Source of the DNA: Pedobacter sp. | GTDB lineage: Bacteria; Desulfobacterota; Desulfuromonadia; Desulfuromonadales; Syntrophotaleaceae | Direction: 5' to 3' | Length of the DNA stretch: 64,000 nucleotides | NCBI GenBank assembly: GCA_050253415.1 | Contig: JBFWJC010000001.1 | Coordinates: 1,448,679-1,512,678 of the forward strand | Shown here: piece by piece, positions 1 through 64,000 of the stretch | Layout: each line of letters starts with the position of its first letter | Numbering within the stretch: the first letter of the stretch is position 1 | Program-made: the position numbers and the translations under genes | Notes under the pieces: generated by a model | Databases searched by the model: none | Told to the model about the DNA's origin: nothing | What the model saw: only the letters and a program-made list of their open reading frames with translations

Positions 1-1254
1 TTTTTTATCCATCCTTTGCGCGTCGCTCATCAAGCTGCGCGGCATTGGATGGATTTTTCCTCGGTAATCGCCGCAGTGCTGCATGACGTGGTCGAGGATA
101 CACCCATGACCCTGTCTGAGGTGGAGAAGGCTTTCGGTTCCGAGGTGGCGCGGCTGGTCAACGGTCTGACCAAGGTTTCCTCTGAAAAACTCAGTCGCGA
201 GGCTCTAAAGGCACAGACCTATCGCAAACAACTGTTGTTGGCCATTGAGGATGTGCGGGTGCTTTGTCTTAAATTCTGGGACCGCATTGACAACCTGCAG
301 ACCATCCAGGCGCTCGATCCGGGAAAACAGGCGCTTATCGCCAAAGAAACCCGTGCGGTTTATGTCCCTTTGGCAAGGCATCTGGGTATGGGATATGTAG
401 CCTCTCATATGGAAGCGCTTTCCCTGAGCATTTTGTATCCGGCCCGGGCCAGTCGGTATCGGCGAGTTGTGCAGGTCTTACGCATGCAGATCGAACCGCA
501 ACTGCGTCAGATTCGCGCCAACTTCCGCCAGGCCTTTGAGCATTACCGCCAATCGCCGACCATGAAAGATCGCTGGCGCCCCTTTTCCATCGATGCTACC
601 CGTACCATGGGGCGCGGTATCTCCGCACTCTATACGCTGGAGATTCAGGTGGCTCGTACCATGGATGCGTATCTGGCTCTCGGGGTGGTACATGAGTTGT
701 ATAATGCGATCCCAGGCAAGCTTCGCGATCATCTCACTATTCCATCCCCTTTTGGTTACCAGGCATTGAAAACCACCGTGCAGGCCGGCGAAATTCGTTT
801 GCGGGTGGAGATTACCACTCACAAGCTGGCGCGTTTCAACGAATCCGGCGTACTCACTCCCGGGTTTGAGTTCCGCAAGGAAAACTTCCAGGAGCTGATG
901 AAGTCGCTGCTGGAAGGGGAGGCGGCATTCGATACCGAAAGTCTGCGACTTGCTGCATCCACCATTCAGGTTTACACCCCCAAGGGCGATATCTGTACCC
1001 TGCCGGCCGGCAGCAGTGCCCTCGATTTTGCCTTCGCCATCCATGAGAAAGTCGGGTTGTTTGCCTGGCGGGCCCGCGTCAACGGCCAGACCCGGCAACT
1101 GAAGTCACGTCTTATGGATGGAGACCAGGTCGAGATCGAACGTGGTATGAATCCCATGGTCCTGCCCAAATGGTTGGAATGGGCGGTAACGCCCCGTGCT
1201 CATAATCATATTCGTCGCTATTTGCGCACCCGGGTGCAGGATGGCGGCGCCTAA
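1..1254 (+). CDS. RelA/SpoT homolog (HD hydrolase + degenerate synthetase + TGS), 5'-truncated by the window edge
   Basis: Frame open from base 1 (FFIHPLRVA); HDVVEDT hydrolase motif; TGS domain (VYTPKGD...[15 protein letters not shown]...ARVNG...L.DGDQVEI); no ACT domain. Confidence 0.85.
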
Positions 1255-1291
1255 GGTTCGCTCAGTGCGGCAAGTCTCCGGGAGATACGGT

Positions 1292-1708
1292 ATGAAAAGT
1301 TTTCGCAGGGAATTGTGGTTCGAGGTGCCGCAGCGACGCGCCTTTATTAATATCACCAGTGATGTGCAACGCTGCCTGGATGAAAGTGGCATTCAGGAAG
1401 GGTTGGCCCTGGTCAACGCCATGCATATTACCGCCTCGGTGTTTATCAACGACGACGAACCTGGCTTGCATCACGATTTTGAACGTTGGTTGGAACAACT
1501 GGCGCCGCATGAACCGGTTGGCCACTATCGGCATAATATTGGTGAAGACAACGCCGATGGACATCTTAAACGCCAGATTATGGGGCGTGAAGTGGTGGTG
1601 GCCATCACCGATGGTCAATTGGATTTCGGCCCCTGGGAACAGATTTTTTACGGTGAATTCGATGGCGGCCGGCGTAAAAGGGTGCTGGTTAAACTGATCG
1701 GGGAATAA
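1292..1708 (+). CDS. yjbQ: YjbQ/UPF0047 family protein (secondary thiamine-phosphate synthase)
   Basis: [19 protein letters not shown] and [13 protein letters not shown] motifs; ATG at 1292 after GGAG. Confidence 0.9.
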
Positions 1709-1744
1709 GTTTTCAGTGTGATTGATGTCAGAGGTTTTGAACCC

Positions 1745-1786
1745 ATGACAAATGACCGATGACGACGGACCATTGATAAATGACAA
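1745..1786. repeat. Six degenerate tandem 7-mers, consensus ATGACAA
   Basis: atgacaa atgaccg atgacga cggacca ttgataa atgacaa read directly. Confidence 0.65.
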
Positions 1787-1815
1787 GGCCCCGCGGCGTA
1801 ACCCGCGGGGCCTTG
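1784..1815. terminator. Hairpin between convergent genes, probable bidirectional terminator
   Basis: CAAGGCCCCGCGG / CCGCGGGGCCTTG 13-bp perfect inverted repeat. Confidence 0.7.
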
Positions 1816-1822
1816 GAATACA

Positions 1823-2644
1823 TCATGATTCCTGTTGTTTGGTTGGCTGAACATGCGGCTTTTTGGCAGGCCGGCTGGCATAGATGAGGATCTTCTGGTC
1901 GGTGAAGCTTTCCACCTCCCCGGCGAAGGTTTCCACCTGGAAGAAATCCTGGATTTTCCCGGATGCTTCGATGAAAAGCTTGTTGAGCCTTTGCACGCCC
2001 TCGCGGTTCAAGCCGGTTCGCCGTGCCCATTCTTGAAATTCGTGGGTTTTGGGAATGACCTTGATGTCGTGCAGGATGAAGTCGGCGGCTTCCACCATCG
2101 TTGACCAATCCTGTTTTGTATAGGCGCGGACATGGGTGGGGTCGCGCATCTGCTCGTAGGTGTGCATGAACTCGGCGATTTCCGGGTCGTCCGGCAGTAG
2201 CGTATCGATGATGGCCATGCGGCCACCACGGCGCAGTACCCGGTGGAATTCGCCCAGTGCCCGCGGCACATCCGGAAAGTGGTGTGGGGCGATGCGGCAC
2301 GTCAGTAAAGTGAAGGCACCGGCCGGGAATGGCAGGTCCTCGGCATCGGCTTCCCGGAAGGTGACGTTTTCGACACCCCCTTCTTCGCTGATGAATTCCT
2401 GGGCCCGTTTTAACATTTGCATGGCCAGGTCCGAAGCCACCACGCTACGTACCATCGGAGCGAAAAACAGGGCGGAGTGCCCTCCACCACAGGCGACATC
2501 CAGCAGGATGTCATCCTGCGTAGGCTGCAGGAGCCGTGCGGCTTCCTCCAGATCGATGCCCTGGGAAAACCCGGGGCTCTGGACGTAGCTTTCGGCCGTG
2601 CGGCTGAATTGTTCCCTGACTTTATCCTTGAAATTCTTGGACAT
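1823..2644 (-). CDS. Class I SAM-dependent methyltransferase (UbiE/Methyltransf_11-like)
   Basis: LLDVACGGG motif I; ADAEDLPF; CRIAPHHFPD. Confidence 0.88.
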   Translation of the reverse strand: MSKNFKDKVREQFSRTAESYVQSPGFSQGIDLEEAARLLQPTQDDILLDVACGGGHSALFFAPMVRSVVASDLAMQMLKRAQEFISEEGGVENVTFREADAEDLPFPAGAFTLLTCRIAPHHFPDVPRALGEFHRVLRRGGRMAIIDTLLPDDPEIAEFMHTYEQMRDPTHVRAYTKQDWSTMVEAADFILHDIKVIPKTHEFQEWARRTGLNREGVQRLNKLFIEASGKIQDFFQVETFAGEVESFTDQKILIYASRPAKKPHVQPTKQQES

Positions 2645-2745
2645 TCATTTCTCCTGGAATGAATCGATTATATCACCCTTGCAGGGGGTTGTCCCGAGTG
2701 AAGTTCACTTGATGGGGACAGGCCGCGCGGAGGATGGAGGATAGC

Positions 2746-3696
2746 ATGAACAGGATCGCTTTGGGAAGTACCGGTTTGCATGTTCACCCCCTGGTTTTTG
2801 GAACATTGTCCATGGGGCCATTACAGGCAGGGTTGTCTGCAACCCAAGGTGCGCGATTGATCCGTGCGGCACTGGAGGGGGGAGTTAACTTGCTCGATAC
2901 GGCTGAACTGTATCAGACCTATCCCCATATCCGGCAAGCTTTGGTCGGTTATACAGGTGAGGTGCTCATCGCGACCAAAACCCATACCCGCGATGCCGGC
3001 GAAGCCCTGCGCCATGTGGAAAAAGCGCTGCGGGAGCTGGGGCGTGATTGTCTCGATATCGTATTGCTGCATGCCATGCAAACCGACGATCCCTTTGCCG
3101 AACGGGGTCCCGTGCTCGAGGTTTTGCTGCGCCTTCGTGATGCCGGGCACATCCGCCATCTTGGATTGTCCACTCATTATATCACCGGTGTGCGTGGTGC
3201 AATGGGTTGCGCGGATCTGGAGGTTGTTCATCCGCTTATCAACCGGGAAGGGTTGGGCATCATGGACGGCAGTGCAGCCCAGATGGCTGCGGCCATTGCG
3301 CAAGCGGCAAAGGCAGGGAAAGGTGTTTATGCCATGAAGGCTTTGGGGGGTGGCAATCTGATCGCACATGCCCGTGCCAGTTTGCGCTATGTTCAGCAGC
3401 TTCCCGGGGTTCATGCAGTGGCAATCGGCATGCTATCGGAACAGGAAATCCTGGCCAATCTTGCTTTGCTTGAGGGCCGTCTCTGCTCCGATGACGTTTG
3501 GCAGCCCCTCGAGAGCCGGCGCCGGCGACTCAAGATCATGGCTCCTTTTTGCAAGGGCTGCGGCGACTGCCTTGAGGCCTGCCCGGCAAACGCTCTGACG
3601 GTCAGTGAAGGTGTCGCCCGGGTCGATGCCGAGCGATGCGTTTTATGCGGTTACTGTGCCGCGGCCTGCCCTCATTTCCTGATTCGCGTTCTGTAG
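2746..3696 (+). CDS. Aldo/keto reductase with C-terminal 2x[4Fe-4S] ferredoxin domain
   Basis: LDTAELY, IATK, GLSTH AKR motifs; CKGCGDCLEACP and CVLCGYCAAACP; start 2746 or 2734. Confidence 0.88.
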   Translation: MNRIALGSTGLHVHPLVFGTLSMGPLQAGLSATQGARLIRAALEGGVNLLDTAELYQTYPHIRQALVGYTGEVLIATKTHTRDAGEALRHVEKALRELGRDCLDIVLLHAMQTDDPFAERGPVLEVLLRLRDAGHIRHLGLSTHYITGVRGAMGCADLEVVHPLINREGLGIMDGSAAQMAAAIAQAAKAGKGVYAMKALGGGNLIAHARASLRYVQQLPGVHAVAIGMLSEQEILANLALLEGRLCSDDVWQPLESRRRRLKIMAPFCKGCGDCLEACPANALTVSEGVARVDAERCVLCGYCAAACPHFLIRVL

Positions 3697-3722
3697 AGGG
3701 TGGGGTGTGCGATCGCCGTATT

Positions 3723-4376
3723 TTAGTTGCTATTGTTGGCGTTTTCCTCTTCGGCGGTTGCCTTGTCGAGCCAGGCGACAATGTCTCTCAGTACATCCCG
3801 GTGTCCCGGTGGAATGTCATCCATCTGCTCCAGCGTGTCGGTCAGACGGCGCGCGGCGGATAGCGCCTGTTTGCAAAGCCGATGGCGTTCCTTGCCATCG
3901 GGTGCCGGTTCGGGAGCCAGGCTTTTAAAGCATTTGACGGCGGTGGGGTGGCTGCGTTCCTGATCGATAACCGTTTCACGCAGTGCAGCGTAGTCTTCAT
4001 CCGAGAAAGAATGCTCTTCTCTCGCCTGGCGCAGCAGGTCGATGCTGCGGTAGTCAGGCACCGATTGCAACGGCGATTGTTCCGCCAGCAGTTGAGGTTC
4101 TTCCCGGCTGATAAAACGGTAAGCCTGGGTCAGCTTCTGCGCGGTCGGTTTGCGAATACGGATTTCCTTCTGGCAATATTCTTCGAAAGAGGCATAGCCC
4201 CAATGCTGATAGAGAGAGCCTTGGTTGACGCGCAACAGTTCTTCTCCCAGTTGCACCCAGGACGATTTGAAGCGACGGGCCACATCGAGGACACGATAGC
4301 GGTCGGAGCCGGGTTCGAGTTGCCCCATGATGGTTTCGATATGGGATTCTGCGGGGGATTTGAGATTATCATTCAT
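3723..4376 (-). CDS. Hypothetical protein, possibly helix-turn-helix DNA-binding
   Basis: 217-aa ORF; WGYASFEEYCQKEIRIRKPTAQKL segment resembles an HTH. Confidence 0.7.
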   Translation of the reverse strand: MNDNLKSPAESHIETIMGQLEPGSDRYRVLDVARRFKSSWVQLGEELLRVNQGSLYQHWGYASFEEYCQKEIRIRKPTAQKLTQAYRFISREEPQLLAEQSPLQSVPDYRSIDLLRQAREEHSFSDEDYAALRETVIDQERSHPTAVKCFKSLAPEPAPDGKERHRLCKQALSAARRLTDTLEQMDDIPPGHRDVLRDIVAWLDKATAEEENANNSN

Positions 4377-4469
4377 TGTTTATGCCTTTGTCGGGGGAGT
4401 CTTTTTGCCTGCCCGGATTATACACGAATCGCCCGCTTTTTGGACTAAACGATAGGATGCACAGCGGGC

Positions 4470-4498
4470 TTGTCGAATCGGGCGTTGGCGGTTAGAAT
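4470..4498 (+). promoter_or_regulatory. Putative sigma70 promoter for the rRNA methyltransferase
   Basis: TTGTCG-N17-TAGAAT. Confidence 0.5.
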
Positions 4499-4612
4499 AG
4501 CGCCCTTCGCCATGAGCTTGGCGGATTCGCTTGCCACATTGCAAAAATTCTGGTTTTCGATCCGGAAACCTTGGATAAAAAAACCGCTGTATTTCACAAG
4601 GATAGAGTCTGT

Positions 4613-5809
4613 ATGAAAAAACCTGCTTTTATCGTCGGTCCGCAAACAGTGCAAATGCTGCAACTTGGCCACCCCTGGGTTCTCTCCGACCGCTATACAA
4701 AACAATGGCCCAAGGGGCGCAACGGTGACCTGGTTCGACTTGCCGACGAGGGTGGCCGCACTCTGGCCATGGCTCTGCTTGATCCCGACGACCGGATTGT
4801 GGCGCGGGTGCTTGAATTTGGCCCCATGGAGCTGGACCAGCCTTGGATTGATGCCAAGGTGCAGCAGGCTCTCGACCTGCGGCAGCGTCATCTGGACCTT
4901 GCCGATACCAACGCTTATCGCTTGATCAATGGCGAAGGGGACTTTTTGCCGGGCCTTACTGTGGATCGGTATGGCGACTATCTGATGGTTCAGCTTTTCA
5001 GCCGAAGCTGGCGGCCGCACCTGCCGATGCTGGTTTCCGCTCTGCAAAAGGCCCTTCAGCCGGTGGGCATATATGAAAAATTTCGCCCGCAGCAAACCCG
5101 CAAGCTGGCTGACAAGCCCAAGCAATTGAGCAAGCTGTTGTGGGGGAAGCCCGTTGCCGGCCGCTTGTCGGTGCTAGAAAACGGTTTGACCCTGTTGGTC
5201 GACCTGGAAGAAGGCCTCAATACAGGTCTTTTCGGAGACCAGCGGGAGAACCGGCGGGACCTGATGGCGCGCGCTCCTGGCGTCAAGGTGCTGAACCTGT
5301 TTGCTTATACCGGCGCATTTTCGGTGGCCGCGGCGGTTGCCGGCGCTACCCGGGTCACGAGTGTCGATGCCTCGGCGCAGTATCTGGAATGGGCCCGCGA
5401 AAATTTTGCTGCCAATCGCCTCAATCCCAAGCGCCATGACTTCCTGGTCGGAGATTGCCGCAATGTATTGCAGGACCTTCGGCGTCAGGGACGAACCTTC
5501 GATATTATTATCATGGATCCGCCGAGCTTTTCCACTGTCGGCAAGAGTCGCTTTACCACCAGTGGTGGCACCTCCGACCTGGTGACCGAGGCCTTGCCGC
5601 TGCTGGAGGCAGGCGGGCTTCTGATTACCTCATCCAACCACCAGAAGGTCGATCTGGCCGATTATCTCAAGGAATTGCGCCGCGGTGCTCTGGCTGCCGG
5701 TTCGACCTTGCGGGTTATTGCCAATTTAGGCCAGGCAGGCGATTTCCCCTATCCGGTAACCTTTCCGGAGGGACGCTATCTTAAATATCTGATCAGCGTC
5801 AAAGGTTAA
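4613..5809 (+). CDS. RlmI/RlmK-family SAM-dependent rRNA methyltransferase
   Basis: GHPWV PUA-like start; RLINGEGDFLPGLTVDRY; TGLFGDQRENR; VLNLFAYTG; DPPSF. Confidence 0.9.
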   Translation: MKKPAFIVGPQTVQMLQLGHPWVLSDRYTKQWPKGRNGDLVRLADEGGRTLAMALLDPDDRIVARVLEFGPMELDQPWIDAKVQQALDLRQRHLDLADTNAYRLINGEGDFLPGLTVDRYGDYLMVQLFSRSWRPHLPMLVSALQKALQPVGIYEKFRPQQTRKLADKPKQLSKLLWGKPVAGRLSVLENGLTLLVDLEEGLNTGLFGDQRENRRDLMARAPGVKVLNLFAYTGAFSVAAAVAGATRVTSVDASAQYLEWARENFAANRLNPKRHDFLVGDCRNVLQDLRRQGRTFDIIIMDPPSFSTVGKSRFTTSGGTSDLVTEALPLLEAGGLLITSSNHQKVDLADYLKELRRGALAAGSTLRVIANLGQAGDFPYPVTFPEGRYLKYLISVKG

Positions 5810-5833
5810 GGGCGTAACTCCGCTAATTAGAAC

Positions 5834-5870
5834 GCAGGTGGTCTCTTCGGTATGCCGGGAGACCACCTGC
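5834..5870. terminator. Hairpin between convergent genes
   Basis: GCAGGTGGTCTC / GAGACCACCTGC 12-bp inverted repeat. Confidence 0.65.
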
Positions 5871-5912
5871 GGTTGTGTGCTGTTACGGAATGGTTGTCGT
5901 TACGTCTGTCCG

Positions 5913-6425
5913 TCAATCGATGATGGTGATGCGCTCGATGAGGATCGATTCGACCGGCACATCCCGATGTCCGCTGTGGCTACCGGTAGCTACCTGCTGA
6001 ATAGCATCGACTGTTTCCATGCCATCGATGACTTTGCCGAAAACGGCGTAACCGAAGGCCGCAGGGGTCGGAGACTGGTGATTGAGAAAATCATTGTCCA
6101 CGGTATTGATGAAAAACTGAGCCGTTGCGCTATCCACGATCTGGGTACGGGCCATGGCGATAGTGCCACGCTTGTTAGGTAATCCGTTGCCGGCCTCATT
6201 CTTGATCGGGGCCCGGGTCGCCTTGCTTTCCATGTTGGCGTTCATGCCGCCGCCCTGGATCATGAAGCCGGGGATAACGCGGTGGAAGATGGTGTTTTCG
6301 TAAAAGCCGCTTTTTGCATATTCGATAAAGTTTGCTACGGTAACGGGGGCTTTTTCGATGTCGAGCTCGATGGTAATGGGACCCATGGAAGTTTCGATGC
6401 GTGCGACGGGGTTGGTATGACTCAT
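5913..6425 (-). CDS. Cyclophilin-type peptidyl-prolyl cis-trans isomerase
   Basis: [38 protein letters not shown]. Confidence 0.95.
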
Positions 6426-6552
6426 AAGATTTGCTCCTGTATTATTTTTTCAGTAGGTCCGGTCAAAAGTGCGCCGGGAGGCTGGCTGTATAGCATGGAA
6501 GAGGCTATTTTTCAAGTTTTAAAGAAACCCGTTTGCTAAAAAGGATGGCGCA

Positions 6553-7809
6553 ATGAAGTCTATGCTGATGGTGGGAGTGTTGTTGCTTTTGCTTGCGGGC
6601 CATAACACGGTATCTGCCGGAACTGACGATCCCGTGCCTGTCCAACCGGATATGACTCTGGCGCAACTGGCCCATGCGCACAATATTCGCGGTGGGGATC
6701 TTGCCGAAGCCTTGGGGTTGGCCCGCCAGGTCGACAAACAACGTACTTTGCAGGATCTTGGCGTGAACCTGCAGGATGCACAAAGGATCCTTTCCTCTTC
6801 CAGCGCCGTTGACAGAGGTGCCGGGAGTGGCTTACGCCAGGGAAAAGGTGGCGGTGAGGGCCGAGGTCATGGGCGCGGTCGAAATGCCGACCTCGGTGGC
6901 GGCGGGCATCAGGAGCGGGAAGCTGTTGCGGACAGCTATAATTATCTCCTGTGGCCGGTATTTCTGGCAGGCGCATTGTGGTGGTTGCTGCGTGGCGGAC
7001 GCATGGAGAATGGCAGCTTGCTGCCCGTCAACAAGCGCTATCGTCCCGTGGGGTTTCACGCTGCCCTGGTGCTGGTGGTGTTGTTTTTCGGATTTGCCAG
7101 CGGCAAGTCGCCCAACCCCATGGAAGGGCTGGTCAAGTTCGTCAAGGCTTTGGCGGGGTTTTATGACGATCCCTGGGTGAAACTCTGCTTCCTGCTGTTT
7201 TTTACGGTTTTGGCATTGCTGGGGACCAAGCTGGTATGCGGTTGGGGGTGTCCTTTCGGAGCCCTGCAGGAACTTATCTACGATCTGCCGGTGTTGCAGC
7301 GTAGCAAAAAGCTACGGCTGCCATTCGTTTTTACGATGAGCGTGCGCACGTTGCTGTTTGTGCTGTTCCTGTTTTTTATCTCCGGCCTTGCCGGTTCCAA
7401 ATGGGTTTTGTACCACGGCATTAATCCGTTTAACCTGTTCGGCTTCGAGTTCAGCCAAGCTTCCATGGCTATTTCAACAGGAGTGTTTCTGCTGTTGTCG
7501 GTTGCCGTTTACCGACCTTTTTGTCAGTTGGTGTGTCCCTTCGGCTGGTATGCCTGGTTTCTGGAAAAGATCAGCCTGACCGGCGTCCGTATCGATCGTA
7601 AGGCCTGCACCGCATGCGGGGCCTGCGACCGGGCTTGCCCCGTGGAGGCTGCCCATGACCGTCTGGCATGCAAAACCTGGCCGGCGGAGTGTTTTTCCTG
7701 TGCCCGCTGCCTGAGGGTATGTCCGGTCGATGCGATTGACTATGGGCCGCGCTGGCGCAAAAAAAGTGAGCCTGGTTATCCATCTTGCTCAGACAGACAA
7801 TCCTCCTGA
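6553..7809 (+). CDS. Membrane 4Fe-4S protein (NapH/MauN/Fer4_5-like)
   Basis: Signal peptide, several TM helices, CGWGCPFG and CQLVCPFG motifs, two C-terminal CxxCxxCxxxCP. Confidence 0.85.
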   Translation: MKSMLMVGVLLLLLAGHNTVSAGTDDPVPVQPDMTLAQLAHAHNIRGGDLAEALGLARQVDKQRTLQDLGVNLQDAQRILSSSSAVDRGAGSGLRQGKGGGEGRGHGRGRNADLGGGGHQEREAVADSYNYLLWPVFLAGALWWLLRGGRMENGSLLPVNKRYRPVGFHAALVLVVLFFGFASGKSPNPMEGLVKFVKALAGFYDDPWVKLCFLLFFTVLALLGTKLVCGWGCPFGALQELIYDLPVLQRSKKLRLPFVFTMSVRTLLFVLFLFFISGLAGSKWVLYHGINPFNLFGFEFSQASMAISTGVFLLLSVAVYRPFCQLVCPFGWYAWFLEKISLTGVRIDRKACTACGACDRACPVEAAHDRLACKTWPAECFSCARCLRVCPVDAIDYGPRWRKKSEPGYPSCSDRQSS

Positions 7810-7864
7810 ACTGATTTAACAGGATTCTTTGGTATCAAAGCTTCTAAGGTGCTGTCGGCAGCGA

Positions 7865-9316
7865 TCAATCTTGCTTGAAGCGGGGCTGGTTTTCCAGTGC
7901 CTTTTGCATGAGCTCGCTGCGCAATTGGTGAAGCTGGGTGCTCATGGCGACCTTGTAGATATGCGGATTGGTCAGGCGGGTGGTGCCTTTGGGCAACAGA
8001 TGAAGTTGCTCGGCACAGCGGTCGGCCATGTCATCCAGCGAAGCGGCGGGCAGGGTGGGTTGCCCATCCTGCATGACGACCTGACGTATTTCCTCAAAAC
8101 GCACCTTCGCTGGAATGATTTTAGTCCGGGACGGATTGGTGGGATCGAATACCGTCATGTTGGGGGCGGGTCTTTCGTGTTCCAGGCAGATGATATCCAG
8201 GCAATACTCTCCGTCGGGCAGTATCGCCCTCCAGAGCCTTTTGCGGTCGGGCAGGGTGGCTTTGGAAATGTCGCTGGTCACTTTCAGTTTTGGCTGATCA
8301 TCGAAGCGAACCAGTTTGTAGACCCCGCCCAGGGCACCACCTCCTTCGCCTCCACAGGTGGCCAGCTGCGTCCCCACTCCATAAATATCGATACACCCGC
8401 CCTCATTGCGGATCGATTGGATAACGGTTTCATCCAGATCACTTGAAGCGACGATCTTTATACCGGGGAACCCTGCCTCATCCAGCATGCGCCGTGCTTC
8501 TCTGCTCAGGTAGGCCATATCCCCGGAATCAAGGCGAATGCCTCTGACCTCATGTCCTTTGGCGCGCAATTCCCGCGCAACGGTGATGGCGTTGGGCACG
8601 CCGCTGGCCAGAGTATCATAGGTGTCGACCAGCAGAATGCACTGGTCGGGAAAACAGTCCGCATAGGCCCGGAATGAACTGAGTTCATCGGGAAACGCCA
8701 TGACCCAGCTATGGGCATGGGTACCCTTGATCGGAATGCCGAATACCTGCCCCGCCCAGGTGTTGCTGGTACTGCGTGCTCCGCCGATAAAGGCGGCCCG
8801 GGCTTCGCTCAAGCCGCCGTCCGGTCCGTGGGCGCGGCGCAATCCGAACTCCACAACCACGCCGGGGCTGGCTACGCTGACGATGCGCGCGGCTTTGGTC
8901 GCGACCAGAGTCTGGAAGTTGATGATGTTGAGCAGGGCGGTTTCCACCAGCTGGGCTTCGGCCAGTTCTCCCTCGACGGTGATCAGCGGTTCGTTGGCAA
9001 ACACGACAGTGCCTTCGGCGGGGGCGGTGACCTTGCAGCGAAAACGGAAGTCTTTCAGGTAGTTAAGGAAGTCCGGTTTGAATATGTCGAGAGTTTTCAG
9101 GTAGGCCAGATCCGCTGCGGTAAATTGCAGTTGCGACAGGTATTCGAGGGCCGGTTGCAGACCCGCGAAGATGGCGTATCCCCCGGTAAACGGGTTGTGG
9201 CGGAAAAACATGTCGAACACTGCCGTTTGCCGGTGCATGCCTTTTTCAAAGTAACCGGCAAGCATGGTCAGTTCGTATAGGTCGGTCAGCAGCGCGGAGT
9301 AGCGGTGAGCAGACAT
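7865..9316 (-). CDS. pncB: Nicotinate phosphoribosyltransferase
   Basis: LLTDLYELTM, EFGLRRAHG, GTHAHSW, LVDTYD, GIRLDSGD; ATG 9316. Confidence 0.95.
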   Translation of the reverse strand: MSAHRYSALLTDLYELTMLAGYFEKGMHRQTAVFDMFFRHNPFTGGYAIFAGLQPALEYLSQLQFTAADLAYLKTLDIFKPDFLNYLKDFRFRCKVTAPAEGTVVFANEPLITVEGELAEAQLVETALLNIINFQTLVATKAARIVSVASPGVVVEFGLRRAHGPDGGLSEARAAFIGGARSTSNTWAGQVFGIPIKGTHAHSWVMAFPDELSSFRAYADCFPDQCILLVDTYDTLASGVPNAITVARELRAKGHEVRGIRLDSGDMAYLSREARRMLDEAGFPGIKIVASSDLDETVIQSIRNEGGCIDIYGVGTQLATCGGEGGGALGGVYKLVRFDDQPKLKVTSDISKATLPDRKRLWRAILPDGEYCLDIICLEHERPAPNMTVFDPTNPSRTKIIPAKVRFEEIRQVVMQDGQPTLPAASLDDMADRCAEQLHLLPKGTTRLTNPHIYKVAMSTQLHQLRSELMQKALENQPRFKQD

Positions 9317-9358
9317 GGCACCCCCCCCCTTGTGACGGTGGACTGAGATACGCATAAA

Positions 9359-9392
9359 CGAAACTGTTATTTCCATTATAACAACAGTTTCG
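9359..9392 (-). promoter_or_regulatory. Inverted repeat enclosing an extended -10 box upstream of pncB
   Basis: CGAAACTGTT-N14-AACAGTTTCG; minus strand reads TGtTATAAT (-10 at 9375-9380). Confidence 0.5.
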
Positions 9393-9424
9393 CTTTCGCC
9401 ATACTCACATCGTCACACCTTCTT

Positions 9425-9910
9425 TCAGGGTTGTGCCACCCGTACCATGCCGGGCTGTAATACCTTGATAAGATCCTGCGGCGTGATGGCGACAAGGAAT
9501 CCGCGCTTACCGCCGTTGATATAGATGACTGGCAATTCGGCGATGGTTTCTTCCATGTAAACCGGCATGGATTTTCGTGTGCCGAAGGGGGAGGTGCCCC
9601 CCACCTGGTATCCGGAGTGACGGTCCGCCGTCTGCGGCGAGCAGGGGGTAATCTGTTTGGTGCCCAACAACCGGGCCAGTTCCTTGGTCGAAATTTCGCA
9701 GTCGCCGTGCATCAGTACGATCAGTGGCTCTTTTTGGTCCGTTTCCAGAATCAGGGTTTTAATCACGGCATGTTCGTCCACCCCCAGCTCCCGGGCGCAG
9801 ACCGCGGTGCCACCATGGTCTTCGTAGGCGTAGAGGTGCCCGGTAAAAGGGATGTCGTGTTGTCGCAGCATACGAATTGCCGGTGTGACCGGGAGTTTTT
9901 GCTTGGCCAT
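9425..9910 (-). CDS. ybaK: Cys-tRNA(Pro) deacylase YbaK
   Basis: TPAIRML, VIKTL, GYQVGGTSPFG, INGGKRG. Confidence 0.93.
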   Translation of the reverse strand: MAKQKLPVTPAIRMLRQHDIPFTGHLYAYEDHGGTAVCARELGVDEHAVIKTLILETDQKEPLIVLMHGDCEISTKELARLLGTKQITPCSPQTADRHSGYQVGGTSPFGTRKSMPVYMEETIAELPVIYINGGKRGFLVAITPQDLIKVLQPGMVRVAQP

Positions 9911-9923
9911 AAAAAGGTCCGAA

Positions 9924-10721
9924 TCAACGTGGGAAAGGGAAAACAAGTTGCAGCAGCAGGCAGGCCATGGTGACGATTCCGGCCAGGCCGGCCAAGCTGT
10001 TGAACAGGTTAGAGGTCGCCTTGCGCCGGCTCAGCGGCAAAAGCAGACCAAAAAGCGCTCCACCCAGCGCGCCACCCAGGTGCCCGGCATTGTCCGCGCC
10101 CAGCATCAGGCCAAAAATAAAGGCCATGGCCGCCCATTGCAACATGAAATTACGTACTGTATGGGCATGGTTACCCAGCCGATGAAAGTAGACCGCGGCG
10201 AAGCCGATGAGGCCGAACAGGGAGCCGGAGGCGCCCACTACCGGAACCACCGGGTGCCACAGCAGTCCGAGCAGAGTGGCAGTCAGGGCGGTAAAGGTAT
10301 AGAGGGTGAAAAAGCGCGCCGGGCCGACCTGGTCCTCGACGATAGGCCCAACCTGGTAAAGCACGACCATGTTGAATCCCAGATGTATCAGACCGCCGTG
10401 AGTGTAGGCATAGGTCAGGCAGCGCCACCATTGATGGTAATTCAACACCTCTGGATACCAGCGCTGGGCGCCAAAATACATAAGCAGGCCCGTGGGGGGA
10501 TTGAGTGCGACCCCTGGACCGAGTCCGGCGGCAAGAGCGCGCAGGATCATGATGACGAACCATAACAGGTTGATACCAATGAGTATCCGCGAAACACATA
10601 CCGGACTGTAGGGAAGCCGTGGATCGGAGACATATCGCGACAGGGTGCGTTTCCAGCGTTGCACACGCCAGTGCCAGTGAAGGCGGGCAAAAGGGCGGAT
10701 GAGATTTTCGGCAGTATCCAA
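9924..10721 (-). CDS. Rhomboid intramembrane serine protease
   Basis: WWR, HLGFNM, GASG catalytic Ser, NAGHLGG catalytic His; start codon uncertain. Confidence 0.9.
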   Translation of the reverse strand: MDTAENLIRPFARLHWHWRVQRWKRTLSRYVSDPRLPYSPVCVSRILIGINLLWFVIMILRALAAGLGPGVALNPPTGLLMYFGAQRWYPEVLNYHQWWRCLTYAYTHGGLIHLGFNMVVLYQVGPIVEDQVGPARFFTLYTFTALTATLLGLLWHPVVPVVGASGSLFGLIGFAAVYFHRLGNHAHTVRNFMLQWAAMAFIFGLMLGADNAGHLGGALGGALFGLLLPLSRRKATSNLFNSLAGLAGIVTMACLLLQLVFPFPR

Positions 10722-10929
10722 GAGCAGGGTTCCTTTCTGAGACAGGTGCCGCTACTATGGCAGAAATTCACCCGAGGTTCAATAACCGGCGTTTTTTTTA
10801 CTGTTAAACGTTGAAATCCCATGCGGGGCAATGGTCTTGGCCAGCTGCGCTGTGTTGACTTTCGAGGCCGGTGGTGATTGGCTAAGGGATACCACCGCAA
10901 TAAGGAGTTCATCAAAAGGAGATGTCACA

Positions 10930-12294
10930 ATGAGCATGGTTTCAATGAATCCCGCCACCGGCGAAGTGAGCGGAACCTTTGAGGAATACGATACCGTCCA
11001 GGTTATGGATATAGTGCAACGGGTACACCAGGCCTGGCAGGGGTGGCGCCAGGTTTCTCTACGGGAACGCAGCGAGCGGCTTTGCTGTATGGCGCAGCGG
11101 CTGCGCGCGCGATCCGACGAGCTGGCACGCATGATGGCGCTGGAGATGGGCAAACCGATTACCGAAGGGCGGGCCGAAATCGAAAAGTGCGCCCTGGTCT
11201 GCGAATACTATGCGCAGCAGGCCCCCGCCATGCTGGCCGAGCAACCGATCGCCAGCGATGCCTCGCGATCTTATGTCACCTTTCGTCCCTTGGGAGTAGT
11301 GCTGGCGGTGATGCCGTGGAATTTTCCCTTCTGGCAGGTATTCCGGTTTGCAGCGCCGGCTTTGATGGCCGGGAATGGAGCGTTGCTCAAACATTCCTCC
11401 AATGTGCCGCGCTGCGCTTTGGCTATCGAGGAATTATTCGTAGACGCGGGATTCCCCCAAGATGTATTCCGCACTCTGATGATCGGTTCAGGTGGCGTTG
11501 ATGCGGTTGTCGAGCATCCCCTGGTCCGCGCCGTGACCCTTACCGGCAGCGACTTTGCCGGTCGCAAGGTCGCTGCAAGGGCGGGGCAGATGCTCAAAAA
11601 AACGGTCCTGGAACTTGGGGGGAGCGATCCGTTTATTGTCACTCCCGGAGCCGATCTGAGGCTGGCGGCGCAGGTCGGAGCCCGGGCCCGTTGTCTGAAT
11701 TCAGGGCAGAGTTGCATCGCGGCCAAGCGTTTTATTGTATGTGATGAGGTATATGAGGAGTTTTTGAGCCTGTTTTCGGACGCCATGGCAAAGCTGGTGG
11801 TGGGCGATCCGCTGGACGAAACCACTCAGGTCGGCCCCCAGGCACGTGGGGACTTGCGTGACGAATTGCATCAGCAGGTGCAAGTTTCTGTGGCGGCTGG
11901 AGCACGCCTGGTCCTGGGTGGCCGGGCCCTGGAACGGACGGGTTTTTTCTATGCGCCCACCATATTGGCCGATGTCGGTCCCGGTATGCCGGCCTATCAC
12001 GAGGAGCTGTTCGGGCCGGTCGCCTCGGTCATCAGGGTGGCCGATATCGAGCAGGCCCTTGCGGTAGCCAACGATACCCCTTACGGCCTTGGTGGCTCGG
12101 TGTGGGATCGTGATACGGCGCGGGCCGAGGCTCTGGCGGGGCGTATCGAGGCGGGTGCGGTGTTTGTCAACGGCATGGTCAAGAGCGATCCGCGCCTGCC
12201 ATTTGGTGGCATTAAGGATTCCGGATACGGGCGCGAGCTTTCCCACTACGGCTTGATGGAATTTGTCAACATCCAGACCGTATGGATAGCCTGA
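10930..12294 (+). CDS. NAD(P)-dependent succinate-semialdehyde dehydrogenase family aldehyde dehydrogenase
   Basis: MPWNFP, LTGS, ELGGSDP, NSGQSCIA, EELFGP, PFGGIKDSGYGRE. Confidence 0.93.
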   Translation: MSMVSMNPATGEVSGTFEEYDTVQVMDIVQRVHQAWQGWRQVSLRERSERLCCMAQRLRARSDELARMMALEMGKPITEGRAEIEKCALVCEYYAQQAPAMLAEQPIASDASRSYVTFRPLGVVLAVMPWNFPFWQVFRFAAPALMAGNGALLKHSSNVPRCALAIEELFVDAGFPQDVFRTLMIGSGGVDAVVEHPLVRAVTLTGSDFAGRKVAARAGQMLKKTVLELGGSDPFIVTPGADLRLAAQVGARARCLNSGQSCIAAKRFIVCDEVYEEFLSLFSDAMAKLVVGDPLDETTQVGPQARGDLRDELHQQVQVSVAAGARLVLGGRALERTGFFYAPTILADVGPGMPAYHEELFGPVASVIRVADIEQALAVANDTPYGLGGSVWDRDTARAEALAGRIEAGAVFVNGMVKSDPRLPFGGIKDSGYGRELSHYGLMEFVNIQTVWIA

Positions 12295-12429
12295 TTTCTC
12301 CCGGAGAAAAAATACGGTACACTTGCTTCATAAGGTAAAAAGGCTTCTGATGATTCAGGCCAGGCGGGTGCCCCTGAGTAGCATCTGGCTCATGCAGCAT
12401 GTTTGCCCGCCGATAACTGGAAAGGCTGA

Positions 12430-14226
12430 TTGGCATTGCATTTGGCTTTTTGGCAAAAATGGCTCGTCGTTTGTATTTTAATACCGGTCGGTTTGCTTGG
12501 CGTTACGGAAAATTGCTTCGCAAACGAGGCTGGTTCCCGTTCCGTCTCAAGTCAGTTGCGGCAGATCATTGAGCCTTTCAGTGTTGAAGGCTCATCTGCC
12601 TCTGCCTTGCTGGAGGTGGAAGCGTTGCAGCTGCCTCTGCATGAGCAACTGGTTTCCTTTTATCGACAGCGTGATTATCACCCTGCCTGGTTTCAAGGCG
12701 GCACGGTGGCGCCGGTTGCCTGGCAGTGGCTCGAGCGGGTACAGGGTGTCGCGGCTGAAGGGTTGAACCCTCGCGATTACCACGTTGAGACTCTTGCGGT
12801 TAGTCTGGAAATGGCCCATATCGCACAGTCCTACGGGGTTGAGTGCGATTCGGTCGGGCTGGCACTGATCGATATTCTGCTTACGGACGCTTTTTTGAAA
12901 TATGTGTCTCATCTGCTTGGTGGGCGGGTCGACATCACGCGACTTTATGCAGCCGAATGGCAGGCTGTCGTGCCAAAAACCGATGCCGTGACGGTGTTGC
13001 ATCAAGTTCTGCTCAAACAGCAGGTAGGCGCAGTGCTGGAAGAGTTAGTGCCTTATCGAGCCAGCCAACTCAGGTTGGGTGTTTACCTGGAGCATTATCG
13101 CCAGTTGGCGTTGGCCGGAGGGTGGCCGTTGCTGCCTGTAGGACCGTCCGTTTCCCTGGGGAAGAGAGACCATCGGGTCCCCTTGCTGAGACACTTTCTC
13201 ATGCTTGTCGGTGATCTCGACAAATCCCGCGAGTCATCGAGCTGGACCCTTGATCGGCCTGCGGTTGAAGCTTTAAAACGCTTTCAGGCCAGACATGGAT
13301 TGCGCGCAGATGGCGTGCTTGGCAAGGATACCCTGGCTCAGATTAATGTGCCTGTTGCCCGGCGTATCGAACAGCTCAGGCTCAATCTTGAGCGAGAACG
13401 TTGGCCGGCGCAGGATACCGGTCCCCGTTATCTGCAGGTAGATATTACCGATTTCAATCTTACGGTGGTTGATCAAGGCGTTGAAGTCATGCGAATGCCG
13501 GTGGTGGTAGGCACAGAATTTCGCCGTACGCCGGTTTTTTCCGCGTTGATGAAGTACCTGGTGTTTGCACCGTACTGGACCGTCCCCCCGACCATATTCC
13601 AGGAGGATAAGTGGCCGCATATCAAGGCGGACAGGAATTATCTGACGGCCCATCACTACGAGATTGTCGCTTGGGGGAAAGCTCCGAATCGCATCATCGA
13701 TCCGGCAAGCCTCAATTGGAAGACCCTGACAGCTCAAAATTTCCCCGGCATGCTTCGGCAGAAGCCGGGTCCCTGGAATCCTCTGGGGAAAGTGAAATTC
13801 ATGTTCCCCAATGCTTACCATGTCTATCTGCACGATACGCCGTCGCAGCATCTGTTTGGAGAACAACAACGGACTTTCAGCTCAGGTTGTATACGCATAG
13901 CTCGGCCGCTGGAGTTGGCCGTTTATCTTCTGGAGGGACAGGCTGGCTGGGATCGGGAACGGATAGAAAAGGAAATGGCTGGCTCCAAACCGTATTCGGT
14001 TCGATTGAAACGGCCTGTTCCGGTTCATATCCTGTATCGTACCGCTTGGGTCGATGCACAGGGCAGGTTGCAGTTTCGCAATGATATCTATCAGCGGGAT
14101 GCCAAATTGCAGGCGGTTTTACAGGACCAGTCAATGCCAGAAGACCAGCCGACCGAAATGGCTTCGCAGGGTGGCGTAGACATCTACGATGCAGAATCCG
14201 AAAGCGGGGTGCACGTGATCAGATAA
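12430..14226 (+). CDS. L,D-transpeptidase (YcbB/LdtD-like: scaffold, PG-binding and YkuD domains)
   Basis: ALKRFQARHGL.ADG PG-binding motif; RQKPGPWNPLG.VKFMFPN...YLHDTP...FSSGCIR. Confidence 0.93.
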   Translation: MALHLAFWQKWLVVCILIPVGLLGVTENCFANEAGSRSVSSQLRQIIEPFSVEGSSASALLEVEALQLPLHEQLVSFYRQRDYHPAWFQGGTVAPVAWQWLERVQGVAAEGLNPRDYHVETLAVSLEMAHIAQSYGVECDSVGLALIDILLTDAFLKYVSHLLGGRVDITRLYAAEWQAVVPKTDAVTVLHQVLLKQQVGAVLEELVPYRASQLRLGVYLEHYRQLALAGGWPLLPVGPSVSLGKRDHRVPLLRHFLMLVGDLDKSRESSSWTLDRPAVEALKRFQARHGLRADGVLGKDTLAQINVPVARRIEQLRLNLERERWPAQDTGPRYLQVDITDFNLTVVDQGVEVMRMPVVVGTEFRRTPVFSALMKYLVFAPYWTVPPTIFQEDKWPHIKADRNYLTAHHYEIVAWGKAPNRIIDPASLNWKTLTAQNFPGMLRQKPGPWNPLGKVKFMFPNAYHVYLHDTPSQHLFGEQQRTFSSGCIRIARPLELAVYLLEGQAGWDRERIEKEMAGSKPYSVRLKRPVPVHILYRTAWVDAQGRLQFRNDIYQRDAKLQAVLQDQSMPEDQPTEMASQGGVDIYDAESESGVHVIR

Positions 14227-15430
14227 GATCTTTGAGCCAGTGAAACGCCAGAAAAGTGCCGGCTGCCGAGCCGAGATTTGAAAACAGAAACACCAGCAAT
14301 ACCCGGGTAAGGCGGTTGCTCCACCAGCCGCGCAAAGTCGCCACATCGTCGCTGACATTTTCCAGGTCCTGGACCGTAGGCCCGGCCAGGTAAGCCTGCA
14401 TCAGGCCTGTAACGAATCCGGCGCCGATGGCAGGGTTGAGGGATGTGAACGGCGCAGCCACGAATGCGGTGGCAACGGTCAGAGGGTGTCCCAGGGCAAT
14501 GATGGCACCCAAGGCTGACAGTACGCCGTTGGCCAAAAACCAGGCCACCGCCGCGTCGGTCAGTCGGGCACGGTCTCCCAGAAAAAATCCGGCGACGAAC
14601 AGAGCGACGACCACTGCGGGGATCAGCCAGGGGAGGATCTTGGATAAACGGGGTTTTTCCGGAATGTGGCTGATTTCTTCGATTTCGGCTTCGTCAATAT
14701 GACAAGGCAGGTTTTCTTGAATGCCCGGCATGTGCGCGGCACCGACGACCGCCACTATTTTACTGCCGGGTGCTTTGGCAATGTGATAAGCCATGAAACG
14801 GTCGCGCTCATCCACCAAAATCGTTTTAATCCCCGGTAAGTTGTCTCCCATCTCCTGCAACAAAGCCGAAAGAGTGTCGTGCTGGCGCAACTCGGCAAGT
14901 TGCTCTTCGTCCAGGCGGGTATTGTCGAACATGCCTGCCAATAAAGCCGAGAACAGATGCAGTTTTTTCCACAAGCCGGTTTGGCGCCAGGCTCGCAGCA
15001 ACGTGGTGCGGATATTCCGATCGATCAGGCTAAGGTGAAGTTGCCGGGTTTCAGCTTCTTCGGCGGCCGCAGCCAGTTCTTCGCCCGGTTTGACGCCGGT
15101 TCCCATGCCCATGCGTTTTTGAACGGATGACAACGCCAGATTGGCCAGTAAAAATGCCCCCTGGCCACTGCGCAGAACCTGGATAAGGTTGAGTGAGCGC
15201 CATCGGTGGGGGTCGCGAATCGCCTGATATCGCTGTTCGTCGAGTTCGACGCAAATGGTGTCCGGTTGTTCCTCCTCGATGACCTGGCGTACCACATTGA
15301 CCGAGTCTCGGGAGATATGAGCGGTGCCGATCAGGATCACCTGTTTGTCATCGAGTTGGATGCGTCGAATATCGGAATGGGGGCTTGCCGAATCGATCGA
15401 TGATGTCTGGAGTGTCTGGCAGGAGGACAT
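14219..15430 (-). CDS. TraB/GumN (pheromone shutdown-related) family protein
   Basis: LIGTAHIS, CVELD, G.KPGEE, DERD, VVGAAH; C-terminal TM segments. Confidence 0.92.
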   Translation of the reverse strand: MSSCQTLQTSSIDSASPHSDIRRIQLDDKQVILIGTAHISRDSVNVVRQVIEEEQPDTICVELDEQRYQAIRDPHRWRSLNLIQVLRSGQGAFLLANLALSSVQKRMGMGTGVKPGEELAAAAEEAETRQLHLSLIDRNIRTTLLRAWRQTGLWKKLHLFSALLAGMFDNTRLDEEQLAELRQHDTLSALLQEMGDNLPGIKTILVDERDRFMAYHIAKAPGSKIVAVVGAAHMPGIQENLPCHIDEAEIEEISHIPEKPRLSKILPWLIPAVVVALFVAGFFLGDRARLTDAAVAWFLANGVLSALGAIIALGHPLTVATAFVAAPFTSLNPAIGAGFVTGLMQAYLAGPTVQDLENVSDDVATLRGWWSNRLTRVLLVFLFSNLGSAAGTFLAFHWLKDLI

Positions 15431-15518
15431 GAGGGGGAAATTCCTGTAGCAAAAGATGCTCCCCGGGGAGCATCGGTGTTTTAGTGGGTCAAGTCGACGC
15501 TGTTGTCGTCGATAAACA

Positions 15519-15547
15519 GAAAGCGCCCGGTTAATATCCGCGCGCTT
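15519..15547 (-). terminator. Intrinsic terminator of the 6S-like RNA
   Basis: Minus strand AAGCGCGCGG-atattaa-CCGGGCGCTT followed by TCTGTTT. Confidence 0.65.
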
Positions 15548-15552
15548 CCGGT

Positions 15553-15745
15553 AGAAAGCTCTCCACTGCTGCCGTGGGTTTTCAGGCCTCCAAGCGAGTC
15601 CTAATTAAGTGGGAATCACAGGCTGCGTATCAGGCGTCCCAATCCAGGTTGGGCTGGCACACAACACATCCTTGTTCAACCCGTTTTGAAAAATATTCCG
15701 CTGGGGCGTATCAAAACCTCACCTGCAGAGCAGAGAGCCTTTCTG
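15553..15745 (-). ncRNA. ssrS: 6S RNA-like non-coding RNA, about 190 nt
   Basis: Rod-like fold by eye: 5' AGAAAGGCTCTC pairs with 3' GAGAGCTTTCT; GTGAGGTTTT/AAAACCCAC; CCAGCG/CGCTTGG; central A/U-rich bubble; apical CCCAA/TTGGG hairpin; flanked by promoter and terminator. Confidence 0.8.
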
Positions 15746-15752
15746 CATGTTC

Positions 15753-15781
15753 ACTATAGACAAATCAGTGGTGGGTGACAA
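15753..15781 (-). promoter_or_regulatory. sigma70 promoter of the 6S-like RNA
   Basis: TTGTCA-N17-TATAGT on the minus strand, about 7 nt before the predicted RNA 5' end. Confidence 0.75.
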
Positions 15782-16261
15782 GGGGGATTTTTAACGGTTG
15801 TTTTTATGGGCAGTTTTTGCGGCAGACCTGAATGTTACTTGTAAAACATCCTAAAAATAATCGTCTAACTTTCGCCGTTTTAATGCCGTTTGAAAAGCTC
15901 TGTCCTGCTGTGGGGATTGTTTGCCGTGCGCCGCTACCGAAGGCTGTCGGCATTATGCATAGTTATCTTCCAGGATGATGTCGATAAACTGCAATGGGTC
16001 GCCAGGTGCGGAAGGCGGCTTCGGTTTATATTTTCTCCGGCCGATGTGGTTTGTATTCCCAATTTCATTAGATTGGAATGGAGGAGGGGCGGGTATGCGG
16101 TGTTTGTTCTTCTCTTACATGTAGCATGCCCCAGTATTGCTGACATCCCGATGGGTCGTTTGCCCCACCTGATAGACGGCTTCGCGAGAAGTTATTGGCA
16201 AAAGTTTAAAAATGACCGCCTAAGTATCCGAAACAATGTTGTTCGTTGGTGTAGCGTTGTT

Positions 16262-16277
16262 TGGCACAAAGGTTGCT
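16262..16277 (+). promoter_or_regulatory. sigma54 (-24/-12) promoter
   Basis: TGGCACaaaggTTGCT matches the TGGCAC-N5-TTGC consensus exactly. Confidence 0.7.
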
Positions 16278-16696
16278 CCTGTATGCACGCTGCCGATAAC
16301 TGCCTGCCCCCAAAATCTCTATCGCTTGAGACGGGGTGCGTTGCACTGCTTACCAAAGGTCGGGTCCGGTTATGAAGTCCAGGGCTTTTGCCAAAACGAT
16401 AAACCAGGTCATGTTATCAGGGCTTTTTGATCAATAGGGCAGCGCTTTCGTTTCTAAACTTAGTATGAAATTTTTGCGTGATTTCACTTTTTAATAATAG
16501 GGTTTCACCTTTTCCCCCCTTGGTTTAAAGCCCGCCGACACGGTTGGACGCAGACTGTGTCACATAAACCAGAACGAAGAGGGTAGAATTAGTTTTCAGG
16601 ACACCCTGTGTCTTGGGAGACAGGCGCCTGGAACGTGTTGACCTTGTTCGGTTCGGAGTGTCTGTCGAGTCATTACCAATTGCAGCCGGGTTTTTT

Positions 16697-19096
16697 ATGA
16701 AGATTCGTACCAAAATCATCGGAATGGGTTTAATGCTGGTTTTGATCACAGCATTTTCCATCGTGGGGGTCTCCATCGAGCAGGTCCACGTCCTCGATAC
16801 CGCGATCAATGAGGAAATGGAGAGTTTCGTCCACAATGAAACGCGCAAGGTGGCAGAGAGTGTCTATCTCATGTGTCGTTCCGTGCAAGAACTCCAGGAC
16901 GAGGCATTGAAACGTAATCTTGGCGTCGCCGCCAAGCTGCTGCGCGAGCAGGGGGGGATGGTCTTCGGACAGGATCAGGTTGCGTGGCGCGCGGTAAACC
17001 AGTTCGACAAAAGCGTCAGGGAAATACGTCTGCCCAAGGTGCTGGTAGGCGGGCGCTGGCTTGGCAAAGATGGGGATATTGCACGCAAGTCTCCGGTAGT
17101 CGACCAGGTACAGGAAATGTTGGGAGTGACCTGCACCCTGTTTCAGCGAATGAACGCGTCCGGCGACATGCTGCGAGTGGCCACCAATGTTCTCAACGAT
17201 GATGGCACACGTGCTATCGGTACCTATATACCTCATCAAAATCCGGATGGCAGTATCAATCCGGTTATCCGTGCTTTGCAGAGCGGAAAACCTTTCATCG
17301 GGAGTTCCTTTGTTGTAAATGACTGGTATGTCACCCGTTACGAACCGATCATGGATAGCACGGGTAAACAACTTATCGGTGCCCTGTATGTTGGATATCG
17401 GCAAGATAGTCTGGACAGTTTGCGCAAGGGCATTCTCGATATCGTGGTCGGTAAAACCGGGTATGTCTATGTACTCGGCAGCAAGGGCAGCCAGCGGGGG
17501 AAAATGCTCATTTCGCCCCTGAGCCGGTATCAGGGCAAGTCGGTGATCTCAGGTGATGATCGCCATATCCAGATTGTTGCACATCGCTTGCTGCAAAAGG
17601 CCTCGCAGGTTTTCCACACGAAACACAACGATGATGAGATTCCCGTCATCTTCGAACAATATCCCTGGCGAAACGCAACGGATGAGGCTTATCGCGAAAA
17701 ACTGGTTGCCGTGACCTATTTTGAGCCTTGGGACTGGGTTATCGTTGCCGGGGCTTATCGTGATGATTACGCCGACATTCAGAATCGTTTTGTCGATTCG
17801 TTATCGCGAGCGATTTTATCGATTTCTATCGTTGCCCTTGGCATTGTATTGATTTCCCTTATTGTCGGATTCTATGTAGCGGGAGGTATTGTCCGGCCGC
17901 TGGAAAGGGCGATAGTACTGTTTGAGCGTATCGGTAGGGGGCGTCTTGATCGGCACTTGAATATGGACCGGGACGATGAGATCGGACAGTTGGCCAGGGC
18001 TTTTGATCGTATGATCGATAATCTGAAAGAAGTGACGGCGTCACGCAACGAACTCAATAGTGAAATTATCGAACGTACCAAAATAGAAAAGCAGCTCCGG
18101 GCAACCTCCTTGCAGCGTGCAGCGCTGGAATCGATAGTCAACCACAGCCCGGCAGTGGCTTTTCTCTTGAGGCTGGATGAAAAGTGGAAAATCGAGTTTG
18201 TTTCGGACAATGTCAGTCAGTTTGGCTACGAACCTGAGGAATTTACGGAAGATAAAGTAAAATTCCCGACGATTGTGCATCCCGATGACCTGGACAGGGC
18301 TGTTGCCGAGGCCACCCTGCAACTGCAACAAGGTCAGGAAGAACGCTTCTCGCTGGAATTTCGTTTGATCAAACGTAGCGGTGAACTTTGCTGGATCGAT
18401 GCCCGTCTATGGTTGCACCGGGACGAGGGAGGCGACGTTACCCATGTTCAGGGAGTCATGCTTGATGTCAGCGATCGCAAAAAAGCCGAAGAAAGAGTGC
18501 GTCAGTTGGCTTTTTACGATGTCCTGACGGGCCTGCCGAATCGTGCGCTGTTCATCAACCGTTTGGAGCAGAGTCTGGCGCAGGCCGAAAGGGATGGTCG
18601 GTTGTTGGCGCTCATATGTCTGGATCTTGATCGTTTCAAGGAAATCAACGATACCTACGGACACGCCGCAGGAGACATGGTATTGCAAGCCGCGGCGCAG
18701 CGTCTAAACTCCTGCATCCGTCGGAATGACACGGTTGCGCGTCTCGGCGGGGACGAATTTTTTATTCTTTTGCCTGGTCTTGATCTTCACGACCAGGTCA
18801 CCAGCGTGGCGATAAAGATTCTTAAAGTTATGGCTGTCCCTTTCCAGATTGAGACAGAGCAGGTTGTCGTAACGCCCAGTATCGGCATTGTATTCTTCCC
18901 TGAACATGGCAATCAAATGGGGGATCTGCTTAAGCGTGCCGATATCGCCATGTATGCCGCCAAGGGTCTTGGCCGCAACCGATACGAATATTTTTCTGAA
19001 GAAATGGAGCAGAACAGCAAGGTGGTGGGGATTCAGGTCCAGGCTAAATCCGTCAAGCCCCTGGACCCTCAGGCAGATTCCGACCCTATGAAATAA
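16697..19096 (+). CDS. Membrane sensor diguanylate cyclase (Cache-type periplasmic domain, HAMP, PAS, GGDEF)
   Basis: Two TM segments; RVATNV...RAIGTYIP Cache-like region; DEIGQLARAF HAMP; VHPDD PAS; RRND I-site and RLGGDEF. Confidence 0.92.
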   Translation: MKIRTKIIGMGLMLVLITAFSIVGVSIEQVHVLDTAINEEMESFVHNETRKVAESVYLMCRSVQELQDEALKRNLGVAAKLLREQGGMVFGQDQVAWRAVNQFDKSVREIRLPKVLVGGRWLGKDGDIARKSPVVDQVQEMLGVTCTLFQRMNASGDMLRVATNVLNDDGTRAIGTYIPHQNPDGSINPVIRALQSGKPFIGSSFVVNDWYVTRYEPIMDSTGKQLIGALYVGYRQDSLDSLRKGILDIVVGKTGYVYVLGSKGSQRGKMLISPLSRYQGKSVISGDDRHIQIVAHRLLQKASQVFHTKHNDDEIPVIFEQYPWRNATDEAYREKLVAVTYFEPWDWVIVAGAYRDDYADIQNRFVDSLSRAILSISIVALGIVLISLIVGFYVAGGIVRPLERAIVLFERIGRGRLDRHLNMDRDDEIGQLARAFDRMIDNLKEVTASRNELNSEIIERTKIEKQLRATSLQRAALESIVNHSPAVAFLLRLDEKWKIEFVSDNVSQFGYEPEEFTEDKVKFPTIVHPDDLDRAVAEATLQLQQGQEERFSLEFRLIKRSGELCWIDARLWLHRDEGGDVTHVQGVMLDVSDRKKAEERVRQLAFYDVLTGLPNRALFINRLEQSLAQAERDGRLLALICLDLDRFKEINDTYGHAAGDMVLQAAAQRLNSCIRRNDTVARLGGDEFFILLPGLDLHDQVTSVAIKILKVMAVPFQIETEQVVVTPSIGIVFFPEHGNQMGDLLKRADIAMYAAKGLGRNRYEYFSEEMEQNSKVVGIQVQAKSVKPLDPQADSDPMK

Positions 19097-19217
19097 CGCC
19101 GCCTGAAAAAGAAACAATCATCCCATTGTTGTCGCACGTTCGATAGGGTATGCGTTTTCCCTTCTAATGCCTGGGGGCTCAAACAGTGTGGAATGGATGG
19201 GCGCTGGTTCTGATCGT

Positions 19218-19490
19218 TCATTCCATGCGCTTGTTGACCCGATAGACGAAGGCCAGGATTTCTGCAACCGCCTGGTAAAGTTCTACAGGGATTTCCTTGC
19301 CCAGGGGGACCTTGCTTAATAGCTCTACCAGGTCAGGGTCTTGAACGACTTCAACACCCGCTTGCCTGGCTGTTGTCAGAATTTTGTCGGCAATAGCACC
19401 TTTGCCGCTGGCAACGACGACCGGTGCGCCGCCGCTTTCTTTTTTATAGGTCAGAGCGACCGCTTTATCCTGGCAAGTTTTTTCTTTCAT
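19218..19490 (-). CDS. Stand-alone FlhB C-terminal-like (EscU/YscU/HrcU switch family) protein
   Basis: AVALTY...APVVVASGKG.IA..I...A; EIP.ELYQAVAEILAFVY. Confidence 0.9.
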   Translation of the reverse strand: MKEKTCQDKAVALTYKKESGGAPVVVASGKGAIADKILTTARQAGVEVVQDPDLVELLSKVPLGKEIPVELYQAVAEILAFVYRVNKRME

Positions 19491-19552
19491 GGAAGCCTTC
19501 GGTGGATGTCGAGATATTCCTGTTGTTTTGCTGCCTGTCAAACGTTAATCGG

Positions 19553-20569
19553 TTAAATCCGGGTATTGATCAACCCGCGCAGATCCCCTGTAAGGCGCTC
19601 CATCAATTCCTCTTCGGGGTGTGGTCTCCCCGTGGTAAAAAGTATTTCGCGCGGTGGTCTGAAATGCAGCGCCTGTCTCAAGTCTTCGCCAGATTCGGAT
19701 AATTTTTGACTTGTCTGTGTTTTTTCACAAGTGAATTTGATCAGCAGTTCTTCCATATCCCATAGCATATCGATGCGTATTTCTCCCAGCTTTTCCAGGC
19801 TCAGAAACAAACTCAGTTTATTCGGAGATTCTGTTTGCCCATGGGAACTTTCATCCGTGTTTTCAAGGAGAAGATAGCCCTGTTTAAGAAACGGCAGAGG
19901 CAGGGGCAGCAGCAGTGCACCTTCGGGAAGTAACTGAAGGTTCAACTGGTGGGCCATGTCCAGTCCCTGCAACAGGTTGCCGGCAATATCGGAAAGGCGG
20001 CCTTCACGGTCGACCTCCTCACCAGCCATCTGTGTGAGCACTTGTCTGAGGTTGACGGTGGCATCCCCATGTTTCAGATGGGCAACTCCGAGGCTCCGCA
20101 ACAGGGTCGCTAAAACGGATCCCTCCACGTTGTCGCCTGCTTCATCCAGCCCCCCCATAAAGGTCTTCAGGGCATCACGAATTGTTGCGAACAACGGGTT
20201 TTTTCCCGTCTCCCCACAAGCCTGGAATTCACGAAGCAGGGCAGGCAGATCCCATCCGGTGGCAAGGAGTTGCAGTAAAGCTCCTTGAGGATTTGCCGCA
20301 TTCAGGCCTAAAGTTTGCAATTGGACCTGTGGAGAGGTTGCCGTGACGTGCAACAGGAGTTTCTGCCCTTCTTGCAACCCAAGCTGTGAGCGGGCCGTAA
20401 CCTGCCGGCCATGCATTTCAAGCATGACCTGATCGTCTTTCAGGGAGGTCACGGTCGCCTGGAGGATCTGGCCGGGACGCCAGGTCGGTTGCTCACCGCC
20501 AGGTTGTGGTTTGATCTGGCCGGTTCCGGATACCGGCAGTACGGTGAAGGTTGCATCGGTGATTTTCAT
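19553..20569 (-). CDS. FliK-like flagellar hook-length control family protein
   Basis: GQILQATV N-terminus; C-terminal LFLSLEKLGEIRID T3S4-like segment; directly upstream of the FlhB-C-like gene. Confidence 0.6.
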   Translation of the reverse strand: MKITDATFTVLPVSGTGQIKPQPGGEQPTWRPGQILQATVTSLKDDQVMLEMHGRQVTARSQLGLQEGQKLLLHVTATSPQVQLQTLGLNAANPQGALLQLLATGWDLPALLREFQACGETGKNPLFATIRDALKTFMGGLDEAGDNVEGSVLATLLRSLGVAHLKHGDATVNLRQVLTQMAGEEVDREGRLSDIAGNLLQGLDMAHQLNLQLLPEGALLLPLPLPFLKQGYLLLENTDESSHGQTESPNKLSLFLSLEKLGEIRIDMLWDMEELLIKFTCEKTQTSQKLSESGEDLRQALHFRPPREILFTTGRPHPEEELMERLTGDLRGLINTRI

Positions 20570-20575
20570 AAGAAC

Positions 20576-20603
20576 TTGTCGACTCCCTGTACGTTTTTCT
20601 TTA
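20576..20603 (-). promoter_or_regulatory. Putative sigma28 (FliA) promoter for the fliK-like gene
   Basis: TAAA-N16-GTCGACAA on the minus strand. Confidence 0.55.
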
Positions 20604-20646
20604 CTTTTTAATAACCGTTTTTTTGATAAAAATCAGACGAAAAACC

Positions 20647-20674
20647 TAAAGATCATCGTTTGTTGTGTCGATAT
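20647..20674 (+). promoter_or_regulatory. Putative sigma28 (FliA) promoter for the REC-GGDEF gene
   Basis: TAAA-N16-GTCGATAT. Confidence 0.6.
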
Positions 20675-20712
20675 TAAAATCAACAGGCTGATTATCTGAT
20701 GGGAGAGTATTT

Positions 20713-21684
20713 ATGGCATACACAGCACTGATATTGGGTGATTCCGCGGGGACTCGCGAGGGCGTGGCCGATTGCCTGGATAATACCGGTCTCGTGCATC
20801 GCAAACTTTATTGCAAGGACGCCCGCCGGGCTATTCGCTGGCTCAGCGAATACGATATCGATATCGTGTGTTGTGATTGGTGTTGGGACGCCCACGAAGA
20901 AATCAGCGATCTGATGGGCGTATTGCGCCGCCGTCCCGAATGGCATGATCTTCCGGTACTCCTGTTTACCTCCGGAGACGATCGTCAGCTTTGGTTGACC
21001 GGTATGGAGTTGGGGGTAAGCGAATGTTTGTCCCTGGCGTTGCCGATGGAAGAACACCGCGTCAAGATTCGTTGGCATCTGAACAACCGCGAACGTATTC
21101 AGTCCTTGCATCAGGCCCAGAGCCAATTGGCGCGCATCGCTCTTTCCGATGGGCTCACGGGACTTTTCAATCGGGCCTATTTCGATGCAACCATCAGTCA
21201 GGAACTGGCACGTTGCGCCCGCCGTGGATTACCCCTGACGTTGCTTATGGTCGACCTGGACCACTTCAAAAAAATCAACGATACCTACGGTCATCTGGCA
21301 GGAGATAAAGCCCTTGAAGCCGTGGGCCAGGTGCTGAGCGCCATGAGTCGGACCAGTGATACCGTGTGTCGCTTTGGTGGGGAGGAATTCGCTATCATCC
21401 TGCCCGAGACTACCAATGCCAATGCGGTGATCGTGGCGGAGCGTATTCGTAAGAAAATTGCGCAGCTTGATTTAGGGTTTACCCTGACCGCCAGTATTGG
21501 TGTCGGTTCCGCCAAAGTGACAAAGTCTCTGCTGCCGGAGCATATTATCGCCGAAGCGGATGGCGCTCTTTACGAGGCCAAGCGCAAAGGTCGTAATCGG
21601 GTTGAAACCGTTGTGATGAATACCGGCGTGGTTTCCGACCTGAGATTGTTTAAGAAATTTAAAGTGGCCATGGCAACAGCCTGA
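20713..21684 (+). CDS. Receiver-like domain + GGEEF diguanylate cyclase
   Basis: DGLTGLFNR, DLDHFKKINDTYGHLAGD, RTSD I-site, RFGGEEF; N-terminal REC-like fold. Confidence 0.92.
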   Translation: MAYTALILGDSAGTREGVADCLDNTGLVHRKLYCKDARRAIRWLSEYDIDIVCCDWCWDAHEEISDLMGVLRRRPEWHDLPVLLFTSGDDRQLWLTGMELGVSECLSLALPMEEHRVKIRWHLNNRERIQSLHQAQSQLARIALSDGLTGLFNRAYFDATISQELARCARRGLPLTLLMVDLDHFKKINDTYGHLAGDKALEAVGQVLSAMSRTSDTVCRFGGEEFAIILPETTNANAVIVAERIRKKIAQLDLGFTLTASIGVGSAKVTKSLLPEHIIAEADGALYEAKRKGRNRVETVVMNTGVVSDLRLFKKFKVAMATA

Positions 21685-21705
21685 AGGTCATTACGTGATG
21701 TGAAC

Positions 21706-22395
21706 TCACCAGTTGCCGAGCATCAGGGCCATGAGACGTGTTTTGGCCTGCATGCTTCGGAAGTGTTCGGCCAGGATAAATAAAGAAAATTTCTCACTGT
21801 CTTCGGGCATGATGTGAACGATTTTGAGGGCCGTTTTACGGCCCTTTTTTGTTGTTTTTCCAGCGCTCAGAATGTGCGCCTTGCATTGCAGACTTTCGAG
21901 TGTGGTTCCAGGAAGAATCAGATGCAAGTTCAGTAATTCCCCCGGAGAAAAGTCGTCTTCCGTTGTAAAGCTAAGGCCCTGGCTGCTGAGACTTACATGG
22001 GTCCGTACCGGCTGTGGCCGGTCGGCTTGCGTTATCTCACCTTTCCAGTAGGCCATGTAAATGTCGGTATCGACGCGCAGGTTTTGCCGCTGATGATTGT
22101 GGGTTTCGTGACTTTCAATGCGAAGTCGGATGTGGCGGGGATGTTCCAGCTTTTCAGGGTACGCGGTGATGTTAAAAAAATGCAGCCCCTGATCGCAAAG
22201 CAGATGCCAGGTACCGCGCGTGTCAAGACCAGGTATCGGCCAATTGGATGGGAAAATCTGTACCTCAAGGTGCGACGGCCCATTCATTCTGGCGACCCCG
22301 TCGCAATGAACCGCTTCGTTCTGCAGGGTAGGAACGTTGATCTCGACCATATGCCATTGGTGAAAAACATTCAACAAGTCGTCGGTCGGTGTCAT
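21706..22395 (-). CDS. PilZ domain protein
   Basis: QRQNLRVD (RxxxR) and SLSSQG motifs; ATG 22395. Confidence 0.7.
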   Translation of the reverse strand: MTPTDDLLNVFHQWHMVEINVPTLQNEAVHCDGVARMNGPSHLEVQIFPSNWPIPGLDTRGTWHLLCDQGLHFFNITAYPEKLEHPRHIRLRIESHETHNHQRQNLRVDTDIYMAYWKGEITQADRPQPVRTHVSLSSQGLSFTTEDDFSPGELLNLHLILPGTTLESLQCKAHILSAGKTTKKGRKTALKIVHIMPEDSEKFSLFILAEHFRSMQAKTRLMALMLGNW

Positions 22396-22420
22396 GATAT
22401 TGACTTTTCGCTCAGTGTAG

Positions 22421-23176
22421 TTAGAAAAGATCCCGGGTTCGAACCTTGGTGCGCAGAATCTCACGTTCTTTGGCCAGGCAGAAAGCGACGATTTTATCGC
22501 GCTCCTGATTTTCGATTTCGGCAAAGTGCAGGGCTACCGCCAGGTCTCCGTTGGGCAAGTTGCAAAAGCGGATCACCTGTGCCAGGCATTCGACGGTTTC
22601 GAATGTTTTACCGTCCAGCCATAGTACCAGGGCAACCAGGTCGCCGATATCCAGATTACCTGGAACGGGAAGTCGAATACCGCTGGCGCTGAGATTAACT
22701 TTGGTATGCAGGGAGTGGGGTTGGCTGGGATGGTTCGATCCGAGACAGAAATAATCGAGTTTAATTCTGGCATCTATGCGGAAGAATTCGCGCTCCTGCA
22801 GGGCGATAGCCGGAGGTTTTGGCTTCACCAGCAGATCCGATGGTCCGAGAATGCTTTGGATGCGGGTAAGCAGTCGATATTCCCTTCCCTGGAGAGAGAA
22901 AAAAATCTGACATACTTCCTGGGGATTTATAACATCGCTGAAATCGCGGTCGTAGGGCAGGGCAATGCCCAGCTCGCCTTTGGGGGTGCTGTGGACGGAG
23001 CCCTCTACGGAGATAGACCTTTGCCCGTAAACGGGTAGCAATATCTTTGCATCCCGACCATCCTCAAAATGGTCAAGTATCGTATTAAGCATTTCAGTCA
23101 AAAGTACCTTGCTGGCAAAAGCAGAAGTCTGCTTCTGTGCCACGATATCTGGGGTGCAGCTAGCCATATTTGCCAT
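22421..23176 (-). CDS. PilZ domain protein (YcgR-like two-domain layout)
   Basis: EREFFRID (RxxxR) and NLSASG; start uncertain. Confidence 0.8.
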   Translation of the reverse strand: MANMASCTPDIVAQKQTSAFASKVLLTEMLNTILDHFEDGRDAKILLPVYGQRSISVEGSVHSTPKGELGIALPYDRDFSDVINPQEVCQIFFSLQGREYRLLTRIQSILGPSDLLVKPKPPAIALQEREFFRIDARIKLDYFCLGSNHPSQPHSLHTKVNLSASGIRLPVPGNLDIGDLVALVLWLDGKTFETVECLAQVIRFCNLPNGDLAVALHFAEIENQERDKIVAFCLAKEREILRTKVRTRDLF

Positions 23177-23178
23177 TG

Positions 23179-23583
23179 TCAGCAACTTCCGAAGGTGGAA
23201 TGCCCGGCACCCTGGTTCGAAGATCGATAGCCCCCCATGGCCTTACGGCCTTTTCGGAGACGTCCAAGCTCGTCTGCTGTTAAAACTTGCAAGGTCCGAG
23301 CCTGCTGCCGCAGTTTTTCACACTGATGCTGTATCTGCGACATAACATGTCGCTTCTTTTCCATTTCGGCGATGAATTCTGCCGTCGGCTGTTCATCTTG
23401 CATGAGCGTGCCAAGTTGCCGGTCTGTGTCCTGCGCTGCAGCATTCAAAGCTCGCCACTGCTCTTGTACCTTTACAAGGTCTGCCGTCTGCCCCTCTTGC
23501 AGCAATGCCGCCATTTCAGAAAGTTTTTCCTGAATGGCATAGTATTGTTGCGTCGACTTTTCTACGAGTTTTAGCATGGTCAT
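23179..23583 (-). CDS. Helical flagellar chaperone-like protein (FliT/FlgN-like)
   Basis: 134-aa coiled-coil ORF immediately after fliS; ends LGRLRKGRKAMGGY. Confidence 0.6.
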   Translation of the reverse strand: MTMLKLVEKSTQQYYAIQEKLSEMAALLQEGQTADLVKVQEQWRALNAAAQDTDRQLGTLMQDEQPTAEFIAEMEKKRHVMSQIQHQCEKLRQQARTLQVLTADELGRLRKGRKAMGGYRSSNQGAGHSTFGSC

Positions 23584-23626
23584 GTCAACCCTGTTATATA
23601 GAATGGACTCACGATAACGGTTTTTG

Positions 23627-24061
23627 TTACAAGCTGGCCTTAAGAGGCTGGTAATTGGAGTGGGCGGCGTTAGCGGCCGATTGAGACTCGTTACGGGCTA
23701 TGATGATGGCCTCTTTCCAGGTGTCTCGCAAATCGGATAGCATCGTATGTACAGCCCTGAGCTTTTGGCTGTCTTTTTTAATGTTGGCCTGAATCATTTC
23801 GCGGATCATATAATCGTAGAGGGAATCGAGATTGGCAGCGATTTCACCCCCGATATTATGATCCAGGGTGTTGCGGAATTCCATGACGATGGCCATGGCT
23901 TTGTTGATGCCATGGTTTTTCAGTTCGATATTGCCCTCGTCAATGCCTTGAATGGCCTGGGTGAGGAAACGAATCGCACCGTCATAAAGCATGATCATTA
24001 TCTGCTCAGGGGAAGCGCTGAAAATCTGGTTGTTTTTATATTGGTTCAGGTAGGCATTCAT
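23627..24061 (-). CDS. fliS: Flagellin export chaperone FliS
   Basis: ASPEQIMIMLYDGAIRFL, IAANLDSLYDYM. Confidence 0.96.
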   Translation of the reverse strand: MNAYLNQYKNNQIFSASPEQIMIMLYDGAIRFLTQAIQGIDEGNIELKNHGINKAMAIVMEFRNTLDHNIGGEIAANLDSLYDYMIREMIQANIKKDSQKLRAVHTMLSDLRDTWKEAIIIARNESQSAANAAHSNYQPLKASL

Positions 24062-24088
24062 GGTTTATTCCTTCCGCAGCTTCCAGCT

Positions 24089-25417
24089 CTAAGAATTAAA
24101 AAGGCTCAGCTGCTGAGTCAGATAAGAGCCGGTGCTGTTGAGGTTGCTGATCAACAGCTCCATAGCATCGAACTGGGCCCGCAAAAGAGCTTCCCTCTTT
24201 TCCAAGCGTGCCTCCATTTTAACAATGTTGGCTGCGATGGTTTTTTGTGTCCGGTCCGTACTTGTTTGTCGTGTTGCCGCCAAGCCATCCGCGCGATCGG
24301 TGGTTGATTCCAGGTAGGATGTAAACATGGCAGCAATACCCTCGAACCCGTCGCCCCCCGCCAACAGCTTATCCATGTCGTTCATGTTGGTTGAAATAGC
24401 TTCTTCGAGCATCGTGTTGTCGATGGTCAGGGTACCGTCCTTTTGGGTTTTAAGGCCCAACTGGGAAAGGGTTGTCAAGTTCCCGCCGGTAGCTATTGGT
24501 GAGGTCAACATCTTCTGCAGGTTACGTTTTACGGACATCAAGCCACTGTCGCGACCCCAGTCGCTGTCACTCTGGTCGGAGATATTGGTGATGACCGCGT
24601 TGAAGGCCGTGACCATATCTTTGATTCTTGTTTTGACGGTGTTAACATCTTCGGAAACGCTCATGACCGTCGTGTCGCCCGCTGTGGGGTGAATCTTGTT
24701 AACGGATAAGCTTACGCCCGGAATGGCATCTTCAAAGACGTTGCTGCCGCTGGTAATGGTAATACCATCGACAACGATGGAAGCCAGCGACTGGGTCTGG
24801 GTTGTGCTGAAAGCCAAGGCGTCGTAAGCATTCGCCGTCGTACCACCGGTTACGGAGGCGGTAAAAGCATTGGATGCATCTTCTCCGGTCAATACCAGTC
24901 TGAACCCGGTGCCATCCTGGATAATGCTGGCGGCAACACCGGTGGCGTTGTCACCGGTGTTGGCTTCATTGATCTTATCTATCAGGCTGTCCAGCGAATC
25001 GTTATCGATGATGATATCGGTTGTTCCGATGGTCAACGTGCCTGATATGAAATTGGCTTCACTACGACTTTCGTAAGTGCCGTCGCTGACGTCTTTTTGT
25101 TGTTTGGCAAGGCTCTGGACTTCGATGTTGTAACTTCCGGGCAAGGCGCTGCCGGAGGCGGATACCGAAAAAAACTCCTCGCTGGCCGCCTTGGCGGAGT
25201 ATGCGCGGACTTCCTCGCTGGAGTCGATGTTCTCAAACTTTTCAAGCAGGGTTTTCAGCTTGGTGTCGAGGGTGTTAAACGCATCCTGCCGGCTGGAAAA
25301 ATATTCCTGATCCGATTCCAGCCTATTCAGGGGTTGTCTTTCGATTTCCATCAGGGCATCGACGATACTTTCTGTGTCGATGCCACTGGCAAGGCCTCCG
25401 AAGTTGATTGACGACAT
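24089..25417 (-). CDS. fliD: Flagellar filament cap protein FliD
   Basis: INFGGLASGIDTESIVDALM N-terminus; LRAQFDAME C-terminus. Confidence 0.96.
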   Translation of the reverse strand: MSSINFGGLASGIDTESIVDALMEIERQPLNRLESDQEYFSSRQDAFNTLDTKLKTLLEKFENIDSSEEVRAYSAKAASEEFFSVSASGSALPGSYNIEVQSLAKQQKDVSDGTYESRSEANFISGTLTIGTTDIIIDNDSLDSLIDKINEANTGDNATGVAASIIQDGTGFRLVLTGEDASNAFTASVTGGTTANAYDALAFSTTQTQSLASIVVDGITITSGSNVFEDAIPGVSLSVNKIHPTAGDTTVMSVSEDVNTVKTRIKDMVTAFNAVITNISDQSDSDWGRDSGLMSVKRNLQKMLTSPIATGGNLTTLSQLGLKTQKDGTLTIDNTMLEEAISTNMNDMDKLLAGGDGFEGIAAMFTSYLESTTDRADGLAATRQTSTDRTQKTIAANIVKMEARLEKREALLRAQFDAMELLISNLNSTGSYLTQQLSLFNS

Positions 25418-25434
25418 AGCCCGTTCCTTCTCTT

Positions 25435-25779
25435 TCAAGTCGTTGTGTCGAGCAGGGAGCCGCGAAGATTGGTCAGCTTTTCGGATATGCCAATCAATTC
25501 TTCCGGAGGAATCTGGCGGATGAGTTCACCGGAGTCTGCATCCACAAGGCTGATCACCAGCTGTTTGCTCTGCTCGTCGTTTTCAAACCGTACACTATAG
25601 ACACCGTCATCCGTCAGGGCTTTGATCTTGTTAAGCACCTCTTCCGGCGCGATGATCTTTTCCGAATCGGCAATTTCCGGTTCGGATTCGGCTTTGTTCC
25701 GGTTTCGCTCGATGTTTTCCGCAGGTGAGGAGACCGGAGACGGGGTGCTGCCGCCGACTGATGTCAATTCTACCTTCAT
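25435..25779 (-). CDS. flaG: FlaG protein
   Basis: LVDADSGELIRQIPPEE motif; lies between fliC and fliD. Confidence 0.92.
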   Translation of the reverse strand: MKVELTSVGGSTPSPVSSPAENIERNRNKAESEPEIADSEKIIAPEEVLNKIKALTDDGVYSVRFENDEQSKQLVISLVDADSGELIRQIPPEELIGISEKLTNLRGSLLDTTT

Positions 25780-25814
25780 AGTATCCTCCCTTGACGGCGG
25801 TGGAGCCGTCGGGG

Positions 25815-25841
25815 AAAGGGGGCGGCAGGACCGCCCCCTTT
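25815..25841 (-). terminator. Hairpin after the second flagellin (terminator or attenuator before flaG)
   Basis: AAAGGGGGCGG / CCGCCCCCTTT 11-bp stem with a short U-tract. Confidence 0.6.
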
Positions 25842-25860
25842 ATGGTTATAACCCTGGCGA

Positions 25861-26703
25861 TTAGCCGAGCAGCGAGAGAGCCAGCTGCGGGGTCTGGTTG
25901 GACTGTGCCAGGATCGAAACACCTGCTTGCTGCAGGATGTTCATCTTGGTCATTTCCGAGGTCTCCGTGGCGATATCGGCATCGACAATTCGGGAACGCG
26001 CAGCGGAGAGGTTCTCCGAAACGTTGTTCAAGTTGGCGATGGTCGATTCGAAACGGTTCTGCTTGGCACCGAGAGTGCCGCGCAGGGAATCGACCTGGTT
26101 CAACGCGCCATCAATAGCTGAGATAGCCGTCGAGGCACCCGCTGCGGAGTCGATGGCGGCGCCATTAATGGTGGTACCTCCACCGCTAAGGGCAGTGGTG
26201 TCCATGTTGCCAATGGCAACAGAGATCTTCTCGCCGGCATTGGCGCCGACCTGGAACACTGCTGCATTGGAGCTGGCGTAGGTGCCGTCCAGCAGGTTCT
26301 GGCCGTTGAACTTGGTGGTATCGACGATGCGATCCAATTCGGAGGTCAATTCGCTGAATTCCGAGTTCAGAGCAGTGCGGTCGTCGGAGCTGTTGGTTCC
26401 ATTGGCGGACTGTACCGACAGTTCGCGCATGCGTTGCAGAATGTTGGTCATCTCGCCCAACGCCCCTTCCGCCGTCTGGGCGAAAGAAATAGCGTCGTTG
26501 GAGTTACGCACCGCCTGCCCCATACCTTTAATCTGGGAAGTCATGCGGTCAGAAATAGCCAGACCGGCGGCGTCATCTTTGGCGCTGTTGATACGCAAGC
26601 CCGAAGACAGGCGTTGCATGGAATTTGCGAGCGAAGATTGCGACTTCGACAAGTTCCGCTGTGCGTTCAATGATTGAACGTTAGTATTGATTGTTAATGC
26701 CAT
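25861..26703 (-). CDS. fliC: Flagellin (downstream copy, 280 aa)
   Basis: [21 protein letters not shown] and [11 protein letters not shown] conserved termini. Confidence 0.98.
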
Positions 26704-26728
26704 GGTATTCCTCCATGAAAGGTGTTTT

Positions 26729-26746
26729 TCGGGCTTCCGTGCCCGA
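26729..26746 (-). promoter_or_regulatory. CsrA-type binding hairpin in the flagellin leader
   Basis: mRNA UCGGGC-ACGGAA-GCCCGA with GGA in the loop; second site AUGGA overlaps the SD. Confidence 0.7.
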
Positions 26747-26987
26747 GCCTTTTTTTCAACTCCTTACCGATAATGTGTTTAAAGTACTTTTGTCGGTTTC
26801 ACCCCCTTTCCATGGCGTTGAAGGGGGCTTCGATAAGTTTTTATCGATCCTTTGGGCTGTTGGCGAAAATGCGGCCCTTCGCCCAGCAGTGACCCGAGAT
26901 TATAAATATGTCTGTTAAGAAGTATGTTCTCCCGGGCCAGCCCCCCGAAACCGTTGTTTGCGGGTTAATGGTATCTGCCCTGTGAGT

Positions 26988-27015
26988 CGGTGTGGCTCAC
27001 AAAGGAGCCACACCG
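26988..27015 (-). other. Hairpin just after the upstream flagellin, with no U-tract
   Basis: CGGTGTGGCTC / GAGCCACACCG 11-bp stem. Confidence 0.6.
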
Positions 27016-27025
27016 TTACTCATCC

Positions 27026-27868
27026 TTACTGAAGTAGGGACAGGGCCAGCTGGGAGCTTTGGTTGGCCTGCGAGAGGATCGATACCCCGGCCTGTTGCAG
27101 GATGTTCATCTTGGTCATTTCCGAGGTTTCCGTAGCGATGTCGGCATCGACGATGCGTGAGCGCGCTGCGGAGAGATTCTCGGAAACGTTGTTCAGGTTG
27201 GCAATGGTCGATTCGAAACGGTTTTGCTTGGCACCGAGAGTACCGCGCAGGGAGTCGACCTGGTTCAACGCGCCGTCGATTGCCGTGATCGCCGTGGATG
27301 CGTCTGCGGCGGTAGTGACGTTAGCCGCATTGATAGTGGTGCCTCCACCGCTAAGAGCGTTGGTATCCACGTTGCCAATGGCCACGGAGATCTTCTCGCC
27401 GGCATTGGCGCCGACCTGGAATACGGCGGCATTGGAGCTGGTGTAGGTGCCGTCCAGCAGGTTCTGGCCGTTGAACTTGGTGGTATCAACGATGCGGTCC
27501 AATTCCGCGGACAACTCGCTGAATTCCGAGTTCAGGGCAGTGCGGTCGTCGGTGCTGTTGGTGGAGTTGGCCGACTGTACCGACAGTTCGCGCATGCGCT
27601 GCAGGATATTGGTCATCTCGCCCAACGCGCCCTCCGCCGTCTGAGCGAAAGAAATGGCATCGTTGGCATTGCGCACCGCCTGATTCATACCCTTGATCTG
27701 GGAAGTCATGCGGTCGGAGATAGCCAGTCCGGCAGCGTCATCCTTGGCGCTGTTGATGCGCAGGCCTGAAGACAGGCGTTGCATCGATTTAGCCAGGTTC
27801 CCTTGAGATTTAGCAAGGCTGCGCTGGGTGTTGAGGGACTGTACGTTTGTGTTGATAGTGATAGCCAT
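27026..27868 (-). CDS. fliC: Flagellin (upstream copy, 280 aa)
   Basis: Same conserved termini; close paralog of 25861-26703. Confidence 0.98.
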
Positions 27869-27893
27869 GATTATTCCTCCGTGAAAGTTGAGT

Positions 27894-27911
27894 CAGGGCA
27901 TCCTTGCCCTG
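27894..27911 (-). promoter_or_regulatory. CsrA-type binding hairpin in the flagellin leader
   Basis: mRNA CAGGGCA-AGGA-UGCCCUG; second site ACGGA overlaps the SD. Confidence 0.7.
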
Positions 27912-28003
27912 CTTTGCATAAAGATATTTAGACCTTGTGGCTGACCAGATTGCTTCCTGCAACTTTTTGGTGAGTCTTCAAGTTTCCCCAGGGTTCAATA
28001 TAC

Positions 28004-28030
28004 TTATCGGTTGAGTTGGCCCAGAGTTTA
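28004..28030 (-). promoter_or_regulatory. sigma28 (FliA) promoter of flagellin
   Basis: TAAA-N15-ACCGATAA on the minus strand. Confidence 0.75.
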
Positions 28031-28184
28031 GATGTTTTTTTATTTTAAAAGTGTTTTTTATAATAAGCCGGAGGCTGACAGGTTTGATTTGGTCTCAGGA
28101 TACGGTCAGGGGGGGGAATAAAGACAGGTCTGTTACCAGGCAGGGGTGTGCAATATCGAATATAAAATACGTGATTTCAGTGTG

Positions 28185-30149
28185 TTACCTATTTGTTCCG
28201 ATAGTGAGCCGGATCAGTCGTTGGTTAAAGCAATGGCGATCTTTAACATGGCAGGCCGTGTCGTCCATTTCCATGGCAGATAACACCAATCGGTAGAGGT
28301 ACTGTTTTTCTACCGGGGCGTAGACAATATGGCCGGTGACCGCCGTGGCGGTTTTGTCTGCCGTGATGCACACCCGCTTATGGTTGTCTCCAAGCTCTAC
28401 CGTATCGGAGGTGATTCCCAAGGCGTTGTTGGACGACACCAGCGTCGAAACAGGCGTCAAGTGGTTGGCTGGTTCGCCATTGAGGGGGAACGTCTCCGCC
28501 AGATCTCCGCCGTTATGAGTACGGTAAATTAGCTGTTCGGTTCGAAACGCTTCGGGATTAAGGGTGATATGTCCCAGGCGCAAGGTTCCGATCGGGCAGG
28601 AGGGCCACTGAAACAGATAGCTGATTTCCATGCGGGCATCGCTGGCCATCATGCGTATGGATTTGGTAACCGGGCCAAGCGACGTTTGAATGTCGGCACT
28701 TATCAGCAGGTCATCGTTATGGACCGTCAACTCCGGTTTTACCGCCGTAAGGTCGGTAATTTTATGCTGGCCGGGCACTTCGAGGACGAAGTGACCCGTG
28801 TAGTAGTCCATGCCGTACTGGATATCGTCAAAATAGCCGTGAGGCAGCGTTTTGAGCAAGGGCAGGGGGGAAAGATTCTTGTCCCACCAGCCATCAATGG
28901 CCAGACCGCGACGCAGGTTAAGGCGCAGGCGCTGCTCGGGTGTTTCGATGTCGAGAAAAGGTCCCTCGTTTTTTATCTTGAACTTATCCGGTATCGTGCC
29001 GGAGGAGTGGGCATTGCATGACGCCGTGGGGGATATCATGCGTTGTTCCAATCGGGCAAGACGGGTTTGCATGGTTTGCCAACGCTTGGTGGTGATATGG
29101 GTACGATAATCACTGCTCCACAGATGACATAGCTCTTTCCAGTCTTGGTCGCTGCAATCAGAGTTGTCGGACATGGCTTTGTACAGGCGCCAGCAGGCGG
29201 TGTTGAGAGCCATATCATCCCGGCCGGTCAGTCCCCAACGGACCACGTTGTATTTGGCCTGTTTTTTTACCGGTATCGGTTGGGCCGCTGTTTCAAGGCG
29301 CAACCGATTGCCGGCCCCGGGAATTTCCATAAAGTCGAGAACCTGCCGGGGGCCGATCAGGGAAAATCGATGGTCGGCCTTGATGGCCTTATAGAGACGG
29401 GCAATGCGTATCCATTCGCTTTCTTTGCCGGGCTTTGCTTCGGTAAGGAAGCGACCGGGACGAAAGTCGAAAATTTCCGCGTCGTTGCCGTACAGGGAAA
29501 AAGTACGCGGATCACCGTTCTGGTGGGACAAAAGGAAATCGAGGTATTCCGGAAGTTCCATTTCTCCATGGGTATAGCGCTGGAACTTCTGAAACGGAAT
29601 CGATTTATTCCAGATCAATGGCAAGGCCGTGTCGTCGGGCCCCAGGGCAAGCTGGGGCAGGTAGCGCAAATCAGGGTCCCATTCGGGATGGTTGCTGCCC
29701 GGATTCTCCCATTCCATGATGATGGCGCGATATCCGGCCTGCTGGTAGATCGGTACCAATCCTGCCGCGTAGGCTTGTTCGTTGACCAGAGCCAAATCCG
29801 GACGAAAGCCCAAAATGTTGTCATAGACCTGCAGGCCGAGGCGTTGGTTGGCGTGATTGACCGCTGCGGGCACCAGCGGACCGATGATCTGCGCATAGCC
29901 GCTGCCGATAAACTCCGCCGGGCCATGTTGGCACAATGACCGCAACTCAGCTACCCATGCGGGATCAATGGACGCCACCGCTTCAAGGGTGTAGCCCGAA
30001 GCTTCGATGCCGACAGGCAGTTGCTGCTCAGCGATCAATCGCAGCAGCGGCCAGTAACACTGGCGAATGACCTCCGGGCGCTGATCCTCCTCTATGGAAG
30101 AAAACATCAGATTGAGGTGAAAAATGGAATAAAGGCTGAGCCGGTTCAT
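28185..30149 (-). CDS. Glycoside hydrolase family 57-like protein
   Basis: FHLNL N-terminal strand, CYWPLL, SGYTLE, EFIGSGYAQII.PL, NEQAY and DAEIF resemble GH57 conserved regions. Confidence 0.7.
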   Translation of the reverse strand: MNRLSLYSIFHLNLMFSSIEEDQRPEVIRQCYWPLLRLIAEQQLPVGIEASGYTLEAVASIDPAWVAELRSLCQHGPAEFIGSGYAQIIGPLVPAAVNHANQRLGLQVYDNILGFRPDLALVNEQAYAAGLVPIYQQAGYRAIIMEWENPGSNHPEWDPDLRYLPQLALGPDDTALPLIWNKSIPFQKFQRYTHGEMELPEYLDFLLSHQNGDPRTFSLYGNDAEIFDFRPGRFLTEAKPGKESEWIRIARLYKAIKADHRFSLIGPRQVLDFMEIPGAGNRLRLETAAQPIPVKKQAKYNVVRWGLTGRDDMALNTACWRLYKAMSDNSDCSDQDWKELCHLWSSDYRTHITTKRWQTMQTRLARLEQRMISPTASCNAHSSGTIPDKFKIKNEGPFLDIETPEQRLRLNLRRGLAIDGWWDKNLSPLPLLKTLPHGYFDDIQYGMDYYTGHFVLEVPGQHKITDLTAVKPELTVHNDDLLISADIQTSLGPVTKSIRMMASDARMEISYLFQWPSCPIGTLRLGHITLNPEAFRTEQLIYRTHNGGDLAETFPLNGEPANHLTPVSTLVSSNNALGITSDTVELGDNHKRVCITADKTATAVTGHIVYAPVEKQYLYRLVLSAMEMDDTACHVKDRHCFNQRLIRLTIGTNR

Positions 30150-31090
30150 GGGGTTTCTCCCAGGCGATCACCGGGAATCAGTCCGGCTTGGCTGGCGGTC
30201 TCTTCCACATCGTCGTCCCATTGCAGACGGGTCAGCAACACCGCCCCATCACCGCATGCCACCAGCACGCCGTGGGGGAGGATTTCAAGAACGGTACCGG
30301 GGGCAGCGGTCCGGGTATCGAACGATTCGCGGCACGCCCAGATGAAAAATTTGCGGTCGCCGGCAAAGCTGAATGCGCCGGGATAAGGGTGTGCCAATGC
30401 CCGTACCCAATCGTATAGTTGCCGTTTTGGTAATGACCAGTCGATAACGCCATCTTCCGGGCGACGGCGTGGCCAGACCGTTGCCTTAGCGTCATCCTGC
30501 GGGATGCGCGGTGGCTGTCCACAAGCCAGCAGTGGTAGGCTTTCCACCAGCAGCCTGGCAGCTACTTCGTCGGTGCGTGCGCCAAGGATGGCGGCGGTAT
30601 CCTCGTAGTGAACCGGTACCATCGCCTGACTCAGCAGTTCGCCGGTGTCGGCCTCGGCATCGCACCAGAAAAGGCTGACGCCGGTCTGCTGCAACCCCTT
30701 GATCAAGGTCCAGGGGATGGGCGCCCGGCCCCGCCCCTCGGGGAGCATGGTGGGGTGCATGCCGATAAAACCGAGCTCCGGCACGGCAAGCAGCGCCTCT
30801 CCCACCAATTGGGACACGCCGATCACCATTCCGACATCGGGTTGGCATGCTTTCGACCAGCTCAGGATCTCCGGATCGTGCAGCGACGTAAAGGGGCGCG
30901 CGTTAAGATGGTAGTCCTGAATCAGGTCGTCGAAGGTACTGTGTGCCACTGTAATCCCGGCTTTGGATTCGTCCAGATACAGCACTCCGGTGATATTCGC
31001 GCCCGCCTCAAGCAATGCTTGCAGGCACCGGTGCCCGACAATGCGGGCCCCGACGTAAAGGATGCGCGGATGGTTGCCTGCAGGGGTCAT
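30146..31090 (-). CDS. Fmt-like formyltransferase (probable sugar N-formyltransferase)
   Basis: HPTMLPEGRGRAP, ADTG, DGVIDW, RALAHPYPGAF. Confidence 0.88.
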   Translation of the reverse strand: MTPAGNHPRILYVGARIVGHRCLQALLEAGANITGVLYLDESKAGITVAHSTFDDLIQDYHLNARPFTSLHDPEILSWSKACQPDVGMVIGVSQLVGEALLAVPELGFIGMHPTMLPEGRGRAPIPWTLIKGLQQTGVSLFWCDAEADTGELLSQAMVPVHYEDTAAILGARTDEVAARLLVESLPLLACGQPPRIPQDDAKATVWPRRRPEDGVIDWSLPKRQLYDWVRALAHPYPGAFSFAGDRKFFIWACRESFDTRTAAPGTVLEILPHGVLVACGDGAVLLTRLQWDDDVEETASQAGLIPGDRLGETP

Positions 31091-31764
31091 GGCAGAATCT
31101 CGCGCAGCAACATAAAGGGTTCGGCCGCCTCGAGGCCAACCTGGCTGCCCCAGGCTCTGGCCCGTGCTTCCAGTGAGGGCAGGGAACGGGCGTGCGGGAA
31201 CGGGCGCAGTTCCCCCTGGTAGGCCGACATGGCTTCCAGCTTTTTGGTCATCACGTTTGCGATGTCCAGAAAAACATTCGGCACAAACGGCAAGGCAGGA
31301 TCGCCCCAGCCGGTGGCAGAGGGCACTTCCATGGCCAGGACCCGTCGTACTGTACTCCCTGGCAGCGGGCGGCAGGCGGTAAGGGTGGCCATGGCTGTAC
31401 GCTGATGATCGATGTTCAGATCTCCGGGATGGTGGGTGTAGACGATAGCTGGCTGGACGTCATCGATAACCGACTCGATGGCTTTTACGATGTCGAGCAG
31501 GTCCACCCTGTCGAACCGGTTATCGGGAAAATCAAAAAGGCGCAGATCGGTAACGCCGAGAGCGGCGGCCGCCTGACTAGCCTCGCTTCGCAATTGCGAC
31601 AACGCCTGTTGATCCAGGGCTTCAGGGGTCTCGAGTCGTGATGACAAACCGCTGCCCAGAATAAGAATTGTTACCGTATCGTTATCCTGAGTGTGGCGGG
31701 CCATGGCTCCGCCGGCGCCGAGGACTTCATCATCGGGGTGGGCGACGATTACCAGCACATTCAT
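31087..31764 (-). CDS. PIG-L/LmbE family N-deacetylase
   Basis: AHPDDE and H..GD...DH motifs. Confidence 0.93.
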   Translation of the reverse strand: MNVLVIVAHPDDEVLGAGGAMARHTQDNDTVTILILGSGLSSRLETPEALDQQALSQLRSEASQAAAALGVTDLRLFDFPDNRFDRVDLLDIVKAIESVIDDVQPAIVYTHHPGDLNIDHQRTAMATLTACRPLPGSTVRRVLAMEVPSATGWGDPALPFVPNVFLDIANVMTKKLEAMSAYQGELRPFPHARSLPSLEARARAWGSQVGLEAAEPFMLLREILP

Positions 31765-32996
31765 ACCGCCTCCGTTTTTACCTGAATCGCCTGCACGGCG
31801 GTTTCAGCTCGCTGGGCCGCCTGTTCCCGGTCTTCGGCCACGGCGATAACCAGTCCGGCGGAGGCATTGGAGTCGGTTGGCGGTCGAACGATGTCGCCGG
31901 GTTGTACGGCCAGGCGTACCATGGTCACGCCGGGCAGGTTGCGGGCTTCTTGTTCCCCCTCGATGGCTGTGACACGGCCCGGAGTTGGAAAGATCAGACG
32001 CAAGGCCACTCCACGATCGAAACGGGGCTGCAATGCGGCAGGGTCGACTGGCAGTCCGAGGGACAGGCGGATCACCGCCAGGACAAGATCGACCCCGACA
32101 TTGAGAGGGATCTCATGGGTACAGAACCAGCCGCCGGAAAGACGCGCTGCCAACTCGATAACGTAGGGTTTGCCATCGCTGAAGACCATATCCCCCTTGA
32201 CCACTCCGCACGTCACGCCGAGGCTGCGTGCTGCCTGCTGAACCAGGTCGCGGACCGCCTGGCGCGCCCGGGTGGGCAGATGACTCGGCATGGTGCCGCC
32301 ATTTTCGATAAAATTGGGGGCGTAGCGGTCGATGTATTCATAATTGCGATCGGCAAATCCCGGGGTGTGACAGGCACCGTCCAGAACGATGCTTTCGGTA
32401 CTGATCTGCGGGCCGGGCAGATAACGTTCCACCATCACCCGGCCACTCGGTGATTGAATCAGAGCCCGCTGGTAGGCAGCGGCCAAATCCGCCTCGGGTG
32501 TCAAGCGTTGCACGCCACGACCGCCACGGCTGTCGACCGGCTTGAGTACCAGCGGAAGGCCGTTTTCCTCGGCGAGTTGCTGCAGGTGCCGGGCCGATTC
32601 GACGGCGCTGAACCATGGGATAGCCACGCCATCGTCGGCAAATTTCTGCTTCATGGCGAGCTTATCCATGGCGCGGGCAGCCACTTCGACAGGAATGCCG
32701 GGCAAACCGAGTTCGGCTGCCACCGAAGCGACGGTCAACGGCACGTCGGTGGCCAGGCACATGACGCCATCGATCTGGCGCACCTCGCGATGATAACACT
32801 TGGCTGCATCAAGGGTGGCTGCGACATCGTAGGTGCTGGCTACCAGTCGGCCATGCGCTGCCAGCATGCCGGGGGCCTCCGGATTCATATCGCTGACCAC
32901 CACGTGCAAGCCAAGATCGCGCGCTTTTTCGATGCCCGGCAGGGCTTCCATGCCGCCTCCGATAAACAGCAACGTTTTCCCTGCGTATTCAGACAA
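31761..32996 (-). CDS. ATP-grasp ligase (L-amino acid ligase-like)
   Basis: DKLAMK, VLKPVDSRGGRGV, VERYLPG, KGD, IELAARLSGG; TTG start overlapping the SDR stop. Confidence 0.88.
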   Translation of the reverse strand: MSEYAGKTLLFIGGGMEALPGIEKARDLGLHVVVSDMNPEAPGMLAAHGRLVASTYDVAATLDAAKCYHREVRQIDGVMCLATDVPLTVASVAAELGLPGIPVEVAARAMDKLAMKQKFADDGVAIPWFSAVESARHLQQLAEENGLPLVLKPVDSRGGRGVQRLTPEADLAAAYQRALIQSPSGRVMVERYLPGPQISTESIVLDGACHTPGFADRNYEYIDRYAPNFIENGGTMPSHLPTRARQAVRDLVQQAARSLGVTCGVVKGDMVFSDGKPYVIELAARLSGGWFCTHEIPLNVGVDLVLAVIRLSLGLPVDPAALQPRFDRGVALRLIFPTPGRVTAIEGEQEARNLPGVTMVRLAVQPGDIVRPPTDSNASAGLVIAVAEDREQAAQRAETAVQAIQVKTEAV

Positions 32997-33738
32997 AGTA
33001 CATCCCCCCGTTAAGGTTAAGCGTCTGGCCGGTGACGTAAGCTGCTTCATCTGAAGCCAGCCATGCCACGGCGGCGGCGATTTCTTCCGTTGTTCCGAGA
33101 CGTCCGGAGGGAATGCCAGCGACCTTTGCCTTGCCGGCCTCCGAAGTCAATTCCGCGGCTGTCATATCTGTAGACACCAATCCCGGAGATACCGCATTGG
33201 ATGTAATGCCGGCGTGGGAGTAGAGTTTTGCCAGGGAGCGGGTGAGATTGATCAATCCGGCCTTAGCCGCAGCGTAATGCACCTGGTTCATGCCGCCCCA
33301 CTGGCCGCCTATGGATACCAGGTTAATGATGCGTCCCCAACCGGCGTTGAGCATGTCCGGCAGCACCTCCTGTGCCAGGGCAAAGGGGCCGCGCAAGTTG
33401 GTGCCCAGCATCCGGTCCCAGTCTTCGTCACTGAGTTCCAAAAACGGTTTTTCCTGGGCAATGGCGCCGTTATTGACAAGAATCGCCGTGGATCCGTTAA
33501 AACGTTCACGAGTTTGTTGCAACGCCTGGCGAACCGATTCACGATCCCCGGCATCGACGCGAACGGCCAGCGCGTCAGGAAATTCAGCCGCCAGTTTTTG
33601 TGCGCCTTGCGGATGAGCACAAAAGCCTGCTGCAACCGGATGGCCATCGCACAGAAATCGCCTGGCAATGGCGTTGCCGATGCCGCGACTGGCTCCGGTG
33701 ACAAAAACGACGCGCTTGTTTTTTGGCATGTCGGCCAT
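32989..33738 (-). CDS. SDR oxidoreductase (FabG-like)
   Basis: TGASRGIG, NNG, YAAAK. Confidence 0.9.
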   Translation of the reverse strand: MADMPKNKRVVFVTGASRGIGNAIARRFLCDGHPVAAGFCAHPQGAQKLAAEFPDALAVRVDAGDRESVRQALQQTRERFNGSTAILVNNGAIAQEKPFLELSDEDWDRMLGTNLRGPFALAQEVLPDMLNAGWGRIINLVSIGGQWGGMNQVHYAAAKAGLINLTRSLAKLYSHAGITSNAVSPGLVSTDMTAAELTSEAGKAKVAGIPSGRLGTTEEIAAAVAWLASDEAAYVTGQTLNLNGGMYFV

Positions 33739-33808
33739 GGAAATTCCCCCTGAAAATAGCGTCGGCTACTCTACCATTTACCTGGTAACCGGTCAAAAGT
33801 TCCGATGG

Positions 33809-35503
33809 TCAGCGATACCACATATTATCCAGGGTTTGTCCTCCCAGAAGCATCGGAGAAACGGGAGCGTCGTGTTGAATACGGGCATGCAGCAAGGCTG
33901 GGCCGGGATCCCCAAGGAAAGCATCAACCACGGATGGGTCGAAACTTTCCAGTTGGTAGGCGGCAATTCCGTAAGCCTCGGCGATGGCGCGGAAATCGGG
34001 ATTGCGGAAATCACCGGTGACCGGGTCGTCGGTAAAAGTGATGCGCTGAAACTGGGAGACGATACCCAGTCGATTGTTGTCCAGCAGCACGATCTTGATC
34101 GGCAGGTCCAATTCACGGGCCAGCGCCAGTTCCTGAATGTTCAGCTGAAAGGAGCCATCGCCGTCGACGCACAGCACCAACTGTTGCGGTTGCACGTGGG
34201 CCGCTCCCAGCGCCACCGGCAGGGCATACCCCATGGTGCCGTGCCCCGCGGAGGTCAGTAACCGTTTGCGGGGATAATCGAAAGAAAAGTAGCGCGCCGC
34301 CCATTGCTGATGAGAACCGACCCCGGTGACTACGGTGGTCGCTTGCTGTTTGGTTGCCTGGTCGAGATAACGGAGCAGTTCGTCAGGCGCCACACCGGGC
34401 AATTCGCCATGATCGGCAAGCTGCAACGTGGTGCGGAATTCATCTGTCTGCTGCAGCCACTGGTGATGTTGGCAGGCAGGTGTATCAAAGGCCAGAAACC
34501 CTTTCAGAAAACTCTTCACGCAGCAGTTTGCGGCAATAATCTTACTCAGTCGGGAGTGTTGCAGTTCGGCCGCCTCGAGGTCGACCTGGAAGACTTTCTT
34601 CCCGGCAAAGACATCCAGTTCGGTGCCGGTCTGCCGCACATCCAGACGGCTGCCGAGGACAACGATACAATCGGCTTCAAACAGGGTGCGATTAGCCCAG
34701 GGCATGCCGGTATGGCCGATCCACCCGGCTGACAGCGGATGATCGCTGGGAAAAACCCCGATGCCGCGCATGCTGGAGACGACCGGTAATTGCCAACGCT
34801 GCGCCATGGCTCGGATTTCCTGGGCCGCATCAAGAGCACCACCCCCGACCAGCAGCAGCGGGCGCTCTGCGTCTCTTAGCGCGTCCTTCACGCTCTGTAA
34901 AAATTCGGTTGAGCAAGGTGTGCCCGGCGTGGCCCCGGAGTCCAATTCGGCGTCCAGGCTGCTGGCGAAATCTTGACACAAGGACTCCTCGATCAGGCTC
35001 ATCTGCACGTTCATGGGCAGGTCGATCACCACCGGACCACGTCTTCCATCGAGAGACAGTCGGACACCATCGATAAGAGCCTGTCGGAGCTCCTCGATAG
35101 TCTGGGGCTGCCAGACCCCTTTACTGATAGGGGCGACCATCTGCGGGGTCGGTACTTCCTGAAAGCCACGTTGACGCAGTTCCCGGGCGCGGCCGAGGTC
35201 GCGGGTGCCCACCTGGCCGGTCAAGACGATCAGTGGCACGCTGTCATAAAAGGCATCCGCGACGCAGGTAATGAGGTTGGTGGCGCCGGGGCCGCTGGTT
35301 ACAGCGACAAAGGCGGGGCCATTGTCTGATGCTGCATCGGCGATAGCCATGTAACCGGCTCCCTGTTCGGCCTTGGTACAGATCAACGGGACGCCCGCGG
35401 CTTTGCATTCATGAAAGATCGGGGCAATGGTACCGCCGGGGTAGACATACAGGCTTTTGCCGAAATGTTTTATGACTGTCGCGATCAGTGCGGAAGCGTA
35501 CAT
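33809..35503 (-). CDS. ThDP-dependent enzyme, acetolactate synthase large subunit-like
   Basis: YPGG, EQGAG, TSGPGATN, FQE, GDGSFQLNIQEL...LDNN. Confidence 0.92.
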   Translation of the reverse strand: MYASALIATVIKHFGKSLYVYPGGTIAPIFHECKAAGVPLICTKAEQGAGYMAIADAASDNGPAFVAVTSGPGATNLITCVADAFYDSVPLIVLTGQVGTRDLGRARELRQRGFQEVPTPQMVAPISKGVWQPQTIEELRQALIDGVRLSLDGRRGPVVIDLPMNVQMSLIEESLCQDFASSLDAELDSGATPGTPCSTEFLQSVKDALRDAERPLLLVGGGALDAAQEIRAMAQRWQLPVVSSMRGIGVFPSDHPLSAGWIGHTGMPWANRTLFEADCIVVLGSRLDVRQTGTELDVFAGKKVFQVDLEAAELQHSRLSKIIAANCCVKSFLKGFLAFDTPACQHHQWLQQTDEFRTTLQLADHGELPGVAPDELLRYLDQATKQQATTVVTGVGSHQQWAARYFSFDYPRKRLLTSAGHGTMGYALPVALGAAHVQPQQLVLCVDGDGSFQLNIQELALARELDLPIKIVLLDNNRLGIVSQFQRITFTDDPVTGDFRNPDFRAIAEAYGIAAYQLESFDPSVVDAFLGDPGPALLHARIQHDAPVSPMLLGGQTLDNMWYR

Positions 35504-35545
35504 TGATTTTCCTTTGCTGTGCTGTCTATGGAGTTATTTGTCTAT

Positions 35546-35561
35546 AGCAAAGTTGATGCCG
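35546..35561 (-). promoter_or_regulatory. sigma54 promoter for the ThDP-to-GH57 six-gene module
   Basis: CGGCATcaactTTGCT on the minus strand (GG-N10-GC), about 40 nt before the ATG with an AAGGA SD. Confidence 0.65.
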
Positions 35562-35744
35562 TTTCAGGAAACAAATAGGGGCTGAAACGTCGATTTTTAC
35601 GCCTGGAGTGCCCGTTTTAACCTGTTAAGTCGTGTCGGTAAAGGTTTATGGCAGTTCCTCGAGGCTTGTGACTGAAAAGCGCGTTTGAGGGGAGGGCCTT
35701 CAACAGATCGTTACGTATGCAGTTTCACAGCCAAGGATGCCAGA

Positions 35745-36806
35745 TTAACTAATGGTCGAGGCTAAGGCCAATGAAAATGGCACGGAACCCTCCGGTAGAG
35801 GATAGGGAGGACCTGATGCGGGCGTCTCCGGCTGGTTTGCCATCCAGGTTTCCCGGAGGGTTTGAGGTGTCCAGGACGGTGCCGGGATAGCTCGTTCCAG
35901 AAACTTGTACATCGGTGTCTGGTCGACCTCCAGCCAGAACCCGCGAGCCAGTGCCAGATATTCTTCACACAGGCGCTTCTCGTTACGCCCCAGAACATCC
36001 ATAGCATAAAGTTTCAGACACGTCTGGGCCGCCCATTGCATAACCTGCGGTTTGAGGTCCTTTAAGTGAAAACCTTCTTGAGGAAGGTGGTAGTTGAGAA
36101 CCAGCATCTTTGTGAGGTAGATGGTCATCAACATCGTTTTGTCTTTTATGAACTGCGAGGTGTCCGATTGTTCATGTTGTCTGTACTGAACCAGGGGGGT
36201 ATGCAGATAACCAACGTCCCACCTCATGTTGAGCTGAAGCACGGCCATGACATCCGTATAGGAATAACCACCGATGGCTTTCATGCACTCGGTTCTTATG
36301 AGCATCTGAACCGCGACGGTATGCCATCCTACGAAATTGACGCGGGCTTCGGATAAGCCGGGTATGATGGCGCTGTCCGCATAGAATTGGCTTTTTCCGC
36401 TGACGTTGCCTTGTCCATCGATATATTCTTTTTCGGCCAAAACATAGCCTAAATCAGGGCGATGCGCAAAAACCTCCAGGGCCGTTTCCAGAAATGCTGG
36501 TTTAAGCCTGTCATCGGCATGTAAAAAAACGATGTACTGACCTCTGGCATGTTCCAGGCAACGGTTCCAGTTCTCTAAAGAAGAGACATGCTTGTCAAAG
36601 TTGAGAGCAATAATCCGGTCGTCCCGAATTTTCCAGGCGTCGATGATACAACGGGAGTTATCGGTAGATGCATTGTCGATGACAAGGATTTCGATGTCCC
36701 GGTAGGTTTGCGAAAGAGCGCTTTCAATGGCCTCCCCGATGTATGTCGCCGTATTGTAGTTGGGTATGGCGATGGTGACAACTGGGGAATGGCTGTGCTT
36801 ATTCAT
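35745..36806 (-). CDS. Glycosyltransferase family 2
   Basis: IPNYN, IDNASTD, FLHADD. Confidence 0.92.
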   Translation of the reverse strand: MNKHSHSPVVTIAIPNYNTATYIGEAIESALSQTYRDIEILVIDNASTDNSRCIIDAWKIRDDRIIALNFDKHVSSLENWNRCLEHARGQYIVFLHADDRLKPAFLETALEVFAHRPDLGYVLAEKEYIDGQGNVSGKSQFYADSAIIPGLSEARVNFVGWHTVAVQMLIRTECMKAIGGYSYTDVMAVLQLNMRWDVGYLHTPLVQYRQHEQSDTSQFIKDKTMLMTIYLTKMLVLNYHLPQEGFHLKDLKPQVMQWAAQTCLKLYAMDVLGRNEKRLCEEYLALARGFWLEVDQTPMYKFLERAIPAPSWTPQTLRETWMANQPETPASGPPYPLPEGSVPFSLALASTIS

Positions 36807-36835
36807 TTACCTTCTCCGTGTTTCCATGGACAGGA

Positions 36836-37840
36836 TCAAATACGTGACAGGATGTCACCGGAGCAGGAGTCAAGCTCATCCTCCAGCTTTGCCGATGTGT
36901 CCGGAGCTGTGCAATGTTTGCAAATTTCATTGGACATGCGCTTTTTCTCAAGATGCAACTTGAGGAAATTCAGATGCTTTTCTCCGTTCCAGATGGCAGG
37001 CAGCGAGGTGTCTTTAATGTTGCCCAGTCCGGCGGGGTCGGATTCCATGCAGCAGGGATAGACATCCCCGTTGGGCAGGACCGTGAGAGTATAGAAGCAT
37101 ATAGGGCAGACCATGCGGACATCATGGATGTTTCCCCAGAGATCAGTGGTGGAGGTGCTTTTTATCATGGAACTGTAATCAATTTCATGGAAGACCGGCA
37201 CGATTTTCTCAACAAACATCCGGTCACTGATGGGTTTAAATGTTTGATAGAAACGTTCTTCATCCCCGTTATCCAGAGCGACGTCAGGGATTTTCACATA
37301 CAGGTTGGCGTTTCCTTTGTTTTCATAATAAAAACGAATATTGTCAACCAACTCTTCAAAGTTGATCCTGTAATCGCAGATCTCGAAATATTTTTCCGAG
37401 CTCATGCCCTGAAGAGAGATGCGTAGGGTGTCGAGGCCCGCGTCAATCAATGCCAGGGAGCTTTCCCGGGTGAGAAGAGATCCGTTGGTGATAAATGCGA
37501 TTTCTTCTGCCACATCCAGTTTTTTCAAGTAGGCAACCATTTCAGGCAACCGCTTGTTGCACATCGGTTCGCCGACCCCGTAGAGAAACAGGGTCTTAAG
37601 CTTGGTTTTAAATTGTTTGATCTGTTGCGCAGCCTCCAGGAAAATTTCCCAGGACATGATTTCCGGGAAGAAGCCTTTTTGCGCCAACGCGGCTTTTCCA
37701 ATGGAGTGAATACAATATTTACATTTAAAATTGCAGACGGTGGCAACTGACAAAAAGACGGTGAACGGAGTGGCAAGAGGAACCGCTTCGTTGAGTTTGA
37801 TTCGTTCAAGTCCGTAGCTTGGTTTTATCTCGGATCCCAT
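36836..37840 (-). CDS. Radical SAM protein with SPASM/twitch domain
   Basis: CNFKCKYC; GEP; C-terminal CPIC...GDVYPCC...CKHC. Confidence 0.92.
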   Translation of the reverse strand: MGSEIKPSYGLERIKLNEAVPLATPFTVFLSVATVCNFKCKYCIHSIGKAALAQKGFFPEIMSWEIFLEAAQQIKQFKTKLKTLFLYGVGEPMCNKRLPEMVAYLKKLDVAEEIAFITNGSLLTRESSLALIDAGLDTLRISLQGMSSEKYFEICDYRINFEELVDNIRFYYENKGNANLYVKIPDVALDNGDEERFYQTFKPISDRMFVEKIVPVFHEIDYSSMIKSTSTTDLWGNIHDVRMVCPICFYTLTVLPNGDVYPCCMESDPAGLGNIKDTSLPAIWNGEKHLNFLKLHLEKKRMSNEICKHCTAPDTSAKLEDELDSCSGDILSRI

Positions 37841-37880
37841 AACTATCCTCGGATGTTGGAGGTTTGCAACTGTCTTGTGT

Positions 37881-39299
37881 TTAGGAGCATTTTTGAGATT
37901 TTATGCGATCGGAAAACAATCGAAGTTCATCGAATTTTTTCCTGAAAATGAGGAGTTCCTCAATTTCCATTTGATACGGTTTTATATAGAACTCGTTTTG
38001 CGCATCCGCATGCAGCCCGAATTCTCCGGTCCAAAGCCGACTTGGATCGACGTTGTTAATGAATAAACCATCCCTCAAAGCCTGGTCGAAGATTCTGGTT
38101 CCAGGGAAAGGGATAAGGTTAAACACGTTGTTCATGTCAAGTTGTAGCTCTAAAATCAAATTATAGGTTTCCATGAGGGTTTCATGCGTCTCTTCGGGGA
38201 AACCCATGATGTAATATCCACGCGTGAGAAGGTTGTACTTTTTGTAAAGGGAAACGATCTCGTAAATTTTTTCGCGAGCCAGATGTTTTCCTATGATGTT
38301 ATTTCTGATGTAATCCGATCCGTGTTCGATCGGCAAAATCACATAAACACAGCCGGCCTCAACCATGGCGTGTATGATTTCTTCATCCAGAGATGCGAGA
38401 TTGTAACCATTGATCGATTCAAACTGAATTTTCATGCCCCTCTTTACAATCTCGTTGCAGATGGCCATGACATGGGATTTTTTTAAAGTGAGGTTGTCAT
38501 CCAGAAATCCAAAATAATTCAGATCGTGGTCGCGGTACAGCATCTCCATCTCATCCACCACTTTCATGGGGTCACGGAGCCTGAGGCCGCGTCCCATCAG
38601 GGGATGAACCGAGCAGAAACTGCAGTCGTAGGGGCAGCTGCGGCTGGTCAAGACGGGGACAGACATTTTAATGTCCAGTCCTCTGGGATTGTGCCAGCTT
38701 GAGTGGTCGGTAAAATAATCAGGGAAATTCACCAGATCCCAGGCCGGCCCCGGGAGACGGTTCAAGTCAGAGATGAACCCGTTGCGGGGATTTTGTTGAA
38801 TCTTGCCCTTTGTGTTGCGGAAACACAGGGCAGCAATATTATCGATGGTTGAAGGTTCCACGGATGAAAAGTGGTTGGCCAGAGCGACGATTTGCTCCTC
38901 TCCTTCGCCCATCACGGCCACGTCGATCTCGGGGCAATTACGGATAATCTCCGTGGGGAAAAGCGTCGGGTGAAGGCCGCCGATGACGATGGGTATCTTT
39001 GGATATTGTGCTTTAAGGGCTTTTGCCAGTCTGCGCAGATAAGGAAAATGTTCAGACAGCAGGCAGTTGAGCCCGATCATCCCCGGAAGCTGTTCCGCCA
39101 CTGCCGTCAGGACCGCGCTCGTATAACTTTTTTCTGGGTGATTTTCGTCGGAAACAAGAACTGTATTCAGGTCGAGAAGGCAGGGACTATGTTTGGCGTC
39201 CCGCAACACGGAGGCGAGGTGCAGAAGCGCCAGGGAGGGTTGTCTGTCGACCCTTTTGACATATCCCAAAGTGTAGGGTGCTACGAGTAATACATTCAA
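37881..39299 (-). CDS. Cobalamin-dependent radical SAM protein
   Basis: N-terminal B12-binding domain (IVIGGLHPT, GEGE); SRSCPYDCSFC; GFP.ET. Confidence 0.92.
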   Translation of the reverse strand: MNVLLVAPYTLGYVKRVDRQPSLALLHLASVLRDAKHSPCLLDLNTVLVSDENHPEKSYTSAVLTAVAEQLPGMIGLNCLLSEHFPYLRRLAKALKAQYPKIPIVIGGLHPTLFPTEIIRNCPEIDVAVMGEGEEQIVALANHFSSVEPSTIDNIAALCFRNTKGKIQQNPRNGFISDLNRLPGPAWDLVNFPDYFTDHSSWHNPRGLDIKMSVPVLTSRSCPYDCSFCSVHPLMGRGLRLRDPMKVVDEMEMLYRDHDLNYFGFLDDNLTLKKSHVMAICNEIVKRGMKIQFESINGYNLASLDEEIIHAMVEAGCVYVILPIEHGSDYIRNNIIGKHLAREKIYEIVSLYKKYNLLTRGYYIMGFPEETHETLMETYNLILELQLDMNNVFNLIPFPGTRIFDQALRDGLFINNVDPSRLWTGEFGLHADAQNEFYIKPYQMEIEELLIFRKKFDELRLFSDRIKSQKCS

Positions 39300-39375
39300 T
39301 GTCGAGAATCCTCAGCGAAAATCAAACCGGGCTGTATAGCGGCATGTAGGGAGCTGGTCTATCACCCGGCAGATG

Positions 39376-40584
39376 TTAAAACTCCAGGACGGTACCCGGG
39401 TATCCCAGGGCTGTAATCCGTTGCAGGATGTCCTTTTTGTGGGCCAGGGCACCGATAATCAGGGCGCTTTGCTGCGGTGCTTGTGCAAGGATCTCCGGTG
39501 GAGATATTTTCATGCCCCGGATCGTGGCGTTCTTCTGTTTAAAAGGGTTGAGGTCGATGAGTCCGCGGATGTCGCAATGTTTGATTCCCGCAGCTTCAAA
39601 CAGGTAAAGAAATTCTCTCCCTATCCCCCATATATATACAGGCCTCTCTTCCTGGAGAAGCGTTTGTGCCAGACGCTTCTTTTCAGAGAGTCGTACCAAT
39701 TCCTTATCGACATAATTTTCGAATATTTGAGGGCTTGCTGCCGTTTTGTCATGATTTCTCTGCCAGGCCGATCCCTTGAACTGAAAGGATGCCGAGAGAT
39801 TAGGCATGACCATGCTCTCACCCATGAGGGGCAAAGCCGTTTGTTGATATTCAATAAGTTCAAAACCGTGTTGGGCAGCCAGTTGTGAAAGGCTCTGGAT
39901 GGTGAAATGCTGAATATGCTCCCTCATCAAAAGCCAATAAAAATCAAAATAGTAGAGGTCTTCATATCTGGAAGCGTCCGGAACGCCAACGCACAGGACT
40001 CCTCCCTCTTTAAGGACCCTTGCTGCTTCCTTAAAGGCCCTGGCGGGATGGAAAAGATGTTCCATCACCTGCTCGATGACCAGCGCGTCAAACATGCCAT
40101 TTTCGTAGCCGAGAGCTTCCGCGTGGCCACTTCGGACGTTGTAGCCACTTCGTCGGGCTTGCTCCAGGTAGGCGGTTGTTGGTTCAACGCCAAACAGGTG
40201 CGAGAATCCTCTGTCCTTAAGAAAATCAAGAAATCCCCCCGTGGCGCATCCCACATCCAGGATAGAAGCGTTTTTTTGAATATGCGGGTTGAGCAGTTTG
40301 AACAGATGCTCGTATCTGTTGCGTGTAATGGCGCTTGCGCTGCCAGGCAGATCGCCGGTTTTTACGATGGAACGAAGATTTGTCGGGGCATACTCTTCGT
40401 TGTAATAGGATGCCAGCCCTGCGGTTTCCGAGGGTGAAAGTTTGTTGTATCCATGCCCGCAATCACTGCAGCATAGCAGCTTGACAATGGGGTAAAGGGA
40501 TGAAGCGTCAAGATTCCCGCAGTTTAAATCGAGCAGGCTTTTGTGGTTATTGGAACCGCAAATGGGGCAGCTTGGGAGACTCAT
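39376..40584 (-). CDS. Class I SAM methyltransferase, NDP-sugar C-methyltransferase-like layout
   Basis: CPICG...CSDCG zinc motif; LDVGCATG; EHI; C-terminal VYIWGIG...ID.NP.KQ domain. Confidence 0.85.
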   Translation of the reverse strand: MSLPSCPICGSNNHKSLLDLNCGNLDASSLYPIVKLLCCSDCGHGYNKLSPSETAGLASYYNEEYAPTNLRSIVKTGDLPGSASAITRNRYEHLFKLLNPHIQKNASILDVGCATGGFLDFLKDRGFSHLFGVEPTTAYLEQARRSGYNVRSGHAEALGYENGMFDALVIEQVMEHLFHPARAFKEAARVLKEGGVLCVGVPDASRYEDLYYFDFYWLLMREHIQHFTIQSLSQLAAQHGFELIEYQQTALPLMGESMVMPNLSASFQFKGSAWQRNHDKTAASPQIFENYVDKELVRLSEKKRLAQTLLQEERPVYIWGIGREFLYLFEAAGIKHCDIRGLIDLNPFKQKNATIRGMKISPPEILAQAPQQSALIIGALAHKKDILQRITALGYPGTVLEF

Positions 40585-41903
40585 AACGGTGTCCTTATAT
40601 CCCTGTTCAGTGATGCTTTGAGTTCAGTTAACTGTTTCTTCCATGTTGACAGGGTCGGATCATGGGGAAAACAGGCGGCATAGTGGAATACCGAACCCTT
40701 TGTTTGTTCGAACAGTCCGTGGAGTGAGAAATTGTCCATCCGGTTGATATCCATTTCCACGTTTTTGAAAAAATCAGGATGTCGCTGGATACTCAAGAAC
40801 CAACGTGCGGGATCAGGGCCAAGTATGTCGGTAAATGAAATGTGTCTTTTCGCCTGAGACAGCAAACCTTCATAGTGCGACATAAAGGATTTTCTCATCG
40901 ATGTGGCTGGAAACCGATTGCGGACAGATTCTGACGCTTGCCGACCCAGGCGGACCCTTTCTTGCGGGTGATGATAAAGCCAGCGCAAGACTTCTCCGAA
41001 TTCCTGTGGCGTGGCAACGATTCGCCCTGTTTCACCGTCCTGGACCAGGCAGGATTCGGCGGCGTTATTCAGGACGACGGGCACCACCCCCATAGCCATG
41101 GCTTCCAGCAGTGCATTTTCCGTGGTTCCATAATGCCGGGGGTTGAGGATGTAGGGCATAACGTTGATGGTTGCCAATTCCGTGACGATATCGGTGCAAT
41201 AGCCCCTGAAATCGAGGACTCCGGGACATCCTGCCCGTTGGCAATCCTCTTCAAGTGTTGTTTGGTTCGTTGTGTCGCCGATCATGCGGACCTTGAATCC
41301 CGGGACTCCTACCTGGGCCAGGAAGTCGGCATACCGGGGGTGCAGTTTGGCAAAATTGAGACTGCCCAGATAGCCGGCAACCAACGGTTCTTCCGGGTGG
41401 CGCACCGGGGATGGGAGAGAATCGATCCCCCCGGCGCTGTGTACCACAGCCAGTTGCCGTCTGGCCGTTTGCGGCAGGCTTTGAACCTCGGGCGTCTGCA
41501 TCGAAGCCGGGGAGGTGAAAAGGCACTGGTGGGCACTTTGCATCAGAGCTGCCGGGATTACGGGCGCGTCAAGACCTGAGATATGGCACCACACAAGCAG
41601 GCGCATGGCGGGCAGGGGCGATCGGCAGAGGGTCGACATGACTGCCGGGTGCCCCCACCATTCCACTTGAACAATGTCAGCCTCTGCTGTCAGGTCGTTG
41701 AGTCTGTCCACGCAGGGGGCCAGAACAACCCCGGTTCCTGTGGCCTCGACCTCCCGAACGAATTGAAGCTTCTCCGGCTTTTCCAGACAGACGATGGTAT
41801 GGGACACGTCGATCGGGCCCGCTTCCTGTTGTACCAGGCCGCTTAACGCTTTGCCGACGCCGCCTCCCAGGTGAGCCGTGATATGGAGAACCTGAATACT
41901 CAT
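40581..41903 (-). CDS. Glycosyltransferase family 4 (GT-B)
   Basis: HLGGGVG; LLEAMAMG; V.DGETG. Confidence 0.88.
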   Translation of the reverse strand: MSIQVLHITAHLGGGVGKALSGLVQQEAGPIDVSHTIVCLEKPEKLQFVREVEATGTGVVLAPCVDRLNDLTAEADIVQVEWWGHPAVMSTLCRSPLPAMRLLVWCHISGLDAPVIPAALMQSAHQCLFTSPASMQTPEVQSLPQTARRQLAVVHSAGGIDSLPSPVRHPEEPLVAGYLGSLNFAKLHPRYADFLAQVGVPGFKVRMIGDTTNQTTLEEDCQRAGCPGVLDFRGYCTDIVTELATINVMPYILNPRHYGTTENALLEAMAMGVVPVVLNNAAESCLVQDGETGRIVATPQEFGEVLRWLYHHPQERVRLGRQASESVRNRFPATSMRKSFMSHYEGLLSQAKRHISFTDILGPDPARWFLSIQRHPDFFKNVEMDINRMDNFSLHGLFEQTKGSVFHYAACFPHDPTLSTWKKQLTELKASLNRDIRTPL

Positions 41904-42916
41904 GACTGTTGCTTTTCGATCCGCTTAAGAAGGTTCGCGGCATACGGATCGATATTGTCCGCTGCGCCATGGGAAAGCTGTCCGCAGGCGTGGCATACAG
42001 GATTGCTCATTCTGTTGCCCCGTAGATGTTCCAGGCGGTGTTGGTGTAACAGGTTACCGTTCCAGATTTCCTTTATGCTTTGCTGCCGGACATCCCCGAC
42101 AACCAGCTTACGTGCCCAGTCAAGGAAACAGAGACTGACAGTGCCGTCGGAATTAACCGTCATGGAGTAAAAAATATAGGGGCAGGTCTTTATGTCTGCC
42201 ACGGGCTGATCGTAGATACCTTTGGAAATGGCGATGCCCAACCGATCCTGCACATCGAATTCCGGCCAGCAAGGCGCCACGTTTTCGATGAATATCCGAT
42301 CCGCATAATCACCAAAGGTACTGTAAAACAACTGCTTATCTGCTTCGGAAAGAAAGTCTCCGGCAATCTTGATGCAGATCTCGCAGTCACCTTTCATTGC
42401 ATACAGTTGCCGGATGTTGTTTACAAATTCCTTGAAATCGACTTTAGCCCTGGCGAACTCGAGGAACTGGGCGTCGCTCAGGCCGTCCACCGAGATATTG
42501 ATGCGATCGAGACCGGCCTCCAGTGCAGGCCCGATGCGTTCCGGTGTCAGCAGGGAGCCGTTGGTGGTGGTATCGACAGCATCTACGCAGCCCGATTGTT
42601 TGGCGTAACGGACCATGTCGGCAAAGCGGGGATTAAGGAACGGTTCCCCTTCTTTGTAGAGTCTCAGGACTTTGATGGGGGTGTCGAACTGTGCAAGATC
42701 GTTGATGACTTTCTTGAAAAGGTCGAAATCCATGGTGCCTTGCCAACGGCCGGTATCCTGAATAAGTTGCCGTTCCCCTGTGGGGCAGAACTTGCATTTA
42801 AAGTTGCAGGTGCTGGATGGGTCGACGAAGAGCACGTAAGGGGTCGACAAGGGAATGACCGTTTCGAGACGGTTGCGGCCGGTCTGGTTGATGCGTGGCT
42901 TGATTTGAGCTTTCAT
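41900..42916 (-). CDS. Radical SAM protein with SPASM/twitch domain
   Basis: CNFKCKFC; GEP; CPYIF...DGTVSLC...CHAC. Confidence 0.92.
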   Translation of the reverse strand: MKAQIKPRINQTGRNRLETVIPLSTPYVLFVDPSSTCNFKCKFCPTGERQLIQDTGRWQGTMDFDLFKKVINDLAQFDTPIKVLRLYKEGEPFLNPRFADMVRYAKQSGCVDAVDTTTNGSLLTPERIGPALEAGLDRINISVDGLSDAQFLEFARAKVDFKEFVNNIRQLYAMKGDCEICIKIAGDFLSEADKQLFYSTFGDYADRIFIENVAPCWPEFDVQDRLGIAISKGIYDQPVADIKTCPYIFYSMTVNSDGTVSLCFLDWARKLVVGDVRQQSIKEIWNGNLLHQHRLEHLRGNRMSNPVCHACGQLSHGAADNIDPYAANLLKRIEKQQS

Positions 42917-42985
42917 GGTTTTCGCCAATCCGGAAATGGTTGCAAAAGTCGGTTTTCCACTTTGTGAATAGGTACGTATGGCTTG

Positions 42986-43834
42986 TTAAGGCCTGCCTGC
43001 GAACAGCTGGTTTAACTTTGCTACGCTTCCCCAAAATGCCATCGGTTCATAAACGGGATACGGGTAATGCCCAAGGTTCAGGGTGACGGGAGTCCCCCTT
43101 TTTGTCAGGTAGTCCTCGACCAACGTGCGTACAGAAACCGGGATGCCGCTGCAGATATTTACCACACCGTCGGAATTGGGATGTTCCAGAAGCGCGACCA
43201 GACATGAGGCGATATCCTCGACCGGCAGGTAATCCCGTAACTGTTCGCCGCCGGACATGTTGAAAATTTTTTCCCCGCTGTTTATGGTCCGATTCAGTTG
43301 TGCCAACAAACTGTTGGGGTTTTGGCCTTCGCCGTACGTGTAAAACAGACGCGCCCATTGCATGCGAAACGGTTGGCTTTCTTGCAATGCCTGCAGGAAT
43401 TTACGCAGGGTGTCCTTGGCGAGGCCGTAGGGAGTTACCGGAAGAGTCGCCATGTCTTCGGTAAGCTCGCCGTTTTGCATGCCGTATTCAAAGCAGGTGC
43501 CGGCGATAACCAGATGTTTTATCCCTGCGCCTACCAGTTTTTTAAGAAAACGATAGTCGGCAGGCAGCGTTTCCTCGATATGGACAAGCGATTTGTAGTT
43601 CGGCAGCCCCGGCCAGGCCAGGTGAATAACCGCATCCTGCGGTCCAAAGAGATCCACTTGGACCTCGGGCTGGTGGATGTCGCAGGCCAAAAACCGTACC
43701 CGGTCGAACCATGGCATCGCCTGAGCTTTATCGCTATTGCGCGCGACGGCTGTAACCTGATGACCCTTTTTCAACAAACAGTCGACAACATGCCGGCCGA
43801 TAAAACCCGTGGCTCCTGTGACCAAGACATTCAT
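42986..43834 (-). CDS. NAD-dependent NDP-sugar 4-reductase/epimerase
   Basis: TGATGFIG, GTCFEYG, YGLAK. Confidence 0.9.
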   Translation of the reverse strand: MNVLVTGATGFIGRHVVDCLLKKGHQVTAVARNSDKAQAMPWFDRVRFLACDIHQPEVQVDLFGPQDAVIHLAWPGLPNYKSLVHIEETLPADYRFLKKLVGAGIKHLVIAGTCFEYGMQNGELTEDMATLPVTPYGLAKDTLRKFLQALQESQPFRMQWARLFYTYGEGQNPNSLLAQLNRTINSGEKIFNMSGGEQLRDYLPVEDIASCLVALLEHPNSDGVVNICSGIPVSVRTLVEDYLTKRGTPVTLNLGHYPYPVYEPMAFWGSVAKLNQLFAGRP

Positions 43835-44388
43835 GCCAACGATCCCTTCAGGAAAAAGGGGGATTGGAAGTCGCATAATGCCGGAAGCCCTGCGTCCCTT
43901 TCGGAGACGATGGGATTTTCGTCCGGCCAGGCGATTCCAGCCGAATTCCAGAGGATGCCGGTATCATGCTGGGGAGAGTACACTGTTGAGACCTTGTACA
44001 TCATGGTGGCCGAGGCGCTGAGAACGTAAAAACCGTGCGCAAGTCCCATCGGAATGTACAGCATGTTGGCGGTGTCCGCCGACAGTTCAAGAATCTGGTG
44101 CTTTTTGTAGCTGGGTGAATCTCGGCGCAAGTCCACGACAGCATCCAGTACGGTTCCCTCGACGCAGTAGACAAGCTTGGTGTGATCATGGGGAGGGGTT
44201 TGAAAGTGCAGTCCCCGCAAAACACCATGCGTTGAAACGGAAAAATATTCCTCTCGCCAATCGGTACACAATCCGTTTTTGGAAAAAGTCTCCGCATGAA
44301 AGGTCTTGGTGAACGAACCGCGATGATCTCCGATCATGTTCGGGAGGAGCTCAAAACATCCTGCGATGGCTGTTTGTTTGACGGTCAT
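43831..44388 (-). CDS. rfbC: RmlC/AscE-type NDP-4-keto-6-deoxyhexose epimerase
   Basis: D.RG.F, RGLHFQ, DLR..SP, AHGF; ATGA overlap with rfbH. Confidence 0.9.
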   Translation of the reverse strand: MTVKQTAIAGCFELLPNMIGDHRGSFTKTFHAETFSKNGLCTDWREEYFSVSTHGVLRGLHFQTPPHDHTKLVYCVEGTVLDAVVDLRRDSPSYKKHQILELSADTANMLYIPMGLAHGFYVLSASATMMYKVSTVYSPQHDTGILWNSAGIAWPDENPIVSERDAGLPALCDFQSPFFLKGSLA

Positions 44389-45740
44389 CTGCATGCGCCC
44401 GCCACAAACTTGCGGGTCACGTTCAGCATGTGATCCAGCATACGGACAGTCAGTCCCGGGTAGACGCCGAGCCAGAAGGTATTGTTCATGATCTGGTCGG
44501 TCACCGCCAGGTCTCCAACGGTGCGATAACCGCTGCCGGAGCGGCGCATTTCGTCGAAACAGGGGTGTTTGATCAGGTTGCCGGCAAACAGCATGCGGGT
44601 TTGAATGCCGCATTGTTCCAGGTGATTGACCAGTTGATCCCTGGAAAAGGGTGCCGTGTCCTTGACGGTAATGGGGAAACCGAACCACGCAGGGTCTGAG
44701 TCTGCGGTAGGCTCGGGCAAAACCAGCAGTTCCTGTGTGTCGGCAAGGCCATCTCTGAGAATTTGCCAGTTCATTTTTCTGGATTCGACAAACGACGGCA
44801 GCTTTTCCAGTTGCGAACAGCCGATGGCAGCCTGCATGTCCGTGATCTTGAGATTGTAACCAAAATGTGAATAGACGTATTTATGGTCATACCCGAACGG
44901 GAGATCGCCGAACTGTCGGGTAAAGCGGTTGCCGCAGGAATTGTCGTGGCCGGAGGCGCACCAGCAGTCGCGGCCCCAGTCGCGGAATGATTCGACCAGT
45001 TTTTTTAATACGGGGTTCTTGGTATAGACGGCCCCTCCTTCGCCGGTGGTCATGTGATGCGGCGGATAGAAACTGGAGGTGCCCAGGTCGCCGATAGTCC
45101 CGGTGCAGTGCCATGCGTTGTCGATCCGGTAGCGGGAACCGAGCGCATCGCAATTATCTTCGATCAGCCATAACTCGTGTTTATCGCAGAAGTTCTTTAC
45201 CGTTTTCAAATCGAAGGGGTTGCCCAGAGTATGAGCCACCATCACCGCTTTGGTTTTGGGGGACAGGGCTTGATCCAGATACGTTACGTCAATATTGTAG
45301 GTCGGCAACGAGACATCGACGAAGACGGGGATGGCTCCATATTGAATGATGGGGGTCACCGTAGTAGGGAACCCGGCAGCGACGGTGATAACCTCATCAC
45401 CCGGCCGGATGCGTCGCTCGCCCAACGTCGGGGAGGTCAATGCCATGAAGGCCAGAAGATTTGCCGATGACCCCGAATTGGTGAGGGAGCAGTAGTCCGT
45501 GCCGAGGTAGTTTGCAAACTCCGCCTCGAAGCGGGCGGCGTAACGTCCAGCGGTAAGCCAGAAATCCAGGGAAGCATCGACCAGGTGGGCCATATCCTGT
45601 TCGTCAAAGATACGTCCGCCGTAAGGGATGCGATCGCCTGGTGCAAAGGCGTGTTTTTCGACGCCATGGACATGCTGGCAGTAGTCCACCGCGGCGTCAA
45701 TGGCTTTTTGCCGCAATTCCTGTTCACGTTTATCCGCCAC
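44385..45740 (-). CDS. rfbH: CDP-4-keto-6-deoxyglucose 3-dehydratase (E1, DdhC/AscC)
   Basis: SFYPPHHMTTGEGG (His in place of the Schiff-base Lys); GRDCWC Fe-S motif; YDHKY; GTG start inferred. Confidence 0.93.
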   Translation of the reverse strand: MADKREQELRQKAIDAAVDYCQHVHGVEKHAFAPGDRIPYGGRIFDEQDMAHLVDASLDFWLTAGRYAARFEAEFANYLGTDYCSLTNSGSSANLLAFMALTSPTLGERRIRPGDEVITVAAGFPTTVTPIIQYGAIPVFVDVSLPTYNIDVTYLDQALSPKTKAVMVAHTLGNPFDLKTVKNFCDKHELWLIEDNCDALGSRYRIDNAWHCTGTIGDLGTSSFYPPHHMTTGEGGAVYTKNPVLKKLVESFRDWGRDCWCASGHDNSCGNRFTRQFGDLPFGYDHKYVYSHFGYNLKITDMQAAIGCSQLEKLPSFVESRKMNWQILRDGLADTQELLVLPEPTADSDPAWFGFPITVKDTAPFSRDQLVNHLEQCGIQTRMLFAGNLIKHPCFDEMRRSGSGYRTVGDLAVTDQIMNNTFWLGVYPGLTVRMLDHMLNVTRKFVAGACR

Positions 45741-46854
45741 AACAGGCTCCCATCCGGAATTCGGGGTTATGTCCAACAGGCATTGCAAGTTCCTCATAAC
45801 GGGCAATCTGTGCTTCGGTTACCTTACGCATGTCGATCGTTCCATCCATGTGGCAGCGATACCAGCTAAGGGTCCAGTCAAGCGCCTGTTCCAGGTGGGT
45901 GACTGGTGACCAACTCAGCTTTTCACGGGCAAGAGTACAGTCAAGATTGAGATAGTGGGCTTCATGCAAGGAAGTTTTGGTATTGGCGATCCAATGGGCT
46001 CCTTCCCCCCAGATCCGGGCGGCGGTTCGGACCACATCGACCACCGGCCATGCATCATCTCCGTTGGGGCCGAAATTCCAGCCTCCGTTGGAAACGCCTG
46101 GGTTGTGCCATAATTGTTCGGCCAGCATCAGGTAGCCCCGCAGTGGCTCCAACACATGCTGCCAGGGTCGAACAGCCTGCGGATAACGCAAAGTCAAAGG
46201 GCGTTGTTTTGCAAACGCCCTGATCAGGTCGGGGATAAGCCGGTCTTCGGCCCAGTCGCCTCCGCCGATGACGTTACCCGCACGGACGGTAGCGATGGCC
46301 ACCTTGCCTTCATTAAAAAACGATCGGCGGTAAGCGGCGGTTACCAGTTCCGCACAACCTTTGCTGCTGGAATAGGGATCGTTGCCACCCATCCGGTCGG
46401 TTTCGCGAAAAGTCATGGTTCCCTGATCATTTTCGTAGCATTTATCACTGGTGACTATTACCGCGACGCGAATCGATGGGGTGTTTCTGACCGCCTCCAG
46501 GAAGTTGACCGTGCCCATGACGTTGGCGGCGAAAGTATCCACCGGATTATCGTAAGAAGCCCGGACCAGAGGTTGCGCGGCAAGGTGAAAGGCTATTTGA
46601 GGGCGTGCCGTCTGCATGGCCTTTTGAATGTCAGGATAATTACGCACGTCGGCAATTGTGGAATGCATCCCGTTCTCAACCCGTGCCGCGTCGAAAAGGT
46701 TGGGAGATGACGAGGGTTTCAGGGCATACCCGTAAATCTTTGCGCCAAGTCGTTGCAGCCAAAGGGATAGCCAGGATCCTTTGAATCCTGTATGTCCGGT
46801 GACAAAAACACTTTTGTCCTGCCAGAAGTCCCGATTTAATCCCATATTTTCCAC
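45730..46854 (-). CDS. rfbG: CDP-glucose 4,6-dehydratase
   Basis: TGHTGFKGSWL, AAQPLV, TSDKCY, RAGNVIGGGDW, RPWQHVLEP. Confidence 0.96.
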   Translation of the reverse strand: MENMGLNRDFWQDKSVFVTGHTGFKGSWLSLWLQRLGAKIYGYALKPSSSPNLFDAARVENGMHSTIADVRNYPDIQKAMQTARPQIAFHLAAQPLVRASYDNPVDTFAANVMGTVNFLEAVRNTPSIRVAVIVTSDKCYENDQGTMTFRETDRMGGNDPYSSSKGCAELVTAAYRRSFFNEGKVAIATVRAGNVIGGGDWAEDRLIPDLIRAFAKQRPLTLRYPQAVRPWQHVLEPLRGYLMLAEQLWHNPGVSNGGWNFGPNGDDAWPVVDVVRTAARIWGEGAHWIANTKTSLHEAHYLNLDCTLAREKLSWSPVTHLEQALDWTLSWYRCHMDGTIDMRKVTEAQIARYEELAMPVGHNPEFRMGACCGG

Positions 46855-47612
46855 CGTGCCTTACCCGACTTCCAGTGTTCCTCGAGGATCTGCTTATCAC
46901 GCAGGGCATCCATGCATTGCCAGAACCCATGGTGTTTGTAAGCCATCAACTGGGAATCCACCGCCAGTTCCTCCAGGGTGTCCTCCCACATGTGATTGTC
47001 CGCATCATCCGGCAGGTAGGAAAAGATTTCCGGCTTTAGCACAAAGAATCCGCCATTTATCCAGCCACCGTCACCTATCGGTTTTTCCTTGAAGTTGGAT
47101 ACCAGATTGTCTTCTTCAAGTCCCAGCAGGCCAAAGCGACCAGCAGGCTGCACGGATGTAAGAGTGGCCAATTTGCCATGTCCGTGATGGTAATCGATGA
47201 GTTCTTTGAGGTTGATATCTGCCAGACCATCGCCATAAGTCAGCAGAAAATCCGATTTGCCGATATAATGTTGCACGCGTTTGAGCCGGCCGGCCGTAAG
47301 CGTTTGCAAGCCGGTGTCGACAAGCGTAACGCGAAATTTTTCCGAATTGGTCCGGTGTACTTCAAAACTATTGGTTTGCAAGTTTATGGTAACGTCAGAG
47401 TTGTAAACATAGTAATTTAAAAAGTATTCTTTTATTGAGTGACCTTTGTAGCCAAGGCAAATAATGAAATCATTAAACCCTTGAGTTTCATAGATTTTCA
47501 TAAGGTGCCACAGGATTGGTTTTTCACCAATTTCGATCATTGGTTTCGGTTTGAGGTGGGATTCTTCGGAGATGCGAGTCCCGATTCCGCCAGCCAAAAT
47601 AACGACCTTCAT
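46836..47612 (-). CDS. rfbF: Glucose-1-phosphate cytidylyltransferase
   Basis: LAGGIGTRISEE...PKPM, TYGDG, WINGGFF, FWQCMD. Confidence 0.96.
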   Translation of the reverse strand: MKVVILAGGIGTRISEESHLKPKPMIEIGEKPILWHLMKIYETQGFNDFIICLGYKGHSIKEYFLNYYVYNSDVTINLQTNSFEVHRTNSEKFRVTLVDTGLQTLTAGRLKRVQHYIGKSDFLLTYGDGLADINLKELIDYHHGHGKLATLTSVQPAGRFGLLGLEEDNLVSNFKEKPIGDGGWINGGFFVLKPEIFSYLPDDADNHMWEDTLEELAVDSQLMAYKHHGFWQCMDALRDKQILEEHWKSGKARWKIWD

Positions 47613-47658
47613 AAAAAATATGCCTTTTTTTTAGTTGAAAATAAAAACGCGAAAATTC

Positions 47659-49464
47659 TTATATGTTCAGAATGTTTGTTGTGATTTCCATGCTGTCCAA
47701 GCTATTAAGAATTTCTTGTTCATAACCAACCGCGCCAATGATTAAACAATCAAATTCTATATCATTTAATCTGTTGGGAGGAAAAACCTCGAATTGATTG
47801 AGAACCCTCTTGTTTTTTATTTTAAAATCTCTGTCGACGATGCAAACAACACTTTTTCTTAAAATATCAGAGCTGGTTAACAAAGCTATTGATTTGTCAG
47901 TGACTCCCCAAATAGCAACTCTTTTTCCTTCTGCTAGTTCTTTGGAAAAAAAATATTCAAGACTTGTATCTATAATATGTTTGTAAGTCTTTTTTGAAAT
48001 GAGTCTGGATGGTTGGGCATTAATTTTTTGAAAACAAGTTTTGCAACAAAAAGCCTCGGCCGAGTTTATATTTTTATATTCAAAAACGACACTTGGGAAA
48101 AAGTTTTTAGTGCCACAAGAAAGACACTCAGCGGAAATTGAATAGGACCCGTCTGTGTTGATTTGTTCTAAATCAATGCTACGGGTTAAACCAAGGAATT
48201 CGGAAGTAAGATATGTTAGTTTTCTTATGAGATCCGAAAATTCCTGATTATTTAATTTGGAAACGTTTACCAATGGACAACCGTTTTCAAGGTATTGAAG
48301 TTCGTCAGGTATGACCGATCGTTGAATTGCGCTTTTGTATAAATGGGTTCCAGGGAAAATTCTTATCATGGCCAAATTGATGCCATACTCTAAGTTCTTT
48401 AACCACCATCTAAGAGTTGTGTTAACTGTTTCAGTGGTTTCTTCAAGATCTCCAAAAATAAAATAGCCCTGAATGTAAAATCCGATCTTTCTGGTTAAAG
48501 ACAAGGCATTTTCAATTTGAGAGACAGTTATTTTCTTTTTCATGCTTTTTAATATCAGGTCGTCTGCACTTTCAAGCCCGAATCCAATGGATGTGCATCC
48601 GGCTTGTTTTAATTTTACAAGTAACTTCTCTGATATATTGTTAACGCGTAACTGAACGGAAAAAGTGACCTGGTATTTACTTATCCTCTCGCAAAATTCA
48701 ATAACCCTATCTTCGTCCGTGGCAAATAATTCATCTATGATCATCAAATGATCAATTGCATATTTTGATAAAACGGAGTCTATTTCTTCAAAAATGTTAT
48801 TTAAACTTCTTTGCCTATAAATGGAACCACTTGGATGATAGCAAAACGTACAATTGTACGGACAAGACCTGCTTGCAGTTATATTGACAGTCCTTTTTTC
48901 CTCGCCATTTACATTGACATAACCATTTGGGACCTGGATATATTGAAAGATTTCATAATCGGGAAAATGGATCGAATCTAAATTTTTTACTTCTGAACGA
49001 CTTTGGTTGACAATCAGTTTTTCATTTTCAAAGAAAGTCAGGCCATCGATGGTTTGAAAAGGTTTTCCGGTCTCCAAGGCCTCCGCAAGTTCACATATTG
49101 TTATTTCGCCCTGGCCGACAACGCCGAAGTCGGCACCAATATTTTCCATTACCAGTTGAGGCTGAGCTGTAATTAACCCGCCTCCAATGACAGTAATAAG
49201 GTCGCTTTTTATTTTTTTTGAGAGTTTTAAGGTGTTTTTGATCTCATTGTACTGATCCGACAACCCTCCAATACACAAAACATCAATCTTGTTATTAATA
49301 ATTGCATTTCTTAGTGATAACTCCAGGTTGTCTTCATAATTCAGATGAATACCAAATACGTTTCTGCCGGTTTTTTTTAAACTGGTTGCAACATATACAA
49401 TTCCAGGAGGTATCGTAAGAAATCCGAAAGAGTTATCACGTGGAACAACAAATAAAAAATTCAT
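47659..49464 (-). CDS. Cobalamin-dependent radical SAM protein with C-terminal CxxC/CxxC and Rossmann-like extension; strongly AT-rich
   Basis: GQGE, SRSCPYNCTFC, GLES; CLSC...CKTC; VAIWG...IVD; start 49464 or 49473. Confidence 0.9.
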   Translation of the reverse strand: MNFLFVVPRDNSFGFLTIPPGIVYVATSLKKTGRNVFGIHLNYEDNLELSLRNAIINNKIDVLCIGGLSDQYNEIKNTLKLSKKIKSDLITVIGGGLITAQPQLVMENIGADFGVVGQGEITICELAEALETGKPFQTIDGLTFFENEKLIVNQSRSEVKNLDSIHFPDYEIFQYIQVPNGYVNVNGEEKRTVNITASRSCPYNCTFCYHPSGSIYRQRSLNNIFEEIDSVLSKYAIDHLMIIDELFATDEDRVIEFCERISKYQVTFSVQLRVNNISEKLLVKLKQAGCTSIGFGLESADDLILKSMKKKITVSQIENALSLTRKIGFYIQGYFIFGDLEETTETVNTTLRWWLKNLEYGINLAMIRIFPGTHLYKSAIQRSVIPDELQYLENGCPLVNVSKLNNQEFSDLIRKLTYLTSEFLGLTRSIDLEQINTDGSYSISAECLSCGTKNFFPSVVFEYKNINSAEAFCCKTCFQKINAQPSRLISKKTYKHIIDTSLEYFFSKELAEGKRVAIWGVTDKSIALLTSSDILRKSVVCIVDRDFKIKNKRVLNQFEVFPPNRLNDIEFDCLIIGAVGYEQEILNSLDSMEITTNILNI

Positions 49465-49512
49465 GGAATGCACCTGGTAATTGTCTGTGCTATATCTTGA
49501 AAAAACGGGTAA

Positions 49513-50736
49513 TTAATATATGTTTATCATGTTGTATAACTTAAGTGTTTTACCGCCACCATGCCAGTTGGCTTCTACTTCTTTGCCGATTTCTTCTTGG
49601 TTAGCGTAACTGGATATTACTAAAAAAGCATTTGGATCTTTGATGTCATTAAGTATATTGGGACCATAAATATTTATGCCCCTCCAACTTTGACCTTGTT
49701 TCAAGGGGTCTTTATCAATAATAACGAACTCCCGTCCCGGAGAATTGAAAAGATTGGTCCAATGATAAAGAAACTCAGTATGCAATCCTCCGCCCCAAAT
49801 GACGATGCGCGCTATTTCCGGTACTTGATTTATGGAACTACAAACAGCCTCAACAGCTTTTGGGTAATGTTCCAGGTACTTTTCAATGGTCAAACAATCA
49901 TCTTGCGTGATATCAACCGTTTCTCTCATGTTTGATGGTCGGCATAGCACGCGGCATCCATTGTAGCCATTTTGTTCCAGTCTATCTTCGATGACCCAAC
50001 CCGCCCTTTGTAAGATATTACTCAAACTGGCTCGACTGAAGTGCGTCATATGTTGGACGGAAAAAAATCCGTTTATATCATTTGTAAACCCCTTTTCAAG
50101 TATGGGTACCTCAACAACCAATCGCGTCTTTTCGTTGGATTGGTTTCTCAGATTCTTTAGAGTTGAAAGAGGGTCGGGAAGATGTTCTAAAACATGAAAC
50201 ATAGTAATCGTATCGGGAATCATCGGTAGTTTTACCTGATTGAAGTCCCCCTGAATCAGCAGGACGTCCTTTCCTGCCAGATTTTTACGACCGCGTTCAA
50301 TGGCTGGTCCGTCAATGTCAACACCGATGCGTTTGACGGTATCGGGCATCATCGACAAGAAACGACCCTCAAAGCAGCCCACATCCAACAAACTACGATT
50401 CTGTTCCAACAGCTTGTTTTTACTCAGCCATTCAAGTTGTTCCTGGGCGCGACCGGCCGTCGCTCCATAGGAACAGCCCGCTTCCGCAAACAGGATTTCA
50501 AATCCCTGCAAAGAGTAGGCGGGATCAAGATACAGAGCGAAACACTTTTGGCACTGAACCTGTCGGATGTCGACGCGTTTGGGCTGGTCTGCACGATCAC
50601 TGAAGAACTGGAAGTCCGACATGGACAGTATTTCCCGCACCCGATCGGCGCCACACACCGGACAGTCCCTGTGTTCTACAAGTTTTGGGTCTGTATGGTT
50701 GCCACGGAAACAATCAATTGAATTCCAAGAAATCAT
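49513..50736 (-). CDS. Class I SAM methyltransferase, NDP-sugar C-methyltransferase-like layout
   Basis: CPVCG...CQKC; LLDVGC; HVLEH; C-terminal IVIWGGG...IDKDPLKQG. Confidence 0.85.
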   Translation of the reverse strand: MISWNSIDCFRGNHTDPKLVEHRDCPVCGADRVREILSMSDFQFFSDRADQPKRVDIRQVQCQKCFALYLDPAYSLQGFEILFAEAGCSYGATAGRAQEQLEWLSKNKLLEQNRSLLDVGCFEGRFLSMMPDTVKRIGVDIDGPAIERGRKNLAGKDVLLIQGDFNQVKLPMIPDTITMFHVLEHLPDPLSTLKNLRNQSNEKTRLVVEVPILEKGFTNDINGFFSVQHMTHFSRASLSNILQRAGWVIEDRLEQNGYNGCRVLCRPSNMRETVDITQDDCLTIEKYLEHYPKAVEAVCSSINQVPEIARIVIWGGGLHTEFLYHWTNLFNSPGREFVIIDKDPLKQGQSWRGINIYGPNILNDIKDPNAFLVISSYANQEEIGKEVEANWHGGGKTLKLYNMINIY

Positions 50737-51818
50737 GGAGTCTCCTGTTGATGCGGATTGGTGTCAGCTTTTTGCTTCTGACTCCGGAGTCTATCAATAA
50801 TCTGAAGGGCAATACGCTGCGCGCCTTTGCCGTCCACGAGCTCACAGGCCTTTTGCATTTTTTTACGCAACCTGGGGGCGTTTAATAGTTGCGTGACTGC
50901 TTCTGCCACGTGGTTTTCCGATAGCTGGCGGTAATCGCCCAGAGATACAGCCATTCCGGCATCGGCAAGTGCTCCGGCGGAGTGAGCGTGATCCTGTGTC
51001 AGCCCCAAGAGTACGGCCGGTACATTGAGTGCTGCCAGTTCGTAAGCAGTGCCTCCAAAAGCTGCAACAGCCAGATCGGTACCGGCCATTAACGACGGCA
51101 TGTCGCTGACGTCACGTAGAAACTCAAACTTGTCTGGAAGGCTGGGGCGCAGTTGTTCCAGAGCCTGGTCATGTAAAAAAGCGCGACCCAGCACCACGCG
51201 GGCATAAAAGGGTTCCTTGACTTGGCATAAGGCCTTCAATGCCAACAAGGTCAAGCCTCCGGGGTCGCTGCCGCCCATGGTGACCAGAATCGAAGGAATC
51301 GGGTTTTGCGGTGGCGCCCGTCTAATGCTGAATTCGCGTCGTAACAGCAGATAGTCCCAGCCGATAAATGCCTGGCCGGTAAAGCGACTCCAATCCGCCT
51401 TGGTCATCTGGGGTACCGGCGGATAAAAAGCCAGGTCTGCTGCCTGGCGGCGATCGCTGGGATCGTCGATGACCGCTACGGTTAATCCATCGTTGCGCCA
51501 GCGGGACAAGGCCGAGGCGGGCAGTGTAGTCCGAATATCCAGAATCAGCCCTTTAAAGGAGTACTTCTCGACGAGAGAGTGGATCCATTGGGCTTCTTCG
51601 ATGTTGTCAGGTTTTGTGAAAACCGGGAAATTTGCCTGTTCAACCAAGGCCTCTGCCACACCTGTGCCGATTATGGCGAACCCGGGTTGCACGCCGTAAG
51701 AATCACGCAGTTCACACGCCAAAGCCAGACAGCGGACTATATGGCCCAAACCAAGTTGGGGGGAACCGTCGCACCGAATCAGGATTTGCAGGTGATTTTG
51801 GGTTGTTGGAATGCCCAT
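50733..51818 (-). CDS. pseG: PseG/SpsG UDP-sugar hydrolase
   Basis: R.DG...G.GH..RCLALA, MGGSDP, G.T.YE. Confidence 0.88.
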   Translation of the reverse strand: MGIPTTQNHLQILIRCDGSPQLGLGHIVRCLALACELRDSYGVQPGFAIIGTGVAEALVEQANFPVFTKPDNIEEAQWIHSLVEKYSFKGLILDIRTTLPASALSRWRNDGLTVAVIDDPSDRRQAADLAFYPPVPQMTKADWSRFTGQAFIGWDYLLLRREFSIRRAPPQNPIPSILVTMGGSDPGGLTLLALKALCQVKEPFYARVVLGRAFLHDQALEQLRPSLPDKFEFLRDVSDMPSLMAGTDLAVAAFGGTAYELAALNVPAVLLGLTQDHAHSAGALADAGMAVSLGDYRQLSENHVAEAVTQLLNAPRLRKKMQKACELVDGKGAQRIALQIIDRLRSQKQKADTNPHQQETP

Positions 51819-51828
51819 CAGACCGCCG

Positions 51829-52545
51829 TTATCGGTTTTGATTCTTCAAAAATTGCAAAGCTTCTTCCAGGGAAACGATGTGTCCAGGTTTGTATAAATG
51901 AGCATACAGGGTCCGGAAAAATTCCAGGTCAGCCGCGGTGTCGATGGACAGCTTATACTCCCCCATAAAGGCCGGGTCGATATCAAACGGTACGGTTTTA
52001 AGTTCATCCATGTGATCGTAAGCATAAGCCGTGACATGTTCGTAGGTCCGTGGATTGTCCGGCGCAACCGTACGCGACCATTCCAGCGCCCGGCGCGAGA
52101 TGGGTCCGGCTCCCTGGTAGGCGGAAGGTCCGTTGCATGTTGGACGGATACAATCCGCATCCTGTTCCATAATCGCAGCCGTGCTTTGATCCATGAATTC
52201 GGGATCGAACAGGGGGGCGTCACCGCAAATGCGTATGATGTAATCGGCGTCGGCATCGTCAATAGCGAGGAAAAATCTTTGCATGACGTTATCCTCGGAG
52301 CCGCGTACTACCTTCAAACCCATTTTTTGCGCCAGTTCAACCAACGGATCATCGATCGGCTGGTCCGTGGTGGCGAGGTAGACCGCCTGCGCGCAGCGTA
52401 TCTGCAAAGCCCGCGCAATAATGTGATACATAAGCGGTTGCCCCATAATAGGTTCGAGCATTTTCCCCGGCAGCCGACTTGATCCCATGCGGGCCTGAAT
52501 GATGGCGATAACTTTTTTTGATTTACTGATATTGTTACCTGTCAT
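51829..52545 (-). CDS. SpsF/PseF-type nonulosonate cytidylyltransferase
   Basis: IIQARMGSSRLPGK, RGSEDNV, RICGD.P, EHVT. Confidence 0.88.
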   Translation of the reverse strand: MTGNNISKSKKVIAIIQARMGSSRLPGKMLEPIMGQPLMYHIIARALQIRCAQAVYLATTDQPIDDPLVELAQKMGLKVVRGSEDNVMQRFFLAIDDADADYIIRICGDAPLFDPEFMDQSTAAIMEQDADCIRPTCNGPSAYQGAGPISRRALEWSRTVAPDNPRTYEHVTAYAYDHMDELKTVPFDIDPAFMGEYKLSIDTAADLEFFRTLYAHLYKPGHIVSLEEALQFLKNQNR

Positions 52546-53474
52546 TAATCTATTCCCCAGAATCGCGGGTCGATAAGTGTTTCTTCGGTTGCGGCCAGCT
52601 CGCATGCTTCGGCACATTGACCGGTCGATAACGGACCCTGTCCAGCTATGGCCAGAGCTGTATGCAGTTCCTGCAGCGATGAAACTCCGACAAGTACGGA
52701 GCTCAGAGCCTCCTCTGCCAGACAAAATCGCAGGGCCGCCTCGGGTAAAGTCAGGGCATGACCTTCCGCCCAGTCGGCCGCTGTTGCGGCAAGATTCTTG
52801 AGTTTGTCCAATCGCGCCGGGAGATGCTGGCGGCGCGAGGTAAGAACCCCTTTTAAAAAGACCGACCGCCCGAGTACGGCGATGCCACGCTGTTTGGCAG
52901 CGGGCAGAACCTTGTCCGCCATGCGCTGATCCAGAAGATTGTAGGCGATCTGCAAGGTGGCGATGTCCGGATGCGTCAACGATGCCATTGCCGCCTCTTC
53001 TCCATAGACGGAAGCACCGATAGCGCCGATCTTGCCCTGGTCGCGGGCTTGCATCAGGATTTCCATCAGCGGCGAATCGAACAATTGGCAGGCGGTTGCG
53101 TTATGAATCTGCACCAGGTCAAGCCGTTCGCGGCCCAGATTGCGCAGGCTGCGCTCCAGGCTTTGCAGCACCGCATCGGGGGAGATGGCATCCTCGCCGA
53201 AGGGGCCGATCTTTGTAGCGATATGCACTCCGGCGTGACCTGTGGCGCGCAGGGCTTTGCCTACGAAGACTTCGCTCTCACCGTAGGCCGGCGCCGTATC
53301 CAGAAGGTTGATTCCGTTTTCCAGCGCAGTGCGAATGATGGCCTCGGCCTCGGCGGTTTGAGGACGATTGGCTTTACCGGGGGCGCCGATGCCGTATTCC
53401 ATGCCCAATTCGACGGTGCCCAGGGTAATACGGGAAACGCGCAAATCGGCTTGCGTGATTTCATGGTATTCCAT
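52545..53474 (-). CDS. Aldo/keto reductase
   Basis: LGTVELGMEYG, DTAPAYG.SE, GASVY, RSVFLKG. Confidence 0.9.
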   Translation of the reverse strand: MEYHEITQADLRVSRITLGTVELGMEYGIGAPGKANRPQTAEAEAIIRTALENGINLLDTAPAYGESEVFVGKALRATGHAGVHIATKIGPFGEDAISPDAVLQSLERSLRNLGRERLDLVQIHNATACQLFDSPLMEILMQARDQGKIGAIGASVYGEEAAMASLTHPDIATLQIAYNLLDQRMADKVLPAAKQRGIAVLGRSVFLKGVLTSRRQHLPARLDKLKNLAATAADWAEGHALTLPEAALRFCLAEEALSSVLVGVSSLQELHTALAIAGQGPLSTGQCAEACELAATEETLIDPRFWGID

Positions 53475-53479
53475 GGCGG

Positions 53480-54280
53480 TTACCATGCCGTCCAGCCGCC
53501 GTCTACCACGAGATTCTGCCCGGTTACCCAAGCCGATGCGTCCGAGGCAAGGAACAGCACCGCTCCTTTGAGATCGTCGCTACCGGCCATGCGTCCCAAA
53601 GGGGTTTTGGCGACGTACTGACTGATGAATTGCTCATCCTGGTTGTTGAACAGGCCTCCGGGGGTCAGGCAGTTTACCCTGATTTTTGGTGCCCAGAAAG
53701 TTGCCAGGTAGCGCGTCATCTGGATCAGAGCCGCTTTGGTCATTCCATAGACCAATGGACTGTTGGTGCCGGTCGATCCGTAGATCCGCTGATCGGGTGC
53801 CACCATGCCGTAAATACTGGATAGGTTGATCATGACGCCGCCATCGTTTTCCAGCATGTGCGGAGCGGTTGCCCGTGATATCAGCATGGTGCCGGTAATG
53901 TTGACCGCCAGTACCTGATTCCAGTCCTTGAGAGAAACCGTTTCGAACGATTCAAAGTGATTGCTGCAAGCATTGTTGACCAGAATATCCAGGCGGCCCG
54001 CGTCAGAGATAAGGGTGTCGACAACGGAAGAAATGCTTTGTTCGCTTTCCAGGTCGAGGGCCAGGCCACGAACATCCAGCCCTTGACCACGCAGCTTTTC
54101 AGCGGTCTGCTGTACATGGGCAAGGTTGCGTGACGTGATGAAAACCGTTGCACCTGCTTCTGCCAGGGCCTGGACAGCTTGCGATCCGTACCCGTTGCCG
54201 GTCCCACCGGTAACCAGCGCAACCCGGCCTTTAAGGCAGAACAGATCCTGGGTGTTTCTGGCTTGTTGCATTTCAGGCAT
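53480..54280 (-). CDS. SDR oxidoreductase (PtmA-like, nonulosonate-cluster type)
   Basis: SSIYGMVAPD..IY, YGMTK, PGG, GQNLVVDGG. Confidence 0.88.
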   Translation of the reverse strand: MPEMQQARNTQDLFCLKGRVALVTGGTGNGYGSQAVQALAEAGATVFITSRNLAHVQQTAEKLRGQGLDVRGLALDLESEQSISSVVDTLISDAGRLDILVNNACSNHFESFETVSLKDWNQVLAVNITGTMLISRATAPHMLENDGGVMINLSSIYGMVAPDQRIYGSTGTNSPLVYGMTKAALIQMTRYLATFWAPKIRVNCLTPGGLFNNQDEQFISQYVAKTPLGRMAGSDDLKGAVLFLASDASAWVTGQNLVVDGGWTAW

Positions 54281-55132
54281 GACCAAATCCTTTTCGCACA
54301 TGTTTGAAGGGTCGCAGCCCATCCGAGGGATCTGCCCGCCATTCGCGGTCCGGCAGTTCACTGGCGACCGGGCTTTTATGGCCGTCGCCGTCGGCGCACA
54401 AGCCCTGATCAATATTCCGGATAACCTCTTTCATCGGCTCAGGCAGCCAGCAGTGACCGGCAGTAAATTCCTCACCTTGACCGTCCAGGTCGAGATGAAA
54501 TTCGATCATGGAAGCCTGCCAGCGATTTACCGCTCGGTTGATTACGCCCGGGACTACGCTGTGATCGGACCAGCCGACCTTGCAGTCGAAGGTCTTGCGC
54601 AGGGTCTCCATGGCCGCCAGGTTGCATTCGGCGGCAGGGGAGGGGTAGCTTGAAACACAGTGCAGTAAGGTCAGGTCGCTGCATCCGGAAGCTTTCAGAC
54701 AGGTTACGGCAGCAGCGATTTCATCCATCGTGGCCATGCCCGTTGAAATAATTACGGGTTTCCCGGTGGCAGCACAGTCTTGCAGAAGATCGGTCCATAG
54801 CAGTTCGTAGGAGGCGATCTTGAAAAAATCGACATGCGGTTCCAGTACCTCGACCGCTTGCAAGTGAAACGGTGTGCAACCGAAGGCAATGCCGCGCTGT
54901 TGGCAGTGTTGTGCCAGTCGGGGGATAAATTCTTCGGGAAGTTCCCAGTTTCGGCGCTGGCGGTGCATTTCGCTTTTAGCCAGGATCTCTGGAGCAAAAA
55001 GCTCGTCAATGCGAAACAGTTGAAACTTTACCCCCCAGCACCCTATATCGGCCGAACGATCGATAAAGTTAAAGCATCGTTGCAAATCACGGTGATGGTT
55101 GCTGGAAACCTCGGAAATAAATAACGGTTTCG

Positions 55133-55136
<4 letters not shown>
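54273..55136 (-). CDS. pseI: Nonulosonic acid synthase (PseI/NeuB family), short form
   Basis: SEVSSNH, VKFQ, KIAS, STGM, LHCVSSYP, GWSDH, IEFH. Confidence 0.88.
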
Positions 55137-57336
<2,200 letters not shown>

Positions 57337-57379
57337 TTATCGGGTTTTACGGCATTATTAGCAATGCTTACGGTGTTAC

Positions 57380-57396
57380 TGCAAAAAAAAAGCCAG
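57380..57396 (-). promoter_or_regulatory. Putative sigma54 promoter of the pse operon with a T9 spacer
   Basis: Minus strand CTGGC-TTTTTTTTT-GCA, exactly GG-N10-GC. Confidence 0.6.
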
Positions 57397-57899
57397 AGAT
57401 TTCCAGAGAGGTGGTTTTATCGATGATTTAGACGTGATGATTCGTTTTTGAGATATTTTTTTTTGTATAAGACGACTTTCTTGCGGTTGTTTAATGTTTT
57501 GTGTTTTGTCGTCTTAAAAAATCCGACCGGAGAGTAACATAATCACATAATGAAACCGATTCGGATTGGAGGGAGATGCGTGCGAATCAGATCTTTTTAT
57601 TACCTGGTCAAATAATTGGCTGGCATGCAGGTCGGGGGTGTGAGGGCGTAATTGTCTCGTTAAGCATAGTCTGTTACCCCCCCTAAAAAAGTGCGTGGGG
57701 GGAAAAGGGCAAGGGGGATAGTTCCGGATGGCTTAAGGAGGATATTTATTTTTATATACAAATACAGTGAAGAGGGCCGTCAAAAATACGACAAATCGAT
57801 TTTCGAAAAATAATATTAAGGAGTTTATGGTGCTGTTTGGCTTGCAAACCGGATCTGCATCATGTTGCGGATGCTTCGCCAGTGATCATTCCTGTCTGA

Positions 57900-60407
57900 T
57901 CATGAACTCGGTGGATTGTTTGAGAGTTCAAGAGACTTTTGGGCCGCTTCGTTTTTCGGGTCTTGAGTAAGTATGTGCTGGAAAACTGTCTGGGCATATT
58001 CATGTTGTCCCAGTTGTTGGTAGAGTTGGCCTACTTTCAGTAAAACCATCAAATCTTCAGGGAACCGCTCCAGGTAATCGGCGTAGGCATCAAGAGCGGT
58101 TTTGGTCTGGCCGAGCATGTTTGCTAAATCCGCGTATTGCGCAAGATACATGGGGGAATGCCCGGTCAGGCATTCCAGGGCCAGAAGAGCGTTCTGGGGG
58201 TTGTTAAGTTCCAGGGAAAGAGAAGCGATGCGGCGTAATGCATCCTCTGCTACCCCTTCTGATGCAGATTCCAGAACGTTTTGATATTCTTCAAAAGCCT
58301 TGGCAAAATCATTTTCAAGTTCGGCCAGATAGGCTTCTGCCAGGTGGCAAACTGCTTTGTTGTTTTCCTCCGGCGATGCGACCAGTCCCTGGTGAATGCC
58401 TGTCAAGGCTGTCCGATCCCTGTTTTTGAAAAGAATTCGGAGCCTGTGACGGGCCATTTCCGGAGAGGCGCAGCCCTTGGTGCCCGATACAAGATATTCG
58501 GGATTATGTGCAAGGCTATTTTCGAAATCATTTTTGGCCTGGGACAGTTGGAGATCCATTGCATTTGGATTTTTGCCCTTATTATTGCCATGGCGACGGT
58601 GCCATATCAAGGCACGCCCTGTTTCCGCGTTAGCTCGCCAAGCGTTAACGAGTTGGGTCAAATCTGCCTGGGGATCTTCTTCTGACAGGCGCAATTCAAC
58701 CCTTGCAATAGAATTTTGGATAAACTGGAGCATTTGTGCGGCACTGTCTATGTAGGCCTGATAATAAATACGACCGGTTTCCTCTATCTGTTCATCACTC
58801 CACTCACGAGTGCTGTCAGGCCGGGAAATTTTTAGAAACTGGCGTAATCCCCCTTCTTTAATCAGGTTGGCGTAGGTCGCAATATGTGGTCTGCACAATG
58901 CTTTTTCAACCTTGTCCATGCGTATTTTGTACTTGTAATCCGCATGCATGCCATTTCGGCCAAACAGGCCATCGTTACATTTCAACCCTTCTTTGGCGAG
59001 CTTCTGTATTTTCAGGATGTTTTTTTCCGCAATCCGAAGTTTTTCCAGAACCTTTTTGAAATAATCTTTCCTGGTTTCAGCATTGTCTTCTGGAAGTGCT
59101 AGTCGAATTTTATCCCATGCAGGTTCGGCCAATGGTTCAAAATCTATATTTTCCAGGGGCGTATGTACAATGTTTGAAATCTTGGCGGCTAAAGGAGTCG
59201 GGTTAATTGTTTTGCAACCATTTTTCAATGCAAATTCTGCCAGGTTTCCCAACGAGGTAATGGCTTCAGCCATTGCCCTGGTAGTAAAGGTTCTGATCCC
59301 CTGGTTGGTTTCAATTTGTGCATCAAATTGATGGAACTGGGGGCCTGCCTGACGTTCGTAACTGCCCTTTGCATGCGAATAGCCTTCAGGACTGAAACAC
59401 AGGTCGACACCGGCCAGGATAATTTGGGCAAACCCCATTTGCATGGCGGTTGCAAAGGCGGCGTTGGTGACTGTGGGGCCTACGGCGTCGAGAAAGGTCT
59501 CTGTGGATGTTTCCTGCCATGGGAAACGATTGCCGATAAAAGCTGTCGGTCCCTGCCACTGGCTTAGAAGTTGAGGAACCACATGGAAGCTATTAACAAA
59601 CAGGGTGCTTTCTCCGAAAAAAAGCATCTCTTTGCTGACATCGAAGCTGGGTTGATGCGGATCGACGGAAAAGAAAATATCCGGAACCAGTTCAACTTCT
59701 TTAAGTCGACGGGCAATACGGGATACCGCCAACACCACCAATTGCTTCCGGTGTTTTTGTATCCAGGGAAGGTGGTCATCCAGGGAAGGACCGCCAGCTA
59801 AAAGCACAGCTGTTTTTCCGGGGAATAGATCTTTCAGGCAGACTGCTGAAAAACGGTTTTCCGCCAGGTTCTCGAGTTGGCGTTCAATAAAAGTATGGTT
59901 GCTTAACTGGACTTTGATTTGCCAGGCAAAGGAATCGATAAATTCCCTGGCGACCCAATACAATTCGGGGTAATCGGGTAAATAGGCATCGCCTGCGGCG
60001 AGTGATTTCCAGATGAGAATTTTTTCCGTGTAGAGGTAATTTTGAAATTCCAATTGGTCAGCTGTGTTCTTAAGTTGATCAATGGAAATACAGCTGATTT
60101 CTTCGGGCAGAGTATCCAGCAACCCCTCTTGTTTCAAACGGTTGATGACTTGGGGAAGTTCAATGAATACATAGCGGGATACGTCAGGAATGCTGGTTTT
60201 AATGATATGTCTGAGCAGTAGTCCCGAATCGGTGCCTACCACAATGTGCAGGGTTTTCTCTGCGAAAAGCGCCTCGCCAAAGTGCTTTTTATATTGGGCT
60301 GAAGCGCCGATACGGTTAAAAATTTCGCGATTAACCGGATACAGGTAGCGGTCTCCAAAATCGTTGGAGATGAACGGTCCCAGGTCAAACGTAGTAAGAT
60401 TGTCCAC
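57900..60407 (-). CDS. maf: Motility-associated factor (Maf/DUF115) flagellin glycosyltransferase with C-terminal TPRs
   Basis: NLAEN, AGGPSLD, SVDP, GPTVTN.A...A..MG...IILAGVDL motifs; TPR-like helical repeats. Confidence 0.88.
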   Translation of the reverse strand: MDNLTTFDLGPFISNDFGDRYLYPVNREIFNRIGASAQYKKHFGEALFAEKTLHIVVGTDSGLLLRHIIKTSIPDVSRYVFIELPQVINRLKQEGLLDTLPEEISCISIDQLKNTADQLEFQNYLYTEKILIWKSLAAGDAYLPDYPELYWVAREFIDSFAWQIKVQLSNHTFIERQLENLAENRFSAVCLKDLFPGKTAVLLAGGPSLDDHLPWIQKHRKQLVVLAVSRIARRLKEVELVPDIFFSVDPHQPSFDVSKEMLFFGESTLFVNSFHVVPQLLSQWQGPTAFIGNRFPWQETSTETFLDAVGPTVTNAAFATAMQMGFAQIILAGVDLCFSPEGYSHAKGSYERQAGPQFHQFDAQIETNQGIRTFTTRAMAEAITSLGNLAEFALKNGCKTINPTPLAAKISNIVHTPLENIDFEPLAEPAWDKIRLALPEDNAETRKDYFKKVLEKLRIAEKNILKIQKLAKEGLKCNDGLFGRNGMHADYKYKIRMDKVEKALCRPHIATYANLIKEGGLRQFLKISRPDSTREWSDEQIEETGRIYYQAYIDSAAQMLQFIQNSIARVELRLSEEDPQADLTQLVNAWRANAETGRALIWHRRHGNNKGKNPNAMDLQLSQAKNDFENSLAHNPEYLVSGTKGCASPEMARHRLRILFKNRDRTALTGIHQGLVASPEENNKAVCHLAEAYLAELENDFAKAFEEYQNVLESASEGVAEDALRRIASLSLELNNPQNALLALECLTGHSPMYLAQYADLANMLGQTKTALDAYADYLERFPEDLMVLLKVGQLYQQLGQHEYAQTVFQHILTQDPKNEAAQKSLELSNNPPSS

Positions 60408-60712
60408 AAGCGCCTCTTTTCGTGCAGATAATCGATTAACAAACCGGTTGGCAGAAGCTTTTTCAAGAAATCCTGTTCCAAGAGGTCAGCAACGCCGAAC
60501 TGGTTCCGGGTGCCTGAGAACCGGAGGTTTTTCGAGTCGAGAAGGGAACGTCAAATCCCATCAGGATGGTACTGTCTATTTTCAGCCGGGCAGGGAGGCT
60601 CCTGGTACCTTTTTGTTTGAGAAAAAATAGTAAAGGTCCGCCCCTATGATAACCGGTATCTAACGCGTATCGCCGCGCAGACGTGACGGCTCCTGCCCCG
60701 TTGTGTTGTTGC

Positions 60713-61135
60713 TTATGCCGGTAATGGCTCCCGCGTCTTATATTGGCTGTTTTCCAGCGCCACCTGGATAGCGCGGTTGGTGGCCGGAGCAAACAGAATG
60801 GGTGCCATGAGGTTGAGGGTCACCTTACGATCCGGCGGCACGGTGACGACGGCAAGCGTATGGCATTCATCCTCTTTGTCGATGCCGAGTTTTGCACGTT
60901 CGCGCGCATCGGGCACCACCTTGTAGTCAAGAAAGAAGTTGGTCGGATCGGTCAGGACAAAGGCAATGTCCGGATCGTCCACGCTCTGGATCCAGAACAG
61001 CGGCCCGTCTTTGCGGTTAGGCATAACGATAAAGTCGCGCAGAGTTTCGAAACCGATCAATCCTTCGGTGAACAGAACGGTATTGCTCGGATCGTATTCG
61101 ACCTCGCCAAAGCGTGTCATGATTGTTTTTTTCAT
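60713..61135 (-). CDS. fliW: Flagellar assembly factor FliW
   Basis: TRFG, F.EGLIGFE, WIQS, TLNLMAP. Confidence 0.95.
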   Translation of the reverse strand: MKKTIMTRFGEVEYDPSNTVLFTEGLIGFETLRDFIVMPNRKDGPLFWIQSVDDPDIAFVLTDPTNFFLDYKVVPDARERAKLGIDKEDECHTLAVVTVPPDRKVTLNLMAPILFAPATNRAIQVALENSQYKTREPLPA

Positions 61136-61371
61136 AGCGACTCCTTCTTCACCATGACTGAAGTCAGCATATCGAGATCGGCAAGGTTCCACTGGCTGGC
61201 CTCCCTGTTTTCAAGACAGATACGATCGTAGATTTCCTGGCGGTAGATTTTTTTATCGGCAGGAGCTTCGATCCCTATACGGATCCCGGCCCCTTTGGTT
61301 TCTATGAAAGTGATTTTGATATCGTCCCCGATGACGATGCCTTCACCGGGTTTTCTGGTCAGTACCAGCAT
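61132..61371 (-). CDS. csrA: Carbon storage regulator CsrA
   Basis: MLVLTRKPGE.I.IGDDI...RIGIEAP...I.R.EIY with the C-terminal extension typical of FliW-regulated CsrA. Confidence 0.96.
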   Translation of the reverse strand: MLVLTRKPGEGIVIGDDIKITFIETKGAGIRIGIEAPADKKIYRQEIYDRICLENREASQWNLADLDMLTSVMVKKESL

Positions 61372-61495
61372 ATCGCCCTCCATGGCTGCGCTGGACCCTT
61401 CTCCAAGGGTCTTTAATTCCGGTTGTCGTTTTCAGCTCATTACATGAGCCGGCGACAGTGGGGTAGGTGAGTTATCTCCTGAGAGTGATGCCTCG

Positions 61496-62389
61496 TCAGA
61501 GGTAATCAAGAATGGAAAGATCGCTGATCTTTGCCGTCACACTTAATGCTGCTTGCAAGGCCTGTTCCTGTTGGGCCAGATTTGTGTAGGCTTCGATCGC
61601 ATCGGCATCGCGATAACTGGAAAGTTTTGCTTCCATGGAATCCGCAAAATCCTGCATGCGGATATCGGCGTCGTCCAAACGTTTAGCCGTTATGCCTATT
61701 TTGCTGCGATAGCTGCGTATCTGGTCGGCCCCGGCTTCCAGATCATCCAAGCGGGACAATGCCTGTTCCGTATCCATGGAACTCAGATTTTGCTGCAAGT
61801 CGTCCAGCAGTTGAAAAATATTCATGCCGCCACCCTGGCCTTGGAACAGTTCCGCTCCTGTCAGGTTTGTGACAACTTTTTGACTAGGTCCGATCTGCAG
61901 TTCTGCATGGTTATCATCCCCCTGATACAGGGTAGGATCGCTTGAGTCGGGGAACGGTTTGGTATTTATAGCAAAACCTGAAAACAGGTACTTGCCTTCG
62001 ATCTGGGTGTTAGCCAGAGAATAGGCTTCTTCCTTCAGCAACGTGATCTGCTGCGCATAAGTGCCGATATCGCTTTGGCTGAGCGCTCCGTTGCCGGTGG
62101 CCAGCACGATTTCCTTGGCCTGCACCATGAGGTTTTCAAACTGATCCAGCGTCGAATCCAGGTTGGAAAGTTGACTCGTTGCCGAAGCGATGGTGGTTTG
62201 GTAACGCTCACCGCTGCGCATCTGGCTCTGTATGGACAGAACCGAAGAAACGGCCGAGGGATCATCCGAGGGGGTGTTAAGCTTGATGCCGGTGGCTGCC
62301 GTTTCCTGGTATTGCTGCAGCTTTAAGCTTGAGCGGTTGACCTGGGATTGCAGGGTCCGGTATGTAGCGGTCAATGTGGTTTTCATCAC
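61496..62389 (-). CDS. flgL: Hook-associated protein 3
   Basis: TG.KLNTPSDDP, GKYLFSG, SILDYL. Confidence 0.95.
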   Translation of the reverse strand: MMKTTLTATYRTLQSQVNRSSLKLQQYQETAATGIKLNTPSDDPSAVSSVLSIQSQMRSGERYQTTIASATSQLSNLDSTLDQFENLMVQAKEIVLATGNGALSQSDIGTYAQQITLLKEEAYSLANTQIEGKYLFSGFAINTKPFPDSSDPTLYQGDDNHAELQIGPSQKVVTNLTGAELFQGQGGGMNIFQLLDDLQQNLSSMDTEQALSRLDDLEAGADQIRSYRSKIGITAKRLDDADIRMQDFADSMEAKLSSYRDADAIEAYTNLAQQEQALQAALSVTAKISDLSILDYL

Positions 62390-62451
62390 CTACCTCTTAG
62401 TTCATGCAGGGTGAAGGCTCAAGGCTGCCGGGAAAAGCCAAATCGTGCAGG

Positions 62452-63846
62452 CTATCGCTTGATCGACAGTACGGTGTCCATCATCTCATCAACCGTGGTC
62501 AACAGCTTGGCGGATGCTTCAAAGCCTCGCTGGTACTGGATAAGGTTGATCATCTCTTCTTCCAGGGAAACACCCACCTTGCTGTCGCGCAGGTTTTCCA
62601 ATTGCAGCATGGTATCTTCCAGGCCGGAGACGGACAGCTGGTTTTGCGCACTTTCTACCCCGATATCGGAGGTGATTTTGGCGTAAAACGATCCAAAACT
62701 GTGGGTGCCGTCGATCGCCTTCGTATCTTTCAGGGCCGCCATGAGCAGGGCATTGCGATTATCGCCACTGGCGCTGGATTGTCCGGCGGCAACCTGAGCG
62801 GTTTCGGTGACCGCAACTTCAATGCCCGCAGCCGCACCGGTCCAGGGATCGGGACCGACGGACAGCGGGGTGCTGAAAAAGTTCAGACCGGTTGAGCCGT
62901 CAAGGCCGGTGCCCCCGGCATGCAACGTGTTGACTTCGTTGGCCAGGTTGTAGGCGAGTTTGTCCAGATCGTCCCGGACCTGGGGGATGAACTCATCCCG
63001 CAGGTAGACCAGGCCTTTAAATTCTCCGCCCAGGCTGCTGTTGTCCACGGGGCGGGTCGTATTGGTAAGATTCAGCTGCAGTTCGGAGCCCGTAGAGGTC
63101 GGTACCGCCTCCAGTGAAAAAGCTTCGAAGCGGCTGACCAGGGGCAGGCCGCTGGGCAATTGTACGTTGACGCTCCCATCCTGGTTTTCGTATGACTGAG
63201 TACCCAGGGTGTAGGAGAGTTCTTCTAGCAGGGCATCACGCCCGTCGCGATCGGCGTTGGCATTCACGCCGGTGCTTTCGATGGTGAAAATGCGTTGATT
63301 GAACTCTGCTATCTGTTGCAGTTTGACATTGATTCCGTCAATTTTGGAGGTTAGGGATTCGTCCACCAGTCGGGACATATCCCCCAAATCCTGGGACATG
63401 GTGTGGAAGCTGTCGCTGAGAAGCGTACCGTATTGCAATACGCTGTTGCGTTCCACCGAACCATCCGGGGTGACCGACAACTGCTCCCAGCTGTCGAAAA
63501 ACTTATCGATTTTTGCGGTCAGGTTATCATCGCCGAGGTTAAAAATGGATTCCAGCTCCGCCAGTGGTGTGGCTTGTGCCGATTGTTCACCCAGGGTGGC
63601 GTTTTTGTCGATAATCTGCTTGTTTAAAAATGTATCTTCGGCGCGTTGGATGCTGTCCGGCATAACGCCGCGGCCGATTTGAAAACCGCGGAAATTAAGC
63701 GCGGGAATCGTGCCTAAATCGACACTCTGACGGGAATAGCCATCGGTGTTGACGTTGGCGATATTATTGCTCGTTACGTCGATCAAGGTCTGATGCGTAG
63801 CGAGGCTGGTTTTCCCGAGATTCAGGGCGTCGGTAAGACCGCTCAT
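62452..63846 (-). CDS. flgK: Hook-associated protein 1
   Basis: NNIANVNTDGYSRQ, GVSLEEEMINLIQYQRGFEASAK. Confidence 0.96.
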   Translation of the reverse strand: MSGLTDALNLGKTSLATHQTLIDVTSNNIANVNTDGYSRQSVDLGTIPALNFRGFQIGRGVMPDSIQRAEDTFLNKQIIDKNATLGEQSAQATPLAELESIFNLGDDNLTAKIDKFFDSWEQLSVTPDGSVERNSVLQYGTLLSDSFHTMSQDLGDMSRLVDESLTSKIDGINVKLQQIAEFNQRIFTIESTGVNANADRDGRDALLEELSYTLGTQSYENQDGSVNVQLPSGLPLVSRFEAFSLEAVPTSTGSELQLNLTNTTRPVDNSSLGGEFKGLVYLRDEFIPQVRDDLDKLAYNLANEVNTLHAGGTGLDGSTGLNFFSTPLSVGPDPWTGAAAGIEVAVTETAQVAAGQSSASGDNRNALLMAALKDTKAIDGTHSFGSFYAKITSDIGVESAQNQLSVSGLEDTMLQLENLRDSKVGVSLEEEMINLIQYQRGFEASAKLLTTVDEMMDTVLSIKR

Positions 63847-63847
63847 G

Positions 63848-64000
63848 TCAGATCCTTCCCGAAAGCAGGGTGCCGCCGTAATTTACCTGGCGAGAAGCGG
63901 CACCGGCACCATACAGGGTGTTGGAGGTCTGTTGGCCGAAAAAGCCCATCAGATCCCGGACCCAGCGCAAGGCGGCCCAGAAAAGGTAGGCATTGCGGCG
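63848..64000 (-). CDS. flgN: C-terminal part of probable FlgN chaperone (runs off the window)
   Basis: Open frame RRNAYLFWAAL...TLYGAG...LLSGRI* ending 1 nt before the flgK start. Confidence 0.7.
   Translation of the reverse strand, partial: RRNAYLFWAALRWVRDLMGFFGQQTSNTLYGAGAASRQVNYGGTLLSGRI

Follow-up and report, generated by a model that had tools for sequence, protein, structure and literature searches.

A block of six co-directional, closely packed genes in the window (the whole 64,000-nucleotide stretch of DNA analyzed here) is probably a module of the Sfm type that tailors a pseudaminic-acid-like flagellin sugar. Most likely, the six genes make an unusual hydroxy acid, which then takes the place of the acetyl group normally carried by the flagellar pseudaminic-acid sugar. 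The core of the block corresponds to a Shewanella gene set already linked to flagellin modification. A first-pass annotation of this DNA had proposed N-acyl tailoring of a nonulosonate; that general idea stands, while several of its specifics do not. All six minus-strand ORFs (28185..35503) were recovered by ORF listing and profile search where that annotation had placed them, with the expected domain families:

33809..35503, minus strand: ThDP-dependent carboligase of the Sfm type, 564 aa (Pfam TPP_enzyme_N/M/C)
32989..33738, minus strand: classical FabG-like SDR, 249 aa, predicted to reduce the ketone product of the carboligase (adh_short / adh_short_C2)
31761..33050, minus strand: putative LAL-type ATP-grasp carboxylate-amine ligase, 429 aa from ATG 33050 (LAL_C2, ATP-grasp_3)
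31087..31764, minus strand: PIG-L/LmbE-family deacetylase, 225 aa, accessory (PF02585 at 98.9 bits)
30146..31090, minus strand: ArnA/Fmt-like formyltransferase homologue, 314 aa, accessory (Formyl_trans_N and C)
28185..30149, minus strand: GH57-like protein (GH57L), 654 aa, conserved ATP-grasp partner (Glyco_hydro_57, PF03065, 41 bits; cut-off 21.2)

The last five genes had been described as overlapping. This applies to the ATP-grasp/PIG-L, PIG-L/Fmt-like, and Fmt-like/GH57L junctions, each with a 4-nt overlap in the ORF coordinates, but the SDR/ATP-grasp junction hinges on the start chosen (62 nt from ATG 33050, 8 nt from TTG 32996, none from TTG 32972). The Atlas record of the ATP-grasp begins at residue 19, equivalent to TTG 32996, and a start there, giving 411 rather than 429 aa, is probable. 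The ThDP and SDR genes are spaced by 70 nt. With a G+C content of 0.58–0.61 over 30–36 kb, the block lies above its neighbors (0.47 at 36–38 kb and 0.54 at 28–30 kb). Upstream of it is a candidate promoter element:

35546..35561, minus strand: sigma-54-like motif CGGCATCAACTTTGCT, within the 241-nt gap that precedes the ThDP gene

The motif (35561-35546) lies 42 nt ahead of the ThDP ATG, in the gap that follows a GT2 gene, and rpoN is present in the genome. The sigma-54 site noted earlier is thus present as sequence, with GG and GC correctly spaced and two mismatches relative to TGGCAC-N5-TTGCW; however, its frequency is within chance, with 46 occurrences in the window at two-mismatch stringency versus 39.07 expected (46 was reached by 16 of 100 shuffles), and a tighter sigma-54 pattern is also at chance (6 versus 5.8 expected). 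The closest relative, L001, has the identical motif, but L002 does not keep it. Because the motif is no commoner than chance and is kept in L001 only, a separate promoter for the six-gene module is no more than possible.

The module is part of a flagellin glycosylation island. It has flgKL on one side and two flagellin genes on the other, and the island runs in the order flgK/flgL, maf, pseB, pseC, NeuB-like synthase, cytidylyltransferase, PseG, methyltransferase, and, beyond the module, flaA/flaB, fliD, and fliS. The relevant features are as follows:

57900..60407, minus strand: candidate Maf-type flagellin glycosyltransferase, 835 aa, with an MptE-like domain and TPR (PF01973, 138 bits)
49513..57321, minus strand: upstream pse block, predicted to supply the sugar, comprising pseB, pseC, NeuB-like synthase, SDR310, AKR328, cytidylyltransferase, PseG-like protein, and a 407-aa SAM methyltransferase (NCBIfam and Pfam profile matches)
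25861..27868, minus strand: two tandem flagellin genes, 280 aa each (Flagellin_N, Flagellin_C)

The tandem flagellins directly downstream of the module are the likely acceptors, and the Maf candidate has a weak PseD-domain match. Judged by profile scores, PseB (529.9; cut-off 407.75) and PseC (465; 423.5) are canonical, each exceeding its NCBIfam equivalog cut-off, whereas PseG (135.4; 153.55), the NeuB-like synthase (PseI, 165.6; 340.25), and the cytidylyltransferase are divergent, with no PseF equivalog match in the NCBIfam profile search. The synthase is 287 aa long and has no SAF domain, and the 407-aa protein matches Methyltransf_23. A genome-wide search found no PseH in this 100%-complete genome, and PseH was above cut-off in none of five other near-complete genomes with ATP-grasp, GH57L, and pse genes. 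Acetyltransferase, ACP, and CoA-ligase were likewise absent among the island ORFs scanned, and the CoA- and ACP-independent route to an N-acyl sugar proposed in the first-pass annotation is plausible.

Across loci, a nearly constant triad of ThDP enzyme, classical SDR, and ATP-grasp is found beside pse genes. The triad is complete in all six genome loci. Among the 46 Sfm-clade metagenome loci, the SDR is found in 41 (no more than 300 bp from the ThDP gene in 39) and the ATP-grasp in 33, including all 24 whose sequence extends 2.2 kb or more downstream of the ThDP gene; GH57L occurs in 12 of the 15 that extend 4.5 kb or more. One locus (L060) has the order NeuB-ThDP-SDR-MT-ATP-grasp, which is that of the sfm genes. 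Three of the six genome loci contain all six genes, and a larger number contain four of them. On the earlier question of pse versus CDP-dideoxyhexose genes as companions, it is the triad that recurs with pse genes, in support of pseudaminic acid as the nonulosonate being tailored, and rfbF/G/H are adjacent in 0/46 of the metagenome loci. Many of the comparison genomes are MAGs, so absences from them are weak evidence.

The ThDP enzyme, for which YerE-like and IlvB-like affinities had been weighed, falls outside both groups. In a tree of 78 rows, its clade (SH-aLRT 99) holds all six genome loci and the 46 metagenome loci. Two other clades stand apart from it: the AHAS enzymes, among them the IlvB of this genome (97), and an rfbFGH-adjacent group (100) that is called YerE-like by gene context, the tree being without any characterized YerE sequence. 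Housekeeping IlvB is ruled out as an identity for the island enzyme, which scores about 385.5–385.6 bits against TIGR00118 (cut-off 538.35); the true IlvB is encoded elsewhere in the genome (848.9 bits). When S. oneidensis MR-1 P0412 was added, it fell in the same clade as the window enzyme (58 rows, SH-aLRT 99). On sequence comparison (43% identity, E 6e-145), the window enzyme is an orthologue-level relative of this 581-aa protein, which is taken to be SfmB (SO_3262) from organism name, length, and source annotation. The Sfm-type motifs lining the active site are nearer to those of the rfbFGH-adjacent clade than to AHAS, with a six-residue insertion bearing RQxGFQE, RQTG, and QFQ in place of QWQ, so a sugar carbonyl acceptor is conceivable.

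The best NCBIfam matches of the SDR are 3-oxoacyl reductases, and the best PDB match of the ATP-grasp is the L-amino acid ligase 3vot (E 1.2e-17). Among 14 long-form ATP-grasp relatives scanned, five are fused to an FMN-dependent 2-hydroxy-acid dehydrogenase domain and one to a methyltransferase; the former fusions suggest that the substrate is a 2-hydroxy or 2-keto acid. The first-pass annotation had the ATP-grasp ligating the acid to an amine freed by PIG-L. Neither PIG-L nor the Fmt-like protein accompanies the ATP-grasp in L003, L004, and L006, and the same holds for 31 of its 33 metagenome loci; the ATP-grasps of these loci are 42–64% identical to that of the window; the acceptor is therefore more likely the amine made by PseC.

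PIG-L and the Fmt-like protein constitute a rarer, optional pair. PIG-L occurs in only L001, L002, and L005 of the six genome loci and in L052/L053 of the 46 metagenome loci, and its orthologues retain the AHPDDE and DH motifs. The Fmt-like protein best matches ArnA among PDB entries (162 bits), with ArnA FNLH aligned to IGMH, which places Gly at the catalytic Asn position; four of four orthologues share this Gly. Without the canonical Asn, the "formyl" label is uncertain, and the earlier assignment of this protein to acylation of the other amine is weakened. The pair recurs in an unrelated lineage (L052) with a different Fmt-like protein.

GH57L had been given no role, yet it accompanies the ATP-grasp more constantly than any other partner, lying no more than 1.7 kb from it in 10 of 12 GH57L-anchored loci, and it retains its catalytic positions. 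Its AF2 model (pLDDT 90) retrieves the T. litoralis 4-alpha-glucanotransferase as the best Foldseek match, followed by GH38 mannosidases; E124 and D223, aligned to E123/D214 of 1k1w, are invariant in 43 sequences. The AHAS-like enzyme is present in none of the 12 GH57L-anchored sister clusters. Its substitutes there are transketolase-family enzymes (five loci), TAL/FSA aldolase (two), UxaC with an SDR (one), and KduI with a KduD-like SDR (one), all of them sugar or sugar-acid enzymes.

In the pathway we favor, PseB and PseC would yield UDP-4-amino-4,6-dideoxy-AltNAc. The ThDP carboligase would couple a unit derived from a 2-keto acid to a carbonyl acceptor bearing or retaining a carboxylate, and the SDR would reduce the ketone of this product to a hydroxy or polyhydroxy acid. 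The ATP-grasp would then convert the carboxylate via an acyl phosphate to an amide with the free PseC-derived amine. In the canonical pathway, PseH acetylates this position using acetyl-CoA, a step that the ATP-grasp would replace. The divergent PseG, SAF-less NeuB-like synthase, and cytidylyltransferase would subsequently process the noncanonical intermediate, in one order or another, before Maf moves the sugar onto flagellin. GH57L would act alongside the ATP-grasp, and the optional PIG-L/Fmt-like pair would remodel the remaining GlcNAc-derived N-acetyl group, most parsimoniously by removing the acetyl and re-acylating the same nitrogen.

An unlikely alternative is the exact first-pass scheme, in which the ThDP enzyme makes acetolactate, the SDR reduces it to 2,3-dihydroxy-2-methylbutanoate, PIG-L strips the GlcNAc-derived N-acetyl, the ATP-grasp acylates the amine so freed, and the formyltransferase formylates the PseC-derived amine. 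In its favor, translational coupling of the six genes is seen in the window and also in L001, L002, and L005; with PseH missing, ArnA, the best PDB match, is what a formyltransferase of 4-amino sugar nucleotides would look like; and the Arg of AHAS RFDDR is retained as RLDVR. In the available portion of a 2026 preprint, a deacetylase and formyltransferase of a nonulosonate cluster are tied to CMP-sugars in which one amine is free and the other formylated, which is compatible with formylation of a transaminase-made amine (10.64898/2026.04.20.719630). However, with the ATP-grasp mostly lacking PIG-L, the acceptor would have to switch nitrogens only in PIG-L-bearing lineages, the ThDP enzyme is outside the AHAS clade and without AHAS motifs, and the Fmt-like protein lacks the catalytic Asn. 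Nor need the acid derive from acetolactate: the only known chemistry for this ThDP clade, as given in the accessible part of the Shewanella study, is +236 Da, C9H16O7 (PMC3765264), which a C5 acid (computed C5H8O3) does not match.

The same partial account describes sfmABCDE as needed for a flagellin glycan of mono-N-acetyl Pse (274 Da) and an N-free C9H16O7 moiety with extra methyls; deletion of sfmA, B, or D abolished the filament and sfmA-D deletions gave flagellin of unmodified size, whereas the ATP-grasp mutant kept the filament and part of the mass (PMC3765264). These genetics misfit a simple linear model, since the ThDP and SDR mutants do not phenocopy the ATP-grasp mutant as feeding-only would require. 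It is conceivable, if rather doubtful, that the ThDP enzyme, SDR, and methyltransferase make a higher-carbon or branched sugar-like unit or alter the sugar skeleton, with an ester or glycosidic link to Pse, a free Pse amine, and the ATP-grasp performing an ester or other dispensable ligation. The ATP-grasp phenotype, milder than those of the ThDP, SDR, and methyltransferase mutants, agrees with this, as do the easily cleaved outer unit and the 274-Da core that behaves as free-amino in the Shewanella data (PMC3765264), the free-amine CMP-nonulosonates (10.64898/2026.04.20.719630), the YerE-like ThDP motifs, and the glycosidase-type catalytic positions of GH57L. That the Shewanella moiety is very easily lost in the mass spectrometer can be read as lactone loss from a hydroxyacyl amide; an ester or glycosidic link would explain it as well (PMC3765264). 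Against a separate unit, no oxonium ion of it is recorded in the portion of that study available (PMC3765264), no extra nucleotidyltransferase or glycosyltransferase is tied to the triad across loci, the ATP-grasp/FMN_dh fusions suggest 2-hydroxy or 2-keto acids, and the sugar name given for T. denticola contains an acyl (hexanoyl) substituent (PMC13439194).

Far less probable is a YerE/YerF-like function, in which the ThDP enzyme and SDR convert CDP-4-keto-3,6-dideoxyhexose made by the island's rfbF/G/H to a yersiniose-type branched sugar. All three rfb genes exceed their equivalog cut-offs and lie on the same strand 9–12 kb upstream of the module, rfbF and rfbH are near the module in L005 as well, the active-site motifs are common to both clades, and YerE-like enzymes are described in the excerpted literature as AHAS-like ThDP enzymes using this substrate (PMC12247030). 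Nevertheless, the AU test rejects joining the window enzyme to the rfbFGH-adjacent clade (p 0.0018, delta lnL 109; a group named after the tree was seen), RfbH is over cut-off in only two of five other triad-bearing genomes, and rfbF/G/H adjoin four of five loci of that other clade versus none in the Sfm clade. The ThDP enzyme of the other clade pairs with an extended NDP-sugar-type SDR (PF01370) and GT2 in all four loci scanned, whereas its partner in the window is a classical SDR followed by the ATP-grasp, and immediately following rfbH, the CDP branch carries an RmlC-like epimerase and an extended SDR of its own.

The canonical pseudaminic acid pathway of Campylobacter and Helicobacter runs PseB-PseC-PseH-PseG-PseI-PseF. 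The window resembles it in having PseB and PseC over equivalog cut-offs followed by PseG-like, NeuB-family, and CMP-transferase-family genes, and differs in its missing PseH, sub-cut-off PseG and PseI, SAF-less synthase, and lack of a PseF equivalog; the proposed acyl donor is an ATP-activated acid rather than acetyl-CoA. GH57L shares architecture and length (654 versus 659 aa) with the T. litoralis GH57 4-alpha-glucanotransferase (1k1w/1k1x) at about 12–13% identity, the former in a context of nonulosonate tailoring and the latter in glucan metabolism. The FlaB glycan of T. denticola was reportedly the subject of a 2017 study by Kurniyati. In the part of a later source available, this flagellin Pse-type sugar is named with a 2-methoxy-4,5,6-trihydroxy-hexanoyl group, a methylated polyhydroxy-acyl substituent of the kind predicted here, although it is a C6 3-deoxy acid and the comparison is one of products (PMC13439194). 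The Ca. Kuenenia stuttgartiensis cluster likewise has a deacetylase/formyltransferase pair inside a nonulosonate cluster, correlated with N-acetyl loss and N-formyl gain at the CMP-sugar level; it is Leg-type, the accessible text mentions neither an ATP-grasp nor a ThDP enzyme or GH57-like protein, and the window Fmt-like protein, lacking the catalytic Asn, is likened to that pair by description rather than sequence (10.64898/2026.04.20.719630).

The YerE-like carboligases of yersiniose, erwiniose, and caryophyllose, as outlined in part in (PMC12247030), share with the window an AHAS-like ThDP fold followed by a reductase, as well as the motifs of the context-defined rfbFGH-adjacent clade, but the window enzyme differs in clade, in its classical rather than extended SDR, in the ATP-grasp rather than a glycosyltransferase coming next, and in having relatives that mostly lack an rfbFGH link. 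The closest counterpart is sfmABCDE (SO_3261-SO_3265). Here the genes are in two blocks, with the NeuB-like synthase and methyltransferase within the pse block and a second CDP-dideoxyhexose/radical-SAM branch in between; PIG-L, Fmt-like, and GH57-like genes are added; and a sigma-54-like motif at chance level stands where a sigma-28 promoter is predicted for sfm (PMC3765264). Otherwise, as far as the available description of sfm extends, both are flagellar loci with Maf, PseB, PseC, and no clear PseH, and they encode the same five protein types at near-equal lengths, with SfmA/C/D/E compared by architecture only: a SAF-less NeuB-domain protein (290 aa in Shewanella, 287 aa here), IlvB-like ThDP enzyme (581, 564), FabG-like SDR (255, 249), SAM methyltransferase (395, 407), and ATP-grasp (412, 411–429) (PMC3765264).

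Pseudaminic and legionaminic acid sugars on flagellin control filament assembly as well as recognition by phages and by the immune system. To our knowledge, the enzymes that add unusual N-acyl groups to these sugars are mostly uncharacterized. The window contains a single flagellar locus on its minus strand, extending from about 63.8 kb down to 23.6 kb, in which nonulosonate genes, a second sugar branch, and a six-gene block lie between the hook-associated and flagellin genes.

Gene order of the flagellar island (window coordinates, about 63.8 kb down to 23.6 kb)
1, minus strand: flgK, flgL, fliW
2, minus strand: Maf-type protein, then pseB and pseC
3, minus strand: NeuB-family synthase of 287 aa without a SAF domain
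4, minus strand: SDR, aldo-keto reductase, cytidylyltransferase
5, minus strand: PseG-like protein, 407-aa SAM methyltransferase
6, minus strand: CDP-dideoxyhexose branch, comprising rfbF/G/H, an RmlC-like protein, and an extended SDR
7, minus strand: two B12-radical-SAM and two radical-SAM/SPASM proteins, methyltransferase, GT4, GT2
8, minus strand: six-gene block (28185-35503); then two flagellin genes, fliD, fliS

The block encodes, in order, a ThDP enzyme, an SDR, an ATP-grasp protein, a PIG-L deacetylase, a formyltransferase-like (Fmt-like) protein, and a GH57-like protein, and a domain scan returned all six families exactly as the first-pass annotation had named them. That annotation also described overlapping stop and start codons across the last five genes; the last three junctions do overlap, by 4 nt each, and the SDR and ATP-grasp genes overlap by 8 nt provided that TTG 32996, the ATP-grasp start in the Atlas record, is correct. 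The G+C content of the block (0.58-0.61) lies above that of its neighbors. Upstream, the region at 35745-49473 (minus), with the rfbF/G/H set, B12-binding and SPASM radical SAM proteins, methyltransferase, GT4, and GT2, forms a tailoring set unusually rich in radical SAM proteins, with G+C falling to 0.37 at 48-50 kb. At the other end, a response-regulator diguanylate cyclase and a PilZ-domain protein (20713-23185) adjoin fliS and fliD.

The ThDP enzyme is not the housekeeping acetohydroxyacid synthase (AHAS). It scores about 385.5 bits against TIGR00118, under the equivalog cut-off of 538.35, and the true IlvB of the genome is encoded on another contig and scores 848.9 bits. For phylogenetic placement, a profile scan of metagenome contigs gave 80 loci. 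Of these, 12 were left out because they had no ThDP match or one below 450 residues; the 68 with near-full-length matches were combined with six genome loci, the window enzyme, and three paralogues encoded in its genome. The tree separates three clades without resolving their order. An AHAS clade has 18 rows, the IlvB of this genome among them (SH-aLRT 97). Another has five rows (support 100), four of them directly behind rfbF-rfbG-rfbH. The remaining clade, with 53 rows (support 99), unites the window enzyme with 46 metagenome loci and every one of the six genome loci. The window clade and the rfbFGH-adjacent clade share a six-residue insertion with RQxGFQE as well as RQTG and QFQ, whereas AHAS-type sequences have no insertion before FQE and carry RVTG and QWQ. 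Given the three clades and the shared motifs, the window clade is best described, from sequence, as a third branch of non-AHAS carboligases. Fusions to a cytidylyltransferase (PF12804/PF02348), about 800 aa in length, occur in 8 among the 120 ThDP relatives listed (P0094, P0096, P0099, P0106, P0111, P0114, P0118, and P0120); such architectures would tie the family to CMP-sugar pathways.

The same motifs bear on the alternative that the ThDP enzyme and SDR act like YerE/YerF on the CDP-4-keto-3,6-dideoxyhexose to give a yersiniose-type branched sugar, since they are held in common with the clade that gene context (rfbFGH adjacency) defines as YerE-like. A structure that we take to be the Pseudomonas protegens YerE homologue (PDB 5ahk) is among the PDB matches, at 247 bits versus 291 bits for E. 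coli AHAS I (6lpi). Placement outside the rfbFGH-adjacent clade, whose YerE-like character is assigned by context, and the gene neighborhood disfavor this alternative. When the window enzyme was constrained to join that clade together with the two sequences closest to it, a set picked after inspection of the tree, the log-likelihood fell by 109 units (AU p 0.0018). The context-defined YerE-like loci follow the order rfbFGH-ThDP-PF01370-GT2, with the ThDP enzyme paired with an extended NDP-sugar-type SDR (PF01370) and a GT2 in 4/4 scanned, whereas in the window the partner is a classical FabG-like SDR and rfbFGH lies 9-12 kb away. None of the 46 metagenome loci of the window clade contains rfbF/G/H. 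RfbH exceeds its cut-off in two of five other genomes with the ThDP, classical SDR, and ATP-grasp triad, but its absence elsewhere is weak evidence because all are MAGs.

The triad itself is nearly invariant. At the six genome loci, which came from a single-protein scan of genome contigs, an SDR and an ATP-grasp gene follow the ThDP gene in every case, and the GH57-like protein is present in five, the sixth contig ending early; PIG-L and the Fmt-like protein accompany three (L001, L002, and L005). At the metagenome loci of the window clade, in which three pairs are not independent because their ThDP rows are identical, the SDR is found at 41/46 (39 within 300 bp of the ThDP gene) and the ATP-grasp at 33/46, including 24/24 of those with at least 2.2 kb downstream. 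The three loci that lack both lie on contigs of 1.6-2.5 kb. A GH57-like protein occurs at 12 of the 15 with at least 4.5 kb downstream, a NeuB-like protein at 16/46, PIG-L at 2/46, and the window's type of Fmt-like protein at 0/46. Viewed from the GH57-like protein, which occurs in 13 genomes of a 301-genome sample of the phylum, the conserved partner is the ATP-grasp: a homologue lies on the same strand within 1.7 kb in 10 of the 12 other genomes, and the remaining two loci are cut by contig ends. None of these 12 has an AHAS-like enzyme; its slot is occupied by transketolase-family proteins (five), a TAL/FSA aldolase (two), UxaC with an SDR (one), or KduI with a KduD-like SDR (one). Methyltransferases and pse genes accompany these loci, and at one of the loci (L024) a 438-aa ORF lies between the GH57-like and ATP-grasp genes.

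The pathway around the triad appears to depart from canonical pseudaminic acid (Pse) biosynthesis at the N-acetyltransferase PseH. A six-frame search of the 100%-complete genome gave no match to TIGR03585 at E≤0.01, and PseH was above cut-off in none of five further near-complete genomes with the ATP-grasp/GH57-like pair; among five triad-bearing MAGs, PseH lies on another contig in one and a weak match occurs in one. PseB and PseC exceed their equivalog cut-offs, PseG and PseI/NeuB fall below theirs, and just one gene in the genome matches the NeuB family strongly. This pattern is as expected if the route diverges at the PseH step. A PseH hidden as a fusion to PseG was ruled out, as the 361-aa PseG-like protein has no GNAT match and the six-frame genome search was empty. 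The PseH-less genome and the co-occurrence of the triad with pse genes support the general idea of the first-pass annotation, namely non-acetyl N-acyl tailoring of the glycan; its observations largely hold, the promoter excepted, and its assignment of steps is partly revised below.

With matches to PF18603 (LAL_C2, 84.9 bits) and PF02655 (46.7 bits) and 3vot as best PDB match, the ATP-grasp is of the L-amino-acid-ligase type (core plus LAL_C2). Among 14 long forms of its relatives scanned, five are fused to FMN-dependent 2-hydroxy-acid dehydrogenase domains, one to a methyltransferase, and one to a class-III aminotransferase (the fused proteins being P0326, P0335, P0359, P0368, P0382, P0357, and P0307). 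The dehydrogenase fusions, the sugar-acid enzymes of sister clusters, and a Treponema denticola flagellin sugar, named in PMC13439194 with a methoxy-trihydroxy-hexanoyl group, support a 2-hydroxy or 2-keto acid as substrate.

The GH57-like protein matches PF03065 at 41 bits, above the 21.2 cut-off, and its predicted structure (pLDDT 90) has the T. litoralis GH57 glucanotransferase (1k1x) as full-length top Foldseek match, with GH38 mannosidases also retrieved. All 43 homologues keep residues E124 and D223; these align with E123 and D214 of 1k1w, which we take to be the nucleophile Glu and the acid/base Asp. The protein is probably catalytically active, and the gene context argues for a substrate other than alpha-glucans. 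A complex prediction of the ATP-grasp with the N-terminal 380 residues of the GH57-like protein scored 0.00, giving no answer and being neutral. A literature search joining pseudaminic with glycoside hydrolase family 57 found no paper.

PIG-L and the Fmt-like protein form an optional pair. The former matches PF02585 (98.9 bits) and retains AHPDD and DH, presumably the metal-binding motifs of PIG-L/LmbE zinc deacetylases. The latter has both formyltransferase domains (N-terminal PF00551, 77.5 bits; C-terminal PF02911, 72.3 bits), but ArnA FNLH aligns with IGMH: relative to what we take to be the Asn-His-Asp catalytic triad of ArnA, His and Asp are kept and Asn is replaced by Gly, as in 4/4 orthologues. 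A different, shorter Fmt-like protein paired with PIG-L at locus L052 has CFH at this site. The group transferred is uncertain because Gly or Cys stands where ArnA has Asn. The pair is found in the window and at L001, L002, and L005, and the ATP-grasp often occurs where the pair is lacking. Most simply, the two would act jointly on the other nitrogen, an acetyl group being removed and the same nitrogen re-acylated. The original assignment, in which PIG-L frees the amine for the ATP-grasp and the Fmt-like protein takes the PseC-made amine, is possible. A 2026 preprint (10.64898/2026.04.20.719630) describes a deacetylase/formyltransferase pair that correlates with CMP-nonulosonates in which one amine is free and the other formylated; this fits either nitrogen assignment.

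The block had also been proposed to be separately promoted from a sigma-54 site. The 16-mer at 35561-35546 does contain the GG-N10-GC core, rpoN is found in the genome, and the 241-nt gap between the GT2 and ThDP genes makes separate transcription possible; a terminator scan of this gap found nothing. However, matches of this quality are no commoner than chance in the window (46 versus 39.07 expected in shuffled sequence; 6 versus 5.8 for a second pattern), and the 16-mer is kept in the nearest relative, L001, and not in L002. Three other promoter-like motifs were observed.

Other promoter-like motifs in the window
16262-16277, plus strand: perfect sigma-54 consensus TGGCACAAAGGTTGCT, the sole zero-mismatch match in the window, about 335 nt upstream of ORF 16613-19096, an 827-aa Cache/HAMP/PAS/GGDEF protein
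57380-57395, minus strand: sigma-54-like TGGCTTTTTTTTTGCA, 59 nt upstream of the pseB ORF start (57321); a candidate promoter of the pse block that may be chance because it has two mismatches
27990-28030, minus strand: TAAA-N16-CCGATAA upstream of the first flagellin gene, which we take to resemble the FliA (sigma-28) promoter consensus

Related loci differ in their surroundings. In a Geobacter MAG (L003, 1-21683), pse genes and the ThDP, SDR, ATP-grasp, and GH57-like genes adjoin UDP-glucose dehydrogenase, with a Wzx-type flippase and a second NeuB and CTase-HAD pair nearby and flagellar genes absent; this context suggests that the module may also serve surface polysaccharides. In the sister Pelobacter MAG (L002, 8113-9875), the pse block is separated from the ThDP gene by an additional 362-aa ATP-grasp-like protein and a 238-aa methyltransferase, and the rfbFGH branch is absent. 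Sulfotransferase-domain proteins inside clusters L004 (7659-8648) and L032 (2949-3821) hint at sulfated sugar variants.

From Shewanella oneidensis MR-1, a homologue search with the ThDP protein of metagenome locus L060 retrieved P0412, annotated as a "TPP-dependent enzyme" and 581 aa long. Its full-length alignment with the window enzyme shows 43% identity (E 6e-145), and it falls in the window clade when added to the tree (then 58 rows, support 99). From its name and length we infer that P0412 is SfmB (SO_3262), which would make the window enzyme its orthologue. The sfmABCDE operon is needed for S. oneidensis to modify its flagellin normally (PMC3765264, Bubendorfer et al. 2013) and encodes a NeuB-domain protein (SfmA, 290 aa), a ThDP enzyme (SfmB, 581 aa), a 3-oxoacyl reductase-like SDR (SfmC, 255 aa), a SAM methyltransferase (SfmD, 395 aa), and an ATP-grasp protein (SfmE, 412 aa). 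As described there, the glycan has a Pse-like, mono-N-acetyl core of 274 Da and an easily lost, nitrogen-free outer unit of 236 Da (C9H16O7) with one or two further methyl groups (236-264 Da).

The sequence of steps that we consider most likely is as follows. The ThDP enzyme would perform a carboligation that leaves a ketone, the SDR would reduce this ketone, and the LAL-type ATP-grasp would activate the carboxylate of the resulting acid to form an amide with the PseC-made amine. The acetolactate-derived C5 acid originally envisaged does not fit the Shewanella formula. By our own reading of the published masses, loss of water from a fully reduced, acyclic C9H18O8 acid would give C9H16O7, a formula that fits carboligation plus ketoreduction, and the easy loss of the unit fits departure of a lactone that leaves a protonated amine. 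The genetics complicate a purely linear model of acid supply followed by ligation, which predicts equal phenotypes: deletions of sfmA, sfmB, and sfmD lose the filament and those of sfmA-D all lose modification, whereas with the ATP-grasp gene deleted the filament and some of the mass are retained (PMC3765264). This inequality could reflect dead-end intermediates or an additional function of SfmB-D; it also speaks for a less likely rival in which the outer unit may be joined by an ester or glycosidic link.

We tentatively entertain the somewhat doubtful generalization that the ATP-grasp and GH57-like proteins define a widespread modular system in which, in place of PseH acetylation, nonulosonic acids are N-acylated with polyhydroxy acids derived from sugars in an ATP-dependent reaction. 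The acid may come from swappable C-C-bond or isomerase cassettes, which may be the AHAS-like ThDP enzyme here and in Shewanella and transketolase, FSA-type aldolase, UxaC, or KduI elsewhere, and methyltransferases may then trim it. Instead of acting on glucans, the GH57-like protein could free an aldose or uronate acceptor, or its Glu/Asp pair could process a ligation intermediate, either a lactone or an acyl species. If true, the Shewanella 236-264 Da unit gains a testable route, for example a C9H18O8 acid made from a keto acid and an aldose by the ThDP enzyme and then ketoreduced.

Genetic work has linked the sfm operon since 2013 to an "atypical" Pse derivative (PMC3765264), a term that a 2023 preprint still applies to the Shewanella sugar. 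Literature searches pairing ATP-grasp with nonulosonic, or with pseudaminic acid and flagellin, found no enzymology of this derivative. The comparative pattern (a PseH-less pathway, a near-invariant triad, a GH57-like partner, swappable cassettes, and an optional deacetylase/Fmt-like pair) turns the Sfm question into concrete enzyme assays and points to a CoA-independent diversification of bacterial surface sugars. The window and the sfm operon encode the same five protein types at near-equal lengths, namely a SAF-less NeuB-domain protein, a ThDP enzyme, a FabG-like SDR, a SAM methyltransferase of about 400 aa, and an ATP-grasp, with SfmA, SfmC, SfmD, and SfmE matched by architecture and length only. 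The module is a variant of this genetically known, biochemically unsettled Sfm-type system.

Follow-up and report, generated by a model that had tools for sequence, protein, structure and literature searches.

A candidate flagellin glycosylation island with an Sfm-type Pse core and an inserted CDP-sugar/radical SAM cassette

We analyzed a 64,000-nucleotide stretch (the window) of Pedobacter sp. contig JBFWJC010000001.1 (genome G000). The span between fliW and two flagellin genes is filled by 27 intact minus-strand ORFs, which occupy about 31.1 of 32.2 kb and overlap by 1 to 40 nt at 15 of 26 junctions (Table 1). All are real, in line with the 27 co-oriented genes of a preliminary description. 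An assembly artifact was excluded because contigs from runs X2, X3, and X4 covered 30/30, 29/30, and 30/30 bins of window positions 26001-46000, and because G003, from the same genus, shares 26 of the 27 in identical order. Other relatives compared include G001, G005, G006, and G008. A Maf island occupies the fliW-fliC slot in 8 of 10 retrieved relatives in which both ends are visible and maf lies between them.

Table 1. Features of the island and its flanks, in window coordinates
Feature	Position	Strand	Basis or remark
fliW	60713-61192		upstream flank of 27-gene island
glfM-like gene remnant	60431..60531	-	tblastn and blastn
Maf-1-type flagellin glycosyltransferase, 835 aa	57900..60407	-	DUF115/MptE-like domain, C-terminal TPR
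Sigma-54-type -24/-12 motif, YTGGC-N7-TTGCW (predicted)	57380..57396	-	93 nt upstream of pseB
PseB, UDP-GlcNAc 4,6-dehydratase (inverting)	56233..57303	-	TIGR03589 530 bits, cut-off 408
PseC aminotransferase	55133..56272	-	TIGR03588 465 bits, cut-off 424
Short NeuB, SfmA-like nonulosonate synthase, 287 aa	54273..55136	-	PseI cut-off missed (166/340 bits)
SDR1, short-chain dehydrogenase	53480..54280	-	missed earlier
Aldo-keto reductase	52545..53486	-	missed earlier
PseF-like cytidylyltransferase	51829..52545	-	PF02348; PseF cut-off missed (34/206 bits)
PseG-like UDP-sugar hydrolase	50733..51818	-	TIGR03590 135 bits, cut-off 154
MT1, methyltransferase, two CxxC motifs, SfmD-like length	49513..50736	-	co-occurs with the core
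B12-binding radical SAM enzyme 1, GC 0.35	47659..49473	-	missing in G003, shorter in G005
RfbF/DdhA glucose-1-phosphate cytidylyltransferase	46836..47612	-	TIGR02623 over cut-off
RfbG/DdhB CDP-glucose 4,6-dehydratase	45730..46845	-	TIGR02622 over cut-off
RfbH/DdhC C3-dehydrase (E1)	44385..45740	-	NF011936 over cut-off
RmlC-family epimerase	43831..44394	-	over cut-off; AscE-like role inferred
NAD-dependent epimerase/4-reductase	42986..43834	-	AscF-like role inferred
Twitch-type radical SAM enzyme 1, BtrN-like	41900..42916	-	marker of portable CDP-sugar cassette
GT4-like glycosyltransferase, own subfamily	40581..41903	-	second Glu of E-x7-E invariant
MT2, methyltransferase, two CxxC motifs	39376..40584	-	weak match to 5t64
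B12-binding radical SAM enzyme 2	37881..39299	-	CxxxCxxC
Twitch-type radical SAM enzyme 2	36836..37840	-	33% identical to twitch enzyme 1
GT2 glycosyltransferase	35745..36806	-	one of two cassette GTs
ThDP carboligase, acetolactate-synthase-like (SfmB-like)	33809..35503	-	32% identical to copy on C3
SDR2, FabG-like reductase (SfmC-like)	32989..33738	-	missed earlier
ATP-grasp ligase, L-amino-acid-ligase-like (SfmE-like)	31761..32996	-	proposed PseH replacement
PIG-L-family de-N-acetylase	31087..31764	-	paired with formyltransferase in 6 of 80 loci
N-formyltransferase	30146..31090	-	paired with deacetylase in 6 of 80 loci
GH57-like retaining glycosidase/transglycosylase fold	28185..30149	-	E124 and D223 invariant
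FliA (sigma-28)-type promoter, first flagellin	28004..28030	-	alignment of six genomes
Flagellin 1, 280 aa, proposed acceptor	27026..27868	-	14 Ser/Thr in 55 central residues
Flagellin 2, 280 aa, proposed acceptor	25861..26703	-	13 Ser/Thr in 55 central residues

The island consists of two modules, an Sfm-type core and an inserted sugar cassette. The families named previously were confirmed: two methyltransferases; GT2 and GT4; the ThDP, ATP-grasp, PIG-L, formyltransferase, and GH57-like proteins; RfbF, RfbG, RfbH, and RmlC, all over cut-off; and four radical SAM enzymes (two B12 binding, two SPASM/twitch), each with CxxxCxxC. Two SDRs and an aldo-keto reductase, missed earlier, are also present. 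Assignment as pseB/C/I/F/G held for PseB and PseC, which exceeded NCBIfam cut-offs, but NeuB, PseF, and PseG fell below curated ones. NeuB scored 166 of the 340 bits needed for PseI and, at 287 aa, lacks the C-terminal extension of a 366-aa NeuB. The island copies of Maf, NeuB, PseF-like, and PseG-like genes are the only ones in the genome. MT1 co-occurs with the core, and the ThDP carboligase is not the housekeeping copy (32% identical to the copy on contig C3).

In the cassette, RfbH aligned end to end with PDB 3bcx (E 1e-158), keeping YPxHH, DxCDALG, RDCxC, and YDHKY, and no DdhD-like partner ORF was found in the island. Twitch enzyme 1 has four invariant auxiliary cysteines, and its top PDB matches are BtrN, DesII, and BlsE; the substrates of its nearest relatives with solved structures are sugars or cyclitols. 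In the GT4-like E-x7-E motif, the second Glu is invariant and the first is replaced. MT2 weakly matched sugar 3-C-methyltransferase 5t64 (E 7e-6). B12-binding enzyme 1 is missing in G003 and shorter in G005.

Flagellin is likely to be the glycosylation target because the island encodes Maf, only flagellins adjoin it, it contains no export genes, and a sigma-54-type motif is conserved upstream of pseB. Of nine genomes examined, six have this predicted motif at the corresponding position, all of them in the host's family, and its pattern has 88 matches genome-wide. The FliA-type promoter of flagellin 1 is conserved in the six-genome alignment, with the strict pattern in three. A search for strong hydrophobic segments across the island proteins found none (maximum, 1.73), and genes for Wzx and Wzy_C are on other contigs. 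Compared with G001, G003, G005, and G006, maf-2 and most of glfM have been deleted; at this site, relatives have a 446- to 484-aa Maf-like ORF and a 92- to 110-aa ORF.

Among the closest described systems is that of Shewanella oneidensis MR-1. By described family and length, its sfmABCDE genes (290/581/255/395/412 aa) are the same five types as in the island (287/564/249/407/411 aa): short NeuB, IlvB-like ThDP enzyme, FabG-like SDR, methyltransferase, and ATP-grasp. Therefore, the ThDP/ATP-grasp module, SDR included, is not the novelty it was proposed to be. S. oneidensis has pseB/C, maf-1, and maf-2/glfM (PMC3765264; bioRxiv 10.1101/2023.12.03.569772), and the host's relatives also have maf-2 and a GlfM-like ORF. 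Both systems have no PseH, small flagellins, and a TPR-bearing Maf-1 (822 aa in S. oneidensis, with matching architecture). However, relative to the genes described in S. oneidensis, the island adds recognizable PseF/PseG-like genes, SDR1, an aldo-keto reductase, the deacetylase/formyltransferase pair, the GH57-like enzyme, and the 12-gene CDP-sugar/radical SAM/GT cassette; its maf-2/glfM is deleted, and the motif before the operon is of the sigma-54 type rather than FliA. The S. oneidensis glycan has two units (510 to 538 Da), and sfmABCDE is needed for this combination of mono-acetyl Pse (274 Da) and a nitrogen-free C9H16O7 unit; the shift was smaller when the ATP-grasp gene was lost than when other sfm genes were (PMC3765264).

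No PseH was found in G000 with a profile model that divergent acetyltransferases may escape. PseH exceeded the cut-off in 1 of 54 genomes carrying a GH57-like gene; separately, it did so within the island of G034, the one control on which the expected rate in Pse-island genomes rests. It was over cut-off in G006, on another contig. With no PseH found in G000, the Pse amine is probably acylated by the ATP-grasp ligase, which would use a polyhydroxy acid extended by the ThDP enzyme. We consider it fairly likely that the ligase replaces PseH in this way, adding a custom acyl group. Treponema denticola flagellin (FlaB) carries Pse bearing a 2-methoxy-trihydroxyhexanoyl group (PMC13439194). We propose a product of this type, a nonulosonic acid with a methylated polyhydroxy acyl chain.

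By homology, PseB and PseC are assigned the conversion of UDP-GlcNAc to a 4-amino-4,6-dideoxy-AltNAc nucleotide. The ThDP enzyme would build a polyhydroxy acid by two-carbon extension, SDR2 would reduce it, and SDR1, the aldo-keto reductase, and MT1 would adjust it. In the weakest step, the most likely role of the GH57-like enzyme would be to free the extended sugar from a glycosidic carrier before ligation. The ATP-grasp ligase would form an amide between the acid and the free amino group that becomes N7 of Pse, and the PseG-like enzyme, short NeuB, and PseF-like enzyme would yield the CMP-Pse derivative. The deacetylase/formyltransferase pair might change the other N-acetyl to N-formyl, and Maf-1 would move the Pse unit onto Ser/Thr. 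In the cassette, RfbF, RfbG, and RfbH are assigned by homology to CDP-4-keto-3,6-dideoxyhexose, from which the epimerase and reductase would make an ascarylose-like CDP-3,6-dideoxyhexose. The twitch enzymes might oxidize or epimerize it, the B12 enzymes and MT2 might methylate it, and GT4/GT2 would attach the product to the Pse unit.

The acyl linkage might be wrong. The extended sugar could be linked glycosidically, with the GH57-like protein as transglycosylase and ATP-grasp adding no more than a small acyl group or an amino acid. The GH57-like protein retains the complete fold of a 4-alpha-glucanotransferase along with both of its catalytic acids, and it is the most constant pathway partner, even where GTs are absent (G006 and G008). 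Furthermore, Bubendorfer et al. assigned no amide link in S. oneidensis; the basic amine of the 274-Da unit, resembling a free amine, and the ease with which the outer unit is lost in-source are also compatible with a glycosidic link (PMC3765264). Even so, we consider this unlikely, as it less readily explains the absent PseH and the constant ATP-grasp gene, and the Treponema precedent is an acyl group. Among neighbors of 80 GH57-like genes, many of them kin, were ATP-grasp (72), SDR2 (54), PseG (45), and NeuB (39); the deacetylase and formyltransferase were paired in 6.

A different role for the ThDP enzyme and SDR2 would be to act like YerE/YerF on CDP-4-keto-3,6-dideoxyglucose, making a C4-branched, yersiniose-type sugar for transfer by GT2. 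YerE/YerF and ErwE/ErwF use exactly that acceptor and gene set (PMC9306805, PMC12247030), and GT2, ThDP, and SDR2 directly follow the cassette, in that order, in G000, G003, and G005. The Yersinia DdhA/B/C and AscE/F pathway also resembles the island in its RfbF, RfbG, and RfbH (over cut-off, with E1 motifs), RmlC-type epimerase and reductase, and ThDP enzyme with an SDR in one locus; the island differs in lacking DdhD and having twitch and B12 radical SAM enzymes. However, the island ThDP enzyme tracks the Pse core rather than CDP genes. G006, whose contiguous island has neither CDP genes nor GTs, encodes a version that is 87% identical, and its genome (84% complete) yielded no RfbG. Loci L051, L068, L090, and L102 share the ThDP type with zero Rfb matches, this type is in none of the 80 cassette loci, and among the 120 best homologues the ThDP enzyme is fused to a PseF-like domain in 8. 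Of the 80 GH57-like loci, 50 encode a ThDP enzyme (48 of these also SDR2), which belongs to one of three unrelated types; the acetolactate-synthase type was never seen together with either of the others, and split transketolases fill the slot in G001 and G008. To process the 4-keto sugar, the cassette already encodes an epimerase and a reductase. We regard this role as distinctly improbable.

The cassette itself might lie in a recombination hot spot and serve LPS, capsule, or another surface glycan, leaving flagellin with acylated Pse only. CDP-3,6-dideoxyhexoses are well-known building blocks of O antigens, several other polysaccharide loci occur in the genome, and flagellin is near just 3 of 80 cassette loci, two of them near-identical (Maf, 0 of 80 by tblastn and one weak edge match by blastp). 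However, the cassette is mid-operon with overlapping junctions, its position is kept in G003 and G005 despite 48-95% divergence, and it has two soluble GTs of its own and zero export genes. Flagellin islands of Clostridium butyricum and of enterobacteria have already been described with CDP-dideoxyhexose genes. We doubt that the cassette serves only another glycan, and consider it fairly likely that its sugar ends on flagellin.

Of the proposed multi-residue flagellin glycan, the Maf/Pse core was supported, whereas arrival of the cassette sugar on flagellin is putative. Maf-dependent glycans of several residues had been described before, and "usually a single nonulosonate" understated them: besides the two-unit S. 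oneidensis glycan, Aeromonas flagellins carry Pse-linked penta- to heptasaccharides (PMC7874193; bioRxiv 10.1101/2024.05.20.594992). Aeromonas group II islands likewise insert GTs among Maf and Pse genes, and a Pse derivative links a longer chain, as proposed here; unlike here, they have many GTs, fatty-acid genes, and common hexoses/HexNAc, and "radical SAM," "ATP-grasp," and "acetolactate" are absent from the text of PMC7874193. Extension by two GTs fared less well. G001, G006, and G008 have the core but lack GT2/GT4 and CDP genes (G006 and G008 also lack radical SAM genes), so the main flagellin decoration is probably GT2/GT4 independent. The cassette is in 3 of 6 family members having the core.

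Oxygen sensitivity is a general trait of radical SAM enzymes, and stressing it adds nothing. The twitch enzyme shares a four-Cys auxiliary cluster with BtrN, DesII, and BlsE of antibiotic sugar pathways, its best sequence and fold matches, at only 16-19% identity in fold alignments; unlike theirs, its context is a CDP-sugar/GT4 cassette in surface-glycan loci. The pair of BtrN-like enzyme and GT4 recurs in metagenomes, mostly away from flagellin; GT4 follows in 47 of the 54 loci whose sequence extends far enough, and RfbF/G accompany the enzyme in 24 of 36.

A Maf-dependent island for a non-standard Pse derivative remains well supported, and flagellin very probably carries such a Pse. That core and cassette together O-glycosylate the two adjacent flagellins has, in our judgment, slightly better than an even chance. 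The cassette is most likely a so far unstudied radical-enzyme set for a second rare sugar, and the enzyme products are probably undescribed, as had been suggested. Because flagellin and Maf are scarce at cassette loci and at GH57-like loci (flagellin within 10 kb of about 24 of 80, Maf in 6 of 80), both modules appear to serve other glycans as well.

The source genome (4.1 Mb, 100% complete) carries the window on its contig C1. Exactly 27 intact minus-strand ORFs lie between fliW and two 280-amino-acid flagellins, and 31.1 of the 32.2 kb is coding. Pfam and NCBIfam matches bore out the gene list of the preliminary description. Its families were as named, and two SDRs and one aldo-keto reductase (AKR) had to be added to it. 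An assembly chimera was ruled out by the relatives' gene order and by independent contigs, which covered 30, 29, and 30 of 30 bins of window positions 26001-46000 in sequencing runs X2, X3, and X4, with no single piece across all of them. (A fourth run, X21, yielded 6 reads.) Maf is a DUF115 protein (PF01973, 138 bits), and genes for nonulosonate synthesis and CMP activation adjoin the flagellins, as in Maf-type islands. The island is large and chemically rich, and it is of a kind already known, because variable flagellin glycosylation islands are common. Aeromonas flagellins carry Pse-linked penta- to heptasaccharides (PMC7874193; bioRxiv 10.1101/2024.05.20.594992), a Clostridium butyricum flagellin island includes CDP-paratose genes (PMC13317340), and enterobacterial islands include CDP-keto-sugar genes and formyl- and methyltransferases (PMC4875605). 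What this analysis adds is a division into two modules that travel independently, a pattern of PseH replacement with exchangeable ThDP enzymes, and a CDP-sugar/twitch radical SAM/GT4 cassette. We found no description of this island in the open-access literature (subscription journals mostly lay outside that scope) and no report there that connects radical SAM enzymes with flagellin glycosylation; supplementary gene tables could hold such loci.

The flagellin is the likely target of the island's glycan. The island holds the genome's only Maf and NeuB, the only flagellins of the genome adjoin it, and their central regions are rich in Ser/Thr. An O-antigen or capsule locus is not a tenable reading of the entire island, because the island encodes no membrane proteins and the export genes are elsewhere: no flippase, polymerase, or ligase was found in the island, and Wzx/Wzy-type genes are on contigs C4, C5, C7, C10, and C15. 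Against a flagellin target, both modules lie away from flagellin in the majority of distant genomes.

Flagellar genes in this order are under sigma-54 control. A further argument for a flagellin target is the sigma-54-type motif before pseB, which is kept in six family genomes, set against 88 matches of the motif genome-wide. A similar motif before the ThDP gene was dropped because it is not kept in three related genomes (G003, G005, and G006), and in none of seven genomes did the sigma-28-like match before pseB satisfy the strict pattern. CsrA is a known regulator, and the leader ahead of the first flagellin would fit CsrA control by the upstream csrA/fliW pair. Genes downstream of fliS suggest that c-di-GMP may control motility locally. 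The coordinates of these and other features are collected in the table.

Coordinates of features in the window, elsewhere in the source genome (G000), and in other genomes (L numbers denote loci)
Feature	Location	Observation
Leader of first flagellin	27869-27915 (-)	Conserved, contains GGA
csrA	61132-61383	Upstream, paired with fliW
Motif before pseB	57380-57396 (-)	Sigma-54 type
Motif before ThDP gene	35561	Sigma-54 like
Two GGDEF genes and a PilZ gene	16613-23185	Just downstream of fliS
Cassette	35745-49473	B12 radical SAM 1 to GT2
B12 radical SAM 1	47659-49473 (-)	GC 0.35, versus about 0.54 for the contig
glfM-like remnant	60431-60531 (-)
Second distal flagellar gene set	G000 contig C2, L199:7105-13417	fliD, flgD, flgE, flgK, and flgL; no flagellin
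Replacement of acetolactate-synthase-like gene	G001 L025:16617-19712; G008 L016:1649-4929	Polysaccharide pyruvyl-transferase-like gene and split transketolase
Genes before ATP-grasp/deacetylase/formyltransferase/GH57-like tail	G023 L013:16455-19322, L014:567-5383	Split phosphonopyruvate/sulfopyruvate decarboxylase-like gene and Fe-alcohol dehydrogenase
maf-fliC slot, same genus	G004 L004:6760-13275; G002 L027:6321-13077	Unrelated genes, including an opposite-strand long NeuB and several ORFs without a Pfam match
Sulfotransferase-family gene	L057:4055-4888	Alphaproteobacterial core version; 12 similar loci

A full-length Maf match was present in 11 of 41 related genomes, the source genome included, and we compared the ten others. 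G003 has 26 of the 27 island genes in the same order. The frame is unchanged in G005, but its methyltransferase and radical SAM genes are another set. G006 has retained maf-pseB-pseC-neuB-SDR1-AKR-pseF-pseG and ThDP-SDR2-ATP-grasp-deacetylase-formyltransferase-GH57-like at 71 to 96% identity, and its island is free of CDP genes, glycosyltransferases, and radical SAM genes. A split transketolase occupies the slot of the acetolactate-synthase-like enzyme in G001 and G008. In G023, from another family, phosphonate-type genes stand ahead of the same tail, hinting at a possible phosphonate or sulfonate group on its flagellin. G034 encodes a long NeuB as well as PseH and lacks both the ATP-grasp and the GH57-like gene, and the slot content of G002, G004, and G009 is unrelated. 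The stretch from B12 radical SAM 1 to GT2 occurs in three of the six family members with this core, and RfbG was not found in any of G001, G006, G008, G023, and G052 (0 of 5; genomes 78 to 100% complete). Therefore, the island consists of a core and a separable cassette, the second portable unit.

The C terminus of B12 radical SAM 1 is extended by a stretch containing two CxxC motifs, which the G005 form lacks, and the similarity of its C-terminal domain to MT1, a core methyltransferase, is marginal (E = 0.016). A recent insertion in the source genome alone is unsupported, because G005 has a shorter form of this enzyme that is 71% identical.

The core departs from the canonical Pse5Ac7Ac pathway (PseBCHGIF). 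PseB and PseC both scored above the NCBIfam cut-off. PseI, PseF, and PseG homologues are present, all under the equivalog cut-offs, and the NeuB is 287 amino acids and not full-length. PseH gave no TIGR03585 match at E ≤ 0.001 in the complete source genome. A single-probe tblastn search for PseH in 80 loci with a GH57-like gene also found none, but this weak test was superseded by an HMM search of the genomes of 46 of these loci (picked mainly for visible Pse genes) and of nine further genomes. PseH exceeded the cut-off in only one of 54 genomes with the GH57-like gene (G006, on a different contig), whereas in the control, G034, it did so inside the island; eight further genomes had weak matches. 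The nearest solved structure to the ATP-grasp ligase is an L-amino acid ligase. On the most economical interpretation, the ATP-grasp ligase would stand in for PseH and acylate the amine that PseH normally acetylates, using an acid made by the exchangeable ThDP enzyme and SDR2. An acylated nonulosonate is carried by Treponema denticola flagellin (PMC13439194), and the mass computed for a nonulosonate of that type, 274 plus C7H12O5, is 450.18.

The core resembles the Shewanella oneidensis sfmABCDE operon, which encodes a 290-residue NeuB, an IlvB-like ThDP enzyme (581), a 3-oxoacyl reductase (255), a methyltransferase (395), and an ATP-grasp protein (412 amino acids) (Bubendorfer et al. 2013, PMC3765264). 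The window counterparts to SfmA to SfmE have 287, 564, 249, 407, and 411 amino acids, a match by gene family and length that is likeness of content only. As in that paper's description, a short NeuB, ThDP enzyme, SDR, methyltransferase, and ATP-grasp protein share one maf/pseBC locus without PseH. S. oneidensis is described there as being without PseH, and its flagellin as carrying mono-acetyl Pse (274 Da) and a nitrogen-free C9H16O7 unit that bears at most two methyls and whose structure was left unsolved; the flagellin shift was smaller without the ATP-grasp gene than without the four remaining sfm genes (PMC3765264). Going by this likeness of content, the core may work like the Shewanella Sfm pathway.

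The Maf proteins can also be compared. S. oneidensis Maf-1 has a C-terminal TPR, and Maf-2 requires GlfM (bioRxiv 10.1101/2023.12.03.569772). The Maf here has a C-terminal TPR, like Maf-1. Four relatives have a Maf-2-like ORF and an ORF of 92 to 110 amino acids with FR at positions 19-20 and DxxE at 74-77, to be set beside F24, R25, D77, and E80 of GlfM. The maf-2 and glfM genes of these four same-genus genomes are deleted here apart from the glfM-like remnant, leaving a Maf-1-only system.

The core extends across phyla. Within the order, 10 of 151 genomes had a match to the GH57-like gene; beyond it, 95 stretches from many phyla matched, 80 of which we analyzed. (These loci reach at most 10 kb to each side, many are incomplete, many come from Alphaproteobacteria that are related to one another, and the three best matches are closely akin to the genomes compared above.) By tblastn, the 80 loci contained ATP-grasp (72), SDR2 (54), PseG (45), NeuB (39), PseF (38), PseC (33), PseB (31), flagellin (about 24), Maf (6), deacetylase (6), and formyltransferase (6). 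By clustering, 50 of the 80 carried a ThDP enzyme: split transketolase in 35, DXS-like in 5, both in 4, and acetolactate-synthase-like in 6. SDR2 accompanied it in 48 of these 50; eight other loci had SDR2 without a ThDP enzyme, and 22 had neither. The sulfotransferase-family gene of alphaproteobacterial core versions suggests that their side chain may be sulfated.

The GH57-like protein matched PF03065 above the cut-off. Its predicted fold (pLDDT 94) matched 1k1x (E = 5e-24, 13% identity), and the fold matches included a GH57 glucanotransferase and also GH38 mannosidases. E124 and D223 are invariant in 68 sequences and align with the TERV and DDGEKF motifs of 1k1w, whose acids we take to be the catalytic residues. 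With this fold and the putative catalytic Glu/Asp, the protein classifies as GH57-like. A deacetylase is not favored, given the invariance of the glycosidase acids and the structural matches to GH57/GH38.

The main rival explanation for the ThDP enzyme is that it branches a sugar in the manner of Yersinia YerE. Branching of this type has been described (PMC9306805, PMC12247030), and the ThDP enzyme and a reductase do share a locus with CDP-keto-sugar genes here. However, the enzyme is not tied to those genes: close homologues occur without them, and 0 of 80 analyzed cassette loci (from 275) carry it. The YerE-type explanation does not pass this test of linkage, and the supply of an acid to the ATP-grasp ligase is the role we favor. 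A housekeeping acetolactate synthase is also rejected, because a separate copy with 32% identity is on contig C3. No orthologue of the ThDP enzyme was found at E ≤ 1e-120 in 400 genomes of the phylum (up to three candidates scored per genome) or in plasmids. Among its best 120 homologues, eight are fused to a PseF-like cytidylyltransferase domain (P0088, P0090, P0093, P0100, P0105, P0108, P0112, and P0114).

The cassette has its own chemistry. RfbF, RfbG, and RfbH (DdhA, DdhB, and DdhC) each scored above the respective cut-off, and the E1 motifs, including the His and Fe-S ligands, are intact in RfbH. Therefore, a CDP-4-keto-3,6-dideoxyhexose is well supported as the predicted product, a conclusion that stops short of the final stereoisomer. 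No DdhD (E3) reductase was found by Pfam or NCBIfam among the 27 island ORFs. Twitch radical SAM 1 has a CxxxCxxC motif (C37/41/44) and one auxiliary domain with four cysteines (C245/263/308/311), all invariant in 60 sequences. Sequence, profile, and fold comparisons place BtrN, DesII, and BlsE nearest to it among solved structures, with BtrN first by profile and fold; these three enzymes act on sugars or cyclitols. By these features, it classifies as a putative BtrN-like twitch radical SAM enzyme.

We confirmed 275 metagenome relatives of twitch radical SAM 1 and analyzed the loci of 80. A GT4 gene was on the same strand in 47 of the 54 loci with 1.5 kb downstream and was the next gene in 30; RfbF or RfbG was present in 24, and an epimerase in 31, of the 36 loci with 5 kb upstream. 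The 80 loci also contained RfbH (10), flagellin (3), and NeuB (5), and the GH57-like gene in none. Elsewhere in the phylum, 6 of 400 genomes had a match to GT4. (A GT4 homologue with 51% identity, at L193 in G454, has one in-frame TGA.) Because of the likeness to BtrN, DesII, and BlsE and the neighborhood of GT4 and CDP genes, twitch radical SAM 1 most likely oxidizes or epimerizes a CDP-deoxysugar that GT4 would then transfer. The B12 radical SAM enzymes might C-methylate, going by their family only.

Taken as a whole, we tentatively read the core, at somewhat less than even odds, as a cross-phylum, PseH-free Pse branch in which the ATP-grasp, GH57-like, and exchangeable ThDP enzymes attach sugar-derived acids to Pse, joined here by a widespread cassette whose BtrN-like and B12 radical SAM enzymes would remodel a CDP-deoxysugar for a dedicated GT4. 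If this is true, a protein glycan would carry an undescribed, radical-tailored sugar, a use of radical SAM enzymes that we did not find in the searched literature. The 2013 paper did not solve the outer 236- to 264-Da unit of the glycan on Shewanella flagellin, and the searched literature held no later solution. The natural series in which acetolactate-synthase-like, transketolase, or phosphonate genes alternate ahead of ATP-grasp in an otherwise constant core predicts the gene that would determine the side chain and opens the question of the Shewanella unit to testing. The cassette gives soluble, clearly delimited access to new radical SAM sugar chemistry: its twitch enzyme, whose CDP-sugar substrate can be predicted and which has a GT4 as partner, recurs in many uncultured microbes.
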